Origin: a phage
Reading direction: 5' to 3' (one strand)
Sequence record: PX436236.1
DNA length: 64,000 bases
In this document: positions 1 through 64,000 of the stretch, piece after piece
How the letters are laid out: each line of letters starts with the position of its first letter
Position numbering within the stretch: position 1 is the stretch's first letter
Position numbers and translations under genes: made by a program
Notes under the pieces: model-generated
Database searches by the model: none
What the model was told of the DNA's origin: nothing
The model's input: the letters and a program-made list of their open reading frames with translations, nothing else

Positions 1-2211
1 TTAAGCCGCTTCCACGGCTTTCATGAATTTAACAATTTGAGCTACAGAAGCCTCGGTAATGGATGTTCCACGACGATACATGTAGTCCGAAACTAAATGG
101 TAATCAGATTCAAACTGTACAGTCATTTTATCATTGTTGCTTGAAGCATTATCAGTCAACTTAAAAAAAGTATTGTTACAAATTTTCTTGATAACGGAAA
201 GCTTGTCATCAGTGATATAACCATGGAAATTCATATAACGGAATATATCATAGAAATTACTCAGACGAGTATATGCTTCAGTTACCGGCTTGTCACTGAA
301 ATACTTGGTCATGAAATTAAGCTGAGGGAACTTAGCAATGATTTCAAGGTAATACCGAGCTCGAGTATTGCTACCAAGGTAGTCATCAACATCTACCGCG
401 TCTAAGGCTTCAGCATAGGCTTCTAATGCAGCTTCCATCAAGCATTCGCACTGGCCTAACTTTTTAATCTTTTTGGCAATCTGAGGGCGAATGATATGGA
501 ATTCGGTAGCACCAATCAAATTGGCCATACGACACATGGTAGTGGTATTGATGTCAAAGATACCATAAGCTTCATCCATTCCCATGATATCAGAACGGCT
601 ACCAAACAGAACATAACCTGTAATTTCTTCTGCTTCGGCAGCGGTTAAGTACAGGGTTTCATTAGCCCAGCGCCCGTCTTTAATGAACCAACGATAAGCA
701 CTCGGTGTTTTAGGACGCGGTTCTGATGAACGGACAGTAACCGGAATCCATGGCTTAACAATTTTATTCAGTTCAGAGACTTTATAAAAATGAATTGTGT
801 CACCTTTAAAAAGTTCTTTAACCTTTTCAAGTTGTTGCATTTGCAACATTGAATTTGGGTCGACAAAAATAAGGTCAGTTCCGTATTTAGGAATATTGTT
901 CTCTTTAACAATTTTCTTAGCCGAAGCACTGTTGTCCATTGCCAGAGCCCAAAGACCTCGAACTAATGGCACACGACCTTTTTCATCATCATAAACAACA
1001 TGGATTTCTTTCTTATTAATGCCTAATAAATTACTAAGTCCTGCTACCGAAGAAGTATTACCACTTGACTTAATTCGTTTCAAACGTGGGTCTGAAACGA
1101 CTTCGTAAACCACACCTAAATTAATAAGGTCGTTTTGAAGGGTATAACGCTGGTATAATTTCTCATATGTCAATTTTTCTGTAGTAAACAGGCTAGTTCC
1201 ACCTTTTTTGGTAAGATAGTCACGAGCACTGTAACCAAGGTTAGAAAGGTCACGATAAACATGGCGTGGATTATCAGATTCAACCCATTCCTGTGTATCG
1301 TTTTTAAAGACCACTGCATCCAGTGCTTCGATACGGGTTGCAATATTTTCCATCGTACGTTTATCAAGAGACAACACTTCACGAGACGGAGCAATATCCA
1401 GTGAACCCATAGGGAACTTAATATAAACTACATCATGGCGAGTACGCATCCATGTGCCTTTATTATAGGCAGAATCCAATGGATAAACAATACCACCATA
1501 AACTGCATAAAGTCCTGAACGTTCGAAGCTGCCATAATTTGTAGTGGTTACAGGATGGTAATCGTCAAATTCAGGGAAATAATCAACTTCAACACCGTCT
1601 ACATCACCAAGACCAATGAAAGGCCGCATGATATAACGAACTTCAGTTTCAAACTTACGGAAATCTTCTTCATCAACAGGAACCGTGATTTCGATACCTG
1701 TTTTATCGCCTGGCTGCATAGGTTCGACGAAAGTAGGTTTAATCTGAGGCCCGTCACCATCCATATAAGCTACATAACCACGAACTTCACCGTTATGCCA
1801 TGAGGTGATATTAAACGTTTCGGTATAACTGAACGGAGATTTTGAACCAAGGCCAAAGCCACCGATGAAATCGTTAGAAGCCGTTTTGGATGATGCGAAA
1901 TAAGAGTTGTACAAACCTGTTTCGTTTTCATCACCACGAATTTGGAAATCACTCATACCCGGACCGAAATCACGACATACAAAGCGAGGGTCTAGTTTAC
2001 CAGGAACCTGTACTTTCCAACGTTCTTTATTACCATTTAGAATATGGGCATCAATCATGTTGGTAATTAGTTCACGAACTACGGCACGTACTTTATTACT
2101 ATAAAGGTCTGATGACAAAATTTTAAAGACCTTAGGCGACGCCTGAATAGTAAAGCCTGTGGACTTAGCACCATTACCAATGATTTGTTCTTTTTCGGTT
2201 TCAATAATCAT
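1..2211 (-). CDS. rIIA: rIIA membrane-associated protein (GHKL-type ATPase motif region), 736 aa
   Basis: Full ORF with stop at window start; N-terminus and GFGLGSKSPF-like ATPase segment resemble T4 rIIA; lies next to the topoisomerase gene as in T4. Confidence 0.8.
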   Translation of the reverse strand: MIIETEKEQIIGNGAKSTGFTIQASPKVFKILSSDLYSNKVRAVVRELITNMIDAHILNGNKERWKVQVPGKLDPRFVCRDFGPGMSDFQIRGDENETGLYNSYFASSKTASNDFIGGFGLGSKSPFSYTETFNITSWHNGEVRGYVAYMDGDGPQIKPTFVEPMQPGDKTGIEITVPVDEEDFRKFETEVRYIMRPFIGLGDVDGVEVDYFPEFDDYHPVTTTNYGSFERSGLYAVYGGIVYPLDSAYNKGTWMRTRHDVVYIKFPMGSLDIAPSREVLSLDKRTMENIATRIEALDAVVFKNDTQEWVESDNPRHVYRDLSNLGYSARDYLTKKGGTSLFTTEKLTYEKLYQRYTLQNDLINLGVVYEVVSDPRLKRIKSSGNTSSVAGLSNLLGINKKEIHVVYDDEKGRVPLVRGLWALAMDNSASAKKIVKENNIPKYGTDLIFVDPNSMLQMQQLEKVKELFKGDTIHFYKVSELNKIVKPWIPVTVRSSEPRPKTPSAYRWFIKDGRWANETLYLTAAEAEEITGYVLFGSRSDIMGMDEAYGIFDINTTTMCRMANLIGATEFHIIRPQIAKKIKKLGQCECLMEAALEAYAEALDAVDVDDYLGSNTRARYYLEIIAKFPQLNFMTKYFSDKPVTEAYTRLSNFYDIFRYMNFHGYITDDKLSVIKKICNNTFFKLTDNASSNNDKMTVQFESDYHLVSDYMYRRGTSITEASVAQIVKFMKAVEAA

Positions 2212-2218
2212 ATTTTTC

Positions 2219-2422
2219 TCAATTCAGGTTACGTTTAAAAATGTCTGCCACTTCAAGGAGCTCGTCCTTAGTAGCGATGTCGTTGAGTATTTTATATCTG
2301 ATTTCTTTAAAGCGTTCTTTAAAATCCTCAGCCGCATTGATATCAAAAAATCGTTGGATTAACCGGAATTCTTTATGGACGGCTTTATCGAACAAATCAA
2401 TATTCACTTTAAAGTTTGTCAT
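2219..2422 (-). CDS. hypothetical protein, 67 aa (rIIA.1 position)
   Basis: ORF directly upstream of rIIA, 8 nt gap; position only. Confidence 0.45.
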   Translation of the reverse strand: MTNFKVNIDLFDKAVHKEFRLIQRFFDINAAEDFKERFKEIRYKILNDIATKDELLEVADIFKRNLN

Positions 2423-2732
2423 TTTTAACTACCTCATGTTGAACATATTCTCTGGTAGAACCTAGTTCAGCCAGAATTCTTCTCATAGAACCCATTGTAC
2501 TTTTGTGCTCTCTATGGCGATACATTATCTCTAAAACCTTTTCCTGGACAACAGGAGAGAGCGCTTGGTTATCTTTAATCTTTAAGGCAATAGATTTTAC
2601 AGCCTTAAGGTATTCAAGTCCCTTACCGCTTGTAGTCACTACTCCTTCATCTTTACAGTTACGAATAGCCGTTTCCATAAAGGATAAAGCCAGGTTATCC
2701 GTGTTCACTATACTGTTATCTTGCATAATCAT
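2409..2732 (-). CDS. hypothetical protein, 107 aa
   Basis: ORF; start moved to MIMQDN, which is preceded by GAGGTGAGAAT. Confidence 0.45.
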   Translation of the reverse strand: MIMQDNSIVNTDNLALSFMETAIRNCKDEGVVTTSGKGLEYLKAVKSIALKIKDNQALSPVVQEKVLEIMYRHREHKSTMGSMRRILAELGSTREYVQHEVVKNDKL

Positions 2733-2774
2733 ATTCTCACCTCTAGATAATCCTATCATAACCACAGGTCTTTG

Positions 2775-2802
2775 TAAACCCCGAAAAGGGCCCGAAGGCC
2801 CT
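2775..2802 (-). terminator. Intrinsic terminator hairpin (GGGCC-UUCG-GGCCC) with downstream U-run, minus strand
   Basis: Perfect stem with UUCG tetraloop followed by TTTTCGGGGTTT on the minus strand. Confidence 0.5.
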
Positions 2803-2809
2803 TATTAGT

Positions 2810-3010
2810 TTAGTTACTTGAATCGACCTTATAGACTTGTCCGCGGGTTTGGTAAACTTCGCCGTCCCATGTCTCGACTGTAATAGTCACGTATTCTGCA
2901 AACTGAGGTCTAGTATCAGTCCAGATATAACCGTATTCACCGGTGACGAGCGTAACCCAGTACTTTCTCATAAAGTCTCCTTTTGTATGGCACCAATTAG
3001 TACCATACAT
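2810..3010 (-). CDS. hypothetical protein, 66 aa
   Basis: ORF between topoisomerase gene and terminator. Confidence 0.4.
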   Translation of the reverse strand: MYGTNWCHTKGDFMRKYWVTLVTGEYGYIWTDTRPQFAEYVTITVETWDGEVYQTRGQVYKVDSSN

Positions 3011-3015
3011 ATTTA

Positions 3016-4833
3016 TTACGACATCCAGGCCTTACGGAGTTGAGGGTCATTACCAAGGAGCATTTCGAACTGTTCTTTCCAATCTTCAGGTAATTGAACC
3101 ACATCAAATTTAGGGTCTTGAATCATTCGACGGTATTCAGCTTTCTCAAGAGAACCTAGTCCTTTGATATAACGAATAGAATGTTTTGGTAGAGAATCCT
3201 TAGCTTTGGTATAACTAGGCACATCATAGAACCATTCCTGTTCTTTACCAATCTGGGCAATAATTACCGGAGTTTTACAGAAACGTACTCGGCCTTGTTC
3301 GAACAATTCAGGCCATTGACTAAAGAAGGCTAGCAATGATGGATAAATCGAACCAGTACCATCCACATCGGCATCAGTCATAATAGCAATATTACGATAG
3401 TTAGTTTTCTCTGCAGGTTCACCAATAACCAATCCAGTGATTGCACAGATATCAAATAGTTCCTTGTTCTTCATGATATCTGTTGCTGTCATTCCCCAGG
3501 TATTCATAACCTTACCACGCAATGGGTAACCACCTTGAAGGTCTTTATTACGAACTTCAATGAAAGGACCCATAGCGGAATCCCCTTCGGTTAGGAACAG
3601 GGTTGTATCAGCATCTTTGCCGTATAGGTTAGCTTTAATATGCTTATGGACCTTGGCTTTAGAAGCTTTCTTAGCGGCTTTAGTTTCGGCAGCCTTTTCA
3701 GCTGCTAATTTACGTGCTAAAGCAGCTTCAACGATAGGCATAATCAACCCATCAACTTTAAGAATGGCTTGAGCAATTTTCTTAGCATCAATTTGGATAT
3801 GATTGCGAATCTCACCAAAAGGAGAGGTCAAACGTTCTTTAGTCTGTGAATCAAAACGCATGTTGCTCATATCACGAATGAACATCACCATCGTAAGGCA
3901 TTCTTTAACACGAGCTTTAGTTACTTCAATTCCACGGTATTTCTTTTTAATGCCTGGCAGAAGGTGTTCACAAATATCATCGAATACACATTCAACGTGG
4001 TGGCCACCATTCTTGGTGTGGATATTGTTTACATAAGTCAGTTGACGGAATCCATCCGGAGAAGGAGTGAACGCCATCGAAACATTATCGGTTTCTTGGA
4101 TTACAAAGTCTTCACCAAATTGCTTAGCATACTTTTTAAAGTTGCCATCTACTTTTTTACCATTAAAAGTAAATTGAATATCAGGATAAACTACGGCCAG
4201 AGTTTGCAATCGGTCTAATGTAATATCCAGATAAATTTGTGACAGGCTATTTTCTTCGAAATGATTAAAGTCTGGGGTGAATATAACCGAAGTACCCTTA
4301 CCTTTAGATTTCTTAGTAGACCAACCTTTGTTTTCCATTCCGTTTGAACAGTTAACAGTAATCTCATTCTCACCATCAGAGGTGATGCCTGTGAACAAAA
4401 CAGAGAAGATATTAGTTAAACTACTACCGACACCATTCATGCCGCCTGTCTTACGCTCAGCGTCATCTCCAAAGTTACCACCTGCCTTTGGAATAGTCCA
4501 TGCAGCTACAGGACCTGGAATCTGTTCACCATTTTGGTCGGTGACCATTGCTTGTGGAATACCACGACCATTATCAGAAACTGAAACCTGGTTATTCTTA
4601 ATTTGAACATCAATTTTATTTGCGAATTTAAAATTGGTACGAATAGCTTCATCGACAGAGTTATCAATGATTTCATCAATTAATTTAACCAGTCCAGGAA
4701 CATAGTTTACCTGTGTAAAATTACCAAACAGGAATCGACCGTGAGCTTCATTAGCACTTGAGCCAATATACATCCCACTACGTTTTTTGATATGTTCAAT
4801 GTCGGACAGTACTTTAATTTCATTCTTAATCAT
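3016..4833 (-). CDS. 39: DNA topoisomerase II large (ATPase) subunit, gp39 with gene-60 portion fused, 605 aa
   Basis: N-terminus MIKNEIKVLSDIEHIKKRSGMYIGS and GyrB-like motifs; 605 aa is the size of a single uninterrupted 39+60 ORF. Confidence 0.9.
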   Translation of the reverse strand: MIKNEIKVLSDIEHIKKRSGMYIGSSANEAHGRFLFGNFTQVNYVPGLVKLIDEIIDNSVDEAIRTNFKFANKIDVQIKNNQVSVSDNGRGIPQAMVTDQNGEQIPGPVAAWTIPKAGGNFGDDAERKTGGMNGVGSSLTNIFSVLFTGITSDGENEITVNCSNGMENKGWSTKKSKGKGTSVIFTPDFNHFEENSLSQIYLDITLDRLQTLAVVYPDIQFTFNGKKVDGNFKKYAKQFGEDFVIQETDNVSMAFTPSPDGFRQLTYVNNIHTKNGGHHVECVFDDICEHLLPGIKKKYRGIEVTKARVKECLTMVMFIRDMSNMRFDSQTKERLTSPFGEIRNHIQIDAKKIAQAILKVDGLIMPIVEAALARKLAAEKAAETKAAKKASKAKVHKHIKANLYGKDADTTLFLTEGDSAMGPFIEVRNKDLQGGYPLRGKVMNTWGMTATDIMKNKELFDICAITGLVIGEPAEKTNYRNIAIMTDADVDGTGSIYPSLLAFFSQWPELFEQGRVRFCKTPVIIAQIGKEQEWFYDVPSYTKAKDSLPKHSIRYIKGLGSLEKAEYRRMIQDPKFDVVQLPEDWKEQFEMLLGNDPQLRKAWMS

Positions 4834-4857
4834 GTTATTTCCTCATGTAGTAGGAGA

Positions 4858-4884
4858 ATATTATCCCATTTCACTTAAAGCATA
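4858..4884 (-). promoter_or_regulatory. Candidate MotA-dependent middle promoter upstream of gene 39
   Basis: Minus strand reads TATGCTTTA (MotA-box-like), 12 nt, TAATAT, then GGAGAA RBS and the gene 39 ATG. Confidence 0.4.
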
Positions 4885-4900
4885 AAAGGGCCGAAGCCCT
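4878..4900 (-). terminator. Terminator hairpin (AAGGGC-UUCG-GCCCUU) with U-run
   Basis: Stem-loop immediately after the stop of the lipoprotein ORF, followed by TTTTATGCTTT. Confidence 0.5.
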
Positions 4901-5160
4901 TAATCAAATCGAATGGTCGACTTTTTAAAGAATAACCCAGAACAAACTGTTCCTTCAACCCTTTTACCCGTCGGACCGACAGCAATAAAGCCTGTACGTT
5001 GGAAATCATCTTCAGAGCAGCCAAATAGGTTGTATCCTGTGATTTGGATTTGTTCGTAGCCATTTGCATCCAATACACGGGTAGCATTATCGGCATCAGT
5101 ACAACCAACCAACGAAACGGCTAGTACAAGAGCTGCAATAGAACGATTAATATATTTCAT
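4900..5160 (-). CDS. putative lipoprotein, 86 aa
   Basis: Signal peptide with lipobox LVGC. Confidence 0.55.
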   Translation of the reverse strand: MKYINRSIAALVLAVSLVGCTDADNATRVLDANGYEQIQITGYNLFGCSEDDFQRTGFIAVGPTGKRVEGTVCSGLFFKKSTIRFD

Positions 5161-5166
5161 AATTTC

Positions 5167-5343
5167 TCACTTAGTCAGCAGGTCGTAAAAACCGCCATTA
5201 ACATGTTTAGGAGCCGAGACTAACCGAACAGCCAGCCGATGGCAATCAGGACAAACATCATTATCTCTTTCAGAGATTTTCTTGATTTTTTCGTATTCTT
5301 TTGCACAGTCTTCAGATTGGCATTTGTAATCATAAAGTGGCAT
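5167..5343 (-). CDS. small zinc-ribbon protein (FmdB-like CxxC...CPxC), 58 aa
   Basis: Own translation: MPLYDYKCQSEDCAKEYEKIKKISERDNDVCPDCHRLAVRLVSAPKHVNGGFYDLLTK; below the 60-aa cutoff of the supplied track. Confidence 0.45.
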   Translation of the reverse strand: MPLYDYKCQSEDCAKEYEKIKKISERDNDVCPDCHRLAVRLVSAPKHVNGGFYDLLTK

Positions 5344-5344
5344 A

Positions 5345-5749
5345 TTATTCCTTAAAGTGAGCTTTCAACATCTGGTAAACTGACCAGGCTTCAGAATTAT
5401 TAGAGATAGTGATTTTAGTCAAAGGGAAATCACTTAGTTCGGACAGATCATCACTATCATCGTAGCCATAATCACGGTCTTCATCCAATTCTTCGTCGCA
5501 CTCAACTTCAACCATTTCGGTAAAAAATTTCCTCTCACTAGCGTATATAACCATATCTTTATTATCGCCGTAAACCAGGTCGAAGTTGATTACACATCCA
5601 TTTGAAATTTTAACCGGGGAAAAACCTTCACCTTCAATAATAACATCGGCTACAATATTATTGATATCTCTACGACGGAATTCAGCTTCGGCCGCCTCAT
5701 CTTTAAAATAGTACCATTTACCGGCTTCAAATTTAGCTTCATTAGACAT
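5345..5749 (-). CDS. hypothetical acidic protein, 134 aa
   Basis: ORF; start set at MSNEAKF, whose ATG overlaps the upstream stop. Confidence 0.5.
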   Translation of the reverse strand: MSNEAKFEAGKWYYFKDEAAEAEFRRRDINNIVADVIIEGEGFSPVKISNGCVINFDLVYGDNKDMVIYASERKFFTEMVEVECDEELDEDRDYGYDDSDDLSELSDFPLTKITISNNSEAWSVYQMLKAHFKE

Positions 5750-5960
5750 TATAAGTCTCCTTCCAGTAGTCAATGCCTTCAGCAGTGATTTCACGGAACA
5801 CTGCATAGATAGGATTTTCATCACCTTGGTTTTCGTATACATAAACCGACGATAAATGAGAAAACGTATCAGAATGTTCCTTTTGAACCACGATTAAATC
5901 AGGGTTGAACAGAACATCTTCAAATTCTTCACGAGTCGAGTTCACAGTAACTTTAGCCAT
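5742..5960 (-). CDS. hypothetical protein, 72 aa
   Basis: ORF with the promoter cassette at 5979-6020 immediately upstream. Confidence 0.5.
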   Translation of the reverse strand: MAKVTVNSTREEFEDVLFNPDLIVVQKEHSDTFSHLSSVYVYENQGDENPIYAVFREITAEGIDYWKETYNV

Positions 5961-5978
5961 TTTATTTTCCTCTCATTT

Positions 5979-6020
5979 GTTGATAGGGTAATAGTATCAC
6001 ACTACTACCCTGTTGTATAC
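5979..6020 (-). promoter_or_regulatory. Early-promoter cassette (variant -35 GTATAC, extended -10 TGATACTAT, CCCTATCAAC box)
   Basis: Member of the repeated promoter family; inverted repeat AGGGTA/TACCCT flanks the -10. Confidence 0.5.
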
Positions 6021-6032
6021 TGTTTTTAAACT

Positions 6033-6599
6033 TTATGCAAAATGAATATCAGCGTACTCAACAATAAAACTTTCAGGAACTACTTTAAAGGTGCCAAGGA
6101 ACACGATGTTATACAGCTTAACACCTTCTTCAACCCATTGGTCTGTGATGTAACCGGACATACTAGTGGTTTCATAAGTCGGACCATACTTGCAATTGTA
6201 TTCAAACGGTTTAGGTGAAACGAAAAAGACACCTTTACCTAATTTCCATTTGAAATCAACACCAACATGAGATTGGTCAATAGTTTCAACGTCTTGAGCT
6301 ACTACGCCACGGATATCATTGCTTTCACATACATACCCATCATGGGATTCAACTTCTTCAACTACAGGAGCGATGTATCCGGTAAATTCAGTCGATTCCA
6401 AGAATTTAGCACGCACATAAGCGAATTGAGTTTCAGTTTGACCATTTTTAGGAATGATACGCACTTTTACTTCAGAATTTTCTACACTGACACCTTCTTT
6501 AAGTTGGATACTAACAACTTCAACTAAACAGCCTGCAGCTTTTGAACGAGACTTTTTGGATACACGAACAATACCGCCGATATCGGAAATAGTAATCAT
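6033..6599 (-). CDS. hypothetical protein, 188 aa (paralog of 6673-7221)
   Basis: C-terminus TDQWVEEGVKLYNIVFLGTFKVVPES matches the neighbour. Confidence 0.55.
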   Translation of the reverse strand: MITISDIGGIVRVSKKSRSKAAGCLVEVVSIQLKEGVSVENSEVKVRIIPKNGQTETQFAYVRAKFLESTEFTGYIAPVVEEVESHDGYVCESNDIRGVVAQDVETIDQSHVGVDFKWKLGKGVFFVSPKPFEYNCKYGPTYETTSMSGYITDQWVEEGVKLYNIVFLGTFKVVPESFIVEYADIHFA

Positions 6600-6672
6600 A
6601 ATTTTTCTCTCTTGGTTAAAGGTTTATTCTCCATGAGAGCCATTATAACATGGCCCTCGATAAAGTAAACTA

Positions 6673-7221
6673 TTAATTCAATACATTAACCACTGCACTA
6701 CGAGGTACTACACTAAAATCACCAGCATGTACAACGTTCAGAAGCTCAACACCGTCTTCAACCCACTGGTCTGTTACCCAACCACAGATAGGATTATCAA
6801 AAGGACGACGGATAGACACAGCAGCACACAGAAGGTCGGTAGGGTCTTGTTCTTCAACTTCTTGGAACAGGATGAACTCATCTTCATAAACCAAGATTTT
6901 CTCTATTTTGTTATTATCTAATCGACGGCCGTGGATGACGTAAGATTTAGTAAACCAGTCACTTTTGGTAAATTCTTCAACAATAAATTCGCCTTCGCCA
7001 AAAACCTCAGTCAGAGTTTTATGGCCAGAAATCAAGGCCTTAGTTTTAATTTCAGGTTCAACCAGTTTGTAGGTTTTGCCGATTTCGATAGTCTGAGTAT
7101 TCATAGCGGTTTCCTTAATTTCCAGTGGTTTAACAGGGCATACATAAGTGCTTAAAACATCAAAATCAATCAGTTTAGCTGCAGGATTTGGGGTATATTT
7201 AGGGTTGTAATTAAATTTCAT
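6673..7221 (-). CDS. hypothetical protein, 182 aa (paralog of 6033-6599)
   Basis: C-terminus TDQWVEDGVELLNVVHAGDFSVVPRS matches the neighbour. Confidence 0.55.
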   Translation of the reverse strand: MKFNYNPKYTPNPAAKLIDFDVLSTYVCPVKPLEIKETAMNTQTIEIGKTYKLVEPEIKTKALISGHKTLTEVFGEGEFIVEEFTKSDWFTKSYVIHGRRLDNNKIEKILVYEDEFILFQEVEEQDPTDLLCAAVSIRRPFDNPICGWVTDQWVEDGVELLNVVHAGDFSVVPRSAVVNVLN

Positions 7222-7727
7222 ATTGTTCTCAATTCAATAAAATCTACAAGTTCGGCATAGGATTTGCGGAACATTACTTGGCGGCCGCCGATGACAACCT
7301 CATCTTCTGGTATTTCGTAAACGGCAAGATAGAATCCTTTAGAAGATAATTCTTCACGCTCTTCACGAGTGAACCAGCGCATCATATCATACTCGCTGGC
7401 AAAAGCAAAATGGTAGAGATTAACAAACCAACCTGGAATATAATCATCGCAGCCTTCATAATCAGGCTGGTCCCACTTAGTTCGAATGGTTTTATTAGAA
7501 TTTTCCACCAACAACTTGTCTTGACCTGGTAGCGGAATATTTTTATTATTGGTATGGTGGTGTCTAAAATTAGGTTTGTCGAAACCTACTTCTAATAACC
7601 AACCTTCGCTCCATTCATCAAACGAGCCTCTATACGGTGTTAATTGGCGGCACTGTTGGTGAGTGATTGCTATAACATCGCTGTTATCTAAGATACTGAA
7701 CGATGACTCCACTCGATAAATTTTCAT
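7218..7727 (-). CDS. hypothetical protein, 169 aa
   Basis: Start set at MKIYRVESS, preceded by GAGGAGAAC and the promoter cassette. Confidence 0.5.
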   Translation of the reverse strand: MKIYRVESSFSILDNSDVIAITHQQCRQLTPYRGSFDEWSEGWLLEVGFDKPNFRHHHTNNKNIPLPGQDKLLVENSNKTIRTKWDQPDYEGCDDYIPGWFVNLYHFAFASEYDMMRWFTREEREELSSKGFYLAVYEIPEDEVVIGGRQVMFRKSYAELVDFIELRTI

Positions 7728-7741
7728 TTTGTTCTCCTCAT

Positions 7742-7783
7742 GTTGATAGGGTAGATAATAACATGTCATGAGGAGAAGTAAAC
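7742..7783 (-). promoter_or_regulatory. Early-promoter cassette (GTTTAC, 17 nt, TATTAT, CCCTATCAAC)
   Basis: Spacer TCTCCTCATG is the exact reverse complement of the downstream RBS region CATGAGGAGA. Confidence 0.55.
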
Positions 7784-7787
7784 ACTT

Positions 7788-8462
7788 TTATCGATTTTTT
7801 ATACTTAATGGGTCCGGATTCTCAGGGACATCTTCCAGGCCTAAGGCATAACGTTGGGCATATTTCAGCATCAAGATATCCTTAGCACAGTCATGGATGG
7901 AGTCATGAGCAACAAAGCCGTTCAATGTTCCGTTAGGCAGAGGACACATGCTCAATCCACGAGTCAGTGAATATGCTTCAATAGCTGTACGGATGTCACG
8001 TTGGTTCCAGAATTTAACCGGTTCTAATTTACTGGTATCGATTTCATTCTCAGGAACCCCTTCAGAACGATAAGCATCACGAATAAGGTCGACTAAGATA
8101 GGAAAGTCAAAGGACATTCCACGACACCACATCTGGGATTTCCATTGGTCTACTTCGTTTTTACGGCAGTATTCCAGGAAATTACCGAGACCAATAGAAG
8201 TGGACACATCAATTTCAGATGGAGCCAGGTTTTTACGCGCTTCAGGCCCTTGCTCTTTCCACCACTGCAACGTGCTTTTAGAAAACAGTCGTTTATCACG
8301 TTGAGAAGCGAGGTCAAATTTAATACGAAGGCCTCGTTGAGTAAGCTCTTCAAACGTTTCTACAACCTCTGGATTAGGGTCGTAAGCAATTACAGCGAGG
8401 TCGATAACTGCCGCATTTTGGGTTGTGGCAAAGGTTTCAAAGTCAATAATTATATCTTTCAT
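7788..8462 (-). CDS. dexA: exonuclease A (DexA, DEDD-type), 224 aa
   Basis: N-terminal IIDFETF exonuclease motif; size and position as in T4. Confidence 0.8.
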   Translation of the reverse strand: MKDIIIDFETFATTQNAAVIDLAVIAYDPNPEVVETFEELTQRGLRIKFDLASQRDKRLFSKSTLQWWKEQGPEARKNLAPSEIDVSTSIGLGNFLEYCRKNEVDQWKSQMWCRGMSFDFPILVDLIRDAYRSEGVPENEIDTSKLEPVKFWNQRDIRTAIEAYSLTRGLSMCPLPNGTLNGFVAHDSIHDCAKDILMLKYAQRYALGLEDVPENPDPLSIKNR

Positions 8463-8698
8463 TTAACGTACCTCATAAGGTCTCGGATTTGGCCGACGGT
8501 GTAGTCTTCAATATAAACCGAAGAGATATTGTCGTCCATCAGATTTTGTACTGCAATAAAATCACTCTCAATCTCTTTAAGAGAGTTCAGGACAGTATGG
8601 GCCTTTTGCCTAATGCTGATATTATTTTGGTTGACTTTAATAATATGTTCGGTTTCAAATTTCAACTTATAAAATTGGTCTTTAGTTACTTTAATCAT
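8459..8698 (-). CDS. hypothetical protein, 79 aa
   Basis: Start set at MIKVTKDQ, preceded by GAGGAAA. Confidence 0.45.
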   Translation of the reverse strand: MIKVTKDQFYKLKFETEHIIKVNQNNISIRQKAHTVLNSLKEIESDFIAVQNLMDDNISSVYIEDYTVGQIRDLMRYVK

Positions 8699-8705
8699 AT
8701 TTTCC

Positions 8706-10037
8706 TCAAACGTAGTAGGCGTCAGTACGAGCACGAGTAATACTAACATAAGCCAGCTGTGAAGCTAAATTCGCATCAGCCATATGCATGCATGGAGTAT
8801 AGATGAAACTGTTTTGGACTGTAAGTCCTTGGGATTTATGAACAGTGCTCACAGGAAGAGCTCGAACCTTAGTAAACATTCTCTTAGCTTTCCAGAAATC
8901 AGCCCACTTAGGTTTCTTACCACTACCACGCATGGCTTTGTATTCAGTAGCAACCTTAGCCAAGAAATAATGGAACTTCTCAACCGAAGCCTCATCGATA
9001 ACCTTTAAATGCTCTACATAATACTCATCATCTTCATCGATAGATTCTACTTGCAGGTCCCAGTAATTAATCATTTGTCGAGTGCCTACATCCTTAGCAG
9101 ACAAGAACAATGAGGTGTGGTTCACATCCAGAATACGAACCATTTGACCGTTATTAAAAATGGTTTCAGAGAATTTCTTACCATCGTATTCAAGTTCCTT
9201 CATAAAAGGCTCTTGCATCACCAGGATTTCACCCTTGATATAAGGTGCATCGGTTTCATAAAGCTTTTTACGAATAATGCTATTCAGCTTTTCAACCGAT
9301 TTATTTGTATAAGCAAACATCCTATTTTCAAATAAGGCATCCGCGTCTTTTACAATGGAAAAATAATTCATCATAAAATCTTTTAAAGCAGTTTGAGATT
9401 TAAAACCATGGACACCATGTCCTTCGAATACACAATCTCTAAACCATCCGCCATTACGGATTTCAGTAGCAACCTCAATGATTGGAGCATTGCTACGCAT
9501 TACTTCGGTCAAATGCAATTGCTTGATTTTTGGATGGGTAAAGAACGGAGACAACTGTGGACTACCATCACTTCCAGGTTCCACTGGCTGTAGCTGAGCT
9601 CTGTCGCCAATCCCTAATACAGTACACCATGGTGGCACTGAAGATTCGATAATCTTAAACAGCTTACCGTCAATCATCGAGCCTTCATCAACAACCAGAA
9701 CGTTACATTTGCTCAAGTCAGGAGCTTCGCGTTGTTCAAAGATGTCCTGGTCTTCGTACGTAGTAGGGTTAATCTTTAAGATTCTATGGATTGTTGATGC
9801 TTCTTGACCTGCGAGTTTCGACAACACCTTTTTGGCCGCATGGGTAGGTGCAGTCAAAATAACTCCGAGTTCACCATTCTTGACTAGATGGTCAAGAATA
9901 AATTTGGTAAGGGTTGTTTTACCCGTACCAGCAGGGCCGTTCAATGTAATCCATTCGCCCTTACGTCGTTTAATAGCTTCAATGATTTCTTTAAAGGCCG
10001 TCCTCTGGCCGATGTTCAAGTCTTCAAATGTAATCAT
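8706..10037 (-). CDS. dda: Dda DNA helicase (SF1), 443 aa
   Basis: Walker A GPAGTGKTT and extensive similarity to remembered T4 Dda along the whole length. Confidence 0.9.
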   Translation of the reverse strand: MITFEDLNIGQRTAFKEIIEAIKRRKGEWITLNGPAGTGKTTLTKFILDHLVKNGELGVILTAPTHAAKKVLSKLAGQEASTIHRILKINPTTYEDQDIFEQREAPDLSKCNVLVVDEGSMIDGKLFKIIESSVPPWCTVLGIGDRAQLQPVEPGSDGSPQLSPFFTHPKIKQLHLTEVMRSNAPIIEVATEIRNGGWFRDCVFEGHGVHGFKSQTALKDFMMNYFSIVKDADALFENRMFAYTNKSVEKLNSIIRKKLYETDAPYIKGEILVMQEPFMKELEYDGKKFSETIFNNGQMVRILDVNHTSLFLSAKDVGTRQMINYWDLQVESIDEDDEYYVEHLKVIDEASVEKFHYFLAKVATEYKAMRGSGKKPKWADFWKAKRMFTKVRALPVSTVHKSQGLTVQNSFIYTPCMHMADANLASQLAYVSITRARTDAYYV

Positions 10038-10333
10038 GCCAATTTTACTCGCTTAACATATAAAGTGTCTAAAACTAATTTAAGTTCTCGGGCTCGTTCT
10101 TCGGTAGGATATACTGTTTTAGTTTCCCACTTATCAAACCACCATTTTCTAGGTGTGTACACCGTTTCAATGCGTCCCTTACTTAAATATTGTTTTGTAG
10201 TGTATGAATACCCAGCACATTCGAAATCAGCAGCGGCTTTTGTGGAATATAAGGTCACCTTTCCGTCATATTCCAATGGAATTTCATACCCATCTTTGTC
10301 CTTGTGAACTAATACGTATGCATAGTACATCAC
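10034..10333 (-). CDS. hypothetical protein, 99 aa (dda.1 position)
   Basis: ORF whose stop overlaps the dda start. Confidence 0.5.
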   Translation of the reverse strand: MMYYAYVLVHKDKDGYEIPLEYDGKVTLYSTKAAADFECAGYSYTTKQYLSKGRIETVYTPRKWWFDKWETKTVYPTEERARELKLVLDTLYVKRVKLA

Positions 10334-10334
10334 G

Positions 10335-11084
10335 TTAACCTCTAATCAGTGAAAAAATTGAAGCATTCAGCGGAAGACCTTTTTTCAACTTCATTTTGTC
10401 AATAAAAGAAAGGTGTTCTAAACGCTCCAGACCTTGAATAATTTTATCATACATATCGTAACGCATTTCTGCTTCAGACAATTTAAACTTGACACGCCAA
10501 TCGGGCCCGCCAATTAAAGATTTAAGACCCTTTTCCATAGTACCGATTGAAGCGTTAGACCCATGGATACGAGCTTTAACCGCGATGACCGAAGGGGTCT
10601 TATCAGTAGCTCCTGATTTAATAAGGTCCTTAAGACGTTTTTCACGCTTTTTAAGACCTCTTTGGGTATCTTTAATATTTTTAACGATTTTACGAATTTT
10701 ATAATAATTATCGGGAGTAACTTTAAAACTATTAGGCATTTTAGAACCACCTGAAATACGGGACGCTAAACGAGTCTGTGCACGTTTCAATTCATCTAAA
10801 GACAAATCAGCTCGCAACCCGTTGTACTTAACTTTAACCGGGATTACATTACCTTCGATATAACCTATATCGTTGTTAAAGCGTTCAAACGAAATCTTAT
10901 CTTTATCTGAATTCTCATCAAAGCGCTCGCCTGAATATGCACACACTTTTTGTTCAAGAAGTCTACGAACGTACTTACTAGACAGGTTAAAGTCCTTACC
11001 ACGTTTCTTGGCAGAGGCTTTAGTGTGTTCGCGCCGTTTGTAAACCTTTGCATCAAATTCATCGGTAGTTTTAATAGTAGGCAT
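10335..11084 (-). CDS. hypothetical basic protein, 249 aa (srd position; contains a degenerate HNH-like segment)
   Basis: Position between dda.1 and the mod genes; segment CAYSGERFDE...ISFERFNNDIGYIEGNVIPV; identity unverified. Confidence 0.5.
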   Translation of the reverse strand: MPTIKTTDEFDAKVYKRREHTKASAKKRGKDFNLSSKYVRRLLEQKVCAYSGERFDENSDKDKISFERFNNDIGYIEGNVIPVKVKYNGLRADLSLDELKRAQTRLASRISGGSKMPNSFKVTPDNYYKIRKIVKNIKDTQRGLKKREKRLKDLIKSGATDKTPSVIAVKARIHGSNASIGTMEKGLKSLIGGPDWRVKFKLSEAEMRYDMYDKIIQGLERLEHLSFIDKMKLKKGLPLNASIFSLIRG

Positions 11085-11113
11085 AATATTTTTCTCATCT
11101 TACGGACGATTAG

Positions 11114-11153
11114 CTGATAGGTCTATAGTATCATGTTGCTCGGTAAAGTAAAC
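11114..11153 (-). promoter_or_regulatory. Early-promoter cassette
   Basis: GTTTAC, 17 nt, TGATACTAT, AGACCTATCAGC upstream of the 10335-11084 ORF. Confidence 0.5.
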
Positions 11154-11222
11154 ACTTTTTTGCTTTAAATTTTCGACGGTATAATGAATCAAGGACTTTG
11201 CCTTTCAATTAAACCGGGCGCT

Positions 11223-11837
11223 TCAGTAAGAAAGAACGGAAAGATTCCAAATGGTGTAATTATTCCATTTAGGATTTCTCTCAATAGAGTCTACGCGCAG
11301 CGTAGTTCCCGCAGGGAACATCATCTCATCTTCATCATTTATTAATTGTAAGTTTGCTACACGGGTAGATTCAGGAAATGCGCCAGGGAACTCTTCAGGG
11401 GGTGCAGCACATAACATTTTAAAGATTTCTTCCTGATAATTGTACACAAATGGTGCATCATTAATACAAAAGATATTAAATGTGCCGTAGAAGTTATAAG
11501 ATGCGAAGTTACGAGCTACATTGAAATCTTTTGAGAAGCTCATTACTCGGTCGAATTCAATTACGGCACCTACACACATTGTGGACTCTAGATACTTCAT
11601 AGTCTTTTTAGATATGCCGCGATAGAGCTTATCAGGCACTACAGAAGTCAGGTTCTTACGGATGATTTTGTTCAGAGTTTCCTGGATAGTATCTGGTTTA
11701 TTTTCCATGCACTGCCAGAGGGTACTCTGTTCTAAATCAGAATACACCTCATCAATTTCTATCTGAGTATTCTCACGGAAATCATCGCATTTGGCATTGT
11801 TGATAAATTCTGCTAATTTATGGCTCGGATATAACAT
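11223..11837 (-). CDS. modA: ADP-ribosyltransferase, Mod family (ModA-like), 204 aa
   Basis: R-S-E toxin-type motifs: LYRGI, SFSKDF, EDEMMFPAG; assignment of A versus B is by position only. Confidence 0.6.
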   Translation of the reverse strand: MLYPSHKLAEFINNAKCDDFRENTQIEIDEVYSDLEQSTLWQCMENKPDTIQETLNKIIRKNLTSVVPDKLYRGISKKTMKYLESTMCVGAVIEFDRVMSFSKDFNVARNFASYNFYGTFNIFCINDAPFVYNYQEEIFKMLCAAPPEEFPGAFPESTRVANLQLINDEDEMMFPAGTTLRVDSIERNPKWNNYTIWNLSVLSY

Positions 11838-11850
11838 ATTATTCTCCTCA

Positions 11851-11892
11851 GTTGATAGAAAGATAGTACCACAAGCTTCCTTGCCTGTAAAC
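11851..11892 (-). promoter_or_regulatory. Early-promoter cassette
   Basis: GTTTAC, 17 nt, TACTAT, CTTTCTATCAAC, then GAGGAGAA RBS. Confidence 0.5.
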
Positions 11893-12461
11893 TAAAAATC
11901 CAACATTTTTAAATGAATTGTTTTATACTCGATTTCATACGGGTCTCTTTTGACGGTTTCGATTGCAACAATCTCAAATCGCGATTGGCTGGAGACCATG
12001 AACTCACATTCAGTTTCAACCATATCATAGAGGTCAATACGGGTTTCATCTATTTCAAGCTCATCTACATTCCCAGCAAGAACAAGGTCGATAGCATGAT
12101 TGTAGTAGTCGAAAATGAACGGTGCATTCCTGAGACTTAAAATGGTTTTGGTTCCATATTCCCATGCCCCTGCGAACTGACGAGCCTGAGAGTATTGTGT
12201 ACTAAAAGAAGTGACTCGACCAGGAGACCATTGACACCCTACTGAAAGGAGCTCTAATTGCTCAAGTTCTCTGGCGGTAATCCCACGATATAACTCTACT
12301 GGAACCGCTGAAGTAACATGCTTACGAACCAGCTTGTCAAGGTCGTAATGGAAGTTAGGGTCCTTTTTAGCATCCAGACATTTCTCTAACAAGGCTTGTT
12401 CAGATTTTGAAAATTTGGAATTGATTCGGTCTTGGTAAAGACATTTTTGTTCGATGTTCAT
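11892..12461 (-). CDS. modB: ADP-ribosyltransferase, Mod family (ModB-like), 189 aa
   Basis: R-S-E motifs: ELYRGI, SFSTQ, ECEFMV; paralog of the adjacent gene. Confidence 0.6.
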   Translation of the reverse strand: MNIEQKCLYQDRINSKFSKSEQALLEKCLDAKKDPNFHYDLDKLVRKHVTSAVPVELYRGITARELEQLELLSVGCQWSPGRVTSFSTQYSQARQFAGAWEYGTKTILSLRNAPFIFDYYNHAIDLVLAGNVDELEIDETRIDLYDMVETECEFMVSSQSRFEIVAIETVKRDPYEIEYKTIHLKMLDF

Positions 12462-12470
12462 ATGACCTCC

Positions 12471-12515
12471 GGTGATTTAGAGGTCATTATAACATGAAGG
12501 GAGGAGGTGTAAAAC
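12471..12515 (-). promoter_or_regulatory. Early promoter with RBS-containing hairpin
   Basis: GTTTTACA, spacer, TATAAT, then GACCTC...GGAGGTC inverted repeat that includes the SD. Confidence 0.45.
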
Positions 12516-12516
12516 T

Positions 12517-12705
12517 TTATTTTACCCAGGGAGCCCAGGGTGGAGGGTCTAAGTAATAAGAAGCAAGGTCACTAAGGACCTCTTTAGGCAACTTAAAACC
12601 ATGCTTCTGTATAATCATATCAAGTTCGTTGACAAGGTCAACAGGCGGCTCCTGAGTTGTTTCAGGCTCAGGGTCCGGAATGACAAACATATCAAATAAG
12701 TCCAT
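12517..12705 (-). CDS. hypothetical protein, 62 aa
   Basis: ORF. Confidence 0.4.
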   Translation of the reverse strand: MDLFDMFVIPDPEPETTQEPPVDLVNELDMIIQKHGFKLPKEVLSDLASYYLDPPPWAPWVK

Positions 12706-13193
12706 TAGTAACCACCGATAGGACCGTAGCCATACATACGAGCTCGCGCCTTAGCATCACGAATAGCTTCTTCAGTCATGGTAAAGCGCAATCCAATATC
12801 AAAGTGTTTCCAAATCTGACGTTCAACTTCAATAAGGTCTTCGGTAGCGGAAATCAGATAAGTACGACCTTTAAGACGTTCGTTGGACATTCTATCGGTA
12901 TCTTTATAGAAAATGTCCATTGTTCCTTCGCCATACGGGTCCGGATGGCGATAACCCTTGATATGTAATGCTTCAGCCAGGCTAAAAGGACAATCTTCAG
13001 CAACATCAACATTTTTGTTATGGTAAGCCTTCATTAGAATATTTTCTGGTGGCTTAATATCTTTTAATCGTGTTTCTAGCTGGGTTATAGAATTCGTACC
13101 ATTATCGACAAGGATAAGACACGCCGTAGCATCATAAGGACGCGTTTGTCCAGATGAATCACGTACATGGAATTCTAGTTCATAAACTTTCAT
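12705..13193 (-). CDS. hypothetical protein, 162 aa (mrh region)
   Basis: ORF; position only. Confidence 0.5.
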
Positions 13194-13347
13194 TATGATT
13201 TCCTCTTCTTAGTTTACCTACTAAAGGACCATCCGGAATTTTATTTTCTTGGATGTATTTCTCGTTTTCTTTCATCATTTTACTACCAATTTTAAGAAGC
13301 AAATCCAGTGCCTCTTTAGCTTGTTTTTCGGCCTCTTCAGTAGTCAT
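13180..13347 (-). CDS. possible small protein, 55 aa
   Basis: Own translation [55 protein letters not shown]; ATG overlaps the upstream stop. Confidence 0.3.
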
Positions 13348-13544
13348 GATTTATCCCCATAGATGTCACGCATAATTCTAAGAGCTTCGCGTTCTAATTT
13401 CTTTTCGCGTTCTTCACGGATACCTTTAAGAATCCATTCTTCGGACTCGCGTTTCATTTCTGCATTAGCTTGGTCCAACCACCCGTCATCAAGATAATCA
13501 CCAGGACGGTCCAGCCAATCTTTAAGCCATGATAAAGGTTTCAT
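13344..13544 (-). CDS. hypothetical protein, 66 aa
   Basis: ORF. Confidence 0.45.
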
Positions 13545-13867
13545 TAATCACACGAGCCGGACGATGAGTCACAGCTTCCTGAGTCATAAGACGAATAAGA
13601 AGAATCACCAGTCCAAGAACTGACAGCAGCCGCAACCATAATAGGAGTAGTATCAATATGGCTTGTGCGACGAGCTTCTAGATGCTCTTTAAACTTTTTA
13701 GAATTCAAAGGAAGGGCACCCGGGCCTACATTACCGGCTTTTTCAGGTTGACGGATAACTTCTTCCATCATACCATCGCCCACATAAACATATTCCTTCA
13801 GACCTGAGATAGGAACCACCCCTTCACCAGGTTTGGTCTTGAAAAAATTCTTAAGCCAACGAATCAT
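13544..13867 (-). CDS. hypothetical protein, 107 aa, Ser/Cys-rich C-terminus
   Basis: ORF. Confidence 0.45.
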   Translation of the reverse strand: MIRWLKNFFKTKPGEGVVPISGLKEYVYVGDGMMEEVIRQPEKAGNVGPGALPLNSKKFKEHLEARRTSHIDTTPIMVAAAVSSWTGDSSYSSYDSGSCDSSSGSCD

Positions 13868-14109
13868 AGGAAACCTCGTTTAAATTCAACTTTATCGATA
13901 TCATCAGTCTCGTGACGGATTTCGGCATTAAATTCGATAGAACCGTCTTCATGCATCATAAATGAATGGACAATAACTTCGGTATACCAAGGAGTATAAA
14001 AGTACTTTTTCAATACATGATTAGCGATAATTTCATCTAAAGTTTTATTTGGTTTAATCCAACGATTTAACATAGCATTCTCCTCTATAAGATAAGACCA
14101 TCTTAACAT
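13864..14109 (-). CDS. hypothetical protein, 81 aa
   Basis: ORF. Confidence 0.45.
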   Translation of the reverse strand: MLRWSYLIEENAMLNRWIKPNKTLDEIIANHVLKKYFYTPWYTEVIVHSFMMHEDGSIEFNAEIRHETDDIDKVEFKRGFL

Positions 14110-14135
14110 AACCTTCTTAGAAAGTAAACCCTTAA

Positions 14136-14163
14136 AACCAAAAAAGGAACCCGAAGGTTCCTT
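14136..14163 (-). terminator. Terminator hairpin (AAGGAACC-UUCG-GGUUCCUU) with U6
   Basis: Perfect stem, UUCG loop and TTTTTTGG directly downstream of soc. Confidence 0.55.
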
Positions 14164-14167
14164 ATAA

Positions 14168-14401
14168 TTAAACTACTGGGGTCGGCGTAAACATCGCCGC
14201 GTTCTTAGTTCGCCAATCGGCTGCATCAGTTACTACAGTAGTGTATGCCGCCTTTTCAGAAGGAAATGTCTGATAGTGTGCATTCGCAATACGATGCTCG
14301 TTTGAATAGATTTCAAACGGAACAGATACTTCAACACCTTTAACTTCTTTACCTTCACCAGCCGGATGCGTAAAGGTTTTGATATTAACGAAACCACCCA
14401 T
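14168..14401 (-). CDS. soc: small outer capsid protein Soc, 77 aa
   Basis: GFVNIKTF ... ANAHYQTFPSEKAAY matches the remembered T4 Soc sequence. Confidence 0.8.
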   Translation of the reverse strand: MGGFVNIKTFTHPAGEGKEVKGVEVSVPFEIYSNEHRIANAHYQTFPSEKAAYTTVVTDAADWRTKNAAMFTPTPVV

Positions 14402-14432
14402 AATAAACTCCTTTGTTGTTTAATTACAGGTG

Positions 14433-14440
14433 TATTTATA
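14433..14440 (-). promoter_or_regulatory. Late promoter TATAAATA upstream of soc
   Basis: Exact TATAAATA on the minus strand about 30 nt before the soc ATG, then AAGGAG RBS. Confidence 0.5.
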
Positions 14441-14444
14441 CTGC

Positions 14445-14678
14445 TTATTTTATCATAACCTTTTTAGTTAAAAGCTCGTCAGGATGCCTTCTGGCGTATG
14501 AAGGGCTTTCTTTTACTGGGGTATTTGAAATAACATCGCTTAATTTATCAGCTCTAGCTTTTAATTCTACGTGTTCTTTTGAATCTTTAAAAGGATGACT
14601 AATTATTTGCAAATTAAGACCATGTAATTCATATTTAAGCCCTTCCATAAATCTTGCTGGGCCCCCGTAATTATTCAT
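14445..14678 (-). CDS. hypothetical protein, 77 aa
   Basis: ORF between soc and the HNH endonuclease gene. Confidence 0.35.
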   Translation of the reverse strand: MNNYGGPARFMEGLKYELHGLNLQIISHPFKDSKEHVELKARADKLSDVISNTPVKESPSYARRHPDELLTKKVMIK

Positions 14679-15519
14679 TTTCGAACCTCTTTACCATGTT
14701 TATATAATTTTCGTCTGGATAACCTAAACTAACTGCTAACTTTCTAAAATTCACATATTTTGGTTTGTTATTAGCAATCCATAAATTCCTAAGCTCAGTT
14801 TCATAATTCCATTTGAGTTGATTGCCTCTAGCAGTTTTGCTCAAAGTTTTTCCTTTATCTTTTAGAGCTTTTTCCGAAGACTGTTTTAATTTTTGGAGAT
14901 TTAAAACTTCCTCAACAGATAAATTATTTTCTTCTGCATAGCGCGCACAAAAATCTTTTACTGTAGCTATTAGACAGTTTTTGTGGGTACCTAAAACTTC
15001 CGGATTATTTTCTTCAACCAAAACTCCCCAGTATCTTCGATAGCGAGGCATATCCCGCGAAATCCAGTCATTATACCAGAAATCAAAATTAGAATACATA
15101 AAGGATTTTCTTTTACGGAGAATGTCTTGCTCTATCCACTCCCCGCGTTTATCGGCCCATAACTTAATAGTAAGGTCTTTCTCTAAATCAGAAAGCTTCT
15201 TAAACTGGGCACTATTTGTTAGTGTCATTCTCTGGAATGCATTAAGCAAACCCACCACCTGAGTTGAGCACAAAAGATAATGAACATATATGTGTTGGTA
15301 TATAGGAAGATAGACCCTATTCCAAGGAGAGATTTTAAAATCGCTGTATTCTGGAAATGCACACTTCGGAAGTATATGATGAGCTTCCGTTTTAGATTTG
15401 GTATGGACGTTTAGTTTATACTTATCTATAATTTTTAAGTAATCATCTAAAAGTTCCCATTGCGGGAACTTTTCTTTAAGAACAGATTTGAAATTAATAT
15501 CCATTGTCCTGGCGTTCAA
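14671..15519 (-). CDS. HNH homing endonuclease, 282 aa
   Basis: HNH motif EAHHILPK...N...H; C-terminal LGYP..NY segment shared with the HNH gene at 50778-51542; sits in the soc-56 interval. Confidence 0.6.
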   Translation of the reverse strand: MNARTMDINFKSVLKEKFPQWELLDDYLKIIDKYKLNVHTKSKTEAHHILPKCAFPEYSDFKISPWNRVYLPIYQHIYVHYLLCSTQVVGLLNAFQRMTLTNSAQFKKLSDLEKDLTIKLWADKRGEWIEQDILRKRKSFMYSNFDFWYNDWISRDMPRYRRYWGVLVEENNPEVLGTHKNCLIATVKDFCARYAEENNLSVEEVLNLQKLKQSSEKALKDKGKTLSKTARGNQLKWNYETELRNLWIANNKPKYVNFRKLAVSLGYPDENYINMVKRFENE

Positions 15520-16012
15520 AGTTGTGTTTATTTTTCAAATAATAAAGTTTAAACATTTCTTCGGCCGTCATATTCAGGCCAATAGCCATATTGAATACGA
15601 AGTGCATGATGTCAATGAGTTCGAATTTAATTTCGAGTTGGTCTTCAGGAGACATTTCTGAAATAGGTTTGGCCTGTGCTTCTGGATAACGAGCTTTCCA
15701 TTTTTTCCAGACAGCAGATGCATCTTTCTCACCTTTAGACATTTCACCAAGTGAAGTCAGAAGTTCACGGAATTCATCGTCAATACAATCTTTCTGTTCA
15801 CGCATCCAAGCAACAACATCACCGGCTGTCGCTAATTTGTCCGGATGGTAACAATATTCACGGTCATTAGCCAAACGAACCTGTAAAGATTTCTGCATAT
15901 CAAGCATAACTTGCAGAGGGTCTTTATCTTCATGAATCAGAGCATTAAAATAAGCTTCCTCAGCTTTATCAACACCATCAATCAGGTTTGCGCATTCGTT
16001 AAAGTATGCCAT
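15494..16012 (-). CDS. 56: dCTP pyrophosphatase gp56 (MazG-like), 172 aa
   Basis: N-terminus MAYFNECANLIDG resembles T4 gp56; size and position agree. Confidence 0.8.
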   Translation of the reverse strand: MAYFNECANLIDGVDKAEEAYFNALIHEDKDPLQVMLDMQKSLQVRLANDREYCYHPDKLATAGDVVAWMREQKDCIDDEFRELLTSLGEMSKGEKDASAVWKKWKARYPEAQAKPISEMSPEDQLEIKFELIDIMHFVFNMAIGLNMTAEEMFKLYYLKNKHNFERQDNGY

Positions 16013-16050
16013 TATATTTTTTCCTTTTCAATTCATTAGTAAGTTAGATA

Positions 16051-16074
16051 ATTATAAACTGTTAGATTAAAGCG
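16051..16074 (-). promoter_or_regulatory. Candidate middle promoter upstream of gene 56
   Basis: CGCTTTA (MotA-box-like), 11 nt, TATAAT on the minus strand. Confidence 0.35.
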
Positions 16075-16103
16075 AATAAATATTAATTTAACAGGAGGAT
16101 AAC

Positions 16104-16304
16104 ATGGGCAGTATTTTTTACCAAATCTGGAAATTGGCCGAAAAGAAAGACAGGAAAATGATGTTAGGTTTTCTTGCGCTAGACGTATTCCTTTGGAATC
16201 TTCTAGTAGTCCCTGTAGCCGCTAGCCAAGGGATAATTTTACCAGCGGTTACAATGGAACACGTGTTAAGCATAATTGGATTCTTTAGCGGAGTTCCTGC
16301 CTAA
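16104..16304 (+). CDS. small hydrophobic protein, 66 aa, the only convincing plus-strand ORF
   Basis: Strong SD (acAGGAGGataacATG) in a 288-bp gap with no minus-strand coding; product is a predicted membrane protein. Confidence 0.4.
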   Translation: MGSIFYQIWKLAEKKDRKMMLGFLALDVFLWNLLVVPVAASQGIILPAVTMEHVLSIIGFFSGVPA

Positions 16305-17329
16305 ATTTTAGAATATTTTGAAAGTCTCATTTTTGCCATTAAACCTTGGGCTATATTAGCTTTCATATATGCCAGTACATCATTTATATCAGCTTTATCT
16401 TTCATAATCATATCATTTATATCTTTAGAAGGCCATGGAGCCTTGTCCCAGAATAGAACCCTTTCGCCAGCATCAACTAATCGTTGCATACGCTTAATTG
16501 TGTCAGGATGGCGGGGTTCATTGTCCATTACCCAGGCACGAGTTTCTTTACATGGAACCATAGCCAAGTCCAACGACCCGCCAGTAATTGCTATTGCATT
16601 CGGAACAAACAAAGAGTCAATAGGGCCTTCCATTACCCACACCAACTGACGTTCGTCAACTGTATCCATTCCATATATTTTTGTAGCTTGGTCATGAGCT
16701 TTTATTGTAATATATTTTTGTGGAGCATCTTTACGTAAGGCTCGACCCTGAAAACTTTCAATTTGTTTATTCTTATTGAAAATTGGAATAACCAAACGAG
16801 GCTCAGGCATTTCTTTAGAATAGGTCCCTGGATTGACAGAGTTCACCAATGCCGGCCATTCTTTAGTAAACCACAGCCGGTTCCATTTGTTTTCAGGAAT
16901 GCAACGTAACGTCACATATTTGATAATAGGATGGTCCTTTGGCATTCTATCTAGTCGTTCACAGAAATTAAGCTTTTCGATGACAGGCATCTTGGCTTTA
17001 ATTTTTTCAGATATCTCCACCTTAGGTGCAGCTTGTCTCCCGAACGATTGCTCTTTATGTTTCTCAAGAATATATTCTCGATATAAATCAGGCTCATATT
17101 CGTATAGATACTTCTTAATTCCTGCTGAATAGTCACAGTTAAAACAGTGCAGCATTACGGAGCCGTCATTGGCCGGATAGGCCCAAAAACGAGCTTTGTT
17201 CTCATCTTTTAGGGAGTCGCCACATACACGACAACGACAGTTTAATTTAAAATCACTACCAGTTACTTGTCTGAATTTAGGTTGATAATTCAAGGCACGT
17301 ACAGCAAATTCTCTATCGACATATGACAT
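16301..17329 (-). CDS. 61: DNA primase gp61, 342 aa
   Basis: Zinc ribbon CRCRVCGD...CFNCDY, TOPRIM region, C-terminus AQGLMAKMRLSKYSKI as in T4 gp61. Confidence 0.9.
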   Translation of the reverse strand: MSYVDREFAVRALNYQPKFRQVTGSDFKLNCRCRVCGDSLKDENKARFWAYPANDGSVMLHCFNCDYSAGIKKYLYEYEPDLYREYILEKHKEQSFGRQAAPKVEISEKIKAKMPVIEKLNFCERLDRMPKDHPIIKYVTLRCIPENKWNRLWFTKEWPALVNSVNPGTYSKEMPEPRLVIPIFNKNKQIESFQGRALRKDAPQKYITIKAHDQATKIYGMDTVDERQLVWVMEGPIDSLFVPNAIAITGGSLDLAMVPCKETRAWVMDNEPRHPDTIKRMQRLVDAGERVLFWDKAPWPSKDINDMIMKDKADINDVLAYMKANIAQGLMAKMRLSKYSKI

Positions 17330-17367
17330 TATTTTTCCTTGGGCTCTAAATTAATAGAGCCATTATA

Positions 17368-17529
17368 TCATTCGTTTTCGGATTTTTCTTTACGCTTTTT
17401 AGATGGGATTTGTTCAGGCCCTTTGTTGACGACCGCGCCTGAGGTAGTTCCGGAGGCAATATTAGATGGGTTACCACCTGCATCGCCTGCGACCATATCT
17501 TCGTTCATAACTTCTTTAAAAGATTTCAT
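17368..17529 (-). CDS. possible small protein, 53 aa
   Basis: Own translation MKSFKEVMNEDMVAGDAGGNPSNIASGTTSGAVVNKGPEQIPSKKRKEKSENE; AGGAG RBS. Confidence 0.3.
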   Translation of the reverse strand: MKSFKEVMNEDMVAGDAGGNPSNIASGTTSGAVVNKGPEQIPSKKRKEKSENE

Positions 17530-17545
17530 AGGCTCCTGGCCTTAT

Positions 17546-17755
17546 TTATATTACGAAAATAGCTTTATCACCATTTGCATCAGTGACTTCGTACGTATCT
17601 TCGTGGTAAAGTGGAATAATCCAAGTCACACCATCACCGGCAATAATATGGATAGCTTCTTGGTCCTTTGATACGATTTCATACTCTTCGAATAATTCGA
17701 ATACAGAAATCTTAGAGCCCGTACACATTGCACTCATATTGTTCCCTTCTCTCAA
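17546..17755 (-). CDS. hypothetical protein, 69 aa
   Basis: ORF. Confidence 0.4.
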   Translation of the reverse strand: MREGNNMSAMCTGSKISVFELFEEYEIVSKDQEAIHIIAGDGVTWIIPLYHEDTYEVTDANGDKAIFVI

Positions 17756-17933
17756 TCAGTTGGCGATGGGCCTTTTTAAGTTTACGAAGCTGGCGCTTAG
17801 TCGGCCGTGCGACATAAGCTTGAGTAGTTACTCGTCCAAAAACACCATACTTAGGTGAAGGAGAATCGATAAAGACTTCCCACTGACAAGAGTAACTATA
17901 CACCGCTTTAGAGAATTGAGTTAAGACAAACAT
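17712..17933 (-). CDS. hypothetical protein, 73 aa
   Basis: ORF. Confidence 0.4.
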   Translation of the reverse strand: MFVLTQFSKAVYSYSCQWEVFIDSPSPKYGVFGRVTTQAYVARPTKRQLRKLKKAHRQLIERREQYECNVYGL

Positions 17934-17934
17934 A

Positions 17935-18375
17935 TTAACCTCGATTCATAAAGGCATTAAAAATCTGGTCATCTATTGAATAAACCGGGGCTTCCAGAAT
18001 TTTCAACAGACTGTTTTTGATATACTTGCTAGGGATATCCATATTAACACAGTCGTTCAATTCGTTGTCCGGGAGAATATGTTTAAATTCAAACCCATCA
18101 AACTCAACCTTGTCAGGAATACCTTCAGCGAAAAAATAAACCAATTGGTGCATTGTATTGCACGAAAATAATTTAGACCTCACCGCGATAAGTTCTTGCC
18201 AATGGTTTAATTCTCTGTTAAGAAGTTTATGAGCCATTGTAATTCGATCATCGCTATCAACAAGAAAATAACCCAGGTATTGGTGGTCGTCGCTCCAAAA
18301 CATCCTGTATGCTTGTGCATTTGGATTTTTACAACGAAGTTTTTTGATAACTAAATTTCTGTTAATCTTATTCAC
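17935..18375 (-). CDS. hypothetical protein, 146 aa
   Basis: ORF. Confidence 0.5.
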   Translation of the reverse strand: MNKINRNLVIKKLRCKNPNAQAYRMFWSDDHQYLGYFLVDSDDRITMAHKLLNRELNHWQELIAVRSKLFSCNTMHQLVYFFAEGIPDKVEFDGFEFKHILPDNELNDCVNMDIPSKYIKNSLLKILEAPVYSIDDQIFNAFMNRG

Positions 18376-18661
18376 CTGTCACCTCTTTAACGATATTTTT
18401 GTTATCGAAATTGGCATCACAATACAAATTCCAGTTATATTGCATAACACCACCTGAAGCTAATTGGTCTGACACTTCTTTAGCCATATCAGGGCGGTCG
18501 CGTTTAGTGATGTTCATGATATCGGCATAAATCTGATGTTCAACCGATTCTTGGTCTGCAGTCATAGACCATTCACAAAGGTCTTTATCTAATCCAGCCG
18601 TAACTGGAGCTGTGCCACATGATGCTACTGTAAGGATTGCTGCGATTAATAACTTTTTCAT
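18368..18661 (-). CDS. secreted protein, 97 aa, candidate Spackle (superinfection exclusion)
   Basis: Cleavable signal peptide; same length and genomic position as T4 sp. Confidence 0.5.
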   Translation of the reverse strand: MKKLLIAAILTVASCGTAPVTAGLDKDLCEWSMTADQESVEHQIYADIMNITKRDRPDMAKEVSDQLASGGVMQYNWNLYCDANFDNKNIVKEVTGE

Positions 18662-18677
18662 AATGTTCTCCTCGGTA

Positions 18678-18719
18678 GTTGATAGGGGTAATATACTACA
18701 TTACCCCTTTGATGTAAAC
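18678..18719 (-). promoter_or_regulatory. Early-promoter cassette
   Basis: GTTTAC, spacer, TATATT, CCCCTATCAAC; inverted repeat GGGGTAAT/ATTACCCC flanks the -10. Confidence 0.5.
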
Positions 18720-18721
18720 TG

Positions 18722-18925
18722 TTATTTTTCGTTAGAACGATAATCACACTCAAAAACTTTATTGTCATCAACAAAGGCTTTCACCAGCGCATTATTCACT
18801 TCTGCATACTGCACTGTAACCCATTCAATCATATTTTGGTCACTAACATCTAGAACGGTTTCTTTGGTAAACATATTACCATTTTCAAACCAACCAATAA
18901 ACACTACTTTCTCTAATTTAGGCAT
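18722..18925 (-). CDS. Dmd-like small protein, 67 aa (candidate antitoxin-type RNase inhibitor)
   Basis: N-terminus KVVFIGWFENGNMFTKE recalls T4 Dmd from memory; clear paralog of the next ORF. Confidence 0.4.
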   Translation of the reverse strand: MPKLEKVVFIGWFENGNMFTKETVLDVSDQNMIEWVTVQYAEVNNALVKAFVDDNKVFECDYRSNEK

Positions 18926-19120
18926 TTAGATTTCCTTAATACGTGCATCATGTTCATAAACTTCTACGCCATCAACATAGGCCTTGACTAGAATGTTATT
19001 GACTTCAGCGAATTGAGTAGCCACCCACACAATATCATTTTCAGGTACTGAAGCTTCTTTGGTAGTGGTATCATCATTATTAAAACAGCATACAAATTTT
19101 ACCGTAGTCAATTTGGACAT
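18926..19120 (-). CDS. Dmd-like small protein, 64 aa, tandem paralog
   Basis: Shares QYAEVNNALVKAFVD / QFAEVNNILVKAYVD with the neighbour. Confidence 0.4.
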   Translation of the reverse strand: MSKLTTVKFVCCFNNDDTTTKEASVPENDIVWVATQFAEVNNILVKAYVDGVEVYEHDARIKEI

Positions 19121-19438
19121 TTAGATTTCCTCACAGAAGGCCCATTCAGCATGATAAACCGTAGCGCCTTTAGTATCATTTAAACAAACCACATCCACCG
19201 GAGCAATTACACGATAAAGACGGGGTTCTCCTCCCACTGAACGAGCTGCACGTCCAGCATAAATCTTAGCCAAACCGATATCTTCAGTAAAGAACACACG
19301 ATTTAGGTTTTTCTTACGACCGGTTTCAGACAGAACTCCTGTTTCCTCAGGAGGACAAAGCATATTACCGATATTAGCGACACTACAACTTCCATGGTAA
19401 TACACTTTATATTCTGCTTTACAGTCGATGGTTTTCAT
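19121..19438 (-). CDS. hypothetical protein, 105 aa
   Basis: Start set at the ATG of MKTIDCK, preceded by GGAGAAC. Confidence 0.45.
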   Translation of the reverse strand: MKTIDCKAEYKVYYHGSCSVANIGNMLCPPEETGVLSETGRKKNLNRVFFTEDIGLAKIYAGRAARSVGGEPRLYRVIAPVDVVCLNDTKGATVYHAEWAFCEEI

Positions 19439-19450
19439 TTTGTTCTCCAA

Positions 19451-19491
19451 GTTGATAGGTCTATAGTATCACGCCTACAGGAGATGTAAAC
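19451..19491 (-). promoter_or_regulatory. Early-promoter cassette
   Basis: GTTTACATCTCCTGTAGGCGTGATACTATAGACCTATCAAC on the minus strand. Confidence 0.55.
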
Positions 19492-19498
19492 CCTTAAA

Positions 19499-19524
19499 AA
19501 CAAAAAAGGAGCCGAAGCTCCTTA
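19499..19524 (-). terminator. Terminator hairpin (AAGGAGC-UUCG-GCUCCUU) with U-run
   Basis: Sits after gene 41 and immediately before the promoter cassette. Confidence 0.55.
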
Positions 19525-20961
19525 AAATTTGATAGATGCTGCTAAATCGTCCAAATCACTTCTATTAACACGCGTCTGTCGATTGACCTCGGCCTGGCGA
19601 TTCATCTCACCTGTAGCCTCACGAACAGTGTTCACTGGGCCTGGGTTGGAATCATCTTCAACTTCGTACCAACGTTGATTTCCTTTCTTAACGCCAATCT
19701 TAAATTTGTTGTAGTAGCTCTTATCGCCATAACGAGATTTAAGCTGCTTAACCATTTGCATACCCATCTGAGCGAACTCTTCTGTCTCGACCACACCCAA
19801 CATGAAGTCTGCAGTATGTGCAATACCAAAGGATTCAGCAATATCGGCCATATCGATTTCGGCTGCAACGTTCGCACCACGAGTAGTCTGGGCTGCAGTC
19901 CACAACAGTAATTTCTTCTCTACTGCAAGTCCACGTAGTTCTTCAGCAACCATCTTAATCAATCCGTAACTGTTTTCAGAGAAAACTTTCGTACGAGACG
20001 ATGCACAGATAGCCAAGTAGTCAACGATAACGACCTGTGGGACAAAGTTTTGTTTGAGCTTGTATTCGTTTAATAATGCACGGAATGTATCGGCATTAGC
20101 GCCACCGGTAGGGTACTGTTTAATCTTTAAACGACCCAAGGTAGCAGTTGAACGCCATTTATCCATCTTAGCTTTATATTCAGGCCACGAGACGTGACCA
20201 TCATCGATATCATCCAGCGACACGTCCAGAAGGTTGGCATCGATACGCTTAGCACATACTTCCTCTGCCATCTCCATGGAGATATAAAGAACATCGTAAC
20301 CAGATTGAAGATAATCAGCAGCCAATGAACAAAGACCAAGAGACTTACCTACGTTTGTTCCTGCCAACAATACGTTTTCAGTACCAAACTCAGCACCACC
20401 TTTGGTAATCTTATTCAGAATATTAAGACGGAACGGAACCTTACGTGCTTTATCGGAATAACTTTTGAATCGTTCTTCATAGTCATCCATCCAGTCATGA
20501 CCTAATTCAGAATCGAAACAAATCGATAATGCATCACGCATGATATCCGGAATAGCACCAATACCTGGAAGTTTTCTATTTTGTTGCTCAACCGGAAGGT
20601 CGGCATTAGTTTGGATTTCAATGATTTTTGAAGTTGCATTATACATCGCTGCTTTCTGAACGTATTTCTCCGTCTCTTTAACCAACCATTCTTGGTCTTC
20701 AGGTCCGGCATTCAGCGAACTTAAAAGCTCTTTAGCGCCTTGGTGTTCAACTTCTGAAAGCGTACTGTTATCTAATGCAATGCTCAATGCGTTCTTAGAA
20801 GGCACTGCATTATATTCATTGACATGTTTTTTAATTTCTTTGAAAAGGGTCTTTGCAGGACCCTGGTCAAAATAAGAATCATTCATATAAGGCCAGACCT
20901 TAGTGAAATAATCACTATTGCCTAGCAGTTGAGCCAAAATAGTTTCTACCACTTCCACCAC
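19522..20961 (-). CDS. 41: replicative DNA helicase gp41 (DnaB-like), 479 aa
   Basis: Walker A GTNVGKSLG and high similarity to remembered T4 gp41 over the whole length. Confidence 0.9.
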   Translation of the reverse strand: MVEVVETILAQLLGNSDYFTKVWPYMNDSYFDQGPAKTLFKEIKKHVNEYNAVPSKNALSIALDNSTLSEVEHQGAKELLSSLNAGPEDQEWLVKETEKYVQKAAMYNATSKIIEIQTNADLPVEQQNRKLPGIGAIPDIMRDALSICFDSELGHDWMDDYEERFKSYSDKARKVPFRLNILNKITKGGAEFGTENVLLAGTNVGKSLGLCSLAADYLQSGYDVLYISMEMAEEVCAKRIDANLLDVSLDDIDDGHVSWPEYKAKMDKWRSTATLGRLKIKQYPTGGANADTFRALLNEYKLKQNFVPQVVIVDYLAICASSRTKVFSENSYGLIKMVAEELRGLAVEKKLLLWTAAQTTRGANVAAEIDMADIAESFGIAHTADFMLGVVETEEFAQMGMQMVKQLKSRYGDKSYYNKFKIGVKKGNQRWYEVEDDSNPGPVNTVREATGEMNRQAEVNRQTRVNRSDLDDLAASIKF

Positions 20962-21275
20962 CTCTTAGATTTAATTTTATCCAGTTCTTCTTGTATTTGC
21001 ATTGTAACACATTTTTCTACATGAAGCGCTAGCTCTTCTTTTCGGTCTTCGGAAGGTGTTCCGAAATCAACCGACACTTTTCCATCTTTCTCAATAACAA
21101 TATTCATCACATAAACGATGTGAGCAGTGCCATCGGGTAAAGTAAGCATAATTTCCTGCTTAACAGAACCCATTGACTTACGGATTATATCTAATGATTT
21201 CTCATAATAACGAGGGTCACTAGGACCCTCTTCGGTATCTTTAACGAAATTATCTAAATCAGATAAATCAGTCAT
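20946..21275 (-). CDS. hypothetical protein, 109 aa (gene 40 position)
   Basis: ORF between uvsX and gene 41; position only. Confidence 0.45.
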   Translation of the reverse strand: MTDLSDLDNFVKDTEEGPSDPRYYEKSLDIIRKSMGSVKQEIMLTLPDGTAHIVYVMNIVIEKDGKVSVDFGTPSEDRKEELALHVEKCVTMQIQEELDKIKSKRWWKW

Positions 21276-22440
21276 CTAAATTCATCTCTTCCAAATCGTT
21301 TTCGATATCAGCGGCGCTTTGGGCATTACCACCTAATTTAACAGCAACGTTCTTAGAGACACGAGAGTTAATAAGGTCGTTCACTGCATCGTCAACTTCT
21401 TTAATAGAATTAATTGCACCGAGCTTATACTTATTCTCGATTGCTTCACGGAACGGGGCATGTTTAAACAGCGGTCCCCAGAACTCGACACAATCGGTAG
21501 CTTTAGCACGCCATGCTTTTTCTTCTTGAACCATTTCGCCTGTGGTTTCGTCAAGGAATGCACGATTATACCAGCCGGCTTTAGGTTTCACGACAAAGCC
21601 AATATCAGTAGCCATTTCAAGCAATCCACTGAATGGGTCGATACCACCTTCGAAGTTCACTGTAATCGGGAACGTTGATTTCTCTTTAACCGTACGAGAT
21701 TTCTCGGCCTTCAGTGTGAAGTCATAACCAGTGAGCTCAGTACCATCTTTAACCTGACGTTTAGAGATAAAGAACACGGTAGAAGCAGAGTACAGAATAC
21801 CAGTACCACCACCCATAATCTCTTTAGGGTACATTCCACCAATTTCCATAGCCGTGTGGTTAATTGCTACACAAGGGATATCTTTGATGGTCAGATAAGG
21901 TGTTACGATACGGAACAGAGATTTCAGTGATTTAGCACGAGTCATATCACCTACAACTTTCTCGTTCAAAGCATCTTCGGTTTCTTTCTTAGAAGCAGTG
22001 TTACCAATGGAGTCGATAAAGATAATAACCTTTTCGCCACGAGTAATTTCTTCTAACTGGTTGGTCATATCAACTTTAAGCTGTTCGACTGACTGGATTG
22101 GTGTATGAACCACACGTTCCAAATCAACACCCATCGAACGGAAATAAGATTCTGAAGCACCAAACTCAGAGTCATAGAACAAACAAATTGCGTCTGGATA
22201 TTTCTTCATATATGCCGCAACCATGGTAAGTCCAAACAACGTTTTAAAGTGTTTAGATGGAGCAGCAAAGATTGTCAAACCTGATTGTAAGCCTGCATTC
22301 AACGCACCGCCTAATGCAATATTCAGCATAGGGATACGAGTAGGAACTTCGTCACGACCATTAAACAATTTAGATTTGGTCAGGTCGGCGGTCATTTTAG
22401 AAGTAGAAGCTTTAATCAAACGGGATTTTAAATCAGACAT
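21268..22440 (-). CDS. uvsX: UvsX recombinase (RecA-like), 390 aa
   Basis: N-terminus MSDLKSRLIKASTSK is near-identical to T4 UvsX. Confidence 0.92.
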   Translation of the reverse strand: MSDLKSRLIKASTSKMTADLTKSKLFNGRDEVPTRIPMLNIALGGALNAGLQSGLTIFAAPSKHFKTLFGLTMVAAYMKKYPDAICLFYDSEFGASESYFRSMGVDLERVVHTPIQSVEQLKVDMTNQLEEITRGEKVIIFIDSIGNTASKKETEDALNEKVVGDMTRAKSLKSLFRIVTPYLTIKDIPCVAINHTAMEIGGMYPKEIMGGGTGILYSASTVFFISKRQVKDGTELTGYDFTLKAEKSRTVKEKSTFPITVNFEGGIDPFSGLLEMATDIGFVVKPKAGWYNRAFLDETTGEMVQEEKAWRAKATDCVEFWGPLFKHAPFREAIENKYKLGAINSIKEVDDAVNDLINSRVSKNVAVKLGGNAQSAADIENDLEEMNLDD

Positions 22441-22480
22441 TATATTTTTCCATAGGCATCATTATATTTTACTCACGTTT

Positions 22481-22513
22481 TAAGATAGGGTAATTATATC
22501 ACTTCACATTTAC
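22481..22513 (-). promoter_or_regulatory. Promoter with extended -10 (TGATATAAT) and TACCCTATC box upstream of uvsX
   Basis: Variant of the repeated cassette; -35 element unclear. Confidence 0.35.
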
Positions 22514-22517
22514 AGCG

Positions 22518-23411
22518 TTAAAGGACCACGTCCTCATAACTTGGCATTTCGTGCTCAGAATGGATATGGGCACCGAAATAAATGAATTCAGCTAGACCAG
22601 GATGGAATACTAAACCGGGATTCTCATGATAAATGATATGAGGTCTTGATTTCAGAATCTGATAATATTCAACCTTACTCGGTTTGAATTTAATAATCTC
22701 TACATCAGGACGATAGTCTTCACGCTTAAATGAATCATTCGGATCGGTGATATAAAGGCGAGAACCTTCAGCCGCAGCTTGGTCTACAACTCTTTCGAAT
22801 TGATAACATTTATCAGAGATACGGAATGGATGGAAAATACCATCAATTTTAATAGGCGCTAGACCTTCAGAGTAACGCTCAATTACTGCAGGATTAATTA
22901 CCTTTTGGTCTACAAAAATCTTATCAGAGGATGCACCTCGTGACACCAGGACGTCTTTCTGACATTGATTCAAGACCGTAGTATAAATCGAACGTTCAAC
23001 TGAACCCACGTCGGTATCAATAAACTCATCGATGTAATAACGAGGAACTTCAGGGTCCATTGTAATGTTAAAGTTGAATTGTACGGTATGAGCACCATCA
23101 TAACCTGTGATATCGGTTACCAATCCTGAGCAGTCATAGTATTCGATTAACGAATCAACAACGAACTCATTTTCAGACCAAAAATGTTTACGAGTTTCAT
23201 AAGCATTTTCTTTATACCAAAGAGGTACAAAATTCAGTTCAGGAAATAATTCAATGCATTCTTTGATATCGCTCGAATTTCTAGGATAAGCCAGATAATC
23301 ACCTGGGCAAGCACGGTTTAAATGGAGTTGAAAATTGCCGTCCTTAAGGACGGCATATTCACCTGTTTCGTAACTACGCATACTGAAAATAGGAACGATA
23401 AACAAACTCAT
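22518..23411 (-). CDS. protein of unknown function, 297 aa, occupying the T4 beta-glucosyltransferase slot
   Basis: No resemblance to remembered T4 beta-gt; its start overlaps the gene 42 stop by 4 nt. Confidence 0.6.
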   Translation of the reverse strand: MSLFIVPIFSMRSYETGEYAVLKDGNFQLHLNRACPGDYLAYPRNSSDIKECIELFPELNFVPLWYKENAYETRKHFWSENEFVVDSLIEYYDCSGLVTDITGYDGAHTVQFNFNITMDPEVPRYYIDEFIDTDVGSVERSIYTTVLNQCQKDVLVSRGASSDKIFVDQKVINPAVIERYSEGLAPIKIDGIFHPFRISDKCYQFERVVDQAAAEGSRLYITDPNDSFKREDYRPDVEIIKFKPSKVEYYQILKSRPHIIYHENPGLVFHPGLAEFIYFGAHIHSEHEMPSYEDVVL

Positions 23412-24106
23412 TTCAGGAATCCTCGAACGTAGTCAAAATCACGTTCAAATACGTGTGCACTAACCATAGTATGGGAATACGTACCCAGACCAACACCACA
23501 CTGTTCAGCAATAAAGGCCATCAGTTTACCCTGCAGATAGAAATCCAGCTGCATAACAATAGCACAGTTCTGTGAACGCATATGGGTATGTGCATAAAGA
23601 CGTCCATCACGAATATAATATGTCACCGAATCGGTACATGGGTATTCTAAGGATTCGTCAGAATCAAGGAGGGCTTGGTCTTGTTCTTGGAGAATTTGGA
23701 ACACAACTCGTCTCGAGTTAGGCTTTTCTTTAAGCTCTTTAAGTAAGGCTGGGAGTTGGGCCACAATTCGAGGTCCATAGAAAGTGTTGAAGTTTGCAGG
23801 CAATACGTCACTTTTCGGCTTATCAATGAACTTAGCAACATTAGGATATTCCTTAAATGCTTCGGCAGCATCAGTACCACCGGAAATCATAAACTTCCAA
23901 AAGGATTCGGCATAATCATAGTTGATACGATTAATACGAGGGTCGGTGAATTTATAGGTGCTTGCATCCAGTACTTCTACCGAAGCAGAACCAATTTCAT
24001 AACAACGGCCGATACGAGAATCAACTGCAAACTGTGGAGCTTCCAGGATTTCTTCGTTCATTTGCTTAAACGCGTTTTCAAAACTAACAGCGGTAATGTG
24101 TTTCAT
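23408..24106 (-). CDS. 42: dCMP hydroxymethylase gp42 (thymidylate synthase fold), 232 aa
   Basis: PNSRRVVFQ...YPCTDSVTYYIRDG...MRSQN...QLDFY aligns to T4 gp42 and has Asp at the cytosine-specificity position. Confidence 0.8.
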   Translation of the reverse strand: MKHITAVSFENAFKQMNEEILEAPQFAVDSRIGRCYEIGSASVEVLDASTYKFTDPRINRINYDYAESFWKFMISGGTDAAEAFKEYPNVAKFIDKPKSDVLPANFNTFYGPRIVAQLPALLKELKEKPNSRRVVFQILQEQDQALLDSDESLEYPCTDSVTYYIRDGRLYAHTHMRSQNCAIVMQLDFYLQGKLMAFIAEQCGVGLGTYSHTMVSAHVFERDFDYVRGFLK

Positions 24107-24639
24107 TTATTCACCTTATTTTCAATATATTCATTCAGACGTTTTAATTCTACCATATCGACGTTAAGCAAGTTATTATGGCCGTCGTGATTTAAGATTT
24201 TAAACACGTTTTCAAAACATGTTTCGTATTGGCGGATAGTTAGGTTGAACTCATCTTTGGTTAATTTAATAAGGTCATCTTCAAAGTCTTTATCCAGTGG
24301 ATTACGGGTTAAAATAATCTCAATGATATTGAATTCTTTTTTGAAATCAATCCAATCTTCTAGTTCTACATAAGGGTCCATTTCACCACGAAGGAATCCA
24401 GAGTAAACAATATTACTAGGATACCCACGGTCTAAGATGTAGACAAAATTAGGGTCTAAAAACTTATACAACGTCTCGACTAAAGCCTTGTCATTATCAG
24501 TCCCTAATGAAATGCATTTGCCATTAATCTTTTTAGGGAAATCAATAAGACGATATTTCTTATCAGATAAAAGTGATTCAATTAAAGTAGACTTCCCGGA
24601 ATTATCCGGGCCGTCGATAACAATGATTTTTGGTTTCAC
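24103..24639 (-). CDS. P-loop kinase, 178 aa
   Basis: Walker A IIVIDGPDNSGKST at the N-terminus; stop overlaps the gene 42 start by 4 nt. Confidence 0.65.
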   Translation of the reverse strand: MKPKIIVIDGPDNSGKSTLIESLLSDKKYRLIDFPKKINGKCISLGTDNDKALVETLYKFLDPNFVYILDRGYPSNIVYSGFLRGEMDPYVELEDWIDFKKEFNIIEIILTRNPLDKDFEDDLIKLTKDEFNLTIRQYETCFENVFKILNHDGHNNLLNVDMVELKRLNEYIENKVNK

Positions 24640-25034
24640 GGATGATATGCCTTATAGGTTTCAAGAGTTCCCTCACGAACCATTTCTTTAAAGTGGTCAG
24701 GACGGATTGCTCGGTCATCGATGATAAAAGTATAACTCGGCTTATGTGTAAGCAGATTGTGATATTTCAATCCAATCTTTTCAAGGTTCTTAACTAATGC
24801 AGGAACTACTTCAACCAAGATTCGACCTGGGCCGCATGAAGTCATACCACGGGCAGTGAACAAGGTAATCTCGTACCCTTCATCATAAAGCTTATTAATC
24901 ATGGACACCATTTCGGTGTCCGGTTTAAAGTTTTCGTAATCACGGTCATGGTTCCAAATCGTGATTGTGTTATCGATGTCAAAACATAAATGAGGCTTAT
25001 TTTCTACTCGATGTGACATTAAATTTTCTTCCAT
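24636..25034 (-). CDS. HAD-superfamily phosphatase, 132 aa
   Basis: Motifs FDIDNTIT, TLFTAR and IIDDR, similar in pattern to the T4 polynucleotide kinase phosphatase domain. Confidence 0.6.
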   Translation of the reverse strand: MEENLMSHRVENKPHLCFDIDNTITIWNHDRDYENFKPDTEMVSMINKLYDEGYEITLFTARGMTSCGPGRILVEVVPALVKNLEKIGLKYHNLLTHKPSYTFIIDDRAIRPDHFKEMVREGTLETYKAYHP

Positions 25035-26692
25035 TGTTTGTGGAGTTCAGTAGAACCTGTAGGTTTATATTTTACACCAGTTTCTTGGTCAAGCAAAACC
25101 CACTTATCAGGACAACGAGTGATAATTTGAGCCGTGATAGGGTCGCGAACTTCATCAACGAATTCACCTGTGATAAGCTTACGCTTACGAGGATGTCGCT
25201 TCAGCAGCACACTCAGTTGGTACAAACCGTTGTAATAAGCACCCAGAGCTTTCAGAGGGTTATTTTTAAAGTAACCTGCCAATGCCATCCAGATAACAGC
25301 AATCCAGAGCTTGTGCTTAAATGTACACATTGGAATATCATCTAAAGGCATAACCTTTTCAATATCAACGAATACACGAGTTCCGTTACGAGTTAAGCCA
25401 CCCCATAGAGGGTCAGAGTTAAATTTGTCATAACCATCGATAGAATAAAGCACCTTAGCTTCATCATAAATCGCAGGGCCTTTAGAACTATTACCAAAAT
25501 AACCACGTGGGTCGATGATTTTAATATTACCTTCGTCCGACAACATAATATTACTGTAGTGCGGGTCGCCATGAATAAGTTGGTACGGTTCTTTATGTTC
25601 AGACAGAATTTCTAAGGCGTGACGAAGAAGTTTTTCTGGGTCGCCTACCTTGAAGTCGTTAACATGGGTAATACCCTGTGGAGCAAAGCCTTCAATCAAT
25701 CCGGCAATAGAAGCATTACGAATAAGGACCTTGTCCAATACTTCTTTCTTAACATCAGAATACCATTGCTCATCGGACGGATTATCGATAGTTCCACCGA
25801 ACGAACGTAATGCACTAATAACCTTATAAACCATTAGGACTTTAGTTTCTTTAGACATAAACCGGTAGGCATCTGCCATGGTTCGACCAAAGATACGTTC
25901 CATTTTAATGAATTCGCCTGGAGCAAAGTCTACAATGCTAGGAACGAATTCGGAATCAATAGAATTATACCAATTGATTTCTTTAGATTGGATTTCTTTA
26001 CCCAATTCGTTAGTTGGTACTTTAATAGCTAGATTCTCGGTGAACTCTAATTTATTAAATTCACGGTTAATTTCAGAATCTTCATGCGCCTTAGCCAGTT
26101 TCAGTTTGTCACCAACATCAACTACAAAGTCTAACTTACGTTCAGTCAAATGGACCATTGAATCCAGGTTGTCAGCAAGGTCTTCACCATAATTAGAACG
26201 GTCGAAACCTGTCCAATTAGCCACCTGATACAAGCCAACTACGCCACCACCGGTACCAATTTCACGCAAGTACGGTTCTTCAAATGTAAAACGACAGTCA
26301 GTCCCATAGGTATAACAGTAGTCGTTATCCCACTCAACTTTATGACCTTCAGGAATAATATCACACCAGTTAAACAAGACATTGTGCCCAATGATATCTT
26401 CGGCAATGCAATCGATAGCATGAGCCGAACCATTGGCAACATCAACGTTACGAATAGTGAATTTAGGCTTATCACTATTAATCATGTTAATGGATTTAAT
26501 ATAGCCTTTAACGAGGTCGTTAAATTTGCTGTGAATAACCAGAATAATTTCATCTGATTGATTACTATACAAATCATACAAATGTTTTAATACAGTATGT
26601 TGTTTGTAGTTAACCAGTACCTTCGGGATTTCGTTGGTAATTGGATACAACCGTGAGCCAAGACCCGCGCCTAAAATAACAACCTTTTTCAT
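25019..26692 (-). CDS. bifunctional nucleotidyltransferase (N-terminal) / APH-choline-kinase-like kinase (C-terminal), 557 aa
   Basis: N-terminal VVILGAGLGSRLYPIT...KVLV signature; C-terminal HGDPHYSNIM...IIDPRG; start set at MKKVV, preceded by GAGGAA. Confidence 0.65.
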   Translation of the reverse strand: MKKVVILGAGLGSRLYPITNEIPKVLVNYKQHTVLKHLYDLYSNQSDEIILVIHSKFNDLVKGYIKSINMINSDKPKFTIRNVDVANGSAHAIDCIAEDIIGHNVLFNWCDIIPEGHKVEWDNDYCYTYGTDCRFTFEEPYLREIGTGGGVVGLYQVANWTGFDRSNYGEDLADNLDSMVHLTERKLDFVVDVGDKLKLAKAHEDSEINREFNKLEFTENLAIKVPTNELGKEIQSKEINWYNSIDSEFVPSIVDFAPGEFIKMERIFGRTMADAYRFMSKETKVLMVYKVISALRSFGGTIDNPSDEQWYSDVKKEVLDKVLIRNASIAGLIEGFAPQGITHVNDFKVGDPEKLLRHALEILSEHKEPYQLIHGDPHYSNIMLSDEGNIKIIDPRGYFGNSSKGPAIYDEAKVLYSIDGYDKFNSDPLWGGLTRNGTRVFVDIEKVMPLDDIPMCTFKHKLWIAVIWMALAGYFKNNPLKALGAYYNGLYQLSVLLKRHPRKRKLITGEFVDEVRDPITAQIITRCPDKWVLLDQETGVKYKPTGSTELHKQWKKI

Positions 26693-26752
26693 TATCTGTT
26701 CCTCAAGTGAATGTAGGTACATTATACACTATTTTTAATAAATTGGTATTGC

Positions 26753-27253
26753 TTAAATCTTATCTTTACCGATTTCAATACACTGTTCTATTGCCGCCGG
26801 TGCTTTGGTCTTGAGCTTATCGATTTGTTTCTTATAATCACGAGCTTTACCGAAGCTCTCGGTTTCGAGCATTTCGTAATAACGAGCCTCGTGGATGGAA
26901 ATCTGTAGATTGATATGGTTTACGCACATCGCATACAGTTTCTGCTTTTTGTACAAATCATCTTGACGCTTCATTTCTGCCTGGTGTTTGGCTAGTACCG
27001 CTTCACGCTTGGACTCTTGTTCACGTTGGAATTCGATTTCTTGTTGAGCATATTTTGCACAGTTATTACCGCATTGATTATTAGCTCGGGTGTACACAAG
27101 TCCAGAACCTGCACGGAATTTCATTTCGCCATCGAATTGTTTCTGTTCAGCTGCGATACGAGCTTTACCAACTTCATCAGCCGAAACTGCATCACCATAT
27201 TGGACCGCGCAACCTGATAGGAGCATACTCATTGCGATAATTAACTTTTTCAT
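26753..27253 (-). CDS. lipoprotein, 166 aa
   Basis: Signal peptide with lipobox LLSGC; coiled-coil-like remainder. Confidence 0.55.
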   Translation of the reverse strand: MKKLIIAMSMLLSGCAVQYGDAVSADEVGKARIAAEQKQFDGEMKFRAGSGLVYTRANNQCGNNCAKYAQQEIEFQREQESKREAVLAKHQAEMKRQDDLYKKQKLYAMCVNHINLQISIHEARYYEMLETESFGKARDYKKQIDKLKTKAPAAIEQCIEIGKDKI

Positions 27254-27260
27254 AATATCC

Positions 27261-27398
27261 TCAATTAAAACAGTTATACTTAATTTGTGCTATAAGAATA
27301 ATCCATCCAATGATGAGTGTCGGAATCATTGGCGGAATTGCCACTGCCCAATAAATGGTAAAGGCGGTCATTATAAGAAATAAAATAATTATTTTCAT
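27261..27398 (-). CDS. possible small membrane protein, 45 aa
   Basis: Own translation MKIIILFLIMTAFTIYWAVAIPPMIPTLIIGWIILIAQIKYNCFN; ATG overlaps the upstream stop. Confidence 0.35.
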   Translation of the reverse strand: MKIIILFLIMTAFTIYWAVAIPPMIPTLIIGWIILIAQIKYNCFN

Positions 27399-27631
27399 TG
27401 CTTAACAATAATGATTTGTGCGTTTGATTTACGTTCAGCGACGATAGCCCAGATTAAAGCCACTACCCAACCAATCATCGTCCAGCCTAACAGGAGATTA
27501 AGGAAGAAAATTCCGACATTACTACGAGTGCCTCGCAGAAGAGCCAGAATCCATGGTAAAAAGTAACCGATGAACATAATAACCAGAGAACCGAATCCTA
27601 AAACACCAGCACTAACGATTAAAGCTTCCAT
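27395..27631 (-). CDS. two-TM membrane protein, 78 aa, candidate Imm (immunity to superinfection)
   Basis: Hydrophobic two-helix protein directly upstream of the operon, the position of T4 imm. Confidence 0.5.
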   Translation of the reverse strand: MEALIVSAGVLGFGSLVIMFIGYFLPWILALLRGTRSNVGIFFLNLLLGWTMIGWVVALIWAIVAERKSNAQIIIVKQ

Positions 27632-27648
27632 TGTAATTTCCTCATGTA

Positions 27649-27691
27649 GTTGATAGGAAGGATACTACCACGTTCCTTGTGGTATGTAAAC
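27649..27691 (-). promoter_or_regulatory. Early-promoter cassette
   Basis: GTTTAC, spacer, TAGTAT, CCTTCCTATCAAC, then GAGGAAA RBS. Confidence 0.5.
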
Positions 27692-27693
27692 AC

Positions 27694-30405
27694 TTAAAAG
27701 TCGAACATATCAAATAATGTTGCTTTTTTCTCGTAGTCGATTTTAGCAGACTCAGTAAAACCGGTCAGAGGTTTGATAAAGGTCTTTTGGAACAGTACGT
27801 TGTAGTCCATCCAACGGAGGACTTGGTCACGAATCTGAACCGGAAGTTCAATACCTGACGGCCATGCCATACAAGCTTCACCAAACGGGTTGCCTTCTTT
27901 AAGTGGCAGTACATATACCTTTTCACCATCAACGATACGAGGCATAGTCAAATCACCTGCAGAAGCACGCATGTAAGCTAAGCAACCTTTGATGTGGTAT
28001 GGACATTTAGAACCCGGGAATCCACCTTCATTATATTTCTCGATGTTGTTAGCACTGGATACTGCTGCAATGCTTACATAATCGAGTTCGTTAAATTCCT
28101 TATTAAACTGTTTGAAATATTCTTGCAAAGATGCCTCGCCTTCCTGAAGCATACGACGGATACATTCCTTCAGAGCTTTCTGAACTGCTTTAGGTGTACT
28201 TGATTTCTGAGTTTCGAGACCCATGATTTTCAAGTGTGGTTCAGCATAACGAGTACCTTCCATGTCCCAAACGTTAAGTGCATAACGTTTCTTGCCTGTC
28301 CAGAATCCACCAAGACCTTTAGAACCAAGTGGAGGACCTGCGATAGCTTCTCGGTCCATGAACATCAAGTGTTGTTTGTTGTTCATGTATTCGCACATCT
28401 CACGGAAGCCTGCATCAATAGCTGGTTCCATACGTTCACGTGCAAATTTATCTAAGAAGTCGACCCAGTGGTTAGTATCACGGAATTTGTCTTCGCCTAC
28501 TTTATTGATGATTGCATCCGCCTTAACATAAATGGAGTCAGTATCACCATAGAGCACGAACTTCTGATTTTCAGTCTTACACACGCTATTCAGATATTCG
28601 TTAACCTTACGTTCAATCCATTGGAGGGCCATTTGACCAAACAGTGTGATTGCAGTTGCGTTCCTGAGGTCGTAATAACGGAACCATACGTTACCAAGTG
28701 CACCATAAAGGGAGTTGATAAGCAACTTACGGTTAATCTGAGCAGTCATACCTGCAACTTCGGTACGTTCAGCTCTGAACAACATTTCTCTTAAAGAAGG
28801 TGCTGACAGCGTTTTAATCTTGGCTTTGATTTCGTCAGAGAAGTCAAAACGATAATCGATATCCAGTGGACTATCAGCCGAGAGATTAGGATTTTCTAAT
28901 GCTTCTTTAATTAACTCACCATTACGTTGAGCTGCAAGCATATAACCTTTATGTTCTTTACGTTGTAAGAACACCTTAGTGATTTCTGTAGGAATCACAC
29001 CATCGCGGTCTTTATAGTACATCATGCCGTTAGGAGAGCAACTGTAGACGTCGCTAGGACGCGGAGCTGTTCCGGCAATATATTCATGTATCGGTGCGTT
29101 AGCGAATGTCCCTGCGATGGTCTCTGGGCTTATATTCACTTGTCGAATGATACTCGGGTACAGAGATGTAAGGTCGAAACTCATTACATATTTGTAAGCG
29201 TTAGGAATAGGTTCCTTAACGAAAGCACCGGGATAAGGTTGAACCACGTGTGAACGAGCTTGTGGAATTACCTTGCCTTGCTCTTTAAGGCTATTAAAGA
29301 TAATAGCGTCCCAAGTCTTAATTGGACTGAACACCGACTGAATCTGCATCTTGGCATAATAACCCATGTCCAAACTCAGAAGAATGAACTGACGCTTCAT
29401 ATCAATCTGCACTACACGATATACGTCGATAATATTATAGGAAATATATCGTTGGTGGTTCGTCTCACGTAACTTGGAGATTGGACCATCATATTTCAAC
29501 TTACCTACTTTCAATTCATATTCAGAAACATAATCCAGAGAATAAGAAGGCTGGTTGGTGAAGCTGAATTTTTTATAGAGGTCGATATAATCCAGAACAG
29601 AGATGCCGAACAAAGTAATGATTTCACGAGCACCGTACATGTTCTCGATAACTTTAACACGAGTTTTACGATGTGGGCTTAATCGCTTAGCAGTGTTCTC
29701 ACCGAACAGATTTTTCAGACGGTTATAAACGTACGGCACGTCAAATGATTCAACGTTCCATCCAGTCAAAATCACAGGAGTTTTCTGTTGCCAGAAATTC
29801 AAGTACTCAAGCATCATTTCTTCTTCAGAATTAAACGGAAGATAAACGATTTTGCCAATGATTTCCTGTGGAACTTCGTCACCACCTTCGTCTTGGAGTT
29901 TCTCAGCGATTTTAATCGACCACTCTTCAACAGTACCATAAGGCGAAACTAAAAGGTCGAATACATAGAATTTATCGTCAATCGAGTCGTAGTGGGTAAT
30001 GGCATCGATAGGATGTTTAGCCTGAGCTGGTTCAGGGAATCCATCAGGAGATGTTACCTCGATGTCGAAGTTAGCAATACGAATCTTAGAAGAATCATAT
30101 TTGATTTCTTTACGATAGGTATCAGACAAATAGGCTAATTTATAGTCGTCCATACCCAGGGCTTCGAGGCCCATATCATCCATACGTTTCATCCATTGGG
30201 ATGCATCACGCATAGAGTCGAATTCTTTCTTAACACAACCCTTACCATAGATATCAATGTATTTTACGGCTTGCTCTGGATTAGCATGCATAAACATTGT
30301 AGGCTTGTATGGAACTTCACGACTACGTTCGTTACCATTTTTATCGATGTAACGTTCGAGAATATTATCACCGATTTGTTCGACTGTCAAATAGAATTCT
30401 TGCAT
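27694..30405 (-). CDS. 43: DNA polymerase gp43 (family B), 903 aa
   Basis: Start set at MQEFYLTVEQIG (T4 begins MKEFYISIETVG) with AAGGAAA RBS; exonuclease and polymerase motifs including YGDTDS. Confidence 0.92.
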   Translation of the reverse strand: MQEFYLTVEQIGDNILERYIDKNGNERSREVPYKPTMFMHANPEQAVKYIDIYGKGCVKKEFDSMRDASQWMKRMDDMGLEALGMDDYKLAYLSDTYRKEIKYDSSKIRIANFDIEVTSPDGFPEPAQAKHPIDAITHYDSIDDKFYVFDLLVSPYGTVEEWSIKIAEKLQDEGGDEVPQEIIGKIVYLPFNSEEEMMLEYLNFWQQKTPVILTGWNVESFDVPYVYNRLKNLFGENTAKRLSPHRKTRVKVIENMYGAREIITLFGISVLDYIDLYKKFSFTNQPSYSLDYVSEYELKVGKLKYDGPISKLRETNHQRYISYNIIDVYRVVQIDMKRQFILLSLDMGYYAKMQIQSVFSPIKTWDAIIFNSLKEQGKVIPQARSHVVQPYPGAFVKEPIPNAYKYVMSFDLTSLYPSIIRQVNISPETIAGTFANAPIHEYIAGTAPRPSDVYSCSPNGMMYYKDRDGVIPTEITKVFLQRKEHKGYMLAAQRNGELIKEALENPNLSADSPLDIDYRFDFSDEIKAKIKTLSAPSLREMLFRAERTEVAGMTAQINRKLLINSLYGALGNVWFRYYDLRNATAITLFGQMALQWIERKVNEYLNSVCKTENQKFVLYGDTDSIYVKADAIINKVGEDKFRDTNHWVDFLDKFARERMEPAIDAGFREMCEYMNNKQHLMFMDREAIAGPPLGSKGLGGFWTGKKRYALNVWDMEGTRYAEPHLKIMGLETQKSSTPKAVQKALKECIRRMLQEGEASLQEYFKQFNKEFNELDYVSIAAVSSANNIEKYNEGGFPGSKCPYHIKGCLAYMRASAGDLTMPRIVDGEKVYVLPLKEGNPFGEACMAWPSGIELPVQIRDQVLRWMDYNVLFQKTFIKPLTGFTESAKIDYEKKATLFDMFDF

Positions 30406-30462
30406 TTCATTTCCTTTATAGACGAGTGATTGTCTTTTGTTTGTTGATGAATTATTATACTC

Positions 30463-30483
30463 CAAAAAGGGACCGAAGTCCCT
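30463..30483 (-). terminator. Hairpin (AGGGAC-UUCG-GUCCCU) with U5 between regA and gene 43
   Basis: Stem-loop then TTTTTGGAGTATAAT; may be a terminator or attenuator. Confidence 0.45.
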
Positions 30484-30492
30484 TTGCTTAAT

Positions 30493-30855
30493 TTAATTAC
30501 CGATTGTGTACTTAGACAGTAGTTCCCAGTCATTTTTCTGCTTAAAGGAAATGACACGGAAGTTATTGGTGATTTCGAACAGTTCAGAGTCGTCTACGAT
30601 ATCAATCAGTCCCCACTCCTTAAGAAGCTGGGCAATTGAATCACGACGTTGGTAGTCTTCACCATCGATATCAACTTGGCGGCCATCCATACGTAACATC
30701 TCTTTAAAGTGGACGATATAATATAGCCCTTGCTTTTGCAGAATGTGGCAGGATTGATATAGTTTCTTTTCTTTATTATTAGCGATACCCATACGAGTTA
30801 GGGTCTCTTTCACTTTCAAGAAGTCTTCAGGTTGTTTCAGAGTAATTTCAATCAT
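30493..30855 (-). CDS. regA: translational repressor RegA, 120 aa
   Basis: Near-identical to remembered T4 RegA (MIEITLKQPEDFLKVKETLTRMGIANNK...). Confidence 0.92.
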   Translation of the reverse strand: MIEITLKQPEDFLKVKETLTRMGIANNKEKKLYQSCHILQKQGLYYIVHFKEMLRMDGRQVDIDGEDYQRRDSIAQLLKEWGLIDIVDDSELFEITNNFRVISFKQKNDWELLSKYTIGN

Positions 30856-30861
30856 TTTAAT

Positions 30862-31434
30862 TTACCATTCCAATGCTTTCTTTTTCAAGTCTTTTTGTTC
30901 TTTAACATTTTTAGTTACGGATTTCAGGAATTCGTCCGTAACCAACCCTTTCATCTTCTTAAGCACTGCCGGAAGATGGCCTTTAATTTTATAAGTCTCG
31001 AGATAACGATAAGCGTCATCATTATTAATTGAATGGTATTTCATCAATAAACGAGTAATAAAAACTACACTAACTTCATCATCATGGGCCTTAGCCCATT
31101 TACCAAATCTCTTACCCTTAGGAACCGCGTGTAAAAGATAGTTGAAATGACTTTGGTCATCAAGTTTCAAACAGTTAACCATTGCAGCTTGCATAATGCA
31201 ATCCACATGTTGGCTCAAACTATTATCGAGCCAAAATTGATTATAGTTTTCCGATTGAGCCAAGTTACGTTGGTTCTTACCATACGTGATGTCGTTCATA
31301 ATGGCAAACAGTTCGTTTTCAGCCTTTTCTTTAAATGAATCGGCCAAGGCTTGAATTGCAGCGTCGTTACGTGATTTCCAAGCAACTTCATGTTCGTTCA
31401 GTTCGACGTCATCATCAAAAAGACTTATAGCCAT
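30862..31434 (-). CDS. 62: clamp loader small subunit gp62, 190 aa
   Basis: Similar to T4 gp62 (...KGLVTDEFLKSVTKNVKEQKDLKKKALEW). Confidence 0.85.
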   Translation of the reverse strand: MAISLFDDDVELNEHEVAWKSRNDAAIQALADSFKEKAENELFAIMNDITYGKNQRNLAQSENYNQFWLDNSLSQHVDCIMQAAMVNCLKLDDQSHFNYLLHAVPKGKRFGKWAKAHDDEVSVVFITRLLMKYHSINNDDAYRYLETYKIKGHLPAVLKKMKGLVTDEFLKSVTKNVKEQKDLKKKALEW

Positions 31435-32384
31435 TGGAGCTCCAGAGCAAGTTGGATGAACAGATAAGTCATGTGAATTTCTGGGTTAGCCGCAATACCA
31501 TGGTATTGGTTATTTTCACCGACAATTTCGTACATTCTAACAATGCTTGGCCCAGGCAATTTACCATAGAGTTCGTTAGCCAGCGACATAATAAAGTTGG
31601 AATAGTCATTGACATGGCGTGGAGCTAATGCACGGAGTTCTTTAAAGTTTTTATCTTTAAGTGCAGCCACTACTTCATCGATAGGCGAATTGGTATTCAT
31701 TACAATACTCAAAATGCCTGTATCGATTTTACCACTGGATGAGTAACGGTCCAGTTGGTTAACTGTTTTACGGAAATCAGGAAAGTTTTGTTTAACTAAA
31801 GCAGCAATAACTTTAAGGTCTTCGACTTCGATATTTTCGTTTTTACAGATCGCTACAGCACGATGAATCATTTCTTTCATCATGGATGTTTGGTCAGCTG
31901 GAGTGGCTTCACCAAATTTAATAACACGACAACGGGATTGAAGTGGGCCGATAATACCATCAATATTGTTTGCTGTAATAATTACAGAACAGTTTGAGGA
32001 ATAGGCTTCTAAGAACGAACGAAGGTGACGTTGAGCTTCAGCAACACCAGCACGGTCGAATTCGTCGATAACAATTACCTTACGTTTACCTTCGATAGAT
32101 TTGGAAGATGCAAAACGAGTAAGTTCATTACGAACGAAATCAATACGGCAGTCGGAACCGTTAACAAAAAGCATATCTGAATTTGTATCAGCACACAATG
32201 CTTTAGCTACGGTAGTTTTACCTGTGCCTGGTGAAGCAGAGACTAGGATAATGTTAGGGATTAGACCCTTATTAACAATGGCTTGGAGGGTTTCTTTATC
32301 ATGCGCCGGCAGAATACACTCAGATAAAGTACCTGGACGATATTTCTGTTCCCACATGAATTCGTTATTGTTTACTGTAAGCAT
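31425..32384 (-). CDS. 44: clamp loader large subunit gp44 (AAA+), 319 aa
   Basis: Walker A SPGTGKTT; high similarity to T4 gp44. Confidence 0.9.
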   Translation of the reverse strand: MLTVNNNEFMWEQKYRPGTLSECILPAHDKETLQAIVNKGLIPNIILVSASPGTGKTTVAKALCADTNSDMLFVNGSDCRIDFVRNELTRFASSKSIEGKRKVIVIDEFDRAGVAEAQRHLRSFLEAYSSNCSVIITANNIDGIIGPLQSRCRVIKFGEATPADQTSMMKEMIHRAVAICKNENIEVEDLKVIAALVKQNFPDFRKTVNQLDRYSSSGKIDTGILSIVMNTNSPIDEVVAALKDKNFKELRALAPRHVNDYSNFIMSLANELYGKLPGPSIVRMYEIVGENNQYHGIAANPEIHMTYLFIQLALELQWL

Positions 32385-32445
32385 ATTAATTTCCTCAGGT
32401 TTGTTTTTACATTATACTCCAAGGGAGGAATCTCCTCCCTATGCT

Positions 32446-33144
32446 TTAGAACGAGTGGCTTGAGCCTGCTTCCATAGCCAATACATAAGAAGCTTGTGAA
32501 CCTTCAAACTTGGCTGCGAAACGAGCGTCCTGACCTTCACCACGAGCCCATAACAATACATGGTAATCGGCAGGCATCATTTTCATATTAGTTTTGTTGA
32601 TAATGAATTTGAATTCAGGGCCATCATGGTCTGCAACCACTAAGGAATACAATGGACGGGCCAGGTCCTTATCATCAACTTGTTTGTAGCCATTGATTAC
32701 AATTTTACCATTGTCTACAGTAATAGCAAATGTATCAATACTCAGTCCAGAGGACACACGCATCAACTGTTGGTAATCTTCGGCTTTAAGGTCAAAAATA
32801 ACTTCAGCCACCGGGAACGGAATAGCTTTGCTTGGGAATGCAATTGTACTTGGGTCGGCAATAGGCCACTTAATAGTTGAACGTTGGTCTTTAATAATTA
32901 GAGTGGTTTGGTCTTCACTTACCGAAACTTCAGCACTTTCAGATACCAATGACAGAATACTTAAGAAGCCGTTCAGGTCGTAGATTGCGGCTTCGATATC
33001 AAAGGTATCACTTACAGTAGCTTCACCATAACTTGCACCCGTTACTGAACGAGTTAGAATAGTGTTACCAGGCTTAAGCATGATACCTGGGTTAATACTG
33101 GAGAAGTTTTTCAGAATGTTCAGAGTTTCTTTAGAGAATTTCAT
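32446..33144 (-). CDS. 45: sliding clamp gp45, 232 aa
   Basis: High similarity to T4 gp45 (MKFSKETLNILKNFSSINPGIMLK...). Confidence 0.9.
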   Translation of the reverse strand: MKFSKETLNILKNFSSINPGIMLKPGNTILTRSVTGASYGEATVSDTFDIEAAIYDLNGFLSILSLVSESAEVSVSEDQTTLIIKDQRSTIKWPIADPSTIAFPSKAIPFPVAEVIFDLKAEDYQQLMRVSSGLSIDTFAITVDNGKIVINGYKQVDDKDLARPLYSLVVADHDGPEFKFIINKTNMKMMPADYHVLLWARGEGQDARFAAKFEGSQASYVLAMEAGSSHSF

Positions 33145-33168
33145 AATGTTTCCTTATCAAGTCAAAAA

Positions 33169-33582
33169 TTAAGCAATAACGATCATTTGTTTACGAATGG
33201 ATTCAGGCAGAGATTCAATATACTCTGGAATCTGGGAAGCAACAATAGCACCGGCTTCAAGCAGTTGTTCGTCAAAATCTACGCAATAATCATCTTCAAG
33301 ACGTTCAGAACCATCACGGTCGATAACCAGTTTAGCACCTGCGGCCAATGAATCATTATAATGGCGACGCATAATTTCTACCCACTTATCAGATACGTCG
33401 TTATCAATGATACCGTAGAGCATGAACTTAGTTTCTTGTGGAAGAGACTGGAGACGACGTGCAGAGTCGGTATCAATATTCAGTACCCATGATTTACGGA
33501 TACGGTTTTGATTGTGTGGGTTGGAGTCAGTACGAATGGTTTTAACTTGGATATCTTTAACAGTAATAGCGTTAGCAAACAT
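33169..33582 (-). CDS. hypothetical protein, 137 aa (rpbA position)
   Basis: Position between 46-region ORFs and gene 45; start set at MFANAITV; identity not verified. Confidence 0.45.
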   Translation of the reverse strand: MFANAITVKDIQVKTIRTDSNPHNQNRIRKSWVLNIDTDSARRLQSLPQETKFMLYGIIDNDVSDKWVEIMRRHYNDSLAAGAKLVIDRDGSERLEDDYCVDFDEQLLEAGAIVASQIPEYIESLPESIRKQMIVIA

Positions 33583-33612
33583 AATATTTTCTCTCATTTG
33601 GTTGGTAGATGT

Positions 33613-33637
33613 ATTATAAATCAATATTTTAAAGCAC
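33613..33637 (-). promoter_or_regulatory. Candidate middle promoter
   Basis: TGCTTTA (MotA-box-like), 11 nt, TATAAT on the minus strand. Confidence 0.4.
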
Positions 33638-33644
33638 TTAACGT

Positions 33645-33836
33645 TTAATCAAAGTATTCATAAACGAACCAGGCAGGGTTCCTGTTCGACATGATTCTAT
33701 CATACTCTGACTTAAAAGCATTTCGGAGATAATCTTCAGTAACAAGATGTTCGTCTCCAGAGAAGTTATTAACTAAAACATACCGCTTTAGTTCAGGAAC
33801 GGCCAACAAATGCTGGCCTGTTATAAAATCACTCAT
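33645..33836 (-). CDS. hypothetical protein, 63 aa
   Basis: ORF. Confidence 0.4.
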   Translation of the reverse strand: MSDFITGQHLLAVPELKRYVLVNNFSGDEHLVTEDYLRNAFKSEYDRIMSNRNPAWFVYEYFD

Positions 33837-35515
33837 TCCATCACCGTGAATCGTCCAACTTTCTTCATTTGAAGATGTTGGCCATATGCTTGTGGGTCAT
33901 GGTCTCGGTGAGAGATAATGAACACGTTCGTATCTTCAAGGCTATTCAAGATGGTTGCAATGCTCTTAACACCCTCGGCGTCAGTAGCACTGTCAAAAAC
34001 TTCATCAAGAATTAATGTGCTGATATTAACACCGGATACCTTTGAAGCAATATCACGCCAGGTAAAAAGTAGTGCGATATCAATACGTGCTTTCTCACCC
34101 TGTGAAAATGAAGCATAACTAAAGTCTTCACGTCCACGTGATTTAATCGTCTCATTGAATTCTTCGTCTAGGGTAAAGACGTAGTCGGCTTCCATAATCT
34201 TCAAATAAGAATTTATCTGCTTATTAAAGATAGGAATGTATTTCTTAATAATGGAACCTTTAATACCGGTATCCTTCAACATTTCTGTCAGAATTCCACG
34301 ATGATATTTTTCCATTACTAAGGACGATTTGGTAGAGACGATTTTATCAAGCTCTGCTTGAAGCGCGGCAATCTCTTCGGCATTACTTACGAACTCAGCA
34401 GCTGCTTGGTCGATTAATACTTTAACTTTTTTAGCTTTCTCTACGGCAGTAATGGCTTGTTGCTTATGAGTAGCTATCTGAGATTTAATAGCCAGCGCTT
34501 TATTACGTTGTTCGGTTACTTGGTCCTTAATGAGCTTGAGTTCTTGGTACTGCTCATTAATCTTATCCAAAGATTTTTGAAGCTCAAAGTTCTTATCCTT
34601 AATTTTAGTAAGGATGTTTCCATGCTCTTCCAATCCTTGCATACACGTAGGACAGCTGCCGCCTGTTTCGTATAATTTCACGACCTTAGTAAAGGTTGCC
34701 ATATCATTCTTGATTGCAAATCCTTTATTGCTCAGGTCACTCATAGAGTTGCTAGGGTCATCATCGACGATGACATTGAGTAATTCATCAGTTAGTTTTT
34801 CTATATTGCCCTTCGCAGTCCTGGCTTCTTTAACTAGCTCGTCATACATTACTTGTAGACGTGCTGCGTTCTCGCCGGATAATTTACGCTGACGTTCTTC
34901 GTTGTCATTATAAATTTTAATCTGTTGGGTAATAGAATCCTGCTTAACGTCGATTACTTGGATTTGGCTATTAGTCTCGCGAATCAAAGATTTGTTCAAC
35001 TTATCCATATCCGCTAATACAGAAACCTCTAAGAGGTCTTCCACAAGCTTTCGGCGCGCAGGGGTCGACAAACCCATGAAAGGGGTATACCCTGCCGTGC
35101 CAAGAACGACAATCTGTTTGAAGCTTGCATAGGACATTCCGATAAGCTGTTCAAATTCTGCTTGGAAGTCTTTACTGCTGGCAGATTCATCAAGACGTTC
35201 ACCGCCACAAGAGATTTCAAAAATATTGGGTTTTTGCCCGCGCTTGATATAGTATTCTTTGCCATCATATTCCATCCACAGTTCGACCAAAAGGTCTTTC
35301 TTATTACTTGAGTTAATCAACTGCCCTTTCTTAACATCACGAAAAGGCTTACCGAACAGAGCAAATGTAACGGCTTCAAGGAACGTAGATTTCCCAGCAC
35401 CATTTTTACCGGTGACTAAGGTCTTTTGGACCTTGTCAAGTTGGATTGTAATAGGTTGCTGGCCTACCGACATAATATTTTTATACGTTACTTTCTTTAA
35501 CTTAAACGTTTTCAT
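33833..35515 (-). CDS. 46: recombination endonuclease subunit gp46 (SbcC/Rad50-like ATPase), 560 aa
   Basis: Walker A GKNGAGKST; long stretches identical to T4 gp46. Confidence 0.92.
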   Translation of the reverse strand: MKTFKLKKVTYKNIMSVGQQPITIQLDKVQKTLVTGKNGAGKSTFLEAVTFALFGKPFRDVKKGQLINSSNKKDLLVELWMEYDGKEYYIKRGQKPNIFEISCGGERLDESASSKDFQAEFEQLIGMSYASFKQIVVLGTAGYTPFMGLSTPARRKLVEDLLEVSVLADMDKLNKSLIRETNSQIQVIDVKQDSITQQIKIYNDNEERQRKLSGENAARLQVMYDELVKEARTAKGNIEKLTDELLNVIVDDDPSNSMSDLSNKGFAIKNDMATFTKVVKLYETGGSCPTCMQGLEEHGNILTKIKDKNFELQKSLDKINEQYQELKLIKDQVTEQRNKALAIKSQIATHKQQAITAVEKAKKVKVLIDQAAAEFVSNAEEIAALQAELDKIVSTKSSLVMEKYHRGILTEMLKDTGIKGSIIKKYIPIFNKQINSYLKIMEADYVFTLDEEFNETIKSRGREDFSYASFSQGEKARIDIALLFTWRDIASKVSGVNISTLILDEVFDSATDAEGVKSIATILNSLEDTNVFIISHRDHDPQAYGQHLQMKKVGRFTVME

Positions 35516-35736
35516 GTATTGTTCTCACGAATTGTTTGTTCAGCATATTCTAGCATTTCTTCGGAAGAAGCAAACACGTCGTCAAGTTCCATGGCCCATG
35601 AAACACCTTCAGAATATCCAGAAGTGACATACATAGTTCCGGTATACCAAGAACCATCCACGTCCCATTCTACATTACCGAACCAGCCATCGCCAATATG
35701 AAAATCATGTTTATACATTTTCGTCATTATAAGCAT
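35512..35736 (-). CDS. hypothetical protein, 74 aa
   Basis: ORF. Confidence 0.45.
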   Translation of the reverse strand: MLIMTKMYKHDFHIGDGWFGNVEWDVDGSWYTGTMYVTSGYSEGVSWAMELDDVFASSEEMLEYAEQTIRENNT

Positions 35737-35974
35737 CCTTGATGCATGATTCAGCCATATGAATTAATGTTTCTGGAGTATCATCTACCATTACATTAAA
35801 GCTAAATTCCACAGCCCAATCAGTAGCAACATAAACTTTAATAAGCTCGTTGGTATCGCGAGTGCTCACGGCTTCAAACCAGAACTTAATGATATTCGTT
35901 TGGTTATCGTCATCAATAACTGTGCAGTCATGCTCCAGTTCAAGTCCTGATTTTTTGAATTCATCTAAAGTCAT
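35711..35974 (-). CDS. hypothetical protein, 87 aa
   Basis: ORF. Confidence 0.45.
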   Translation of the reverse strand: MTLDEFKKSGLELEHDCTVIDDDNQTNIIKFWFEAVSTRDTNELIKVYVATDWAVEFSFNVMVDDTPETLIHMAESCIKDAYNDENV

Positions 35975-36993
35975 CGTGTAACCTCATTATAAAGTTGTGC
36001 GGCCATAGTCTTAAGGGCTTTAACATCGTCTTCAGTGTGGCCATCAGGGAGGGCATCGATATAATCATACATCATATCCAAGAGGGACTTAACTTCATCT
36101 TCCTCTTCAGAATCATCGATATCAACACTGTTATCTACCTTAGACACAATACGCAAAGAGTGGACAACCTTTTCAAGCTCTGATTCGAACTTGGTAAGGC
36201 CGTCATCGATTTTATCGACTATAACACGAACTGCGATATTTGTAAAATCTTTGTAATCGATAGTCGCGTTTGGATAATGAATCTTACGGTGCCAACAGGT
36301 TTCATTGATGATGAAATCCATTTTATGGGTTTCTGTATCGAAAATCCAGAAGCCACGAGGGTCGTTCTCATCACCTGCAGTCAGGGTCCATGGCGTACCA
36401 ATATACTTGACGTTTGCTGCATCAGAAATGGTGTGGAAGTGACCAGACCATACTTGCTTATACTTCTTAAGGAAATCAGGTTCTAAACCATGTGATTTCA
36501 TTCCTTTATAGAAATAGAAACCATTTAATTCCCAGTGGCCAATACAGAAATCGGCAGTAGTATTTTTGATATGGTCCATGATATCGGTCGTGTTTTCTTC
36601 ACACATCCATGGAATCAAATCAATTTCTGTACCATCAAAATTAACCGTAGTAGGTTTCTCAATAACCTTGATATGGTCGTATTTACCCAGAACTTCAGAA
36701 GCAGCGTTCGGAGTCAATGTGTTTTTGTAGTGCATATCATGGTTACCAACGACCGTATACATGGTAATGCCGTTGGCTTTAAGCAAATCGGAGATTTCGC
36801 GAGCGAATTCCATACACTTATGGGTAATTGCTTTACGAACGTCAAAGATATCACCGTATTGAATCCATACAGTAATGCCATTTGCTTTAGAATAATTAAT
36901 AGCGTCTTGGATACCTTGACGTTGGATATTTTGTACCCACACATCATCGGCCTTCACTCCAAGGTGCCAGTCACCTGTGTTTAATATTTTCAT
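35971..36993 (-). CDS. 47: recombination endonuclease subunit gp47 (SbcD/Mre11-like), 340 aa
   Basis: N-terminal phosphoesterase motif MKILNTGDWHLG; start set at MKIL. Confidence 0.88.
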   Translation of the reverse strand: MKILNTGDWHLGVKADDVWVQNIQRQGIQDAINYSKANGITVWIQYGDIFDVRKAITHKCMEFAREISDLLKANGITMYTVVGNHDMHYKNTLTPNAASEVLGKYDHIKVIEKPTTVNFDGTEIDLIPWMCEENTTDIMDHIKNTTADFCIGHWELNGFYFYKGMKSHGLEPDFLKKYKQVWSGHFHTISDAANVKYIGTPWTLTAGDENDPRGFWIFDTETHKMDFIINETCWHRKIHYPNATIDYKDFTNIAVRVIVDKIDDGLTKFESELEKVVHSLRIVSKVDNSVDIDDSEEEDEVKSLLDMMYDYIDALPDGHTEDDVKALKTMAAQLYNEVTR

Positions 36994-37133
36994 AAGCCAA
37001 GCGCCGTTATTGCAATGCAAAATAAAATTATTGAAATGAACCCGTCAGGAGTGGAAAAGAATCCTATCCAACAAGCTCGTGTGAATGTGTAGAATGCCAT
37101 GAATAACACGACATATCCTAAAAGTAGTTCCAT
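36990..37133 (-). CDS. possible small membrane protein, 47 aa
   Basis: Own translation MELLLGYVVLFMAFYTFTRACWIGFFSTPDGFISIILFCIAITALGL; GGAGAA RBS; stop overlaps the gp47 start. Confidence 0.4.
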   Translation of the reverse strand: MELLLGYVVLFMAFYTFTRACWIGFFSTPDGFISIILFCIAITALGL

Positions 37134-37153
37134 ATGTTCTCCTCAGTTGGTTC

Positions 37154-37178
37154 ATTTTATCATCCAAATATAAAGCAA
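37154..37178 (-). promoter_or_regulatory. Candidate middle promoter
   Basis: TTGCTTTA (MotA-box-like), 11 nt, TAAAAT. Confidence 0.35.
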
Positions 37179-37198
37179 AAAAGGAGCCTAAGCTCCTT
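37175..37198 (-). terminator. Terminator hairpin (AAGGAGC-UUAG-GCUCCUU) with U6
   Basis: Perfect stem followed by TTTTTTGC on the minus strand. Confidence 0.5.
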
Positions 37199-37419
37199 TA
37201 CCAACTAATACACCGTACAGAGGTTCGTGATTAGACCTGAACTTGATAGGCTTATAGGTAATAGTACCTTCATTTTCTGCTTTAATACGAGCGGCTTCAA
37301 ATTTAAGTATCATCTCATTTTTGTCAGATTTAATCTTATCAAAATCCATCGAATTCGTCATTCATACAACCTCTTAAACTTTTTCGTATTCGTCTTTCAT
37401 TAGCCGCCTGTCCACGTTA

Positions 37420-37620
37420 TCATCGTTGCCACCATTTCTTAAGTTGATGAGAATCTACCCAAACCTTGGCTACGGGCTCAATCCGAAAAATTCCATCGGA
37501 ATACTGGCCGACCATTTTATATTCGGTTTCGGACTGCTTAATACAGATATTACCGTATGAGCGAAGTCTAAAGGCGGCTCCAATAAGAAGCCGTTTAAAG
37601 GGTTTATTTACTAGGGCCAT
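37420..37620 (-). CDS. hypothetical protein, 66 aa
   Basis: ORF. Confidence 0.4.
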   Translation of the reverse strand: MALVNKPFKRLLIGAAFRLRSYGNICIKQSETEYKMVGQYSDGIFRIEPVAKVWVDSHQLKKWWQR

Positions 37621-37915
37621 TGACGATTTCCCAAATTTGTTTGCGGGTAGATTCCCACATCAATTGAACAAGTTCATCAGTAACAGGTTGACGGTAAATA
37701 CCACGTAATTTAATTAAAGCGTACTTATATGCTTCAAAGTTGTTTTCAAGTACAGCGCCTTGGGCATGGAGATTTAAACGACGGATTTCACGAGCATTCT
37801 TCTTAAGAATCTTAGCCGCTTGAGAATTAGCTTCTTTAATATTGTGCTCTTCTAAACGTTGCTGGGCTTCTTCAATTTGCTCATCAGTCAATTGAGAAAT
37901 GTCATGGCTTTGCAT
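37604..37915 (-). CDS. hypothetical protein, 103 aa
   Basis: ORF. Confidence 0.5.
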   Translation of the reverse strand: MQSHDISQLTDEQIEEAQQRLEEHNIKEANSQAAKILKKNAREIRRLNLHAQGAVLENNFEAYKYALIKLRGIYRQPVTDELVQLMWESTRKQIWEIVNGPSK

Positions 37916-37916
37916 A

Positions 37917-38183
37917 TTAATCCTTTGGAGTCAATTCAATAGTGAAGTAGAAATTAGCGTTCTCAACATGATAACGGTAATCTACGTTATTGTCAGGAGA
38001 AGTGAATTCAATATTCCTGACGTTAAGTGGGTCAATATCAATAGGAAGACCTTTAACATCCCGTAATATCAATTTAATAAAATAAGGGAGTGCTTCGAAG
38101 TCTTCCATTCCATCTAAAAGTGGAGTGATATTAATCTGATGTTCCATATAAAAAATCCAGTTCACCAACTTTAGGTTGGGCAC
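37917..38183 (-). CDS. hypothetical protein, up to 88 aa
   Basis: ORF; start uncertain because it overlaps the gp55 C-terminus. Confidence 0.4.
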
Positions 38184-38688
38184 TCTTATCAGACCCTGGT
38201 GCTTTAGTTAAAGAGGTTTCATACTGAGTCATTTTGTCGTAGATATCTTGGATAAAGGTTTCATCTGCAATACCTACCATGTCGTCATCATTACTGTCAT
38301 AGACATTATGGACGAAGTAGCTATATTTCTTTGCCATTTCTTTACGTTCTTTTTTGATACGCTGAACGAAGGCATTAAAACAAGCCATAGTGATATATGC
38401 ATGTGGGTTGTCGTATTTTGTTTCGTCGAAGTTGTGAAGACCTTTAATCGAAGCTTCGATTCCATCAGCAATCATTTCTTGCTTCCAAGATTGGGTATAT
38501 CCTGAGAAGTTGAAACGTTTACTTAGTCCTTCAGCAATGAGCATAATAGCCAAGCCGATAACGTCGTTCTGGCGAACTATTTTATTAGGATCGGTATTTT
38601 CTCTGAGTTCTGTTTTCCATTGGGTGATAGCTTTCAGAAGCTCCTTATTATTTACATAGTTATTTTTAGTCAGTTTAATTTCGGTCAT
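38131..38688 (-). CDS. 55: late-transcription sigma factor gp55, 185 aa
   Basis: Near-identical central region to T4 gp55 ([52 protein letters not shown]). Confidence 0.92.
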
Positions 38689-38754
38689 TGTTACCTCAGA
38701 TAACTCAAATCATAGGTCTATTATATCATAGTATTTGAAGACCCTTTTAAAGCA

Positions 38755-39018
38755 TCAACGGAGTAAGCAATAAGCCTGAAATACGGTTTCAAGGATTTGT
38801 GTGAACTCGGAATAAGAAATTGTATCAGTACATCCATGTTCAGACATATATCCACAAAATTCTTTAAAAAGACCTGGATATTCGCGATGGTTGTATTTGG
38901 AAATATGAGACTTCCATACTAAAGAAGTCTCACCACAAACAAACTCAACATCCATACAGTTATCTATTAAGAAAAATCCGAGACCTTCGTAGGCGAGGGT
39001 GGTGGATATGGGTTTCAT
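38755..39018 (-). CDS. hypothetical protein, 87 aa
   Basis: ORF. Confidence 0.45.
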   Translation of the reverse strand: MKPISTTLAYEGLGFFLIDNCMDVEFVCGETSLVWKSHISKYNHREYPGLFKEFCGYMSEHGCTDTISYSEFTQILETVFQAYCLLR

Positions 39019-39281
39019 TGTAGGAATCGAGCTCCTTCCAATGCGTCATCTAGGTTATCGAACTCGTCGACGTAATCAACACCGCCAACCTCATCTTTTG
39101 CATACAGCCAATACTGTTTAAATTCGTATTCGATGATAAAGTGGTCACCCTCAATCTGGAGAGTCCCATCACCATTAAATTGAACTGCATAACCTGTAAA
39201 GCGGACATCATTCAAGAGTTCTTCTTTCATAGCAATCATTTCCAAGTTTTTATCGTAATTAGAGAGTTTTATTTTAATCAT
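39015..39281 (-). CDS. hypothetical protein, 88 aa
   Basis: ORF. Confidence 0.45.
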   Translation of the reverse strand: MIKIKLSNYDKNLEMIAMKEELLNDVRFTGYAVQFNGDGTLQIEGDHFIIEYEFKQYWLYAKDEVGGVDYVDEFDNLDDALEGARFLQ

Positions 39282-39522
39282 TCAAATAATCCTCAAATTC
39301 ATTTAATGTCATGCCTTCATCCCAAGCTATTTTTGGGTCAGGCATTTTCATATAAGTGGTTTTAGAGCTTATAGGAAATATCCTGAAATCACGATGACTT
39401 CCACTTAGCATCTTAGCCGCTTTTATAATAGTTTCAATATTATTCATCATGGGTGTACGTTGGAACCCGGCTAAAGCTTTAAGGACTATTATAACCGATA
39501 CACCCTCAGGCAAATTATTCAT
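39274..39522 (-). CDS. hypothetical protein, 82 aa
   Basis: ORF. Confidence 0.45.
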   Translation of the reverse strand: MNNLPEGVSVIIVLKALAGFQRTPMMNNIETIIKAAKMLSGSHRDFRIFPISSKTTYMKMPDPKIAWDEGMTLNEFEDYLND

Positions 39523-39848
39523 TTAGCTGCCTTAACAATTTTCAGGTCGACGAATTTTTTCTTACGTTGGTTTTTCATACGACGGATAGTTTTATCCGTG
39601 ATTTCACCAGGGCACCAAGCTTTAGATTCTACACCAAAGGCAGCGACATCGAATTCATCGAGGATATATTGAACCAGGATTTCACGAATACCGTTCTTAC
39701 CAATTTTCTGGTCTTTAGAGTGCATGATAGGTAACAGTTCAGCAACCCATTGGTCAAGAACCTGAGGAGTTACAAAACCTGTTTTCATCAGTTCGTTTAC
39801 TTTATCGAAAGCGAAAGAGTTCAGTACGTTTTTAATAGCTTGTGACAT
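39519..39848 (-). CDS. hypothetical protein, 109 aa
   Basis: Start set at MSQAIKN, preceded by GAGGAAA and a promoter. Confidence 0.5.
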   Translation of the reverse strand: MSQAIKNVLNSFAFDKVNELMKTGFVTPQVLDQWVAELLPIMHSKDQKIGKNGIREILVQYILDEFDVAAFGVESKAWCPGEITDKTIRRMKNQRKKKFVDLKIVKAAK

Positions 39849-39882
39849 AATAATTTCCTCAGTTTTAAAGTTATAATCCGTA

Positions 39883-39917
39883 GGACCATTATACTCTGGT
39901 CCCAAGAGTTTGTAAAC
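39883..39917 (-). promoter_or_regulatory. Early promoter (GTTTAC, 18 nt, TATAAT) with inverted repeat GGACCA/TGGTCC flanking the -10
   Basis: Seen on the minus strand just upstream of the 39519-39848 ORF. Confidence 0.45.
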
Positions 39918-40165
39918 TATTTTTGACTCATTGCACCTTTCCAGCCTTCGTACATAGATGCAGCTGAAATTAATAAAGCGCCTGAACAACTTGAATATTT
40001 GTGGTTCCAAAACCAGTTCAGAAAAACTTCGTCATCAATACCTTGGGCTATCATATTTTCAAAGAACTGACGACGAGCTTCAGCAATTCGCTGTGATAAT
40101 TTAGATTCAGGATTCATTTTAAATTTTCCAGTTTCCGTGTTTATCAATGAATTTAATCCAGTCAT
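39917..40165 (-). CDS. hypothetical protein, 82 aa
   Basis: ORF. Confidence 0.4.
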   Translation of the reverse strand: MTGLNSLINTETGKFKMNPESKLSQRIAEARRQFFENMIAQGIDDEVFLNWFWNHKYSSCSGALLISAASMYEGWKGAMSQK

Positions 40166-40343
40166 TTACTGACCACGTGGTTGTATCGCCCTTTGGACTA
40201 ACATTTAAAGTGTATAGTCCTTGCTTAAAAAGCATTCGTTTGATATTCATATTTTCCTCAGCTATAACGATAACATTCGTTTGATTTACGTTTTGCAACT
40301 CGATGAGAAGTATTGTAATCAGGTTCATCGTCATTGTAAACAT
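40119..40343 (-). CDS. hypothetical protein, 74 aa
   Basis: ORF. Confidence 0.4.
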   Translation of the reverse strand: MFTMTMNLITILLIELQNVNQTNVIVIAEENMNIKRMLFKQGLYTLNVSPKGDTTTWSVNDWIKFIDKHGNWKI

Positions 40344-40551
40344 CTTTTTTCAGCTTTCTCACTTCTTTACGAAGCTGGCGGTTCATTTCGTTCTTAACTT
40401 CAGAATCAACACCGCGCATACGTTTCCACTTGTCAGAACGGAAGATATTTTCTTCAACCAGTTCCTGACTTACGCCGTCCGGTGCTTTACGACGTCCGGA
40501 ATAATAAAAATCTTTTACAGACAATTCTTTACGACGAATAGTTTTACCCAT
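40258..40551 (-). CDS. hypothetical basic protein, 97 aa
   Basis: ORF. Confidence 0.45.
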   Translation of the reverse strand: MGKTIRRKELSVKDFYYSGRRKAPDGVSQELVEENIFRSDKWKRMRGVDSEVKNEMNRQLRKEVRKLKKDVYNDDEPDYNTSHRVAKRKSNECYRYS

Positions 40552-40553
40552 AG

Positions 40554-40808
40554 TTACCTCAGCAGTTTGTATCCAATAAGATTTTTAATGTATTGGACAT
40601 CTTTGACATCCAAATCTAACTTAATATCTTTCAGGCGTTCGGTCAGAGTAAGAAATGATACACGTTTCCAATTCTTAACAGGACAGCAATAAGTTTTCGG
40701 GCCGTTGGCGATTTCAATATTCTTATCAGTGACGGTGAGAAAAATCAGGCGCTCATCATCCAGATTAAGGGTGACGACATTTTTCATTGAATGTAATTTC
40801 AGGCTCAT
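40554..40808 (-). CDS. hypothetical protein, 84 aa
   Basis: ORF. Confidence 0.45.
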   Translation of the reverse strand: MSLKLHSMKNVVTLNLDDERLIFLTVTDKNIEIANGPKTYCCPVKNWKRVSFLTLTERLKDIKLDLDVKDVQYIKNLIGYKLLR

Positions 40809-40987
40809 GATTTAATTTCCTTAGCTACTGAACAAAATAAAGAACGGTCACACACCATCAATGGAGCATCAGGGTGAGTCAAAGGTTGATACCATACATC
40901 GAGATTTGTTACCTTTGTTACTTGAACAGGGTAGCCATTTACTGAATAATACTGGTCGGCTTTAATTTCTTTATCTTGGATAGTCAT
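40805..40987 (-). CDS. hypothetical protein, 60 aa
   Basis: ORF preceded by a promoter cassette. Confidence 0.4.
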   Translation of the reverse strand: MTIQDKEIKADQYYSVNGYPVQVTKVTNLDVWYQPLTHPDAPLMVCDRSLFCSVAKEIKS

Positions 40988-41002
40988 AATGTTCTCCTCA
41001 TG

Positions 41003-41045
41003 TGTTGATAGGATAGACTATAACACGTGAGGAGAGGAAGTAAAT
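41003..41045 (-). promoter_or_regulatory. Early-promoter cassette (ATTTAC, TATAGT, CTATCCTATCAAC)
   Basis: Spacer TCTCCTCACGTG pairs with downstream CACATGAGGAGA, one mismatch. Confidence 0.5.
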
Positions 41046-41046
41046 A

Positions 41047-41364
41047 CTAATCTTCAATTAAATCTTGGTCATAACCAAGTTCAATCAAAAGCGATTTGAA
41101 GGCAGGAATATTTTCTATTTTCTTATTATCGACAAATATGACAGGATAGCGTATCGCTAAGCTCTTGAAGCCTGCACGTTTGGCCAATGATACTATAAGA
41201 GGCTTGTCGTATACTGCGCCTGACGGCGTCTGGTTAATCACAGGATAGAAAGTATGTGGGATAGAAAGGGAATTTAGGAGCGATAGAACAGCAATGCACC
41301 CTGGACAGCGCATGACTGTCTCAGGGATACCGTAAATCTCAATTTTAGTTAACTTTTGGTCCAC
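41047..41364 (-). CDS. thioredoxin/glutaredoxin-fold protein with CPGC motif, 105 aa
   Basis: MRCPGCIAV near the N-terminus. Confidence 0.45.
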   Translation of the reverse strand: MDQKLTKIEIYGIPETVMRCPGCIAVLSLLNSLSIPHTFYPVINQTPSGAVYDKPLIVSLAKRAGFKSLAIRYPVIFVDNKKIENIPAFKSLLIELGYDQDLIED

Positions 41365-41641
41365 AGGAAATAACTCCTTGGTAGTCCCAGGTTTTTAGAA
41401 CTTCGTCATCAACAGTTTCATAAGGAACATAAATCTGTACAAGGAACCCGGTATCATCAAAAGAGAAATAGACAGTAGGTTTAATACCATGAATCTCTGA
41501 TAAAGCGTAGATGTCCTTGAGGTCTTCTTCCTTACCTTTAAAGAATTCCGGGTTCAGGTCACAGTCATGGAAGTACCAATCATCACCAAACTTGTCCCAA
41601 GCGGTCCAATTCAAAGCTACATATTCTTCAAAACGTTTCAT
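41345..41641 (-). CDS. hypothetical protein, 98 aa
   Basis: ORF. Confidence 0.45.
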   Translation of the reverse strand: MKRFEEYVALNWTAWDKFGDDWYFHDCDLNPEFFKGKEEDLKDIYALSEIHGIKPTVYFSFDDTGFLVQIYVPYETVDDEVLKTWDYQGVISCGPKVN

Positions 41642-41865
41642 TCTTTCACCTTCATCATTTTTGCAATAACACTATGAACAGCCTGGATTCGTTTTTCGAA
41701 CTCAGACCCTTCAAGACCTTTTTCAGTACTCAGGGCACCAATAATCATAAACAGCAATCCAAATGGGACGACCAGGATTAAAAGGCACACGATAAACAAG
41801 ACAAATGTAATATTGGCCAGGATATCAGAAACAGCATTACGAAATTTGTTCATACGATAGTCCAT
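41638..41865 (-). CDS. small membrane protein, 75 aa
   Basis: Hydrophobic core FVLFIVCLLILVVPFGLLFMIIGAL. Confidence 0.45.
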   Translation of the reverse strand: MDYRMNKFRNAVSDILANITFVLFIVCLLILVVPFGLLFMIIGALSTEKGLEGSEFEKRIQAVHSVIAKMMKVKE

Positions 41866-41978
41866 GTATTAGTTACAACAAATAACCATTGAGCAGGATA
41901 CTCAACACCCATGCGCCGGATAATATCATTCATAGATTCGGTTAAGGCATAAAATGCGTAGCCATAAAAATTAATCAT
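41850..41978 (-). CDS. possible small protein, 42 aa
   Basis: Own translation MINFYGYAFYALTESMNDIIRRMGVEYPAQWLFVVTNTWTIV; GAGGAAA RBS. Confidence 0.3.
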   Translation of the reverse strand: MINFYGYAFYALTESMNDIIRRMGVEYPAQWLFVVTNTWTIV

Positions 41979-41994
41979 TTAAGCGATTTCCTCA

Positions 41995-43068
41995 TTAAGA
42001 TTTCAAATAAGTTATATAACTTTCCAACCATTCAATCATTTCTGATTTTTCGGCAGTAGTCATAGGATTAACTATATCTTTAAAACTGTTAAGCATTACT
42101 TGAGACGTAACTTTTGTCTTTTCGGTTTTTACCAATTCGATAGAGCCAAGTTTTTTAATATGGTCTTCTTTGCTTTCGACTACTAATTTAACAGCTCTTC
42201 CATCTTTAATAGCTTTGTTAGCCTGACCGCGAGTCATACCGTAAAATTCTTCTAACTCGGAATTGGATAAAAATTTTGTTCCTGAAGAAACGTCCTGAAA
42301 TTTATAACGCTGACGAGCAATATCTGGTGGAAGGCCCCATCGGTCTTTAATTAGGTCGAGGGTTCCTTGAAGAAGCCTTGTTAAATGGTTGCTACTTAAA
42401 TCATTATTACGAGCGAATTCGTTTTGATTTATTACTTCCACCGGCTTGTTTTCTTCATAGTCCCATATAGTAAATTTAGAGCAATTATAGGTAACAGAAT
42501 GTTTTTCCATTTTAGAACGACCAAATTGCCATCCAGATTTAATATACTCACTAACTTCATCAGGTTTAACGTACTTGGTTTTCTGGCCAATTTTATACAT
42601 CATAGGCCAAGAAACATGCTCATTCCCTTTATCAAATTCCATCCATCTTGCAATATCATCCTCTGTTAAATCGTCAAAGCAGTTAGGGTTGAAATGCCCG
42701 CCAATTTGTTTATTGAGCCACATAGGGTCTCGTAAAACATCATTGGCTAATTGCATTTCCATTTCTGCCATAAGAGTTTTACCCCAAGTAGGGTACCATC
42801 CTACAATAAGATATTCTTTTGGACTTATACCCTTTTCTATCATTGCGTTCAATTCATTGGATGATGAGGTATAGGTTTTCCAATCAGATTCCTCAAACCC
42901 TTTTTTAGGACCACGTTTAAATGTGCAAGGTGCAGCTTTGATTCGTTTCCAAATCTTTTTAGCACCGACATATTTTTTGCCATCTTCAAAAGTGATTACA
43001 TACACAAATCCAATATAATTTTTAATATCAACTTCTTCAAATACCGCCCAATGCCCGAAATCTTGCAT
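41995..43068 (-). CDS. GIY-YIG (Seg-type) homing endonuclease, 357 aa
   Basis: N-terminal GFVYVITFEDGKKYVGA motif (GIY...YIG variant). Confidence 0.55.
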   Translation of the reverse strand: MQDFGHWAVFEEVDIKNYIGFVYVITFEDGKKYVGAKKIWKRIKAAPCTFKRGPKKGFEESDWKTYTSSSNELNAMIEKGISPKEYLIVGWYPTWGKTLMAEMEMQLANDVLRDPMWLNKQIGGHFNPNCFDDLTEDDIARWMEFDKGNEHVSWPMMYKIGQKTKYVKPDEVSEYIKSGWQFGRSKMEKHSVTYNCSKFTIWDYEENKPVEVINQNEFARNNDLSSNHLTRLLQGTLDLIKDRWGLPPDIARQRYKFQDVSSGTKFLSNSELEEFYGMTRGQANKAIKDGRAVKLVVESKEDHIKKLGSIELVKTEKTKVTSQVMLNSFKDIVNPMTTAEKSEMIEWLESYITYLKS

Positions 43069-43105
43069 GACCTATACCCTTACCATTATTAGATAAGGGT
43101 ATTTA

Positions 43106-43315
43106 TTATTTTTCAAATGTACTATAAAACGAGCGATGCAACCGTTTAAATTGACGAATCATCTTTTTAGTAGGACGGGTGTATAACCCTACACAAGTGG
43201 CCATAAACTGATCAGTAGGACTTCCTTTAATAAGAAGTTTCCAGACTTTACCGCCATTTAACTTTTCAGTATAAATCAGTTCAGTTTTCATAGTAAAACC
43301 CATATTCCATATCAA
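43106..43315 (-). CDS. hypothetical protein, 69 aa
   Basis: ORF. Confidence 0.4.
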   Translation of the reverse strand: MIWNMGFTMKTELIYTEKLNGGKVWKLLIKGSPTDQFMATCVGLYTRPTKKMIRQFKRLHRSFYSTFEK

Positions 43316-43422
43316 TTAAATCATTGTTTGAAGGTTCATTATACTCTATTTCGGAATCGTTGTAAACGGGTTCCTCTGGCTCGGTAGGTTCTATCGTATC
43401 CCACCGAGCGACATACCATGGC

Positions 43423-43731
43423 TTAACGGTCACACCACCAACTACTTACTTCAAAATCAGGTTCACCGTGTTCCCAGTACCAAGGACCGACTGGATGCCA
43501 ATCACCGTGTTCATCTTCTTCAAATTCTTCAGATTCAAGGCCAACGTATTGCCATTGGACTTCATAAGCAGTGCCACCGATTACAACGGTGTTCTCGCCA
43601 TATGGATGAGCTACAGCAAAGTCTACACCTTCTGCTTTAGCCAGCCAAACCATATATTCGTATAGTTTATATTCCAGGTCATCTTCGGTACCATCACCTA
43701 GAAAAATGGTTTGTTCGTTTAATTCAATCAT
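43423..43731 (-). CDS. hypothetical acidic protein, 102 aa
   Basis: Start set at MIELNEQ, whose ATG overlaps the stop of the small ORF upstream. Confidence 0.45.
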   Translation of the reverse strand: MIELNEQTIFLGDGTEDDLEYKLYEYMVWLAKAEGVDFAVAHPYGENTVVIGGTAYEVQWQYVGLESEEFEEDEHGDWHPVGPWYWEHGEPDFEVSSWWCDR

Positions 43732-43889
43732 TTGAAGTTCCAGAATGAAGCACCAACCAGAAATAAAGGCCAACAAATCATAGACGTCAGCCATGAACAA
43801 AAGTCACCTGAATCATCTAATTTAGCTAGGGTCTTAGCATAACCAATACCGATGATAAGATACAAAACAACCAACATTAATTCAATCAT
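43728..43889 (-). CDS. possible small membrane protein, 53 aa
   Basis: Own translation MIELMLVVLYLIIGIGYAKTLAKLDDSGDFCSWL...; follows the nrdC stop. Confidence 0.35.
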   Translation of the reverse strand: MIELMLVVLYLIIGIGYAKTLAKLDDSGDFCSWLTSMICWPLFLVGASFWNFK

Positions 43890-44149
43890 TTGAAATACGC
43901 TCGCAGTTGGTCAAAGCCACCAATATGACTTCCATCAGGAGCAAATACCTGAGGCATAGTCAAACCTACCTGAGATTCACGTCCAAGAGCAGTCAAGAGT
44001 TCAGCAATCTTCTCATCATCAAATACGCCTTTTTCCGGCATCACGTTAATGAATTCGTAAGGTTGTTTCTTAACATCAAGCAGACGTTTGGCATTATCAC
44101 AGAAAACACAACGGTGAATATTTGAATCATAACCATAAACTTTAAACAT
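43886..44149 (-). CDS. nrdC: glutaredoxin NrdC, 87 aa
   Basis: Near-identical to T4 NrdC (MFKVYGYDSNIHRCVFCDNAKRLL...MPQVFAPDGSHIGGFDQLRAYFK). Confidence 0.92.
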   Translation of the reverse strand: MFKVYGYDSNIHRCVFCDNAKRLLDVKKQPYEFINVMPEKGVFDDEKIAELLTALGRESQVGLTMPQVFAPDGSHIGGFDQLRAYFK

Positions 44150-44150
44150 T

Positions 44151-44387
44151 TTAAATTCCTAATATTTGTTTGAATGCTTCAGAACGGTCAAGTTCTGTTC
44201 CATATTTTTCCATGTGCTCATATTTTAAATTATACACATCAGATAGTATATTATTATACGAGCGAGTTAAAGCAGATTTCAATACTGAATAACTGTCCGG
44301 AAATTTACCATGCTCTTTATAATAAGCTAAAGTAAGTTCGCGGACTGCCTTATCGGCAGCCTCTACATATTCTTTACGCTTTGCCAT
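44151..44387 (-). CDS. hypothetical protein, 78 aa
   Basis: Start set at MAKRKEY; the longer ORF overlaps its neighbour. Confidence 0.4.
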
Positions 44388-44685
44388 TTTCTTCTCGCTC
44401 AAATTTATGTTTACAATGGCGGCATTTGTAACGAAGATTACTAGTCTGCCAATGGACCAATTGAACCTGTTCTGTGCCGCACTTAGGACAGTTAGGAACA
44501 TTCTTAGAAGCTTGTTCTCGTCGTGCGACCATAGCCATTACAGCATCCCAATTAACGGCATCATCATAATCATCACAACCATGAATTTTACCAACCAATT
44601 CAACTTCAACATCCGCGGCTTTAATAAATTTCAATAAACCAGTATTAGATGCTGAAGCAATATCTTCAGCTAAACGTTGTTTCAT
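44374..44685 (-). CDS. zinc-ribbon protein, 103 aa
   Basis: C-terminal CPKCG...CRHCKHKF. Confidence 0.45.
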
Positions 44686-45692
44686 TTCAGCAGCTCCAGA
44701 GCCTGTTCAAGACGGTCTAAACGATTGGTAGACTCTTCCCAAAGTTTCTTGGCGGCGGTATATTGGCCAGTCAGTTTTTTGTTGATAGCAAGGGCGTCTT
44801 TATACGCTTTTTCCAAGGCAACGACTTCCGGTAACTTGGATTTAGTAATTGGTGTAGGGGCCATGATAGGGCTGTTCAAGTCGTTAATCAAGTCTTCTAA
44901 TGTAGCAGGCTCTTTATCAGTGTTCACAATTTCCTCACATTTTTCTTTGTAAATTTCAGCATCAGTTTTTGGAACGGTACATTTGATTTCACGGACTGTT
45001 ACTAAGACTTCATATCCTTTCCAGCCTATGTGGTGTTTAACTTCTTGGGTCTCATATTTCTCTACGGTATCCATCAGAGCTAAAGCCTGTTCGATAGTAT
45101 TCAAGGTATCGTAAGCAATATCTTGATACTTTACAACTTCCACATCATCTTTAGGTTTCCTATTAGGTGACCAAATAACAGAAATAATAGCTTTTCCTTT
45201 ATAACTATTTGTTTTAATCATGCAATTAGCCATCGGGTGAATAGTACGACAATCACCGGAAACTATAGTTTTAGAGGCCGCTTTGAGAATTAATGCAGAG
45301 TTAGCCTTGAATTCGCTAACCCAACGTTGCGGAAATAAACTATTAGGGTCCATACCTTTAATTTTGATATAACCTTTTATGGTATCACCAAACCATTTGT
45401 AGCTAACAACACGGCTAGAACCTGGATGTTTCTCTTTGCCAAACTCTGAAAGGATGTCCTTATTGACCAGTCGAGAAAGCAGTCGAGAACCTTTAAATGT
45501 ATCTACGATATCAGAAATAAACAAACGGCCTGCAATCTTTTCGATTTCGGCTTTGAAACAGCGCGATAATGCATCATCAATTTGGTCGACCCATTTATTG
45601 ATATTAGAAACTATTACCTCGTATGGGGTTAACGGAGGGGTGTTGGTAGTGATATACGTAGTAAAGGCATTGATGTATTCAGTACGAGTCAT
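44682..45692 (-). CDS. hypothetical protein, 336 aa
   Basis: Start set at MTRTEY, preceded by GAGGAGAA and a promoter (GTTTAC, 18 nt, TATAAT at 45720-45749). Confidence 0.5.
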   Translation of the reverse strand: MTRTEYINAFTTYITTNTPPLTPYEVIVSNINKWVDQIDDALSRCFKAEIEKIAGRLFISDIVDTFKGSRLLSRLVNKDILSEFGKEKHPGSSRVVSYKWFGDTIKGYIKIKGMDPNSLFPQRWVSEFKANSALILKAASKTIVSGDCRTIHPMANCMIKTNSYKGKAIISVIWSPNRKPKDDVEVVKYQDIAYDTLNTIEQALALMDTVEKYETQEVKHHIGWKGYEVLVTVREIKCTVPKTDAEIYKEKCEEIVNTDKEPATLEDLINDLNSPIMAPTPITKSKLPEVVALEKAYKDALAINKKLTGQYTAAKKLWEESTNRLDRLEQALELLK

Positions 45693-45750
45693 GATATTCT
45701 CCTCAGTAGATTTAAAAAGATTATACTCCATCCGTCCTTGGATGTAAACA

Positions 45751-46644
45751 TTATTTTAGAGCTAATACTGCCGCGCTAAGCTTGTCACGCTGGATTTCCA
45801 TGTTCTTGATGCGAATCAATACGTCTTGAATACTCTTTTTCTCATCTTCGATCTGACCATTTAAACGGTGGATTGATTCCTGGAGGCGGTCCTCATGATA
45901 CTTCTCGATAGGTTTCATCGTAGGGTTAGTAACAACCAAAGAATTATCAGGTTTAATTTTCCAATGATAAGGTTCGGAATTGAATGGACTCGGTACAGCC
46001 GTGGTTTTGAATCTGTCATAGGCTGCATACTGGCCTACGCTGTCACATGATACTGCAGAGATACGACGTTCCATTTGTGGGTCCTTTTGTTGGGATTGAT
46101 AAGGGGCATAAGACAAAAGATATTCACGAGTTAGTTTAACATTAAAATACACTGCATCAGGCCGTCCGGAACAATCAGCATATTCATCGGTTGTAACTTT
46201 ATATGATTCTACTGCCTTAATACGAGTCATTGCTTCCCTGAATAAGGTTTCGAATGCTTCACGAAGGGCCTTATTACCTTTTGAGGTAGGACGGAAACGA
46301 ACTTGAATACCGTCAGGCAGAATATTAATGACTAGGTTACGAGCCGTAAAATTAATATTCTTGATATTGACAGGAACCGTAGAAATACGTCCTGCAGTAG
46401 CCAAGAGGTCTTTGATATTAGCTCGCAGTGTTGCACCAAATAAATGAGCAGGGCAACGGCAATAATCGTTCAAAGAACTAATATAAGTCCCTTTACGACC
46501 TACACCATAAGTATAATTACCATTACAAATATGACCGAAGTCGGCCAGCCGATCGATAGCGATACGACGAGTCGTGTCATGGTCATAGATGGAATATTCT
46601 TTACGTGTTTTAATGTTCATATCAGAGTCCAAATAATTTTTCAT
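45751..46644 (-). CDS. hypothetical protein, up to 297 aa, coiled-coil C-terminus
   Basis: ORF; start uncertain. Confidence 0.5.
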   Translation of the reverse strand: MKNYLDSDMNIKTRKEYSIYDHDTTRRIAIDRLADFGHICNGNYTYGVGRKGTYISSLNDYCRCPAHLFGATLRANIKDLLATAGRISTVPVNIKNINFTARNLVINILPDGIQVRFRPTSKGNKALREAFETLFREAMTRIKAVESYKVTTDEYADCSGRPDAVYFNVKLTREYLLSYAPYQSQQKDPQMERRISAVSCDSVGQYAAYDRFKTTAVPSPFNSEPYHWKIKPDNSLVVTNPTMKPIEKYHEDRLQESIHRLNGQIEDEKKSIQDVLIRIKNMEIQRDKLSAAVLALK

Positions 46645-46837
46645 AGAGTTTAGCGATAGGCCACAGAATTAGCATACATAACCAGGCAAAGCAAAATACT
46701 GGCCATACAAATGTAATGAATACCGCATCATAGCTTGATTCAATTTTAACCGGGTTCCACGCGCCTGTTTTATGCGCAATCAAAGCAGTAATAAATCCTA
46801 TCACAAGATAAGCAAGAATAAAACCAATAATTTCCAT
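46622..46837 (-). CDS. small membrane protein, 71 aa
   Basis: Two predicted hydrophobic helices. Confidence 0.45.
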   Translation of the reverse strand: MEIIGFILAYLVIGFITALIAHKTGAWNPVKIESSYDAVFITFVWPVFCFAWLCMLILWPIAKLYEKLFGL

Positions 46838-46839
46838 AA

Positions 46840-47682
46840 TTAATCCTTAAGAAGATTTAGGATATCGATATATTTTTGACGTTCAGCCTTGGCTTTAGCA
46901 TTCAGACCAGAGAGTCGGAAAATCTCATCATCTTGTTGTTGAATTGTAACATTAAGACAAGTAAGCAAATTGCTAAAATACTCGATTTGAGCTTGGTGCT
47001 TCTCATTGCTGCGCACTGGCACAGGTTCCGGTTTAGGAGCTTGTTCTGAATGCTCTTCAGCCAGGTCTTTAATTTTATAAAGTTTAATACGCTGACCCAC
47101 CCCAGTTTCGGCATCACCAAAACTAAGAACACCGTGCTGTTCTAATTCGGACAAGGCTAATCGGAGATGGAACTTCCAGTTGTCATATTGACAACCACTA
47201 AAAGTTGAAATGGTATACTCATTTTCATTTCTGGGGTGGTTAACAATACTAAAGATAATCCAATCACCTGAACCATTAGTCTTAAAGGTCATTTGTTTAT
47301 CTTGACCTTTTGCAAGGCGAGCACCTAGTGCTAGTAGACGTCGTTGGTTGGCATGAAGGTCTTGAACCACTTCGTCAAATGACATCGCCGGGATTAAACG
47401 ACCATAGAGGTCGTAGCCTTTGTTATAATTTTTAAGAATAATTTTGGCATTAGCACGAGACAACATACCTGTTTTACGAAGAGTTTTCATGACCCGGTCT
47501 TCTAAGGTAAACGACCTGGTCTTGTCAAAGATTTTAGTGAAGTCATCTTTAACAGTACAAACGTTGAACTTGTCCCACATCATATATAGAACCTTTTCAA
47601 CCACTTCTTTAGAACTCGGAATACGACCAAATTTAATAACTTTTTTAACTTCAGAACGAATTTGATTAATTGCCTGTGACAT
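46840..47682 (-). CDS. hypothetical protein, 280 aa
   Basis: ORF with GAGGAAA RBS. Confidence 0.5.
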   Translation of the reverse strand: MSQAINQIRSEVKKVIKFGRIPSSKEVVEKVLYMMWDKFNVCTVKDDFTKIFDKTRSFTLEDRVMKTLRKTGMLSRANAKIILKNYNKGYDLYGRLIPAMSFDEVVQDLHANQRRLLALGARLAKGQDKQMTFKTNGSGDWIIFSIVNHPRNENEYTISTFSGCQYDNWKFHLRLALSELEQHGVLSFGDAETGVGQRIKLYKIKDLAEEHSEQAPKPEPVPVRSNEKHQAQIEYFSNLLTCLNVTIQQQDDEIFRLSGLNAKAKAERQKYIDILNLLKD

Positions 47683-47719
47683 AATAATTTCCTCAGTAAG
47701 TAATTAAGAACCTAGAACC

Positions 47720-47743
47720 ATTATACCATCCTTGGTATAAAGC
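47720..47743 (-). promoter_or_regulatory. Candidate middle promoter
   Basis: CGCTTTA (MotA-box-like), 11 nt, TATAAT. Confidence 0.35.
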
Positions 47744-47745
47744 GT

Positions 47746-48270
47746 TTATGCGAGAACCGTCTTTAAACGCTCTTCAAATTTATGAAGCAGAGCTTGGCGT
47801 TCAGCTCGTTGTGATTTGTACTGCTCGATACGACCTGAAGTGAGGGCGTACTGTTCGTTTACTGATTCCCGCATAAATTCAGGAATCTCTTTACAAGCTT
47901 TTATTTCGTCAAACTTATCAATAACCGCTTGTTGTTCAGCAATCAGATTATCGAAATAAGCGATATCAGATTTAACGTTTGCCAGGTCTGATTCGGTAGG
48001 CATTAAACGTTTGTTACGTTCAGCTTGATAAGCTTGGTTAGTTTCACGACTCCAGTGAAGAGTACGTTTTTTGTTAGTGTTTTTATAGAGCTCTACAATA
48101 CCGACTGAATCGATGATAACAATCCAGTTCCAACGGCTTTTGTAAATCTCTCCTCCAGCAACGGTAATCTCATTACCACAAGCAACATCGTTAAAGAACT
48201 TGCTTTGTTTTTCAGATTTGAAATTACCATTATTAAAATTAATCAGTGAAAAAATATCTTTAGCGTTCAT
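47746..48270 (-). CDS. hypothetical protein, 174 aa
   Basis: ORF downstream of a promoter cassette. Confidence 0.5.
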   Translation of the reverse strand: MNAKDIFSLINFNNGNFKSEKQSKFFNDVACGNEITVAGGEIYKSRWNWIVIIDSVGIVELYKNTNKKRTLHWSRETNQAYQAERNKRLMPTESDLANVKSDIAYFDNLIAEQQAVIDKFDEIKACKEIPEFMRESVNEQYALTSGRIEQYKSQRAERQALLHKFEERLKTVLA

Positions 48271-48284
48271 GATAACCTCCAGTA

Positions 48285-48325
48285 GTTGATAGGTCTATAG
48301 TATCATTTCTACCGGAGATGTAAAC
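48285..48325 (-). promoter_or_regulatory. Early-promoter cassette
   Basis: GTTTACATCTCCGGTAGAAATGATACTATAGACCTATCAAC; spacer pairs with the downstream SD region through two G-U wobbles. Confidence 0.55.
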
Positions 48326-48327
48326 AA

Positions 48328-48669
48328 CTAATAGAAACTTTTTTCACCGGCTTGACCACTAAACCATGCGGATTGAGTGTTCTCTTTCCGTTGGTGTTCA
48401 ATACGAATGCGATATTCATTCCTGATGGCGCAGAGTTCATCTCGGAAGTCGCCTGCCAACTTTACCTGCTTGCGGTCTAGATTTATTAAGGCCTGGGTGT
48501 TAACGGCCAAGCGCAGTCTCCTGAAGTCTCCTCCACTACACGGATTTTTATAGAATTTCTCAGAAAACTTAGTACTACATTCATTAATATAGTCTTCAAC
48601 AGACTGTTTCATAGCTTTGGAAAAAGTCTGACCTGCTTTATAAAGATTGTAAATAAATTGTTCAAACAT
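48328..48669 (-). CDS. hypothetical protein, 113 aa
   Basis: ORF. Confidence 0.45.
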   Translation of the reverse strand: MFEQFIYNLYKAGQTFSKAMKQSVEDYINECSTKFSEKFYKNPCSGGDFRRLRLAVNTQALINLDRKQVKLAGDFRDELCAIRNEYRIRIEHQRKENTQSAWFSGQAGEKSFY

Positions 48670-48678
48670 AATTCACCC

Positions 48679-49659
48679 TTATTTCAGAAGTGTAACTTCA
48701 GCGATTTCGCTCCAGTCATTTTTATCGGTGGCAATGAAGTCCGCCAGATAAAGAGCTGTACGTAATGATACGTTACGAAGACGAGATACATTAGCCTTCA
48801 TCCAGGACAGTGCTTGATAAGTCTCGGCATCAGTCAGACCACGGTTTTGCATCATATCAGTGGACAGGATAACGTCTTCAACACGGACCATAATCTCTTC
48901 GTTAGAGTGAACTCCGAGGTCTAAGTAAACTGAACGAGATACTAAAGCCTGGAGGTGTGGAGCAAGTTTAGTTCCACGCTCTAATTCACGGTCAATATCA
49001 ACGTTGGTGATGAACACGATGGTGCCTTCATACTCAAATTCTTTATCGATATTTTTATCATCAAGATAAGAACTTGAAGTGCTCCAGCACACCTTACGTT
49101 TTTCACCAGTATCCAATGCTGCTTTTAACAGGTTCAGGATATCCATATCAGAGAATACATCAACATCATCAATAAGAAGAACACTATTAGGGCCGCGGTT
49201 ATTCCAAAGCTGCTCGTAAAGACCGATTCCACTAATCTTTCCGTTGATTGATTTATATTCGATAGTTTCATTTTCGTGGGCATTCTGTAATGCTTTATCT
49301 AAAGAATACGTTTTACCAATACCTGCGGCACCAGAGATGATAAGGGAACGAATTTTACCATCGATGATTCCGTTAGTCATCATGTTCATTACTTTAAAAC
49401 GTTTGTTGATGCGGTGTTTCATTTCTTCAGAAGATTCGGTAACCACTACAGGAGCTTCAGCACCTTCGGTTTCGATATCAGATTTGAATACCCATACACC
49501 ACGTTCAACACCATCAATCTGTACGAATACCTTACCATCACCGAGGTGAGCTTCAGATTCATGAATTTTATTAGGGAACCAGGTTTTACCTGAACTCATG
49601 AACGTACCAGAGATTTCATTACCGCGATAGACACCTTTGTTGATTTTGATAGTTAACAT
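48679..49659 (-). CDS. P-loop NTPase (AAA-like), 326 aa
   Basis: Walker A GAAGIGKT and Walker B VLLIDDVD; start set at MLTIKINK with GGAGAA RBS, downstream of the promoter. Confidence 0.55.
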   Translation of the reverse strand: MLTIKINKGVYRGNEISGTFMSSGKTWFPNKIHESEAHLGDGKVFVQIDGVERGVWVFKSDIETEGAEAPVVVTESSEEMKHRINKRFKVMNMMTNGIIDGKIRSLIISGAAGIGKTYSLDKALQNAHENETIEYKSINGKISGIGLYEQLWNNRGPNSVLLIDDVDVFSDMDILNLLKAALDTGEKRKVCWSTSSSYLDDKNIDKEFEYEGTIVFITNVDIDRELERGTKLAPHLQALVSRSVYLDLGVHSNEEIMVRVEDVILSTDMMQNRGLTDAETYQALSWMKANVSRLRNVSLRTALYLADFIATDKNDWSEIAEVTLLK

Positions 49660-49685
49660 TATATTCTCCATTTCACTCAGTAGAT

Positions 49686-49725
49686 TTGATAGGTCCATAA
49701 TAACATGCTCTACGAGAGTGTAAAC
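49686..49725 (-). promoter_or_regulatory. Early-promoter cassette
   Basis: GTTTAC, 17 nt, TATTAT, GGACCTATCAAA. Confidence 0.5.
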
Positions 49726-49740
49726 TCTTTTTTGCACTAA

Positions 49741-49764
49741 ACCCAAAAAAGGCCCGAAGGCCTT
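49741..49764 (-). terminator. Terminator hairpin (AAGGCC-UUCG-GGCCUU) with U6
   Basis: Immediately after the nucleotidyltransferase stop and before the promoter. Confidence 0.55.
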
Positions 49765-49767
49765 TTA

Positions 49768-50778
49768 TCATTTATAATACGAGTTATGGTTTTCTAGGTA
49801 CACCTCTTCAACGAACTTGTCCCAGAATTTCATGTCTACCTTATCAGGCATACCATTCTTAGCGGCCCAGATAGCATTAGTTTCGACTTCATCTACAATA
49901 GCTTCAAGTTCAGCCTGCACATCTTTAAAAGCATGTAGCCCTTGTTTGATTTCAAGGATAAACGGTGCTGTACGTAAAGGATATTTGAGATCGCCGGTCA
50001 TATAGATTTCCTTCAACTGATAACCGGCACGATAAGCATGGCTCAGAGCTTTCCAATCGATACCTTCATTAGCTTCAGCCTTACGAGCACGTTCGCCATA
50101 TTCAGCATCAAGCTTATTCAGAGATTGCTTGAGCTCGATTAAAGACAAAGTAGTTTGGTACTTACGTCCTAGAACAGTATAGAACGTTTGAGGGCCTGTT
50201 TTCTCATGGTTATGGAATACCCATTCACAGAACTCATTTTCAGGGAGTCTGTGTTTGATATCTTCTACCTTAGTACGACGAAGTCTATCAGGGATTCCTT
50301 CTTGATAGTCAACCCACTGTTCAGGAATCTGGTTAACAATAGCCAGTACACCACGCAGTGCAGCTAGTCGAGAACCCTTAACACCATATTTAGAAGCTTG
50401 CTTACGGACGTACCCTAAATAGGCTTTCATGTTGGTTGTATAGAACCGTGAACGATTGTCTTGGATAAATTTCCATACACCAGGTAAATCAGATTTAACC
50501 ACCATTTCAGGTGGAGTGTGGAGCATATCCAGAGCAACGGTTTCGCCTTCAGCCGCTAGTTTAAAGAAATATTTCAGGCTGTAAAGCTCGTGGTCAACAT
50601 CATCTTTAGTGTTTTTGGAAGCAGTGTTATTCGTGTTCAGGTTGGTATGGTTCATAGCCGTACCTAACAGAATATCACGCGGATGTGGAACAAAGATTTC
50701 TTTAAAATCGACATCAGATTCTGGAGTACTTGTTCCATAAAGGTGGGAGCCAAAATATCCCTTCATAACTGTTCTCAT
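49768..50778 (-). CDS. polymerase-beta-superfamily nucleotidyltransferase-like protein, 336 aa
   Basis: N-terminal YFGSHLYGTSTPESDVDF (GS...DxD signature); AAAGAGG RBS. Confidence 0.5.
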   Translation of the reverse strand: MRTVMKGYFGSHLYGTSTPESDVDFKEIFVPHPRDILLGTAMNHTNLNTNNTASKNTKDDVDHELYSLKYFFKLAAEGETVALDMLHTPPEMVVKSDLPGVWKFIQDNRSRFYTTNMKAYLGYVRKQASKYGVKGSRLAALRGVLAIVNQIPEQWVDYQEGIPDRLRRTKVEDIKHRLPENEFCEWVFHNHEKTGPQTFYTVLGRKYQTTLSLIELKQSLNKLDAEYGERARKAEANEGIDWKALSHAYRAGYQLKEIYMTGDLKYPLRTAPFILEIKQGLHAFKDVQAELEAIVDEVETNAIWAAKNGMPDKVDMKFWDKFVEEVYLENHNSYYK

Positions 50779-51542
50779 TATTCACCTCTTTCATAGTCTT
50801 CAATAAATTGCATAATTAAACGTTGGTAGTTAGATTTGGGATATCCTAATTTACTAATATAAGTACCAAAAGCCCCACGCTTAGGCCTATTTAATTTAAC
50901 CCATAAAGAATAAAGCAAATCATAATCTTGCCAATGTTTTCCTATTCTTTGCTTTGCTTTAGAAGCATCAGATTGCCTCTTTTTAGTTTCCGGATTATTT
51001 AGAGATTTCTTAACAGCATTAGAATGCCTTTCTCTAACATCAGGGCGTTTAAATGCTTCTTTAATAGCTTTAGAAATTTTCTCTTTAACTTCAGGACGGT
51101 TTTGAGCTTCTATTTGAGCGGCAGACATTTTATCTTTTATTTCCGGTAGACTCATAGTTATAGAACGTTTATTTCTATACTCTTCAGTCTTCCATATTTC
51201 TTTCATCGCATTTGAATGAATTTCTGAAAATTTTTCTCTAACTAATTGGTATCCTCTAGAAGTTAGTTTAAGATTTCTTCCTAGAGAATCCTCACCGAAG
51301 CTATAAAACGACCACCAAGCATAAATTAGTCCAGAAGAATCAGAATGAATTCTAGCTAGAAGCCAGTGTGCTATAAAATGTTCTCTGGCTGTCAACAGAA
51401 CTAAATTATTAGGTTCATCACTCCCACCAATACATGATGGGAGTATATGATGGGACTCTGTATAAAAATTTAATTTGGATTTGTCTAATCCTCTAAGTTT
51501 ACCTCTTTGGATTAGACTATCATAAAGCTTGGTATAATTCAT
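50778..51542 (-). CDS. HNH homing endonuclease with NUMOD-like repeats, 254 aa
   Basis: ESHHILPSCIGGSDEPNNLVLLTAREH; repeated N(R/N)PE(V/T)K motifs; C-terminal LGYP..NY. Confidence 0.65.
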   Translation of the reverse strand: MNYTKLYDSLIQRGKLRGLDKSKLNFYTESHHILPSCIGGSDEPNNLVLLTAREHFIAHWLLARIHSDSSGLIYAWWSFYSFGEDSLGRNLKLTSRGYQLVREKFSEIHSNAMKEIWKTEEYRNKRSITMSLPEIKDKMSAAQIEAQNRPEVKEKISKAIKEAFKRPDVRERHSNAVKKSLNNPETKKRQSDASKAKQRIGKHWQDYDLLYSLWVKLNRPKRGAFGTYISKLGYPKSNYQRLIMQFIEDYERGE

Positions 51543-52006
51543 TATGGGTTTGTTTTGTTCTCGAAGTGGATTACCGGACAGACCTTAGATTTACGAGCTT
51601 TAATGTATTGAATAACGATGTTTTCTTTAGTTTCTCGGCCTTCACGCTCAGCTTGAATACGTTGCCATTCCTTTTCTTCTCTACGGGCATCATACCATGC
51701 GTGTAAATTCATCACACCGAATGCCAAACCAATGGATAGCGCAATAATAAGAGCTATTGAAACCAATCCTAAAACAAACCCTAGACTCAACAGAACAGGG
51801 GTACTTAATACAAAGAAATGCTCTAATACACCAACACCTGCAACAGTTAATCCAAAAAGCGTACTACCTGCAACAACAGCACAAGCAAAACAAGCCCAAA
51901 CCATTTTCCAGAAGTAAGCACATAAAGAGTGCGGTCGAGAATGACTGTCATAAAAACGGTCATGAAGTTTAGCGTGCCAAGAGTTTGCATTGATAATCAT
52001 AATCAT
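51542..52006 (-). CDS. membrane protein, 154 aa
   Basis: Several hydrophobic helices. Confidence 0.45.
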   Translation of the reverse strand: MIMIINANSWHAKLHDRFYDSHSRPHSLCAYFWKMVWACFACAVVAGSTLFGLTVAGVGVLEHFFVLSTPVLLSLGFVLGLVSIALIIALSIGLAFGVMNLHAWYDARREEKEWQRIQAEREGRETKENIVIQYIKARKSKVCPVIHFENKTNP

Positions 52007-52016
52007 AATATTTTCC

Positions 52017-52577
52017 TTAAGAGTTCATAGTTGGGATAACAGAGTTCAGATAAGAGACTAAAACTTTTAGTTCGTCTTTAGTAAATACCACTTCACTTTC
52101 ACCATCGTGTCTTTGGGTCAAGGATAACAAATCACGGCCCTGATGTTGATACACGGTTAATTCAGTATCATAATTCAGTTCTTCTTCATCACCTTCAAAG
52201 GTTTCACTAGAACGAATCACGGCATCTTGGCCAGGGACTTTCCATTCAACTTCCGGCTTGCATTCTTCCTGGAACAGTTTGAAAATACAATCAAAGAATT
52301 TATCAGAATCGCTGATGCTCAGACATTCAATACCATTTTCCAGATTAAACCCGGTTTCATTTTTATAGATATAGGCAAACATATCATCATTGATATCGAT
52401 AGGAGCACTAGCCCGACCGTTAAGATAATCGTGTCTATCTAAAACCATTAAATCATAAAGCGGTTTAATATCAGCGATAGTCAGTACGATTTTATCGTCT
52501 TCTTGTGAAAGCTCAATTGCGTTATTAACTACTTCAGCGGACAGTTCGCCAAACAATTCAGTTGTTTCAATAATCAT
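52017..52577 (-). CDS. hypothetical acidic protein, 186 aa
   Basis: ORF. Confidence 0.5.
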   Translation of the reverse strand: MIIETTELFGELSAEVVNNAIELSQEDDKIVLTIADIKPLYDLMVLDRHDYLNGRASAPIDINDDMFAYIYKNETGFNLENGIECLSISDSDKFFDCIFKLFQEECKPEVEWKVPGQDAVIRSSETFEGDEEELNYDTELTVYQHQGRDLLSLTQRHDGESEVVFTKDELKVLVSYLNSVIPTMNS

Positions 52578-52587
52578 TTTCTATTCC

Positions 52588-52785
52588 TCAACGGTTATGT
52601 TTTAAAATACTATAAAGCTCTTCGACTTGGTCTGCATTCAGACAAATCATATCATTTTCTTGTTGGAGCGTGATTCCACCTTTTTCTTCCCAATCTTTAA
52701 CAAAGACGTCATCGTCAGATTCTTCAACATCTGCTAAAAGGGCAATCACACCATCTTCAGAACAACCATTTGGATCGTATAACAT
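52588..52785 (-). CDS. hypothetical protein, 65 aa
   Basis: ORF. Confidence 0.4.
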   Translation of the reverse strand: MLYDPNGCSEDGVIALLADVEESDDDVFVKDWEEKGGITLQQENDMICLNADQVEELYSILKHNR

Positions 52786-52906
52786 TTACAATTTCCTCAC
52801 TAACCATGAAAAGAATAAACCGATTAAAATAGGGCCTATAATCATTGTTGACCAAGCCCAAGGTTCAAGATAGTAAATCATCTTCAGGCTCCTGTGCCAT
52901 CAGCCA

Positions 52907-53089
52907 TTATGCTTTCAACTCATTAAGATACTCAACCAAGGCCGCTTTAGAATTAGCCAAATCTCGTTTACACTGCTCTATTCCGGAATATGAATAGCCT
53001 TCGCAATGTTCTACTGCACTATCATAAGAATCACGTTCAATAGCAGTAGCTAGTTTAAGGATTTGTTCAATCTGTTCAGTAGTTAACAT
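52907..53089 (-). CDS. hypothetical protein, 60 aa
   Basis: ORF. Confidence 0.4.
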   Translation of the reverse strand: MLTTEQIEQILKLATAIERDSYDSAVEHCEGYSYSGIEQCKRDLANSKAALVEYLNELKA

Positions 53090-53093
53090 AATA

Positions 53094-53330
53094 TCACCAG
53101 TATTTGTTGATAGTAGAAATTAATTCTTGGGCTTGGGTAGTCTTCAGTTTACATCCACAACCCTTTAATGTGTCTTTAAGGAGCCACGGTTCCTTGAGCT
53201 CGTCCTTTTCTAGACGAATTCTGTATCCTCGATAATCAGCGAAGATACTTCGGTCGTCGAATATCTTAATCTCAAGGATACGACCGTTGATTTCATATTC
53301 TAATGAAACCGTAGTACTTGTAAGTTTCAT
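53094..53330 (-). CDS. hypothetical protein, 78 aa
   Basis: ORF downstream of a promoter cassette. Confidence 0.45.
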   Translation of the reverse strand: MKLTSTTVSLEYEINGRILEIKIFDDRSIFADYRGYRIRLEKDELKEPWLLKDTLKGCGCKLKTTQAQELISTINKYW

Positions 53331-53346
53331 ACTGTTCTCCTCATTA

Positions 53347-53387
53347 GTTGATAGGTCTATAGTATCATGTTCCTAGAGGATGTAAAC
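53347..53387 (-). promoter_or_regulatory. Early-promoter cassette
   Basis: GTTTACATCCTCTAGGAACATGATACTATAGACCTATCAAC. Confidence 0.55.
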
Positions 53388-53394
53388 ACCTAAA

Positions 53395-53424
53395 CGAAAA
53401 AAGGTCCCACCGAAGTGAGACCTT
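53395..53424 (-). terminator. Terminator hairpin with U-run
   Basis: GGTCTCAC-UUCG-GTGGGACC stem (one mismatch) followed by TTTTTTCG. Confidence 0.45.
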
Positions 53425-53427
53425 TGA

Positions 53428-53811
53428 TTATTCTAACGTCAGCAAATACTTAGTCTGGTAAAAGACGCCAGTGATATCGTCCAAAGTCGACTGGATGGCC
53501 TTAGGAAGTGTATCATAGATTTTATCAGATGCTTTAAGAAGCTCGTCAAGGAAATCTACAGGGTCCTTAGGCAAGTCTGAAGCAGACGGTAATGATGCTT
53601 TATATTCTTTGCCACTGAATCCAAGATATTGCTCACTAAATTGGTCCAGCGGTCCTTGAACTTCTACATAATAGAAGTCATACGCTTTGTGTCTTGCATA
53701 GCTTTTGGTTTCTAAATGGGCTGACTTAAAATAGGCTAAAGAAACCAGTAGCCAACCAATATAAGAATCCACTTCAGACCCTCGACTGGGTACGAAATCA
53801 TTGAACTTCAT
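53428..53811 (-). CDS. hypothetical protein, 127 aa
   Basis: ORF. Confidence 0.5.
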   Translation of the reverse strand: MKFNDFVPSRGSEVDSYIGWLLVSLAYFKSAHLETKSYARHKAYDFYYVEVQGPLDQFSEQYLGFSGKEYKASLPSASDLPKDPVDFLDELLKASDKIYDTLPKAIQSTLDDITGVFYQTKYLLTLE

Positions 53812-54091
53812 CTTCCACCTTCATTAGTTTTACATAACGCTCTCCGATGGCCCGACCTTCAATTGAGCACGCTTCTATAGTCCGACAACTTGAAATCTTC
53901 CAGGAAGCCGTAACATAGGCCCAATAGTCTTCGGAGGCCTTTACGCTGGGTCTACTCATTTGCGCATAAACAGGCATCGCACTACTAGCAAATGCATCCA
54001 TCAATTTATCATTGGCACCATTTGCTAGTGAAACTGTAGGGCTTAAACATCCCGCCATAAGGATACAAGCCGCTGTACGGAAAATATCCAT
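53798..54091 (-). CDS. rI: candidate RI antiholin (lysis inhibition), 97 aa
   Basis: Signal-anchor N-terminus; C-terminal C..IEAC.IEGRAIGERYVKLM resembles T4 RI C..DFECIERGAEM..Y..IM; same length as T4 RI. Confidence 0.5.
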   Translation of the reverse strand: MDIFRTAACILMAGCLSPTVSLANGANDKLMDAFASSAMPVYAQMSRPSVKASEDYWAYVTASWKISSCRTIEACSIEGRAIGERYVKLMKVEDEVQ

Positions 54092-54183
54092 ACAAAAGTC
54101 CTTTGTTGTTTTATACTATTTGCCTTTCGGCCTTAACCGATAGCGATTACCAAAAGCTAAAGCTCTACGGTTAGTATTATTAT

Positions 54184-54462
54184 TTATAGCTTTTTAAGCT
54201 TACGACAATAAGAATAGAACACGTCGTTAAAATTATATTCAACCCAATTCCTCTGTATAGGCGAGGTAATGGAAAGCATATAATGCGCTTTAATTAAATC
54301 CATCCCGTTTTTATTAGGACACTCTTTATTATTAGCATTATACGTCGCTGCTACAACCTCTATCTCTCTTTTGTAAGCCACATCATCCATGATAGGCGAA
54401 AGAACAATATAAGAAATAGCCACAGCGAACGCTAGAATTAAAATCTTTGAATTTAGGTCCAT
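54184..54462 (-). CDS. membrane protein, 92 aa
   Basis: N-terminal hydrophobic helix. Confidence 0.45.
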   Translation of the reverse strand: MDLNSKILILAFAVAISYIVLSPIMDDVAYKREIEVVAATYNANNKECPNKNGMDLIKAHYMLSITSPIQRNWVEYNFNDVFYSYCRKLKKL

Positions 54463-54469
54463 AATACCC

Positions 54470-55042
54470 TCAACTCGTTATTTCTATCCAGTGCTTCCTG
54501 CACAATGACACGTAAGAATCGTTGCCACCTATAGAAACTTGGGCGCCGTCCTTAATTGCGATACCATCCTGGACCCTAGCAGTCATAGTAGCTTTACGGC
54601 CACAATGGCACACACCTTTGTACTCAACGAGTTTATCTGCCGTAGCGAGTAATTCAGCAGAGCCAGGAAACAGTTTACCCTGAAAATCAGTTCTTAGCCC
54701 ATAGCACATAACCGGAACATTATAATTGTCTACTATCTTTGCCAGTTGTTTTATCTGTGCAGGTTCTAAGAACTGTGCTTCATCCACAAATACGCAGTGG
54801 ATATCTTTTTGAGATTCAGCCCAACGATAGAACTCGTATAGGTCCATATCCGGAGTCACGGCATTAGCCTCTTGACTAATCCCTATACGAGACGAAATGC
54901 TATGGCTTGATTCTCTATTGTCTATCGCAGGCTTTAAAAGGAGTACGCCCATACCACGTTCTTTGTAGTTATGAGCTGCCGTTAGCAATGAAGCGGTTTT
55001 CCCGGAATTCATCGCCGCATAATGAAAATAAAGTTGAGCCAT
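54470..55042 (-). CDS. tk: thymidine kinase, 190 aa
   Basis: Highly similar to T4 Tk (YAAMNSGKTASLL...CVFVDEAQFL...CHCG). Confidence 0.9.
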   Translation of the reverse strand: MAQLYFHYAAMNSGKTASLLTAAHNYKERGMGVLLLKPAIDNRESSHSISSRIGISQEANAVTPDMDLYEFYRWAESQKDIHCVFVDEAQFLEPAQIKQLAKIVDNYNVPVMCYGLRTDFQGKLFPGSAELLATADKLVEYKGVCHCGRKATMTARVQDGIAIKDGAQVSIGGNDSYVSLCRKHWIEITS

Positions 55043-55051
55043 ATTACCTTC

Positions 55052-55246
55052 TTAAAGACTATTTACATAAGCAATTAATTCATTTTCCTTTTTAGAAAAC
55101 TCATCCTCTTCACCACCTCTCCAATCCCAATCCAGAGAGTTATCAAATTCACATTCTATGTTGAGTTCCATAAGCTCATGGATAAGCTCAAACAATTTAT
55201 CTTTCTGTTCTTTACTCAGACTCATAACCATTGCACCTTTAAGCAA
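55052..55246 (-). CDS. hypothetical acidic protein, 64 aa
   Basis: ORF. Confidence 0.4.
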   Translation of the reverse strand: MLKGAMVMSLSKEQKDKLFELIHELMELNIECEFDNSLDWDWRGGEEDEFSKKENELIAYVNSL

Positions 55247-55434
55247 TATTCTTCTACATGCTGTTTACGTTTATTTTTATCTATAAAAATATATTCAACG
55301 TATTCACCGATATACCATTTATCAGTGTTGTGTTGACTTTTTATAGGGCATTTAGTTACTCGTGTTTCGGTCCAGCGTCGAATAATTTCCGCTTTGTTTT
55401 TAGGGTCAAACGGATGCGGGTAATGGGCTTTCAT
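55222..55434 (-). CDS. hypothetical protein, 70 aa
   Basis: ORF. Confidence 0.4.
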   Translation of the reverse strand: MKAHYPHPFDPKNKAEIIRRWTETRVTKCPIKSQHNTDKWYIGEYVEYIFIDKNKRKQHVEEYCLKVQWL

Positions 55435-55873
55435 AATCTACCACCACTAAATTAATATCAGGAGTAAACAAATTAATCAATTGATAAACCTTGTCCCAAT
55501 CACCACCAGCAATACCACAACCAATGCGAGGGATATAAATTCTTGGTTTAAACAAAAGACCTTTTGCTTGTTGATTTAATTCTATCATACAGTTTACTAA
55601 AGCACCATAATCAAGATTAGGGCCTGGTTCGTATTGGGTATATAAATTATAGCAAATTTGGCCATTATTACCTGTAGCTTGAGTAAACGTGCCAAGTTTT
55701 GCCAAATTGCCTAAATAAGTAGTTTTATCGATAGCGAGAATAGGCGGATAAGCCTTAGCTAATTGTCCAGCTACACCTGAACCCATTGTGTGGAAACAGT
55801 TGCACCCGTGTGCAACATTATTACCTTGAAGAAATAGGGCGACAATATCGCCCTTAATATAATCAATAATCAT
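55406..55873 (-). CDS. macro-domain-like protein, 155 aa (candidate ADP-ribose binding or hydrolase)
   Basis: N-terminal NNVAHGCNCFHTMGSGVAGQL resembles the macro-domain glycine-rich signature. Confidence 0.45.
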   Translation of the reverse strand: MIIDYIKGDIVALFLQGNNVAHGCNCFHTMGSGVAGQLAKAYPPILAIDKTTYLGNLAKLGTFTQATGNNGQICYNLYTQYEPGPNLDYGALVNCMIELNQQAKGLLFKPRIYIPRIGCGIAGGDWDKVYQLINLFTPDINLVVVDYESPLPASV

Positions 55874-56226
55874 TTAGAGTTTAATCCTCGGTTGTAAGAG
55901 TCAACGAGTCTGTCTACCATAGACGCGCACATTTCTTTGTACTTTTTATCAGATGGAATACATTCAGTAACGTTTAGACGTTGCTCGTATCTTTTAGAAA
56001 GAGTTTTCTCTTTCATTCGACGATGCTCTACGTCGTTCTGCCCATCTTTAAAAGCAGCTGTGATTTTTGAACTGAATTCGATAATGCATTCAGTATTACT
56101 CGGATGACAATAATCTTTTGCTGTACGGGTAGCATACTCGACAATTGAATTATTACTATCACCAACTTGTGACGCTAATACTCCCGGAGCAATCAACATA
56201 AGCGCTATAGTCATCTGCTTAATCAT
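55870..56226 (-). CDS. secreted protein, 118 aa
   Basis: Cleavable signal peptide. Confidence 0.45.
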   Translation of the reverse strand: MIKQMTIALMLIAPGVLASQVGDSNNSIVEYATRTAKDYCHPSNTECIIEFSSKITAAFKDGQNDVEHRRMKEKTLSKRYEQRLNVTECIPSDKKYKEMCASMVDRLVDSYNRGLNSK

Positions 56227-56766
56227 TTAATACACCGCCTCAAACATCTTTTTAGATTTTAGGTAATTGGCCTTTTCTAGAACTTCAGAAGCATATTTAC
56301 TGCCTGCTTTGGCGTTCCAGCCCGCATTATAAGAAGCAATCGCTTTTCTCAGGTCACCTTTGTGAACATCAATCCAATAAGACAGTTCAATGTAGGCCCA
56401 AGAGGCACTGTTCTGTCGTTTTTGGACCATACGAATTATTTCTTTGTCAGACATCTTCCAACCTACCTGTTGAACACGACTTCTTAACGTAGGCAAGTAA
56501 TTTTGGAACATGCCATAAGCATGGTGCTTATCTTTATTTAAACCCTGATTAATTCCGGCAGATGATTCCTGCCATAGTAATCCGGCCATAATATATCCTA
56601 ATCCTTTTTGATTAGGGTTTTCTTTGAACTTTCCCGACTTTTGGTATTGTTCACCGAAAGCATACGCATAATGTAAATTATCGAGTTGTTCATTACTGAA
56701 AGTAGGCTCTACGCTATGGGCAGACATACTAACTGTCAATAGTAAAGTGGCTAATACTTTTTTCAT
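56227..56766 (-). CDS. secreted lytic-transglycosylase-like protein (SLT domain), 179 aa
   Basis: Signal peptide; LLWQESS and AYGMFQ resemble the SLT catalytic motifs. Confidence 0.5.
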   Translation of the reverse strand: MKKVLATLLLTVSMSAHSVEPTFSNEQLDNLHYAYAFGEQYQKSGKFKENPNQKGLGYIMAGLLWQESSAGINQGLNKDKHHAYGMFQNYLPTLRSRVQQVGWKMSDKEIIRMVQKRQNSASWAYIELSYWIDVHKGDLRKAIASYNAGWNAKAGSKYASEVLEKANYLKSKKMFEAVY

Positions 56767-56778
56767 GAGACCTCATTA

Positions 56779-57237
56779 TTAAAGATAGATTACTTTCGTG
56801 CTGGTTTTACCTTCTAAACGTTTAGAGTTAACAAATGCCATACGACATTTAAGGGAATATCCTTTATCAGGATGTTTACGGTCTACAGTCATACCTAGCC
56901 ATAAGGTTTTATCGGTAATTTCGAGACGCAATGGGCGATACACTTTACCAGGGACAATTTCGGATTCTACATCAGGTAGAGGTTCCTGGATTAAAAATTC
57001 ATGAATTTCTTTAACATGGTTATGGAGTTGCTTGAATAAAGCAAAAACGTATTTTTCGTCGATTTCACGTTGGATAGCACGGTCCAACAAGTGATTAGAG
57101 TACTTAATAAAGAAGGCTGGGACTCCGCTCTTGATGGCGGCTTTTTTGATGGACGTATTCAGTTCACGGAATTCGGTTTCGAACTGACGACGTAATTTAT
57201 TGCGGCGGATGAATACTTCTGAATTAATTTCTGACAT
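56779..57237 (-). CDS. regB: RegB endoribonuclease, 152 aa
   Basis: Highly similar to T4 RegB (EVFIRRNKLRR...HLLDRAIQREIDE...LEITD..LWLG). Confidence 0.88.
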   Translation of the reverse strand: MSEINSEVFIRRNKLRRQFETEFRELNTSIKKAAIKSGVPAFFIKYSNHLLDRAIQREIDEKYVFALFKQLHNHVKEIHEFLIQEPLPDVESEIVPGKVYRPLRLEITDKTLWLGMTVDRKHPDKGYSLKCRMAFVNSKRLEGKTSTKVIYL

Positions 57238-57253
57238 TTTGTAATCTCCTGTA

Positions 57254-57294
57254 GTTGATAGGTCTATAGTACCACGTCTACAGGAGATGTAAAC
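57254..57294 (-). promoter_or_regulatory. Early-promoter cassette upstream of regB
   Basis: GTTTACA-TCTCCTGTAG-ACGTGGTACTATAGACCTATCAA-CTACAGGAGA: perfect 10-bp inverted repeat of spacer and SD region. Confidence 0.6.
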
Positions 57295-57298
57295 TGCT

Positions 57299-57508
57299 TT
57301 ATTCTTGGAATGGGGTAAGTTTTCCAGCAGCTGAACAAATTTCTACCAGTACAGGGTAAAACTCTTTCACTTGTTCAAGGCGTTGGGCTGCATACTGTAC
57401 TTCACCTTCTTCGAGACAAGCCATTTGGTCGTCAAGCAAGTATTTGTGGTAGCCAGTACAGGCTTCACCGATGATACGCTGGAAATCTTGTAAACTTTCA
57501 ATTTTCAT
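57299..57508 (-). CDS. hypothetical protein, 69 aa
   Basis: Start set at MKIESLQD, preceded by GAGGAAA. Confidence 0.45.
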   Translation of the reverse strand: MKIESLQDFQRIIGEACTGYHKYLLDDQMACLEEGEVQYAAQRLEQVKEFYPVLVEICSAAGKLTPFQE

Positions 57509-57786
57509 CAGTATTTTTCCTCGGGTTGGAAAACGGAACGACACGCCCACATACTAGCTTCTTTAAGACGGTCAATTGCATTACGAATCTGGGTAATGCG
57601 TTCATGAGCCTGGTCTAGTTCTTGTTCAGAAACCTCTTCGGTATCTAAGTTCATATAATAGGTAACATGTTCTTCTTCTAGAGCTTTAAACATCAGCCCT
57701 AACCGAATTTCGGCATCTTTGATAGCGTTTACTTTACCGATTTTATCGTCGGTATGCGGCTTATAACCCTTGATATCTTCAATCAT
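57508..57786 (-). CDS. hypothetical protein, 92 aa
   Basis: ORF. Confidence 0.45.
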   Translation of the reverse strand: MIEDIKGYKPHTDDKIGKVNAIKDAEIRLGLMFKALEEEHVTYYMNLDTEEVSEQELDQAHERITQIRNAIDRLKEASMWACRSVFQPEEKY

Positions 57787-58001
57787 TTCACTTCCTCGCC
57801 AGTTGCGATATCATATTCTACCAAACGAAGGCCTTCAGTCCAACCTTGCACGGAGATATAGGTAGTCGGGTAAATCATTTCTTTACCATTCCACCGACCG
57901 CCATCCCAGACTTCCAGAAAGTCTTGTTCACCTGGTCCATTAAGCCATTCAACAAATCTTTTCAGAGCTTCTTCAGAACCTTCAATTGTCAATTTAGACA
58001 T
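57783..58001 (-). CDS. hypothetical protein, 72 aa
   Basis: ORF. Confidence 0.4.
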   Translation of the reverse strand: MSKLTIEGSEEALKRFVEWLNGPGEQDFLEVWDGGRWNGKEMIYPTTYISVQGWTEGLRLVEYDIATGEEVK

Positions 58002-58338
58002 ATTTTTTCCAATCAGAAATCATATGAATCTCTTGGTCATAAGTCAAGAGACTACGAGCAATAATACCCTTACAAGGCCCTGAGATGAACTCGAGAGTGA
58101 AGTAAGGAACCTGTTTCATTAATCGGATACTAGGAGCATGACATCTAAAACGAGAGCCCTTAAAGGGCCCTGTCATGAATACATATTCCAATGGGTAGAA
58201 ATAAGCATATTCGAAATTTGCAGTAAGGTCCTCTCTTCGAACCTTACGTGAGAAATAACAGAACTCAAAAAGTTCTTCATCAGTCATCATTGCATTCCTA
58301 TCACAAAGAACAGAGGCAAAGGCTTGTCGCCTTGGCAC
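57994..58338 (-). CDS. hypothetical protein, 114 aa
   Basis: ORF. Confidence 0.45.
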   Translation of the reverse strand: MPRRQAFASVLCDRNAMMTDEELFEFCYFSRKVRREDLTANFEYAYFYPLEYVFMTGPFKGSRFRCHAPSIRLMKQVPYFTLEFISGPCKGIIARSLLTYDQEIHMISDWKKYV

Positions 58339-58814
58339 ATAAATTTATTAATCATTACCTGGTAAGCTTCATAGAACTTATCCATCGCTGGAAGGCGCAT
58401 TGGCTCTTCGATAATAATCAATAATCGAGTAACGGATAGTCCACGATACTTATGGAAATTGTCTTCATCAAGGAAACTGCGCACAGTATCATAGACAACA
58501 AAACCAGGACCTTCGACTTGGAGATGTGGGTGTGCCTTAGAAACCTGTTTTATTACATTACAAATTTCTCGCGAGCGATGCGAAGAACTCGACATAACAA
58601 TCACATCATTACCCTTGGAAACCCAATCAGCGGCGAACTGAGCAAGGGCACTTGTTTTACCTGTTTGGCGTCCGCCATCAAGTCGAAGAGTACCAAACTC
58701 TTGCATTCTTGAAGCGGGTTCATACCATGTGTATTGGTCTGAGTCTAAACGTTCAATGGCGCGTTCAGCGAAGGCGTGCATTAAGGTTAGATAAATGGGA
58801 GTTAAAAATTTCAT
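58287..58814 (-). CDS. P-loop-containing protein, up to 175 aa
   Basis: GGRQTGKTSA Walker-A-like segment; start uncertain. Confidence 0.45.
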   Translation of the reverse strand: MKFLTPIYLTLMHAFAERAIERLDSDQYTWYEPASRMQEFGTLRLDGGRQTGKTSALAQFAADWVSKGNDVIVMSSSSHRSREICNVIKQVSKAHPHLQVEGPGFVVYDTVRSFLDEDNFHKYRGLSVTRLLIIIEEPMRLPAMDKFYEAYQVMINKFMCQGDKPLPLFFVIGMQ

Positions 58815-58974
58815 AGTAGTCTCTTAGTGGTGGGGCCATTCCTTGGCACATAATTCGTCCATGTATCCGTATGTAAACCCTTTACCGCACTTGGGCTCGA
58901 CCTTATTACAGGTAGGGAAAGGTCCATCACTCAGAGGACGCGACGTTCATGAGGAGAGGGCCGGCTTGCCTTTA

Positions 58975-59274
58975 TTAGAAAGAACCAGAACCTCTAATTG
59001 TGTTCTGGCGACCTTTATTTTCTAATTCGGAGTGGTCGATTTCATATGCTTGTGCTACGCCAAAGGCCTTTTTAACTTTAGCTAAAGAACCTTTAGATGT
59101 AACAATATTAAAAGTATTACCTTTGGTAAAATCAACAAAATCGACTTGTACGCCCTGTTTACCGAGGCTTGCTACAATAGCATCAACATATTCTTGGTCT
59201 AAATTGCCTTGAACTCCAATTTGAAATGCTTTAGGAGCTTTGGCTTCTGTGATAAATTCTTGATAAGTTTTCAT
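58975..59274 (-). CDS. internal-protein-like packaged protein with capsid-targeting N-terminus, 99 aa
   Basis: N-terminus MKTYQEFITEA matches the T4 internal-protein capsid-targeting sequence. Confidence 0.55.
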   Translation of the reverse strand: MKTYQEFITEAKAPKAFQIGVQGNLDQEYVDAIVASLGKQGVQVDFVDFTKGNTFNIVTSKGSLAKVKKAFGVAQAYEIDHSELENKGRQNTIRGSGSF

Positions 59275-59287
59275 TGTTATTCCTTAA

Positions 59288-59329
59288 GTTGATAGAAGTA
59301 TTCTATCACGGATTTAATTAAGCGTAAAT
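59288..59329 (-). promoter_or_regulatory. Early-promoter cassette variant (ATTTAC, 18 nt, TAGAAT, CTTCTATCAAC)
   Basis: Upstream of the 58975-59274 ORF. Confidence 0.45.
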
Positions 59330-59734
59330 AGCCTTGCCATAATGTTTGTACCAGGTAGGACGCTGTGCAATTTTTTCATCCAAACGGGTCTGAGATATAG
59401 CAATAGAAGCTTCGTGTGGAGTATAGTCACCACGGAATTCCTGAGGAATGTCACTAATGTCCTGGACAGTAGTATCCTTGATATTAAAACCACGTTTTAA
59501 ACATTCGGCTATAAGCTCAATTTGTCGCTTACGTAAAAATTCAAGCTTATCGTAAAAGAATGTAACATGGCCTGTGCCAAGGATAAAAGTAGGACTGATT
59601 TTGAAATCACGGACATGTTTACCATTAGCAACATGCTTACGAACTGCACCGAAAACACGTGGTAATTCACGATATTCAGCCATTAAGTGTTGGTCAGCCA
59701 ATTCAGATACTAAGGTAAGGTTGATACGAGTCAT
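59318..59734 (-). CDS. denV: endonuclease V (pyrimidine dimer glycosylase) DenV, 138 aa
   Basis: Near-identical to T4 DenV from [28 protein letters not shown]; start set at MTRINL. Confidence 0.92.
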
Positions 59735-59763
59735 TTTAGTGTTCTCCATGTTTGTATGAGAAC

Positions 59764-59792
59764 ACTATATCACAACTATCGTAAAAATAAAC
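59764..59792 (-). promoter_or_regulatory. Early promoter upstream of denV (GTTTAT, 17 nt, TGATATAGT)
   Basis: Sigma-70-like elements with extended -10. Confidence 0.4.
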
Positions 59793-59794
59793 CG

Positions 59795-60097
59795 TTATTT
59801 ACCTTTAATTGCTTTAGCTGCTTCGGTAGCCGCTTGCTGAAGGTCATCCATAGACATACCGAACTTAGAAGCAAAGTTATCAATTTTCTTTTCGACAGAA
59901 TTCAAAGGCTTGGCCTGTTTACCTTCATTAGCGCCTGGGAGAGCGAGAATACGCTCTTTGTCAATATAAAGGCTTACAAGTTTCTTACGGTCTTTATCGG
60001 GCAAATCATGAAATGAATGGGCCTTTTTATTTACGGCGGCTTCTAATTTACCCGCACTTACTCGCGCTTCGGTGATAAATTCTTGATAGGTTTTCAT
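59795..60097 (-). CDS. internal-protein-like packaged protein, 100 aa
   Basis: N-terminus MKTYQEFITEA. Confidence 0.55.
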   Translation of the reverse strand: MKTYQEFITEARVSAGKLEAAVNKKAHSFHDLPDKDRKKLVSLYIDKERILALPGANEGKQAKPLNSVEKKIDNFASKFGMSMDDLQQAATEAAKAIKGK

Positions 60098-60138
60098 ATG
60101 TTTCCTTTAAATGTAAATAGGTCCGAGTATTCGCTTTA

Positions 60139-60735
60139 TTAATTACCACGGGCTGCATTAGCAACGGCGTAAGCGTACTGAATATTAGCGTCTTTAAACG
60201 TACCTTTAGAGGTATCTAGTTCTGCCTTAAAGCCGCCTTTAACCATAACATCAGCAAATTCTTTACGGAAAGTCATTGCATCAAGACCTTTCCATGCGGA
60301 TTTATGCTTGGCAAATTCAAGACCGGCGAAGTTAACTGCTTTAGCCAATTTATTATCAATAGTCCATTTACCTGCTTTAGGTACAAACACCGGGCCTTTC
60401 TGTTTAGAGAACAGTTTTAAATTCCAGCGACGAAGGTCACCGTCAGCTTTAACAAAAGCTGCGTCCAAGTTACTAGCAACAACATCTTGGATATGGGCAA
60501 ATTTAAGTCCATCAGCTTCAATATTTAGGTCGTTACGCCAGCGAAGTCCTTCCCAGGCGAAAGCTTTAAAGTCGGAAGCTTTTGTAGCCAAGTACCGTTC
60601 AATAGGAGCTGTTTTAGCGTCAAAACCGTTTCCTGGGTTGTCAACGCCGTTTCCTTTGTAAGTCCACTCATCTTTATTAATGCCTTGGACCTTTCCTACA
60701 GAAGCTTCGGCGATAAATTCTTTATACGTTTTCAT
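60139..60735 (-). CDS. internal-protein-like packaged protein, 198 aa
   Basis: N-terminus MKTYKEFIAEA. Confidence 0.55.
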   Translation of the reverse strand: MKTYKEFIAEASVGKVQGINKDEWTYKGNGVDNPGNGFDAKTAPIERYLATKASDFKAFAWEGLRWRNDLNIEADGLKFAHIQDVVASNLDAAFVKADGDLRRWNLKLFSKQKGPVFVPKAGKWTIDNKLAKAVNFAGLEFAKHKSAWKGLDAMTFRKEFADVMVKGGFKAELDTSKGTFKDANIQYAYAVANAARGN

Positions 60736-60786
60736 ACGGGTTCCTTAAAGGAAAATATTTTAATTGGTCTGTTCAAGTAACTGTAG

Positions 60787-60818
60787 ATATACTATCACAA
60801 TTCTAGGAGATGTAAACT
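60787..60818 (-). promoter_or_regulatory. Early promoter (GTTTACATCTCC, TGATAGTAT)
   Basis: Partial member of the cassette family, upstream of the 198-aa internal-protein gene. Confidence 0.45.
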
Positions 60819-61216
60819 TATTTATAGGTCTTCATCCAATTCTTGAACAAAGCCGCGACGTCTTTCTCTTTAACGTTCAGTTTAATGTCCAACATTTTAC
60901 CACCCGCTGCTCTGGTTTGGCGAATCTTAGCAGTACCGGTTTCGCCATTCCACTCAACATAATACTGTCCAGTGTTCATTGCAATACCATCACCGTAGTC
61001 TTCATTTTTAGAAGTGGTGAATGCTAGCTTCATAGTCTTAGATACATGAGCCTGCATGCCTGTCTGAAGGGCATTACGAACGCGAATAACCTGAGGAGTG
61101 GCCTGGGTCAAGTTCTCATTCAGTTCTTCAGTGAACTCTTCAGATTCAAACATCGCCAAAAGTTCTTTAGATGCAGGAATTACATTCTCTGCGATAAATT
61201 CATTATAAGTTTTCAT
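60818..61216 (-). CDS. internal-protein-like packaged protein, 132 aa
   Basis: N-terminus [11 protein letters not shown]. Confidence 0.55.
60821..60828 (-). promoter_or_regulatory. Late promoter TATAAATA
   Basis: Exact octamer immediately upstream of the early promoter, giving the internal-protein gene both early and late signals. Confidence 0.4.
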
Positions 61217-61697
61217 ATGCTTTCCAAGTACCTGTTTTAAATGTTGAAATCACGCGCTTAGCACGATTAGGAGTTTGTTTATACCAACGGGATTGAGCCA
61301 GGTTAACTGCCGCATCGTTCCAACGTTTCTGTTGGAGCATACGTAAAGAGTTAGTGAACCCTGCTACGCCTGCTTCACCCATTTGGAAGACCATGTTAAT
61401 TAAAGCACAACGACGAACTTCGTCCAGTACATCATAAACAGGTTTCAATTTAGGATTACGCAGAATAGCTCTACGAGCATTTTCAACCGATCGGTTAAAG
61501 AGTTGTTCAGCTTCAGCCATAGTAATACGACCATTACAAACTCGACCTATAAGCTTATCAAGTTCAGCACGAGCAACATCTTTAGAAGGGTTCTTAGTAA
61601 TCAATTGGCCGATACCAATAGTCCAATAACCTTCAGTGTCTTTATAAAGATTTAAATCAAGACCTTCGTCTTGACGTAACATATCAAAAATATCCAT
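61203..61697 (-). CDS. e: lysozyme (endolysin, gene e), 164 aa
   Basis: Near-identical to T4 lysozyme ([16 protein letters not shown] ... [30 protein letters not shown]). Confidence 0.95.
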
Positions 61698-61727
61698 AAT
61701 ACCTCCTGAGTATAGGAGGTATTTATA
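61698..61727 (-). promoter_or_regulatory. Late promoter TATAAATA plus SD-sequestering hairpin upstream of gene e
   Basis: Minus strand: TATAAATA-CCTCCTATACTCAGGAGG-TATT-ATG; 7-bp stem pairs ACCTCCT with AGGAGGT. Confidence 0.6.
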
Positions 61728-62177
61728 TCAAAAGAGCGAATCTAAAACCTTAAACATCGACGGGCCCATGACATATTCCCATTGCGGACGTTTAATCAAG
61801 GCAAAAGCATCAAATTCAGGAATAGTACGACCGTCAGGGAACGTATGGTAAGCCGTACATTTGCAATCCTTGAACTGCTCGTGTTCCACAGGCACCGTAT
61901 ATAAGAACAGATGTAGATTCTTATTGCTTGAATATTTGAACTCACCCAGGTCTTTCAGGAACGCAGGATCGTATGCTGTGAATCCAATCTCTTCTTCGGT
62001 TTCGCGCATTGCCGCTTGAATGGGCTCTTCGCCTGGTTCGACATGACCCTTAGGAATGTCCCATTTATGACGCATATTCTCTGGATTACGAGAGCCTGTT
62101 ACACGGCCCATGACCAGTTCTTTATCAACGGTCATGAATAAAATACCGGCAGATAGTTCTTTCACTTTCTTACTCAT
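61728..62177 (-). CDS. nudE: Nudix hydrolase NudE, 149 aa
   Basis: Nudix box GHVEPGEEPIQAAMRETEEEIGF; start set at MSKKVKEL. Confidence 0.75.
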   Translation of the reverse strand: MSKKVKELSAGILFMTVDKELVMGRVTGSRNPENMRHKWDIPKGHVEPGEEPIQAAMRETEEEIGFTAYDPAFLKDLGEFKYSSNKNLHLFLYTVPVEHEQFKDCKCTAYHTFPDGRTIPEFDAFALIKRPQWEYVMGPSMFKVLDSLF

Positions 62178-62406
62178 CGTCTCGTTCCCATGATTGTTTA
62201 AAAATATCTTGCATAATAATTTGAAGTCTATTTTCTGATGATGGACTTTCACTATCAGACACTTGAAGCATATAGTCACCAATAGGACAGAACATATCCA
62301 TATCGCTTTCTAAGTCTTCTTTAATTTTCTCTTCTGATGTTCCGGTATCATAGGAATACAGGTAAGAATCACATGACTCAGATTTAATATAAATTGCAAT
62401 ACTCAT
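62170..62406 (-). CDS. hypothetical acidic protein, 78 aa
   Basis: ORF. Confidence 0.45.
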   Translation of the reverse strand: MSIAIYIKSESCDSYLYSYDTGTSEEKIKEDLESDMDMFCPIGDYMLQVSDSESPSSENRLQIIMQDIFKQSWERDDE

Positions 62407-62996
62407 TTACGGCATTCCTCAATAAACTCATTTAAATTCTGTTTGATTTTACCTTCGTCGTAAAGACGTTGTTGACGACGTAAACGCCATGGCATTTCAA
62501 TAGCCAAGCACCAAATACTTAAAGCAGCGCCAGCGGCGGCAAGGTTCATTAATCCAGCGCCAATAATAGTTCGTTCTAGCGCATCATTCCAGTTGGCATC
62601 GATTAAAAATGAACTCAGCACTAACATTGGAAGTAAAGTAATAAAATACGCTACAACATATCGTCCGAACGTAAGCCATTCAGTATCAATGAGCCTGGCC
62701 TTTCCATCTTGGAGACAAATATACTTATCGTCAGTGCGAGTGATTTTCTTTACTGGTTGCCAGCCGTTTACAATATAGCCCATTTTATATTCCTCAATTA
62801 AAAGCTGTTTCATTTCGGCAGTACAACCTGACCAATCTATTGTACTGGCTGAAATTCCTTCATCACCGTCATCGATATTTCGCCAGGACTTTTTAATAAT
62901 CATATGTTCACCACTTGGGATAATAATTCCGGCATTTTCCGACCTACGGATGAAGTTTGTATCAATACCCATACATCCAGGTTCATAAAGGGCCAT
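62403..62996 (-). CDS. membrane protein, 197 aa
   Basis: C-terminal hydrophobic helices. Confidence 0.5.
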   Translation of the reverse strand: MALYEPGCMGIDTNFIRRSENAGIIIPSGEHMIIKKSWRNIDDGDEGISASTIDWSGCTAEMKQLLIEEYKMGYIVNGWQPVKKITRTDDKYICLQDGKARLIDTEWLTFGRYVVAYFITLLPMLVLSSFLIDANWNDALERTIIGAGLMNLAAAGAALSIWCLAIEMPWRLRRQQRLYDEGKIKQNLNEFIEECRK

Positions 62997-63685
62997 TACC
63001 AGCCCTCCATAGGAAATTCCAGATATACTTGAGCATTAACACGGATTTCATTAGTAATCTTTTTAACACGGTCTGTATTACGAGACACACGACCAAACCA
63101 GCGCCACCCATTACTTACTGCACGAGAACCTGTATGCCACGTCTGCCAATCAAACTGGAGCAACGTGCGGTCAGGAGCATCCCACTTAGTTAATTCATTA
63201 GACTCAATTTTTTCCAGAACTTCTTTATGCCACTGGCGATAGATAAGTTCGCCTTCAGGAATCTGACTGAACTGTGCAGTTCCGGTTGCAAAATGAGTAG
63301 GACACACATCAGCGTTAACAAGACCAAGAATATGTTCAGAATGGTATCGAGGATTGTCATAATCAGGTTGCCCTGCGGTAATAAAGTGTTGACCCACCGG
63401 AATATCCGGGCGTGGTACATCATCATGGTGATAACCTGGGATAGCAGGATACCAACCAGGCATCAGCATGTGAACACGAGAATCAAATACAATATCAGGG
63501 CCACATTGCCAATCTTCAGGCAGGTTTTCAATAAAGCTACGAGTAATAGGACCGCCGTGTTTATGAGCAAAATAAGCATCGCAATTAAAGAACATAGGCT
63601 CATTTTTAATCATATCATTACTGATATCTTGAGCAAAACCACCGACTGCACGAGCTTGAGAATTAAAAGTTTTCGGACCGTTCAT
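62996..63685 (-). CDS. hypothetical protein, 229 aa, His-rich (possible metal-binding enzyme)
   Basis: ORF with HKHGG, YHHDD and HSEH segments. Confidence 0.5.
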   Translation of the reverse strand: MNGPKTFNSQARAVGGFAQDISNDMIKNEPMFFNCDAYFAHKHGGPITRSFIENLPEDWQCGPDIVFDSRVHMLMPGWYPAIPGYHHDDVPRPDIPVGQHFITAGQPDYDNPRYHSEHILGLVNADVCPTHFATGTAQFSQIPEGELIYRQWHKEVLEKIESNELTKWDAPDRTLLQFDWQTWHTGSRAVSNGWRWFGRVSRNTDRVKKITNEIRVNAQVYLEFPMEGW

Positions 63686-63699
63686 AATATTTTCCTCAC

Positions 63700-63912
63700 T
63701 TACTTTTTGTTGAAAAAGTACATTTTACCTTTAGGGGATAAGGATACACGAAGTGCGTTACCAATACCAACTGAACATTTAACCAGGTCAGCAGATTTCA
63801 ATTCACCAAATGCTTGACGAAGGTCACCATCACGAGTGTTAACCATCAGGCATTTAGCACCAGCTGCACGAACTTCGTTTAACATGTTGATTGCTTGGTT
63901 AGAAAGTTTCAT
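63700..63912 (-). CDS. hypothetical protein, 70 aa
   Basis: Start set at MKLSNQ, preceded by GGAGAAT and a promoter. Confidence 0.45.
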   Translation of the reverse strand: MKLSNQAINMLNEVRAAGAKCLMVNTRDGDLRQAFGELKSADLVKCSVGIGNALRVSLSPKGKMYFFNKK

Positions 63913-63938
63913 TTTATTCTCCATTTCACTCTGTTGTT

Positions 63939-63978
63939 TTGATAGGTCTATAGTATCACACCTATAGACCTTGTACAC
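63939..63978 (-). promoter_or_regulatory. Early-promoter cassette (GTGTAC variant)
   Basis: AGGTCTATAGG in the spacer is an inverted repeat of CTATAGACCT after the -10. Confidence 0.5.
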
Positions 63979-64000
63979 TGTTTTGTGCAATTATTTTTCG

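Follow-up and report, generated by a model that had tools for sequence, protein, structure and literature searches.

The roughly 60-nt element that recurs ahead of the genes in this phage DNA is best explained, with a probability of about 0.85, as a sigma-70-dependent early promoter of the T4 type, about half of the copies being built as inverted repeats whose hairpins would insulate the gene against transcripts arriving from upstream. The window, i.e., the whole 64,000-nt stretch that was analysed (sequence record PX436236.1), is the early-gene region of a T4-like phage, a Dhakavirus of the JS98/IME08 type, and all genes of the region lie on the minus strand. The cassette has a constant order: an A-rich UP-like stretch, the -35 element GTTTAC, a spacer of 17-18 nt, an extended -10 element (TGn-TAnnnT, often TACTAT), a CTATCAA(C) box, a GGAG-type Shine-Dalgarno (SD) sequence, which often fits the RegB/S1 cleavage consensus, and the ATG. 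The 5′ arm of the inverted repeat is located in the -35/-10 spacer, and two types can be distinguished by the 3′ arm, which lies over the SD in type A and in the discriminator or box in type B.

A total of 22 T4-type early promoters (GTTTAC, 17-18 nt, TGn-TAnnnT) were identified, all on the minus strand and, at T4 early-gene orthologues, 17-53 nt ahead of the ATG. GTTTAC-N17/18-TAnnnT has 18 exact matches in the window, every one on the minus (coding) strand, compared with 1.9 expected; CCTATCAAC occurs exactly nine times, on the minus strand only (0.37 expected), GTTGATAGGTCT six times with at most one mismatch (0.39 expected), and TAnnnT-N4-CTATCAA ten times exactly, each time within a cassette. 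The preliminary description of this DNA had listed 17 copies of a box-bearing promoter upstream of minus-strand genes. With exact-pattern counts so far above chance the recurring element is real, and a promoter-like element precedes a minus-strand ORF at all 17 coordinates. The box, however, is present at only 14 of them: 12471 and 60787 are promoters without it, and 22481 is probably a PuvsX-type middle promoter rather than an early one, judging from a MotA-box-like GCTGTA 12 nt ahead of TATAAT at the site of the T4 middle promoter PuvsX. Six further promoters (-35 starts at 2779, 6670, 14129, 39917, 45749, and 59792) were added to that list. The full set is given below, with the z-score for folding at each promoter (z ≤ -2, significant hairpin).

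2730..2779, minus strand: promoter without box, GTTTAC-N18-TAGGAT, SD and ATG; z -0.35; UUCG terminator (2786-2803) just upstream
5958..6020, minus strand: cef promoter; -35 GTATAC; box CCTATCAAC at 5979-5987; type B hairpin GGGTAGTAGT/ACTATTACCC spanning the -10; z -3.43
6597..6670, minus strand: motB promoter; TATAAT, no box; strong hairpin spanning the -10; z -4.00
7725..7783, minus strand: motB.2 promoter; box 7742-7750; type A hairpin TTCTCCTCATG/CATGAGGAGAA over the SD, which is an exact RegB consensus match (GGAGAACAAAA); z -3.81
11082..11153, minus strand: srd promoter; box variant CCTATCAGC; without hairpin, z +0.37
11835..11892, minus strand: modA promoter; box variant TCTATCAAC; z -1.23
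12459..12514, minus strand: modB promoter; TTTTAC and TATAAT, no box; z -3.71; SD-occluding hairpin TGACCTC/GAGGTCA entirely within the promoter's own transcript
14071..14129, minus strand: mrh.2 promoter; no box; z +0.55; UUCG terminator (14144-14163) before it
18659..18719, minus strand: sp (spackle) promoter; box 18678-18686; type B hairpin GGGGTAAT/ATTACCCC; z -1.71
19436..19491, minus strand: promoter of an RB69-orf040c-like gene, then dmd; full AGACCTATCAAC; SD exactly GGAGAACAAAA; z -0.80; UUCG terminator (19506-19523) before it
22462..22523, minus strand: likely middle promoter ahead of uvsX, MotA-dependent; GCTGTA-N12-TATAAT; box-like TACCCTATC; the weaker variant of the preliminary description
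27629..27691, minus strand: imm promoter; box 27649-27657; weak AAGGA/TCCTT pairing spanning the -10; z -1.30
39846..39917, minus strand: gene 55.2 promoter; TATAAT, no box; type B hairpin GGGACC/GGTCC; z -2.13
40985..41045, minus strand: gene 55.6 promoter; box 41004-41012; long, almost unbroken type A hairpin from spacer to SD; z -5.70
45690..45749, minus strand: nrdC.4 promoter; TATAAT, no box; z -1.00
48268..48325, minus strand: nrdC.8 promoter; full box; type A hairpin ATCTCCGGTAG/CTACTGGAGGT with two G.U pairs; z -3.50
49657..49725, minus strand: nrdC.10 promoter; box variant CCTATCAAA; z -0.43; UUCG terminator (49747-49766) before it
53328..53387, minus strand: promoter of a 78-aa ORF (phrog_10363); full box; z -0.11; UUCG terminator (53400-53425) before it
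57235..57294, minus strand: regB promoter; full box; perfect 11-bp type A hairpin ATCTCCTGTAG/CTACAGGAGAT; z -3.84
59272..59329, minus strand: promoter of an internal-head-protein-like gene; -35 ATTTAC; box variant TCTATCAAC; z -1.96
59732..59792, minus strand: denV promoter; -35 GTTTAT; no box; z -2.59; SD hairpin within its own transcript
60733..60817, minus strand: promoter of an ipIII-like gene; no box; long leader; z -0.38
63922..63978, minus strand: promoter; -35 GTGTAC; box variant CCTATCAAA; perfect 10-bp type B hairpin AGGTCTATAG/CTATAGACCT; z -2.97

The earlier reading of these elements as early promoters is well supported by their architecture, their strand, their location ahead of genes orthologous to early genes of T4 (regB, modA, modB, srd, motB, motB.2, cef, imm, and sp) and their near-identity to the promoters of T4, which has early promoters of the same build at the same genes. 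Promoter activity, early timing and exact start sites are what the analogy with T4 would predict. In the profile of these promoters, the -35, TG, and -10 elements are visible, A is enriched at -39 to -43, and the extended -10 is marked by T at -15 (1.27 bits) and G at -14 (1.5 bits). Downstream of the -10, C prevails at -3 and -2 (approximately 1.2 bits each), followed by T at -1 and A at +1. Since the box is placed at a fixed 4-5 nt past the -10 hexamer, it covers -3 to +6; C-C-T-A-T-C-A-A-C is therefore predicted, on the T4 model, to comprise the start site, which would be the A of CTATCAAC, and the first, G-free transcribed bases. The preliminary description had overlooked that the box is the predicted start-site region and that each -35/-10 spacer has its complement in the leader downstream. 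In previous reviews, T4 early promoters were described as UP, -35, TGn, and -10 elements with "additional regions of consensus" (PMC2988021), and C at -3 to -1 has been remarked in RB69 (PMC1524935).

If one mismatch in CTATCAA is allowed, the box is present in 14 of the 22 promoters; exact copies of the full AGACCTATCAAC are restricted to 19451, 48285, 53347, and 57254. Its occurrence follows the -10 sequence: the commonest hexamer, TACTAT (8/22), is always accompanied by the box (8/8), and the four promoters with consensus TATAAT all lack it. We consider it very improbable that CCTATCAAC is a start-site binding site for a phage or host protein, such as an early shut-off factor, or a 5′ tag on early mRNAs. 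Conservation of the box by sequence rather than by covariation, its fixed distance to the -10 and its presence as far away as T4-like phages of Klebsiella and Acinetobacter would suit such a role, and the mechanism that shuts off T4 early promoters was reported to be unknown (PMC2988021; PMC3014915). However, the box is found in only 14 of 22 promoters here and approximately 7 of 28 in T4, early transcription declines generally according to reviews (PMC2988021), the hypothesis comes without a candidate protein, and the lack of the box at TATAAT promoters is what one would expect if box-bearing promoters were a sub-type or if the box made up for a weaker -10. The box could also be maintained by concerted evolution of a recombining core.

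The inverted repeats are supported by several lines of evidence. Folding at the 22 promoters gave a mean z of -2.0, with a significant hairpin in 10 of them, compared to a mean of -0.18 at 103 other translation starts (Mann-Whitney p 1.5e-6). Among 82 unique cassettes, a spacer pairs better with the leader of its own cassette (-7.6 kcal/mol) than with leaders taken from the others (-5.6 kcal/mol; permutation p < 1e-4). In an alignment pre-selected for complementary arms, both-sided changes were observed in 8 of the 11 pairs of the stem, and 87.6% of cells are paired versus 46-55% when the partner column is slid; the arms covary inside genera as well as from one genus to another. RNAalifold recovered the stem on the orthologous regB, motB.2, and nrdC.8 promoters of three genera. 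Moreover, internal G.U pairs exceed A.C mismatches (30 versus 12 in 51 helices), which favours pairing of the sense-strand RNA. In the predicted folds of four type A cassettes (7783, 41045, 48325, and 57294), the SD lies in a helix whose 5′ strand is upstream of the start site; the same arrangement is weak at 19491, 49725, and 53387.

Because the promoter's own transcript would start inside the loop or the 3′ arm, it could not form the hairpin, which would be out of its reach; RNA read through from an upstream promoter would be able to fold it. Hairpins that can fold only in read-through RNA may be read as insulators like that of T4 gene e. In type A, the SD, and hence the RegB site, would be masked, so that the gene would be translated chiefly from its own immediate-early transcript. 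Masking of translation cannot be the role of type B, since these hairpins do not touch the SD. In the remaining cassettes, insulation might be provided by an ordinary UUCG terminator just upstream. Any effect of the hairpins on translation, RegB cleavage, or elongation is deduced here from sequence and predicted folds. An upstream stop codon is located 8-11 nt ahead of the 5′ arm, so terminating ribosomes may open the stem, which would mean translational coupling rather than silencing.

Three UUCG-tetraloop terminators after which cassettes follow, as proposed earlier, were found at 19506-19523, 49747-49766, and 53400-53425, and three more are located at 2786-2803, 4886-4901, and 14144-14163. 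The five promoters directly after such terminators have a mean z of -0.23 versus -2.52 in the other 17 (p 0.0011), a contrast that was spotted post hoc and for which an automated test pooled over four genomes gave a p of only 0.06. Roughly a third of the promoters (7/22) have neither an upstream terminator nor a hairpin with z ≤ -2.

The mutual exclusion of hairpins and canonical terminators in the window is also what would be expected if the embedded stem-loops were attenuators or terminators for polymerase coming from upstream, as proposed for the promoter-early stem-loop (PeSL) cassettes, instead of translational masks. One stem-loop of an RB49/phi1 PeSL cut lacZ expression approximately as much as the strong T1 rrnB terminator (PMC2839356), and the position of the SD outside type B hairpins agrees with such a function. 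Nevertheless, attenuation appears unlikely as the general explanation: no embedded hairpin is followed by a U-tract (e.g., ...GGAGAUUACAAAAUG and ...ACCCCUAUCAAC), and the terminator scan of the window picked up only the separate UUCG hairpins, which have U-tracts, with no embedded promoter hairpin among its matches. In addition, the type A 3′ arm falls exactly on the SD in three genera despite differing arm sequences.

Insulation by type A hairpins would also bear on RNA processing. The RegB consensus is GG*AGRAYARAA, and secondary structure protects from RegB (PMC3014915). The window contains three exact matches to this consensus, all of them cassette SDs, and 14 matches with at most one mismatch, eight of which are cassette SDs (three exact and five with one mismatch). 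It may be that the hairpin shields these RegB-type sites in read-through RNA.

It had further been suggested that small variable ORF blocks are bounded by the cassettes, but comparison with IME08 and JS98 revealed no enrichment of breaks there: of the break ends located at gene junctions, 5 of 28 against IME08 and 7 of 32 against JS98 fall at junctions with a cassette, and cassettes occupy 20 of the 121 junctions. Three of the largest indels are homing-endonuclease genes. These data bear on the possible but rather doubtful alternative that the cassettes are chiefly recombination modules of the PeSL type, in which the core (-10, box, and SD) provides short homologies and the stem-loops are DNA recombination signals. 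PeSLs of RB49/phi1 are known to recombine at points between the -10 and the SD and to give rise to mini-circles (PMC2839356; PMC4122927). Several observations here point the same way: IME08 has an extra ORF between TAATGAGGAGAAC and TAATGAGGAAAAC, the SD part of cassette 53387; the nrdC.8 cassette of JS98 has chimeric, mismatched arms; the same core serves different loci, as in T4 motB and gene 55.2 of the window (36-nt core identical) or T4 ipII and the regB-type cassette of the window; and the -10 variant TACTAT never occurs apart from the box. On the other hand, only 18-22% of breakpoints are at cassette junctions when 16.5% of junctions carry a cassette, several large indels are accounted for by homing-endonuclease genes, and covarying arms of variable sequence with more G.U than A.C indicate RNA pairing and not a DNA signal.

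Beyond the promoter assignment itself, a possible but tentative extension is that T-even phages use a "transcript-origin gate" at a large share of their immediate-early genes, in which a hairpin between the spacer and a RegB-type SD replaces a terminator and only RNA from the gene's own promoter makes the SD accessible to ribosomes and RegB. Read-through RNA would then be silent for the gated gene and shielded from RegB. If true, this would turn a principle known from a few late genes (e, soc, and 49) into one that governs early expression in general, and would help to explain the RegB resistance of some GGAG sites.

Since the cassette is also present in T4 (ipII promoter), RB69, and T4-like phages of Klebsiella and Acinetobacter, this kind of element is already known in the form of T4 early promoters and PeSLs. 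T4 early promoters have the -35 hexamer, its spacing from an extended -10, and the A-rich stretch upstream in common with those of the window, and serve the same genes (among them regB, motB.2, modA/B, and imm); at T4 ipII the cassette is the same, with both AGACCTATCAAC and a hairpin that joins spacer and SD. They differ in that the box is found in approximately 7 of 28 promoters in T4 versus 14 of 22 in the window, and in that TATAAT is about as frequent as TACTAT in T4, whereas TACTAT is the commonest form (8/22) here. With regard to RegB/S1 sites, cassette SDs such as GGAGAACAAAA fit the consensus of those in T4 early mRNAs and lie within translation initiation regions of early genes, including regB.

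The resemblance to PeSLs (RB49/phi1, PST/T4, and nt-1/KVP40; Arbiol 2010; Comeau 2014) noted in the preliminary description holds, as an upstream terminator (5) or a significant stem-loop (10) is present at 15 of the 22 promoters. In both, a strong early promoter, a stem-loop, an SD, and an ATG are packed into a short intergenic space; the stem-loop overlaps the -10 in some cases and is a terminator lying upstream in others; and crossover inside cassettes is represented by single examples in the window. In contrast, the spacer-to-SD stem of type A is absent from the five published stem-loop positions, the cassettes of the window lack GGGG/CCCC stems, and indel breakpoints are not enriched at them.

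A parallel in logic is the translational control of T4 e, soc, 49, and I-TevI, in whose read-through transcripts the SD is hidden in a helix; the promoter lies in the 5′ strand of this helix, so that its own transcripts lack that strand and are translated (PMC3014915). The gene e example of a promoter inside a hairpin is present in the window at approximately 61697-61745. In those T4 genes, late promoters (TATAAATA) are embedded and early read-through is silenced, whereas in the window it would be the early promoter that is embedded, and at many genes. A promoter wrapped in a hairpin that can fold only in read-through RNA, as the cassettes appear to be from their sequence, may be previously undescribed for early promoters.

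By megablast of 11 kb, the window belongs with the T4-like coliphages of the JS98/IME08/QL01 group (Dhakavirus), at 93-98% identity over approximately 90% of the query. Set against the annotated genomes of IME08 and JS98, it covers the classic T4 early/middle region, from rIIA to past gene e, with every gene on the minus strand. The elements previously held to be early promoters recur far beyond expectation: CCTATCAAC has 9 exact matches, all on the minus strand (0.37 expected), the longer GTTGATAGGTCT has 6 with at most one mismatch (0.39 expected), and GTTTAC-N17/18-TAnnnT has 18, on the minus strand only (1.9 expected). This excess and strand restriction bear out the promoter assignment and show that the feature is real; a generic sigma-70 scan was uninformative (69 and 63 matches versus 57 expected).

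All copies in the preliminary description were extracted, and 22 promoters were tabulated with their downstream Shine-Dalgarno sequence (SD) and start codon. The 17 listed copies had been presented as one family sharing a conserved CTATCAA(C) box; 14 carry it, those at 12471 and 60787 are promoters without a box, and that at 22481 is MotA-like. The list omitted a further six early promoters. The MotA-like copy is as follows.

22462-22523, minus strand: element upstream of uvsX, with MotA-box-like GCTGTA 12 nt before TATAAT

By position it is orthologous to the T4 middle promoter PuvsX, and it looks like a MotA-dependent middle promoter; its start site nevertheless bears a box-like TACCCTATC. 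Two GTTTAC-N18-TAnnnT matches lie within coding sequence (40312-40341 and 43338-43367, minus strand) at positions kept in T4, RB69 and JS98, and could reflect internal promoters or coding constraint.

Aligned on the -10, the promoters show an A-rich stretch from -39 to -43, the -35 element, TG at -15/-14, T-12, A-11 and T-7, followed by C at -3/-2, T at -1, A at +1 and then TCAAC. Given this profile and sigma-70 promoter geometry, the box probably spans the start-site region together with the first six bases to be transcribed, with the A of CTATCAAC as the predicted start site, and box-bearing transcripts would contain no G in their first nine bases. The box is present in all eight promoters with TACTAT as the -10 and in none of the four with the consensus TATAAT. 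The cassette SDs are of the GGAG type; all three exact matches to the RegB/S1 consensus GG*AGRAYARAA in the window are cassette SDs, as are five matches with one mismatch. An Rfam scan of the whole window matched no family, and readings of the box as a DnaA box, an IHF site or a signal for NAD-capping do not seem to fit. RNAalifold and RNAfold also draw an inner stem, TGATA/TATCA, between the extended -10 and the box, and the box might serve such pairing, although its pairs never covary and TATCA is retained in promoters with TGT-TA.

A 30-nt query (-10, box and SD) matched 952 phage records, distributed as follows.

Places matched by the 30-nt query
Dhakaviruses: 12-16 per complete genome
RB69-like Mosigviruses: 6-7 per complete genome
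T4-like Tequatroviruses: 1-3 per complete genome
Klebsiella and Acinetobacter T4-like phages: one place each

KP182 (Jiaodavirus) combines a UUCG terminator, GTTTAC, TACTAT and AGACATATCAAC, Berthold (Lazarusvirus) carries TGATACTATAGTCCTATCAAC, and T4 has an identical cassette at ipII and a box-like ACAACTATCAAC at four other promoters. Since T4 early promoters have been described as UP/-35/TGn/-10 with "additional regions of consensus" (PMC2988021), and C at -3 to -1 was already noted in RB69 (PMC1524935), the element is of a known kind, correctly read as the ordinary early promoters of a JS98-like phage. A pattern scan of IMG/VR returned only Dhakavirus-like contigs (40 loci), which provided new variants and little phylogenetic depth. 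Five of these loci and JS98 carry a box-bearing sub-family with the spacer nnTGCTTTAAAC, MotA-box-like yet just 7 nt from the -10, of which the window has no cassette. The window (upstream of 55.2, 39882-39917, minus strand) and T4 (upstream of motB, 7215) share the 36-nt promoter core GTTTACAAACTCTTGGGACCAGAGTATAATGGTCC without a difference, so that this module occupies separate loci in the two genera.

What is added to this known kind is a set of promoter-embedded, covarying hairpins, which are moderately interesting and testable. The spacer between -35 and -10 is complementary to downstream sequence in two ways: in type A its partner is the SD region, so that the loop holds the -10 and the box, and in type B its partner is the discriminator/box.

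Embedded hairpins, by upstream-end coordinate of the cassette
57294, minus strand: regB cassette, type A, ATCTCCTGTAG/CTACAGGAGAT
7783, minus strand: motB.2 cassette, type A, TTCTCCTCATG/CATGAGGAGAA
48325 and 41045, minus strand: nrdC.8 and gene 55.6 cassettes, further type A examples (spacer/SD)
63978, minus strand: type B cassette, AGGTCTATAG/CTATAGACCT
18719, 6020, 39917 and 6670, minus strand: sp, cef, gene 55.2 and motB cassettes, further type B examples (spacer/discriminator-box)

Folded from the -35 to the ATG, the 22 promoters have a mean z of -2.0, with z <= -2 in 10 of them, versus a mean of -0.18 and 8% at z <= -2 for 103 translation initiation regions elsewhere in the window (Mann-Whitney p 1.5e-6); the hairpins are promoter-specific. 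None of the embedded hairpins is followed by a U-tract.

Evidence for selection on the pairing came from 82 unique box-bearing cassettes, pooled from the window and the 40 IMG/VR loci, in which the spacer binds its own leader at -7.6 kcal/mol and other leaders at -5.6 (permutation p < 1e-4). Among 23 aligned type A cassettes, a set pre-selected for complementarity, 87.6% of cells are paired versus 46-55% with slid partners, both sides have changed in 8 of 11 pairs, and the covariation score is 0.44 versus 0.07-0.12 in slid controls. Orthologous promoters of different genera retain the hairpin with different arms.

Hairpins at orthologous promoters
regB: window ATCTCCTGTAG/CTACAGGAGAT; T4 TTTTCCTCTTGACTG/CAGTTAAGAGGAGAA; RB69 TTCTCCTCTAGTTG/CAACTAGAGGAGAA
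motB.2: type A in window, T4 and RB69
nrdC.8: type A in window and T4; type B in RB69

For eight such orthologues across genera, RNAalifold recovered the stem, in which 7 of 15 pairs show compensation; the hairpins covary in three genera, T4 included. Within 51 distinct helices, not all of them independent, 30 internal G.U pairs were counted against 12 A.C mismatches, which favours sense-strand RNA. The inverted repeats were also considered as an operator, a reading that was rejected because the arms vary between promoters yet stay complementary, a pattern that points to pairing between nucleic-acid strands and not to a dimeric protein with sequence specificity.

The three UUCG terminators noticed earlier were recovered by a terminator scan, together with three additional ones. 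Five promoters directly preceded by such a terminator, at 2779, 14129 (mrh.2), 19491 (an RB69-orf040c-like gene, then dmd), 49725 (nrdC.10) and 53387 (a 78-aa ORF), have no significant hairpin (mean z -0.23), versus a mean z of -2.52 for the remaining 17 (p 0.0011, a contrast noticed post hoc). An automated version pooling the window, JS98, RB69 and T4 gave the same direction (p 0.06).

The suggestion that cassettes mark the boundaries of variable ORF blocks did not hold. Blastn revealed 16 breaks against IME08 and 19 against JS98, almost all at gene junctions, and cassette junctions were struck in proportion to their frequency (5/28 break ends for IME08 and 7/32 for JS98, versus 20/121 junctions bearing cassettes). 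The largest indels are accounted for by three homing-endonuclease ORFs that are missing or replaced in JS98/IME08.

14671-15519, 41995-43068 and 50778-51542, minus strand: homing-endonuclease ORFs, two phrog_655 (HNH-type) and one Pfam SegE GIY-YIG (5e-34)

Two small ORFs absent from JS98, 57299-57550 (83 aa) and 60818-61216 (132 aa, phrog_15461), both on the minus strand, are inserted exactly at the upstream -35 edge of the regB and ipIII-like promoters. Because two copies of the SD module TAATGAGGA(G/A)AAC flank an inserted ORF in IME08, the arms of the JS98 nrdC.8 cassette are chimeric, and promoter cores are identical between T4 and the window at different loci, recombination within cassettes does happen; preferential bounding of variable blocks by cassettes does not, in the window.

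Regarding function, the promoter's own transcript would start in the loop or 3' arm of the hairpin, which could therefore form only in read-through RNA, and read-through transcription from upstream promoters is known in T4 early regions (PMC2988021). Such folding, together with T4 genes e, soc, 49 and I-TevI, in which the 5' strand of a helix that occludes the SD contains a late promoter (PMC3014915), leads us to infer that type A hairpins may tie translation to the gene's own early promoter. Since RNA structure protects from RegB (PMC3014915), the SD in long transcripts would also be shielded from this nuclease. The upstream stop codon precedes the 5' arm by 8-11 nt, so translational coupling is an alternative to silencing. 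Type B hairpins could serve transcription attenuation or RNA stabilisation. The modB (12459-12514, minus strand) and denV (59732-59792, minus strand) leaders each contain, entirely within the gene's own transcript, a hairpin that occludes the SD (z -3.7 and -2.6), which may lower translation even of RNA started at the proximal promoter.

The promoters are useful for operon annotation and as a source of compact promoter-RBS parts of high strength. The hairpins are of broader interest: they are promoter-specific, they covary, and they are missing from promoters that a terminator already insulates. Should they make translation and RegB cleavage depend on where a transcript starts, they would provide a simple, testable extra layer of early-gene timing in a classic model system.

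Published promoter-early stem-loops fall into five positional classes: ahead of the promoter, across the -35, between the two boxes, across the -10, and immediately preceding the start site (PMC2839356). The spacer-to-SD stem of type A is not among these classes, although it and the box may already be described in older T4 literature or in the T4 genome review. A 2010 review of T4 translational control includes late-promoter cases only (PMC3014915). The gene e leader of the window (61697-61745, minus strand), GATATAAATACCTCCTATACTCAGGAGGTATTATG, has the classic T4 lysozyme arrangement, with the late promoter TATAAATA lying inside the 5' arm of a hairpin that occludes the SD. The closest precedent is found in T4 genes e, soc, 49 and I-TevI, where the hairpin contains a late promoter, whereas here it contains an early one.

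Follow-up and report, generated by a model that had tools for sequence, protein, structure and literature searches.

Genes and features in the window

The stretch of phage DNA analyzed here (64,000 nucleotides of record PX436236.1, referred to below as the window) comes from a T4-like coliphage of the Dhakavirus type, that is, a T-even phage. It shares 99.7% DNA identity with Escherichia phage vB_EcoM-E33, and QL01 and Bp7 are also close. The window contains the standard T-even set of ADP-ribose genes. The features considered in this study are as follows.

11223-11837, minus strand: ModA-position Mod-family ADP-ribosyltransferase, 204 aa (phrog_832, T4 BLASTP, motifs, synteny)
11863-11891, minus strand: weaker sigma-70-like promoter match, TTTACA, 17-nt spacer, TACTAT, with TG, 9/12 (consensus match only)
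11892-12461, minus strand: ModB-position Mod-family ADP-ribosyltransferase, 189 aa (phrog_832, T4 BLASTP, motifs, synteny)
12486-12513, minus strand: sigma-70-like promoter match, TTTACA, 16-nt spacer, TATAAT, with TG, 11/12 (consensus match only)
18722-19120, minus strand: two tandem Dmd paralogs (Pfam Dmd, phrog_2102)
19121-19450, minus strand: probable H-Y-E-clade mini ADP-ribosyltransferase resembling Arr/p0068, 105-109 aa (sub-cut-off profiles, conserved residues, AlphaFold2 model)
55406-55873, minus strand: 155-aa macrodomain protein with a single domain, orthologous to T4 Tk.4 (AdfM) (Pfam, phrog_335, T4 identity, AlphaFold2 model, synteny)
61728-62282, minus strand: ortholog of the Nudix hydrolase NudE (e.1) (Pfam NUDIX, phrog_1185, T4 identity, synteny)

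Mod-family ADP-ribosyltransferases

The modA and modB genes of T4, which have been characterized over decades, encode mono-ADP-ribosyltransferases of the R-S-EXE type, and ModB carries out RNAylation as well. An earlier note on this DNA had claimed two Mod-type ADP-ribosyltransferases, and both open reading frames were found on the minus strand exactly where it had placed them; they are orthologous to T4 ModA and ModB both in position and in sequence. Matches to PHROG 832 ("RNA polymerase ADP-ribosylase") have E values of 8e-45 for the 204-aa protein and 8e-38 for the 189-aa protein. In BLASTP comparisons, the 189-aa protein is 34% identical to T4 ModB (E 1e-24) and only 24% identical to T4 ModA (E 4e-5). 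The 204-aa protein shows 38% identity to T4 ModA (E 7e-26) and 33% to T4 ModB (E 6e-27), and because these two scores are nearly equal its designation as ModA rests on gene position; its counterpart in QL01 is annotated as "modA gene product". Genes in this part of the window run dda, dda.1, srd, ModA-like, ModB-like, modA.2-like and Mrh-like, which is the T4 order.

The arginine, S-x-S and E-x-E motifs that the earlier note had read in both paralogs are borne out by alignment with the T4 proteins. They correspond to R73, S100-F-S102 and E169-D-E171 in the 204-aa protein and to R59, S85-F-S87 and E151-C-E153 in the 189-aa protein, and R73, S100, E169 and E171 (204-aa numbering) are invariant columns of the four-way alignment that includes T4 ModA and ModB. 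The R-S-EXE motif has been defined for this enzyme group, and R73 is essential in T4 ModB (PMC10468400). The window proteins thus resemble T4 ModA and ModB in gene order (srd, modA, modB, modA.2, modA.3/mrh-like), in size and in the R, S-x-S/T and E-x-E residues, while identity is only 33-38% and any shared substrates are predicted.

Pfam returned only sub-threshold noise for the Mod proteins (DRAT, E 0.059; Methyltransf_7, E 0.024) and NCBIfam gave no family-level match. Since Pfam seemingly has no model capturing Mod, PHROGs and direct comparison with T4 were required for their identification. We also built profile HMMs from our own alignments and searched all 641 six-frame ORF segments of the window for further Mod, macrodomain or mini-transferase copies; only the three known ORFs were recovered.

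Mod proteins are early in T4. One promoter match (12486-12513) lies in the spacer directly upstream of the ModB-like start codon, and the weaker one (11863-11891) occupies the corresponding spacer ahead of the ModA-like start codon. The total number of promoter matches in the mod region is no higher than the shuffled expectation, so these matches are consistent with early expression and are no proof of it. The two Mod proteins are predicted to be early-expressed, NAD-dependent, arginine-specific R-S-EXE transferases. By analogy with T4, with RNA polymerase alpha, S1 or EF-Tu as the expected targets, the pair would reprogram host RNA polymerase and translation factors, and the ModB type may also be able to attach NAD-capped RNA.

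A macrodomain protein orthologous to T4 Tk.4

The 155-aa protein was described earlier as macro-domain-like on account of a glycine-rich segment, HGCNCFHTMGSGVAGQL, which corresponds to residues 22-38. Its open reading frame was found exactly at the coordinates given there, and the protein is a genuine macrodomain. The Pfam Macro model (PF01661) matches with E 4.9e-8 and 33.4 bits against a cut-off of 22, over profile positions 2-117 of 118, and the protein also matches phrog_335 with E 6e-67. The AlphaFold2 model is confident (pLDDT 94, pTM 0.88) and has the three-layer alpha/beta/alpha macro fold, so that the absence of such a fold, which would have refuted the reading in the earlier note, was not observed. 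At E <= 0.001, Foldseek gave 145 matches in the PDB; almost every one of the best 50 of these 145 is a macrodomain, with those of TARG1, Poa1p, Bt_1257 and DarG at the top (E 7e-10 to 3e-7, TM about 0.7-0.85). The match scores of both the macrodomain and the Mod proteins lie far beyond chance.

This protein is the ortholog of T4 Tk.4. The two are 155 aa each and align over 155/155 residues with 53% identity (E 8e-63), and their AHGCNCFHTMGSGVAGQL and NLYTQ motifs are identical. The order tk, tk.1-3, tk.4, vs, vs.1, regB is common to the window and T4. As in T4, the macrodomain gene is flanked by a tk.3-like gene (DUF7202) and by vs, with which it shares an ATGA start/stop overlap. The deposited genome of QL01 already contains a protein identical to the window macrodomain. 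The T4 gene itself was flagged as encoding an A1pp/macro protein in 2006 (PMC1524935). The two mod genes and tk.4 are all textbook T-even genes.

Among 36 homologs, H22, G23, N25, G33, Y78, T79, Q80, G118 and G120 are invariant. The residues of note in the window protein are H22, N25, the G31-S-G33 loop, Q80 and the G118-C-G-I-A-G-G124 loop. Both glycine-rich segments, the predicted phosphate/ribose loops, are conserved in these homologs (G31-S-G33; G118-x-G120-x-x-G123-G124), leaving the putative ADP-ribose-binding loops of the macro fold intact. All candidate catalytic residues are common to T4 Tk.4 and the window protein. The second glycine loop differs, reading GCGIAGGDW in the window protein and GAGIGKGNW in T4.

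A T-even factor acting against DarTG2 was predicted before it had been identified (PMC11257639). In a HIDEN-SEQ transposon screen, tk.4 was the single significant T4 gene needed on a DarTG2-expressing host; a clean knockout made the phage sensitive to DarTG2, and in 2025 the protein was named AdfM, for anti-DarT factor Macrodomain (bioRxiv 10.1101/2025.11.20.689424). This result is from a preprint and is genetic evidence only, with the authors stating that enzymatic removal "seems likely" (bioRxiv 10.1101/2025.11.20.689424). The phenotype belongs to T4 only, and we infer by analogy that the window ortholog shares the activity of Tk.4.

Active-site class of the macrodomain

Profile searches against sequences of solved structures gave Bt_1257 (E 5e-19), TARG1 (2e-17) and SCO6735 (3e-16) as the best matches, followed by Poa1p (5e-14), DarG from Mtb (3e-10) and DarG from Taq (6e-9). 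Position 84 of TARG1, a lysine, aligns with Q80 of the window protein, and TARG1 D125 aligns with A122, so that both positions of the TARG1 Lys84/Asp125 dyad differ. K80 of Taq DarG and K84 of TARG1 are equivalent positions (PMC9411070). SCO6735 of Streptomyces coelicolor has Gln85 at this lysine position and requires it for activity (PMC9411070), and in the alignment with the phage family profile Q80 also corresponds to a glutamine of Bt_1257. H22 and N25 of the window protein correspond to H24 and N27 of SCO6735. The active site is thus of the glutamine type, as in SCO6735, and not of the lysine type of DarG and TARG1.

Besides this glutamine, the protein has in common with SCO6735 and Bt_1257, which form the Gln-type subclass of ALC1-like macrodomains, both the HxxN histidine and asparagine and the GCG(I/L)AGGxW loop. 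The "mobile loop" that defines their subclass exceeds that of DarG and TARG1 by about 5-6 residues, and the window protein does not have this longer form: aligned with Bt_1257, the phage family profile shows a six-residue gap opposite the loop, after the YTQ strand. The short form of this loop is found in the window protein and in most of its close homologs. Identity to SCO6735 is about 25%, and K34 of SCO6735 is Ser32 in the window protein. Since the longer mobile loop of SCO6735 and Bt_1257 is missing, the catalytic mechanism of the window protein is extrapolated from theirs.

Two more specific identities were considered and rejected. The protein is not a DarG: besides the replacement of the catalytic lysine by Q80, the C-terminal domain that binds DarT is missing, and the gene is flanked by tk.3-like and vs, not by darT. 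The NCBIfam DarG equivalog NF048014 scores only 20.6 bits against a cut-off of 250 and covers profile positions 3-138 of 338. What is shared with DarG and human TARG1 is the ALC1-like fold class (TM 0.7-0.85) and, as we propose, the reaction, hydrolysis of thymidine-linked ADP-ribose on single-stranded DNA. An arginine-specific macrodomain (MavL/DUF4804, Larg1) was rejected because Macro is the only Pfam match at E <= 0.1 and the active site is of another class.

PhiKZ gp104, another single-domain phage macrodomain, counters DarT2 and takes ADP-ribose off TNTC-containing single-stranded DNA in vitro; it is also named AdfM (Cell Rep 2026, PMC13309987). It differs from the window protein in that identity is only 18-23% (hhalign probability 96%) and in being imported into a phage nucleus. 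A P-T-K tripeptide near its catalytic strand suggests the DarG-like lysine type, in a region where the alignment is ambiguous. AdfM is now the name for members of two macrodomain branches, those of T4 Tk.4 and PhiKZ gp104, which are only distantly related. As the T-even Tk.4 family has the SCO6735-type glutamine and not the DarG lysine, its chemistry is not simply "DarG-like".

Poa1p ranks third among the Foldseek matches and is also among the top profile matches. It is possible that the macrodomain is a small-molecule enzyme, either a Poa1p-like ADP-ribose-1''-phosphate phosphatase or an O-acetyl-ADP-ribose deacetylase, clearing metabolites of RNA repair or sirtuins. The RefSeq and PHROG family label is "phosphatase", JGI labels homologs O-acetyl-ADP-ribose deacetylase, and phage macrodomains have been proposed mainly to process soluble ADP-ribose derivatives (Iyer et al., PMC9503650). 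However, the "phosphatase", "A1pp" and deacetylase labels are transferred from domain names, and no Tpt1/KptA or sirtuin that could be the source of such metabolites was found among the window ORFs scanned. In T4, the knockout has a phenotype that is specific to DarTG2 (bioRxiv 10.1101/2025.11.20.689424), and the closest biochemically characterized relative with a glutamine site acts on DNA (PMC9411070). We therefore consider a small-molecule function quite unlikely.

Additional ADP-ribose-related genes

A third gene similar to ADP-ribosyltransferases (19121-19450) and NudE (61728-62282) are also present in the window and had been missed in the earlier note. The former matches Arr-ms of Pfam with E 0.029 and rifampin_ARR of NCBIfam with E 0.079, each short of the cut-off. 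Among 30 homologs, H19-G20 and Y64 are invariant and E107 nearly so, and homologs are called "ADP-ribosyl transferase" in two sources. The AlphaFold2 model (pLDDT 85) gave Arr structures 2hw2 and 9iaf as the best PDB folds (E about 0.01, TMq 0.58, with none at E <= 0.001), followed by KptA and then by the pertussis and cholera toxin A chains. Directly downstream are the two Dmd paralogs, at 18926-19120 (64 aa) and 18722-18925 (67 aa), which match Pfam Dmd above the cut-off (E 1.3e-12 and 4.7e-22) as well as phrog_2102. This context fits a predicted pair of a p0068-family ADP-ribosyltransferase and Dmd (PMC9503650). The product of 19121-19450, a probable Arr-like mini-transferase, is a candidate third "writer".

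NudE matches Pfam NUDIX (E 1.3e-14) and phrog_1185 (E 1e-72), is 60% identical to T4 NudE (E 2e-67) and, as in T4, adjoins the lysozyme gene e. Its true start is probably an internal ATG, giving a product of about 150 aa. In the T4 record, NudE is annotated as [quoted passage not shown], so free ADP-ribose is among the substrates. A Pfam scan of 20 further large ORFs turned up NudE alone and no NADAR, ARH or sirtuin domains. In the slot of T4 gene 61.2, a homolog of AdfA is absent save for its last 14 residues.

Do the macrodomain and the Mod proteins act on the same marks?

The earlier note had proposed that the phage may encode both writers and a reader or eraser of ADP-ribosylation. Coexistence of the two activities' genes stands, since one genome encodes the Mod writers, early proteins in T4, and a macrodomain. 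The further step, in which the macrodomain would read or erase the ADP-ribose or RNA-ADP-ribose put on host proteins by ModA, ModB or Alt as a form of reversible, timed signaling, is not supported. Such chemistry is possible for the fold, since arginine-specific macrodomains such as MavL, Larg1 and CG2909 exist, yet these form a separate MavL/DUF4804 class (PMC10951314), of which no match accompanies Macro in the window protein up to E 0.1. T4 ModB products are arginine N-glycosides, which are removed by ARH1 (PMC10468400). Cleavage of arginine-linked ADP-ribose has not been reported for the MacroD, PARG or ALC1-like classes, and the catalytic residues of the MavL class have no equivalents in ALC1-like macrodomains (PMC10951314). 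Pairing with Mod is therefore not supported by the class of the macrodomain, although its relatives SCO6735 and TARG1 also act on protein ADP-ribose, removing it from Glu and Asp (PMC9411070).

Location, distribution and phenotype argue in the same direction. A distance of 43 kb separates the mod genes from that of the macrodomain, and they belong to different transcription units. The macro family comprises 2734 phage records from many genera, including Felix O1-like, PAK_P1-like, rV5-like, Vi1-like, Campylobacter and Cellulophaga phages. Mod comprises 1064 records, and among the matches listed all are enterobacterial T4-like phages of about 160-175 kb; many phage groups among the matches listed have the macro family with no detectable Mod gene. 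Moreover, it was specifically on DarTG2 hosts that loss of tk.4 showed an effect in T4 (bioRxiv 10.1101/2025.11.20.689424). On this evidence, erasure of Mod or Alt marks by the macrodomain appears very unlikely; writer and eraser coexist but probably act on different substrates.

A phage-internal job could nevertheless exist for the glutamine-type Tk.4 besides its action against DarT2. It might remove non-arginine marks (nucleic-acid or Glu/Asp ADP-ribose) made by the H-Y-E mini-transferase at 19121-19450, or trim RNAylation products. We give this only a slight chance; if true, the Dhakavirus-type phage would be a self-contained writer/eraser system.

Proposed function of the macrodomain

Our preferred explanation, which we hold to be likely, is that the macrodomain is an orphan-antitoxin-like counter-defense enzyme removing DarT2-made thymidine-linked ADP-ribose from phage DNA in the manner of SCO6735. 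SCO6735 outpaces both DarG and TARG1 in cleaving the DarT-made modification, and it rescues DarT toxicity (PMC9411070). In the proposed sequence of events, a host DarT2-type toxin would ADP-ribosylate thymidines of single-stranded phage DNA, blocking replication. The phage macrodomain would grip the ADP-ribose with its two glycine-rich loops and hydrolyze the N-glycosidic bond between thymidine and ribose at a glutamine-centered, water-activating site of the SCO6735 type (H22, N25, Q80). The freed ADP-ribose could then be open to degradation by NudE, a role suggested by the substrates of its T4 ortholog. The Mod writers and the macrodomain eraser would have separate substrates, host proteins and phage DNA, and serve in separate conflicts. 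Orthology, fold, active-site type, synteny and distribution were computed in this analysis; the T4 anti-DarTG2 phenotype, the SCO6735 biochemistry and the Mod chemistry are taken from the literature.

The window protein and T4 Tk.4 are 53% identical, a distance at which specificity could have shifted. SCO6735 and TARG1 also act on Glu/Asp-linked ADP-ribose and SCO6735 binds DarT, so the substrate range or mode of action is possibly broader. One such possibility is that DarT2 is neutralized mainly by binding, or that other defense-derived ADP-ribosylation is erased, with Glu/Asp-linked protein marks, RNA marks or ADP-ribose-derived signals as targets and DarTG2 as one of several systems countered. 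SCO6735 inhibits DarT through binding, and its catalytically dead form still does so more strongly than DarG or TARG1 (PMC9411070). The dual activity of SCO6735 and TARG1 on DNA and protein (PMC9411070), the very wide occurrence of the macro family in unrelated phages and the stacking of several anti-DarT factors in T-even phages (PMC11257639) would fit as well. On the other hand, the dedicated DarT-binding domain of DarG is missing from this 155-aa protein. All ADP-ribose-binding and putative catalytic residues are invariant in the 36 homologs, the most distant of which have 36% identity, and this pattern speaks for selection acting on catalysis. We regard this broader or non-catalytic role as unlikely and favor enzymatic repair of DarT2-modified phage DNA.

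ADP-ribose writers and an eraser encoded in one phage genome need not form a cycle. The correction is a conceptual one: the writers attack host proteins, while the eraser most likely repairs phage DNA that a host toxin has attacked.

Mod-type transferases and a macrodomain in a T-even phage

Both regions studied here are part of a T-even phage genome. Positions 54400-57300 match Escherichia phage vB_EcoM-E33 at 99.7% identity and QL01 and LQ5 at about 99%, and positions 10000-13300 match AnYang, PSD9, QL01 and Bp7 at 94-96%. QL01 is a Dhakavirus (Straboviridae, Tevenvirinae), and the window is collinear with its gene map. For the srd-mod-mrh region (10000-13300), AnYang is the top match at only 96%, and E33 is absent among the matches listed (best 15); the ModA-like protein encoded there is 100% identical to its counterpart in Shigella phage PSD9. 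Set against the tk-regB region (54400-57300), this region points to possible mosaicism. Three ORFs are central to the analysis:

11223-11837, minus strand: ModA-like ORF, 204 aa, the downstream member of the pair; PHROG 832 ('RNA polymerase ADP-ribosylase'), E 8e-45
11892-12461, minus strand: ModB-like ORF, 189 aa, the upstream member of the pair; PHROG 832, E 8e-38
55406-55873, minus strand: macrodomain, 155 aa; matches to Pfam Macro, PHROG 335 and macro folds; ortholog of T4 Tk.4

The two Mod-type ORFs are present as an earlier note had described them, and both keep the R, S-x-S and E-x-E motifs (R73 / S100-F-S102 / E169-D-E171 in the 204-aa protein, R59 / S85-F-S87 / E151-C-E153 in the 189-aa protein), which is the R-S-EXE signature. 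R73, S100, E169 and E171 (204-aa numbering) are invariant in a four-way alignment with T4 ModA and ModB, and substitution R73A in T4 ModB abolishes both ADP-ribosylation and RNAylation (PMC10468400). A Pfam search of both proteins gave no usable family model, only sub-threshold noise. By sequence similarity the 189-aa protein clearly belongs with ModB (T4 ModB: 34% identity, E 1e-24; T4 ModA: E 4e-5). The 204-aa protein is about equally near T4 ModA (38%, E 7e-26) and T4 ModB (33%, E 6e-27), and its gene occupies the T4 modA position with srd on one side and modB on the other. The short spacers 5' of both mod start codons contain good sigma-70-like matches; since their regional frequency does not exceed that in shuffled sequence, they are only compatible with early mod expression.

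The same note had called the 155-aa protein macro-like, quoting a segment (HGCNCFHTMGSGVAGQL) that lies at residues 22-38, and domain search and structure prediction both bear this out. Pfam Macro (PF01661) matches at E 4.9e-8 and 33.4 bits (cut-off 22) over nearly the whole model, PHROG 335 matches at E 6e-67, and the AlphaFold2 model from a 36-homolog alignment has pLDDT 94 and pTM 0.88. The top Foldseek hits in the PDB were TARG1, Poa1p, Bt_1257 and DarG macrodomains from M. tuberculosis and T. aquaticus; coronavirus Mac1 came next. The refutation proposed in the note, that the protein lacks a macro fold, fails because Pfam, AlphaFold2 and Foldseek all give one. Mod genes and a macrodomain are thus correctly observed together, at scores well beyond chance level.

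By protein identity and gene order the macrodomain is the ortholog of T4 Tk.4. The two proteins have 155 residues each, and identity over the full length is 53% (E 8e-63). In the window and T4 alike, tk.3 and vs flank the gene within the block tk … vs, vs.1, regB, and its start codon overlaps the stop codon of vs. The QL01 deposit already contains an identical Tk.4 protein, and tk.4 orthologs were reported as A1pp/macro proteins in 2006 (PMC1524935). All of these components are already known from T4 and related phages.

Relation of the macrodomain to Mod marks

The earlier note had proposed that Mod proteins and macrodomain act as writers and a reader or eraser of ADP-ribosylation. Such a pairing is unlikely, and erasure of marks written by Mod would be very surprising. 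ModB marks are arginine N-glycosides, which are removed by ARH1 and resist hydroxylamine, HgCl2 and ARH3. No Arg-ADPr activity is reported for the three catalytic macrodomain classes, the ALC1-like class among them, and the macrodomains that are specific for arginine (MavL, Larg1, CG2909) belong to a class of their own, with catalytic residues that lack a counterpart in TARG1 or DarG (PMC10951314); a Pfam search gave no match of the window macrodomain to that class. A distance of 43 kb separates the Mod genes from the macrodomain gene, and they belong to different gene blocks. The macro family occurs in 2734 phage records, including Felix O1-like, PAK_P1-like, rV5-like, Vi1-like, Campylobacter, Aeromonas, Vibrio and Cellulophaga phages (tblastn), and Mod homologs occur in 1064, the carriers among the matches listed (organisms and sampled rows) being enterobacterial T4-like phages. 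Given these counts and the T4-like distribution of Mod, most macrodomain carriers have no detectable Mod. Half of the proposal stands: the macrodomain is real and is probably an eraser, though of marks that a host toxin places on DNA and not of those that Mod places on protein.

Other candidate genes of ADP-ribose metabolism and side observations

19121-19450, minus strand: mini-ART, candidate ADP-ribosyltransferase of about 105 aa, directly after the gene 41 helicase
18926-19120 and 18722-18925, minus strand: tandem Dmd paralogs, two copies, after mini-ART
61728-62282, minus strand: NudE (e.1) Nudix hydrolase ortholog, 60% identity to T4 NudE, adjoining lysozyme gene e

The mini-ART is a probable third transferase that the earlier note had missed. 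Within its family H19-G20 and Y64 are invariant and E107 is nearly so. Its Arr matches are sub-threshold in both Pfam and NCBIfam, and its model (pLDDT 85) has as top folds Arr (rifampin ADP-ribosyltransferase), followed by KptA and the A chains of pertussis and cholera toxins, none of them reaching E 0.001. The layout with Dmd agrees with a toxin-antitoxin-like arrangement predicted by Iyer et al. (PMC9503650), in which a p0068-family ART toxin is paired with a Dmd antitoxin. T4 lacks the mini-ART gene but keeps tk.4, so the macrodomain is independent of mini-ART. A profile search within the window found no further Mod, macro or mini-ART paralogs, and a Pfam scan of 20 other large ORFs found no NADAR, ARH or sirtuin domains. 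The listed TTG start of NudE is probably too far upstream. Since the substrates of T4 NudE include ADP-ribose, this enzyme could dispose of ADP-ribose released by the macrodomain.

A 146-aa protein (17935-18375, minus strand; phrog_8539, 'function unknown') occupies the slot of T4 gene 61.2 (AdfA, an anti-DarT1 factor). Only its last 14 residues (SIDDQIFNAFMNRG, 100% identical) are common with T4 gp61.2 and the rest is unrelated, which looks as if one gene had replaced another at a hot spot of counter-defence, the junction being kept where the next gene (sp) begins. Elsewhere, uvsX and the DNA polymerase gene flank a block (22518-27253, minus strand) with two proteins of unknown function and the first two genes listed here, followed by two homing-endonuclease-like ORFs:

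24103-24639, minus strand: thymidylate-kinase-like gene
25019-26722, minus strand: 567-aa protein with NTP_transferase and APH-kinase-like domains
14671-15519, minus strand: homing-endonuclease-like ORF, 282 aa, phrog_655 homing endonuclease E 7e-31, adjoining gene 56
41995-43068, minus strand: SegE-like GIY-YIG ORF, 357 aa, Pfam E 5e-34

Thymidylate-synthase-like and 'phosphoheptose isomerase' genes are expected in the uvsX-DNA polymerase block from the collinear QL01 record alone. This block may be a sugar-nucleotide cassette for non-glucose hydroxymethylcytosine modification. The QL01 annotation has no ORF of comparable size at the position of the 282-aa homing endonuclease, and the two homing-endonuclease-like ORFs together may explain some of the difference in length from QL01.

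Probable anti-DarT role of the macrodomain

T-even phages that lack both anti-DarTG1 factors are still resistant to DarTG2, a host toxin-antitoxin defence, and therefore another anti-DarTG2 factor had to exist (PMC11257639). This gap was filled one year later by the HIDEN-SEQ transposon screen (2025), in which tk.4 was the only T4 gene with a specific requirement on a host expressing DarTG2. T4 with a clean tk.4 knockout became sensitive, and adfM, for anti-DarT factor Macrodomain, was chosen as the new gene name (bioRxiv 10.1101/2025.11.20.689424).

Among solved structures, the macrodomain family profile matches Bt_1257 (E 5e-19), TARG1 (E 2e-17), SCO6735 (E 3e-16), Poa1p (E 5e-14), Mtb DarG (E 3e-10) and Taq DarG (E 6e-9). 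A Poa1p-like activity on ADPr-1''-phosphate is possible, and RefSeq labels T4 Tk.4 'phosphatase; contains A1pp phosphatase motif'; however, the window ORFs scanned hold no source pathway for this substrate, and the labels 'phosphatase' and 'O-acetyl-ADP-ribose deacetylase' are domain-name transfers. The active site varies among ALC1-like class members. In the window macrodomain, Q80 aligns with the catalytic lysine of TARG1 (K84, which corresponds to K80 in DarG) and A122 with TARG1 D125, and H22 and N25 align with H24 and N27 of SCO6735. Q80, H22, N25 and the glycines of both putative ADP-ribose-binding loops do not vary across the 36 aligned homologs, which extend down to 36% identity. The characterised enzyme with such an active site is SCO6735, which has Gln85 at the lysine position and loses its activity on Q85A or Q85E substitution; it removes the ADP-ribose that DarT adds to thymidine in DNA, more quickly than DarG or TARG1 do, it rescues cells from DarT toxicity, and its proposed mechanism involves an activated water molecule (PMC9411070).

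Because the Gln-type active site is shared with this eraser, we favor a mechanism in which the phage macrodomain would hydrolyse thymidine-linked ADP-ribose on single-stranded phage DNA, and by analogy we infer thymidine-ADP-ribose hydrolase activity for the window ortholog. Fold, class, residue conservation and orthology come from this analysis, and the T4 phenotype and SCO6735 chemistry from the literature. The 'mobile loop' defining the SCO6735/Bt_1257 subclass, longer by five to six residues, is absent in the phage family, which is thus a short-loop, Gln-type variant without direct biochemical precedent. A broader or partly non-catalytic counter-defence factor is plausible, as binding of SCO6735 is also inhibitory to DarT and Glu-linked protein ADPr is a further substrate of this enzyme (PMC9411070), but strict conservation of the catalytic residues in the family favors an enzymatic function.

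Identity with DarG was rejected: the match to the NCBIfam DarG equivalog reaches just 20.6 bits, where the cut-off is 250, and covers the macro part of the model only, and the catalytic lysine, the DarT-binding domain and a neighboring darT gene are all missing. PhiKZ gp104 (22518-23006 of its own record), independently named AdfM, de-ADP-ribosylates TNTC ssDNA in vitro (PMC13309987). It is 18-23% identical to the window macrodomain (hhalign probability 96%), and near the catalytic strand it has P-T-K where the window protein has Y-T-Q, so that residues there seem different. On this low identity and the P-T-K tripeptide, the two represent separate branches of the macrodomain fold whose role is either convergent or shared. 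The name AdfM covers both T4 Tk.4 and PhiKZ gp104, and annotation transfer between them needs care. With the hydrolysis favored here, the T-even macrodomain would in effect be an orphan antitoxin.

Follow-up and report, generated by a model that had tools for sequence, protein, structure and literature searches.

HNH#1, a gene lying between soc and gene 56 in a T4-type phage of the genus Dhakavirus, is very probably a free-standing homing-endonuclease gene of the Mob-type HNH class, carried on a cassette whose left edge falls 36 nt before the 3′ end of gene 56 and whose right edge is the soc late promoter. The window, as we call the analysed 64,000-nt stretch of record PX436236.1, is JS98/QL01-like, with approximately 96–97% identity to QL01, LHE83 and PSD9 over 25 kb. 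The initial annotation had listed three homing-endonuclease genes in it, two of the HNH type and one Seg-type GIY-YIG gene. The three ORFs (14671–15519, 50778–51542 and 41995–43068, respectively) are all present on the minus strand, but they probably represent two homing endonucleases and one replacement of an essential nuclease.

The minus-strand gene order around HNH#1 is soc, a 77-aa ORF (orf77), HNH#1, gene 56 encoding dCTPase (15494–16012) and the primase gene 61 (16301–17329). The downstream neighbour soc (small outer capsid protein, 14168–14401) was identified by Pfam (Soc, 9.1e-20), and the two flanks place HNH#1, as annotated, in the soc–56 interval where T4 has segF. The span 14671–15519 is an existing ORF, whose first codon, the TTG at 15519, marks the longest possible reading frame rather than the likely start. 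The likely start is the ATG at 15504 (gene coordinates 14671–15504, 277 aa), which is annotated in DK-13, KM16 and ACG-C40 and is common to all six aligned orthologues. This ATG is formed by the AAT GGA codons of gene 56, 11 nt before the gene 56 stop codon. At the other end, the HNH#1 stop codon lies in an 8-nt overlap with orf77 (14445–14678).

HNH#1 was matched by two PHROG profiles, PHROG 655 ‘homing endonuclease’ (6.6e-31) and PHROG 12434 ‘HNH endonuclease’ (4.7e-10), whereas Pfam yielded no match at E ≤ 0.1, PF01844 included. No match was obtained with NCBIfam or with PDB sequences, and a GIY-YIG domain was not found with Pfam or PHROG. HNH#1 aligned end to end (residues 28–279) with HNH#2, the other HNH gene of the window, at 27% identity (E 3e-11). 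The assignment of both genes to the HNH type thus held, for HNH#1 by the PHROG profiles and this full-length alignment, and for HNH#2 by its 79.8% identity to T4 MobD. The C-terminal ‘LGYP..NY’ segment that the two genes had been said to share belongs to a homologous module some 45 aa long.

In family alignments of 43 and 55 sequences the only invariant columns were E40, H42, H43, P46, N62, H71, H75 and L78, all of which are kept in HNH#1; this set corresponds to the HNH motif. Among the 55 aligned relatives 37 matched Pfam HNH (PF01844) and 25 matched NUMOD3; HNH#1 itself has no recognisable NUMOD3 repeats. The AlphaFold (AF2) model (pLDDT 78 overall and 85 in the N-terminal domain) consists of an N-terminal HNH domain, a helical middle part and a confidently predicted C-terminal three-helix module. 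In the HNH domain a strand (39–43), a second strand (63–67) and a helix (68–81) follow each other in beta-beta-alpha order with pLDDT of about 90, and the catalytic His-His...Asn...His set (H42, H43, N62, H71 and H75) maps to this predicted strand-strand-helix unit. Judged by these sequence features, HNH#1 is a divergent Mob-type HNH gene. The dN/dS value of 0.10 between HNH#1 and its orthologue on metagenome contig L056 indicates strong purifying selection, and the HNH motif is fully conserved in six of six orthologues; together these argue that the protein is active. The copy in Phi_KR8 is decayed and apparently frameshifted (tblastn needs two overlapping pieces to cover it, and the annotated CDS has 146 aa only). 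Purifying selection accompanied by one decayed copy fits the life cycle of a homing endonuclease.

The soc–56 site is polymorphic. In QL01, which belongs to the same genus, the site is empty and 41 nt separate gene 56 from soc. Comparison with such insert-free relatives, proposed earlier as a check, gave clean blastn breakpoints at window positions 14440 and 15491, both corresponding to position 2132 of the QL01 locus; the 1050-bp segment 14441–15490 is missing from QL01. AnYang (same genus), T4 and VR26 carry segF at this site, T2 carries soc.1/soc.2, and several unnamed inserts of 160–600 nt were also found there. The right edge of the cassette is the soc late promoter TATAAATA (14433–14440), a right-hand limit that all occupants of the site have in common.

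Orthologues of HNH#1 with 85–98% protein identity occupy the soc–56 site in DK-13 (Gaprivervirus), Kha5h and ACG-C40 (Tequatrovirus), KM16 (Moonvirus) and Phi_KR8, an unclassified Klebsiella phage, and a copy is also present in the Dhakavirus vB_EcoM_005. The site is thus shared across Dhakavirus, Gaprivervirus, Tequatrovirus, Moonvirus and the unclassified Klebsiella phage. By tblastn, an orthologue of at least 80% identity was found in 31 phage records, while the region itself matched 637 records; in 10 of 10 HNH#1-bearing records examined out of the 31 the gene lay between gene 56 and soc. For comparison, segF is present in about 61 phage records. An IMG/VR scan with HNH#1 returned a single locus, which is that of vB_EcoM_005. 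Our comparative sample comprised about 50 loci of the approximately 640 matching records, including 41 further gene 56 loci, among which all states of the site were seen, plus other short inserts. For HNH#1 and for mobD alike, close relatives differ in having or lacking the gene at a given locus and the junctions are clean, as expected of a free-standing homing-endonuclease gene. HNH#1 in addition occupies the same locus in distant genomes and is more similar there than its flanks. Between the window and DK-13 identity is 97–100% across 14400–15540, except for one patch of 85% (14760–14819), and falls to 56–95% outside, a pattern indicating recent transfer of the cassette between genera, to judge from the aligned sequences.

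The left edge of the cassette lies inside gene 56, 36 nt from its 3′ end, and these 36 nt (15494–15529), which contain the HNH#1 start codon, are recoded in company with the HNH cassette. The C-terminus of gp56 is KHNFERQDNGY* in HNH+ phages and AENFARQDRGY* in most others. We compared HNH+ and HNH− loci in four matched backgrounds (window/AnYang, Kha5h or C40 versus L030/L031, KM16/L027 and KR8/L041). Matched pairs had 11–15 differences in the last 36 nt of gene 56 and 2–16 in the 264 nt before them. The picture was reversed between HNH+ phages from different genera, with 0–5 differences in the last 36 nt and 51–81 in the 264 nt before them. The −36 boundary may owe part of its sharpness to near-invariant sequence immediately upstream, which masks the true crossover points. 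Every HNH+ locus of the sample in which gene 56 is single and intact (seven loci and the contigs L056/L057) had the KHNFERQDNGY end. HNH#1 is thus linked to a polymorphism that is a candidate for target immunity, and we infer that the recoded end of gene 56 is the self-immunity version of the target. The exception outside the HNH+ group is T4, in which segF, without HNH#1, is accompanied by the HNH-type gene 56 end; a near-identical end (QHNFERQDNGY) was also present at two empty sites, L014 and L025. Because of these three cases the 36-nt variant could be an ancestral or inherited flank and not an immunity change, and we hold the target position with moderate confidence.

HNH#1 and segF share both junctions: each gene opens with an (A/G)TG that lies 11 nt within gene 56, and on the other side each insert is bounded by the soc late promoter. 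The segF start codon coincides in position with that of HNH#1 and is ATG in T4 and VR26 and GTG in AnYang. The common start and end positions indicate that the HNH and segF families use the same slot with the same junctions, and the suggestion that one insertion site had been used by a different nuclease family was borne out. segF is linked to a variant of its own in gene 56: the mid-gene allele REYCYHPD ... WKKWKARY was present in five of five sampled segF+ loci (T4, AnYang, VR26, L013 and L015) and absent from the segF-free relatives of these phages. This allele occurs together with HNH#1 in the window (about 15600–15880), in DK-13 and in the metagenome contigs L056/L057. In the window, gene 56 is AnYang-like over its first ~480 nt and becomes DK-13-like about −45 to −70 nt from its stop codon. 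With a segF-linked middle part and an HNH-linked end, gene 56 suggests that the lineage has met both elements, and T4, combining segF with the HNH-type end, is the mirror image of the window. The distribution of the two alleles suggests successive or competing invasions of the soc–56 site. The simplest reading would be that the lineage met segF or a segF donor first and that HNH#1 took the site later; alternatively, SegF may have cut an HNH+ genome that was then repaired by a short tract. In the published literature we found no description of an HNH/segF pair at soc–56 with a doubly marked gene 56.

We also considered that HNH#1 might have arisen as a nuclease-domain swap on the DNA-binding domain of SegF. 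BLASTP of HNH#1 against SegF of T4 and AnYang gave E values of 0.18–0.19, confined to a short C-terminal motif and not significant. The C-terminal module of HNH#1 is generally shared with MobD, which matches SegF better (2e-8). The similarity to SegF at E 0.18 and the shared module led us to reject the domain swap.

For cleavage by HNH#1, its target position, homing and the order of the invasions, we infer the following course of events. A sigma-70 promoter scan of 14100–16350 gave no signal above shuffled expectation; HNH#1 has no promoter of its own and is probably read from gene 56 transcripts, its translation probably starting by reinitiation at the ATG embedded in the final codons of gene 56. 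T4 segF shows a like arrangement. In a mixed infection, HNH#1 would nick or cut the cassette-free allele at or near the gene 56 3′ end or the intergenic junction. Repair from the HNH+ genome would copy in the cassette, the recoded gene 56 end and, in the lineage of the window, orf77, and the recoded end would then protect the carrier. The segF target lies further upstream in gene 56, and HNH#1 now occupies the shared slot. The most likely role of HNH#1, by analogy, is that of a nicking homing enzyme directed at the HEG-free gene 56 end or junction: MobE nicks nrdB near the MobE insertion site, and mobE+ phages have polymorphisms at the nick site (PMC2790892). T4 segF has been described as a promoter-less cassette with an 11-bp overlap, targeting gene 56 (PMC2988022 Table 1).

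The interval between gene 56 and soc might instead be a plain recombination hot spot, in which cassettes are exchanged between conserved flanks and HNH#1 is a passive or inactive passenger. Such a view would accommodate the non-nuclease occupants (soc.1/soc.2 and the unnamed 160–600-nt inserts), the two conserved flanks common to all occupants and the one HNH#1 copy that appears frameshifted. We nevertheless regard it as improbable, as HNH#1 is under strong purifying selection with every catalytic residue kept, and a 36-nt recoded stretch of the essential gene 56 is tightly linked to it in four backgrounds; moreover, nicking activity is known for its relatives MobE and MobA, and homing activity for SegF, which occupies the same site (PMC2988022, PMC2790892). 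A more serious competitor, which we consider possible though doubtful, concerns the target: it may lie elsewhere, for example in soc or its promoter, or in a more upstream part of gene 56, and the 36-nt recoding would merely supply the overlapping ATG and the ribosome-binding context required by whatever ORF follows. The ATG of the AAT GGA codons is indeed used by both HNH#1 and T4 segF, and T4 combines the same gene 56 end with segF. Cleavage away from the insertion point also has precedents, SegF being reported by Belle et al. in 2002 to cleave ~210 bp upstream. MobE cuts 100–200 nt from its insertion point (PMC2790892). However, the ATG needs only one or two of the 11–15 linked substitutions, the segF genes of VR26 and AnYang use CATGG/CGTGG without the rest of the recoding, and neither the 264 nt upstream nor the soc flank showed any other HNH-linked polymorphism. 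A target at the recoded gene 56 end or the adjoining junction is the reading we prefer.

The cassette of the window carries a passenger, orf77, on a 235-bp module (14441–14675) that is missing from the cassettes of Kha5h and C40 (Tequatrovirus) and KM16 (Moonvirus). DK-13 has orf77 at 98.7% identity; a second relative, 63% identical, lies directly downstream of a 97%-identical HNH#1. The reading frame survives a 2-codon indel, with a dN/dS of 0.51. The dS of orf77 is three times that of HNH#1, so that the module has a history separate from that of the gene. orf77 belongs to no family in Pfam, PHROG or NCBIfam, and searches of 5.8 billion and 1.84 billion proteins found copies beside HNH#1 only, plus two repetitive false matches. 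It may have spread by trans-homing, as described in PMC2790892.

HNH#2 (50778–51542, minus strand) is an ordinary MobD orthologue at the T4 position. Its identity is 79.8% to T4 MobD and 100% to the copy of phage E33; its match to Pfam HNH reached 0.054 only. The insert (771 bp, 50783–51553) is missing from QL01 and lies between nrdC.11 and mobD.1, as in T4 (PMC2988022 Table 1), the start and stop codons of HNH#2 overlapping the neighbouring genes. mobD is missing from JS98, QL01 and most Dhakaviruses. No co-conversion gradient was seen beside mobD; a divergent patch in nrdC.11 (49744–50039) is far from the junction. Significant full-length homology to the T4 Mob family was found for HNH#2 directly and for HNH#1 via its alignment with HNH#2.

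The third gene (41995–43068, minus strand) encodes a 357-aa protein matched by the Pfam family PF19835 SegE_GIY-YIG (residues 10–122, 5e-34) and labelled ‘homing endonuclease’ in PHROG. The GIY-YIG fold proposed for it was therefore supported by the domain search, whereas its designation as a Seg-type homing gene fared less well. Seg-type genes are inserted between intact host genes; here, relative to QL01, gene 49 itself has been replaced ORF for ORF, with homology breaking at 41994 and 43073. Just 5′ of the start codon a hairpin (ACCCTTA...TAAGGGT, 43076–43100) is identical to that 5′ of QL01 gene 49, so the GIY-YIG gene inherits the gene 49 upstream region. Gene 49 encodes endonuclease VII (EndoVII), normally an essential nuclease for junction resolving and packaging. 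No EndoVII-like sequence was found by tblastn and motif scan in the window, in PSD9 (all except 53.5–65 kb, the part covered by the window) or, with phmmer in addition, in the complete STML-198 genome. A gp49 of at least 95% identity was present in 42 records, none of which carries the GIY-YIG gene; eight distinct Dhakavirus carriers all fall outside this set. In three other lineages, represented by STML-198, TG1 and Ac42, the gene 49 slot contains homologues of 58–72% identity. The 357-aa ORF thus lies in the gene 49 slot and excludes gp49, as an analogue of EndoVII would, although distant vibriophage homologues may coexist with gp49. On these comparative grounds the 357-aa protein is probably a functional substitute for endonuclease VII and not a homing enzyme.

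The opposite view, that the protein is a genuine Seg-type homing endonuclease and that gene 49 was deleted by chance, its loss being compensated for example by host RuvC or by reduced branching, seems to us rather unlikely, but it draws on several observations. The domain belongs to the SegE family and carries the PHROG label ‘homing endonuclease’, and the gene is present or absent among Dhakaviruses that are otherwise 95–97% identical. For KVP40-type vibriophages, moreover, a gp49 has been reported (PMC3468402), and homologues of the 357-aa protein with 38% identity are likewise found in vibriophages; the whole family therefore need not share one role. Chance deletion accounts poorly, however, for an exact ORF-for-ORF replacement that keeps the upstream hairpin of gene 49, for the lack of carriers among the 42 records, for the failure to find EndoVII in PSD9 and the window or in the complete STML-198 genome, and for homologues sitting in the same slot of three other lineages in the manner of a vertically inherited gene. 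Alternative nucleases replacing gp49 have also been proposed by Petrov et al. (PMC2993671).

Substitution for EndoVII, the reading we favour, and the history of gene 56 can be combined in a joint reading whose chances we judge to be even. EndoVII and the unrelated 357-aa GIY-YIG nuclease would be interchangeable alleles of one slot in one genus, under the same upstream signals, the GIY-YIG protein representing a new kind of phage resolvase mislabelled ‘homing endonuclease’; gene 56 would be a doubly immune allele produced by the rivals SegF and HNH#1, which would contend for one insertion site by way of two targets in that gene.

Homing endonucleases shape the mosaicism of T4-type phages, therapy phages included. 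The soc–56 locus offers a natural series (empty site, segF, HNH, HNH with passenger, decayed copy) with sharp boundaries, and is convenient for studying homing by a nicking HNH enzyme, the mutual displacement of rival selfish elements and hitch-hiking passengers such as orf77. Near-isogenic phages with either EndoVII or the GIY-YIG protein in the gene 49 slot permit a direct test of the latter as a resolvase and packaging nuclease. The gene 49 replacement may matter more than the HNH#1 finding, and ‘homing endonuclease’ labels in databases can hide core functions. Experimental work would be best directed at gene 56, with its double marking, and at the replacement of gene 49.

Among known systems, HNH#1 resembles the T4 Mob family (MobA–E) in its N-terminal ExHHILP...N...H...H motif, in being a promoter-less free-standing gene and in its putative DNA-binding C-terminal module. 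It differs from T4 MobD in being 27% identical only, below detection by Pfam HNH and devoid of recognisable NUMOD3 repeats, and from the Mob family in its position, at a site where T4 has no mob gene. For T4 MobD itself no activity or target has been demonstrated (PMC2988022 Table 1). With T4 SegF, HNH#1 shares the slot, the 11-nt overlap with gene 56, the start position and the soc late promoter as right boundary; a gene 56 variant accompanies each of them, and both have a related C-terminal W..LW...KP..G module. The catalytic domain is, however, GIY-YIG in SegF and HNH in HNH#1, and the linked gene 56 polymorphism is located mid-gene for segF but in the last 36 nt for HNH#1.

Different families at the same intergenic site in related T4-type phages are not new: SegH and Hef in place of mobC and mobE were reportedly described by Sandegren et al. 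in 2005. Those sites are in the nrd region, whereas HNH#1 and segF alternate at soc–56; the case described here is thus an instance of an established phenomenon, and for soc–56 the idea of one site used by different families is well supported. For gene 49, Petrov et al. (2010, PMC2993671) proposed putative alternative nucleases in place of gp49 for phages RB16 and 65. A homologue of the 357-aa protein, 35% identical, occurs in Aeromonas phage 65, where 65ORF061w is a candidate only for its gene. As in the window, EndoVII is missing from those phages and another nuclease has been proposed as a stand-in; the exchange seen here differs in that a single genus is polymorphic for it at one and the same slot.

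When the HNH#1 segment running from the 3′ end of gene 56 to the soc late promoter was compared between the window and DK-13, a Gaprivervirus relative, a single divergent patch was found at 14760-14819 (85% identity). The patch maps to the predicted C-terminal helix ELRNLWIANNKP of HNH#1, the most variable region of the protein across its orthologues and a candidate DNA-contact region. Directly 3′ of HNH#1 lies a small orphan ORF, orf77 (14445-14678), whose sole known location is immediately downstream of this gene. It diverges much faster than its neighbor: between the sampled locus L056 and the window, orf77 shows 63% identity, the HNH gene 97%.

In DK-13 a further MobD-like HNH gene (L001:4131-4880) is located between gene 61 and a small ORF adjoining gene 56. 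It occurs in some relatives, also in locus L024 and in vB_EcoM_005, shares 36-45% identity with the MobD of the window, and is absent from window positions 16013-16300. Between genes 56 and 61 the window has, on the opposite (+) strand, a 66-aa ORF (16104-16304); in QL01, DK-13, Kha5h and KM16 it carries the annotation 'conserved hypothetical protein'.

Two 'empty' 56-soc sites of 41-45 nt (L014:2501-3064 and L025:990-1554) encode a gp56 end, QHNFERQDNGY, that is nearly the HNH-linked version, KHNFERQDNGY. Such sites may be relics left by an exact loss of the HNH element, or else represent the ancestral home allele. The junction of gene 56 and HNH#1 is partially duplicated in tandem in vB_EcoM_005 (L009/L011/L019; e.g. 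L009:3016-3914): the 3′ part of gene 56 and the first ~20 codons of HNH#1 are present in two copies, and the HNH gene itself is disrupted. The duplication reflects either misassembly or aberrant repair at the homing site.

The 3′ end of nrdC.11 (49744-50039) has just 61-75% identity to QL01, whereas both flanks have 95-100%; this patch is a mosaic unrelated to the mobD junction.

The GIY-YIG 'Seg' gene (41995-43068) occupies the slot of gene 49 (endonuclease VII), swapped ORF for ORF, with the upstream hairpin (43076-43100) unchanged from that preceding gene 49. EndoVII was not found in the carriers PSD9 (its sequence outside 53.5-65 kb, with the window covering that stretch) and STML-198 (complete genome). 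The GIY-YIG gene is likely a non-orthologous replacement of this essential nuclease. Its product's final 13 residues (EWLESYITYLKS, 41998-42036) resemble residues 85-97 of QL01 gp49 (EWLENLLVYLKA; 54% identity, E 1.6), which may be chance.
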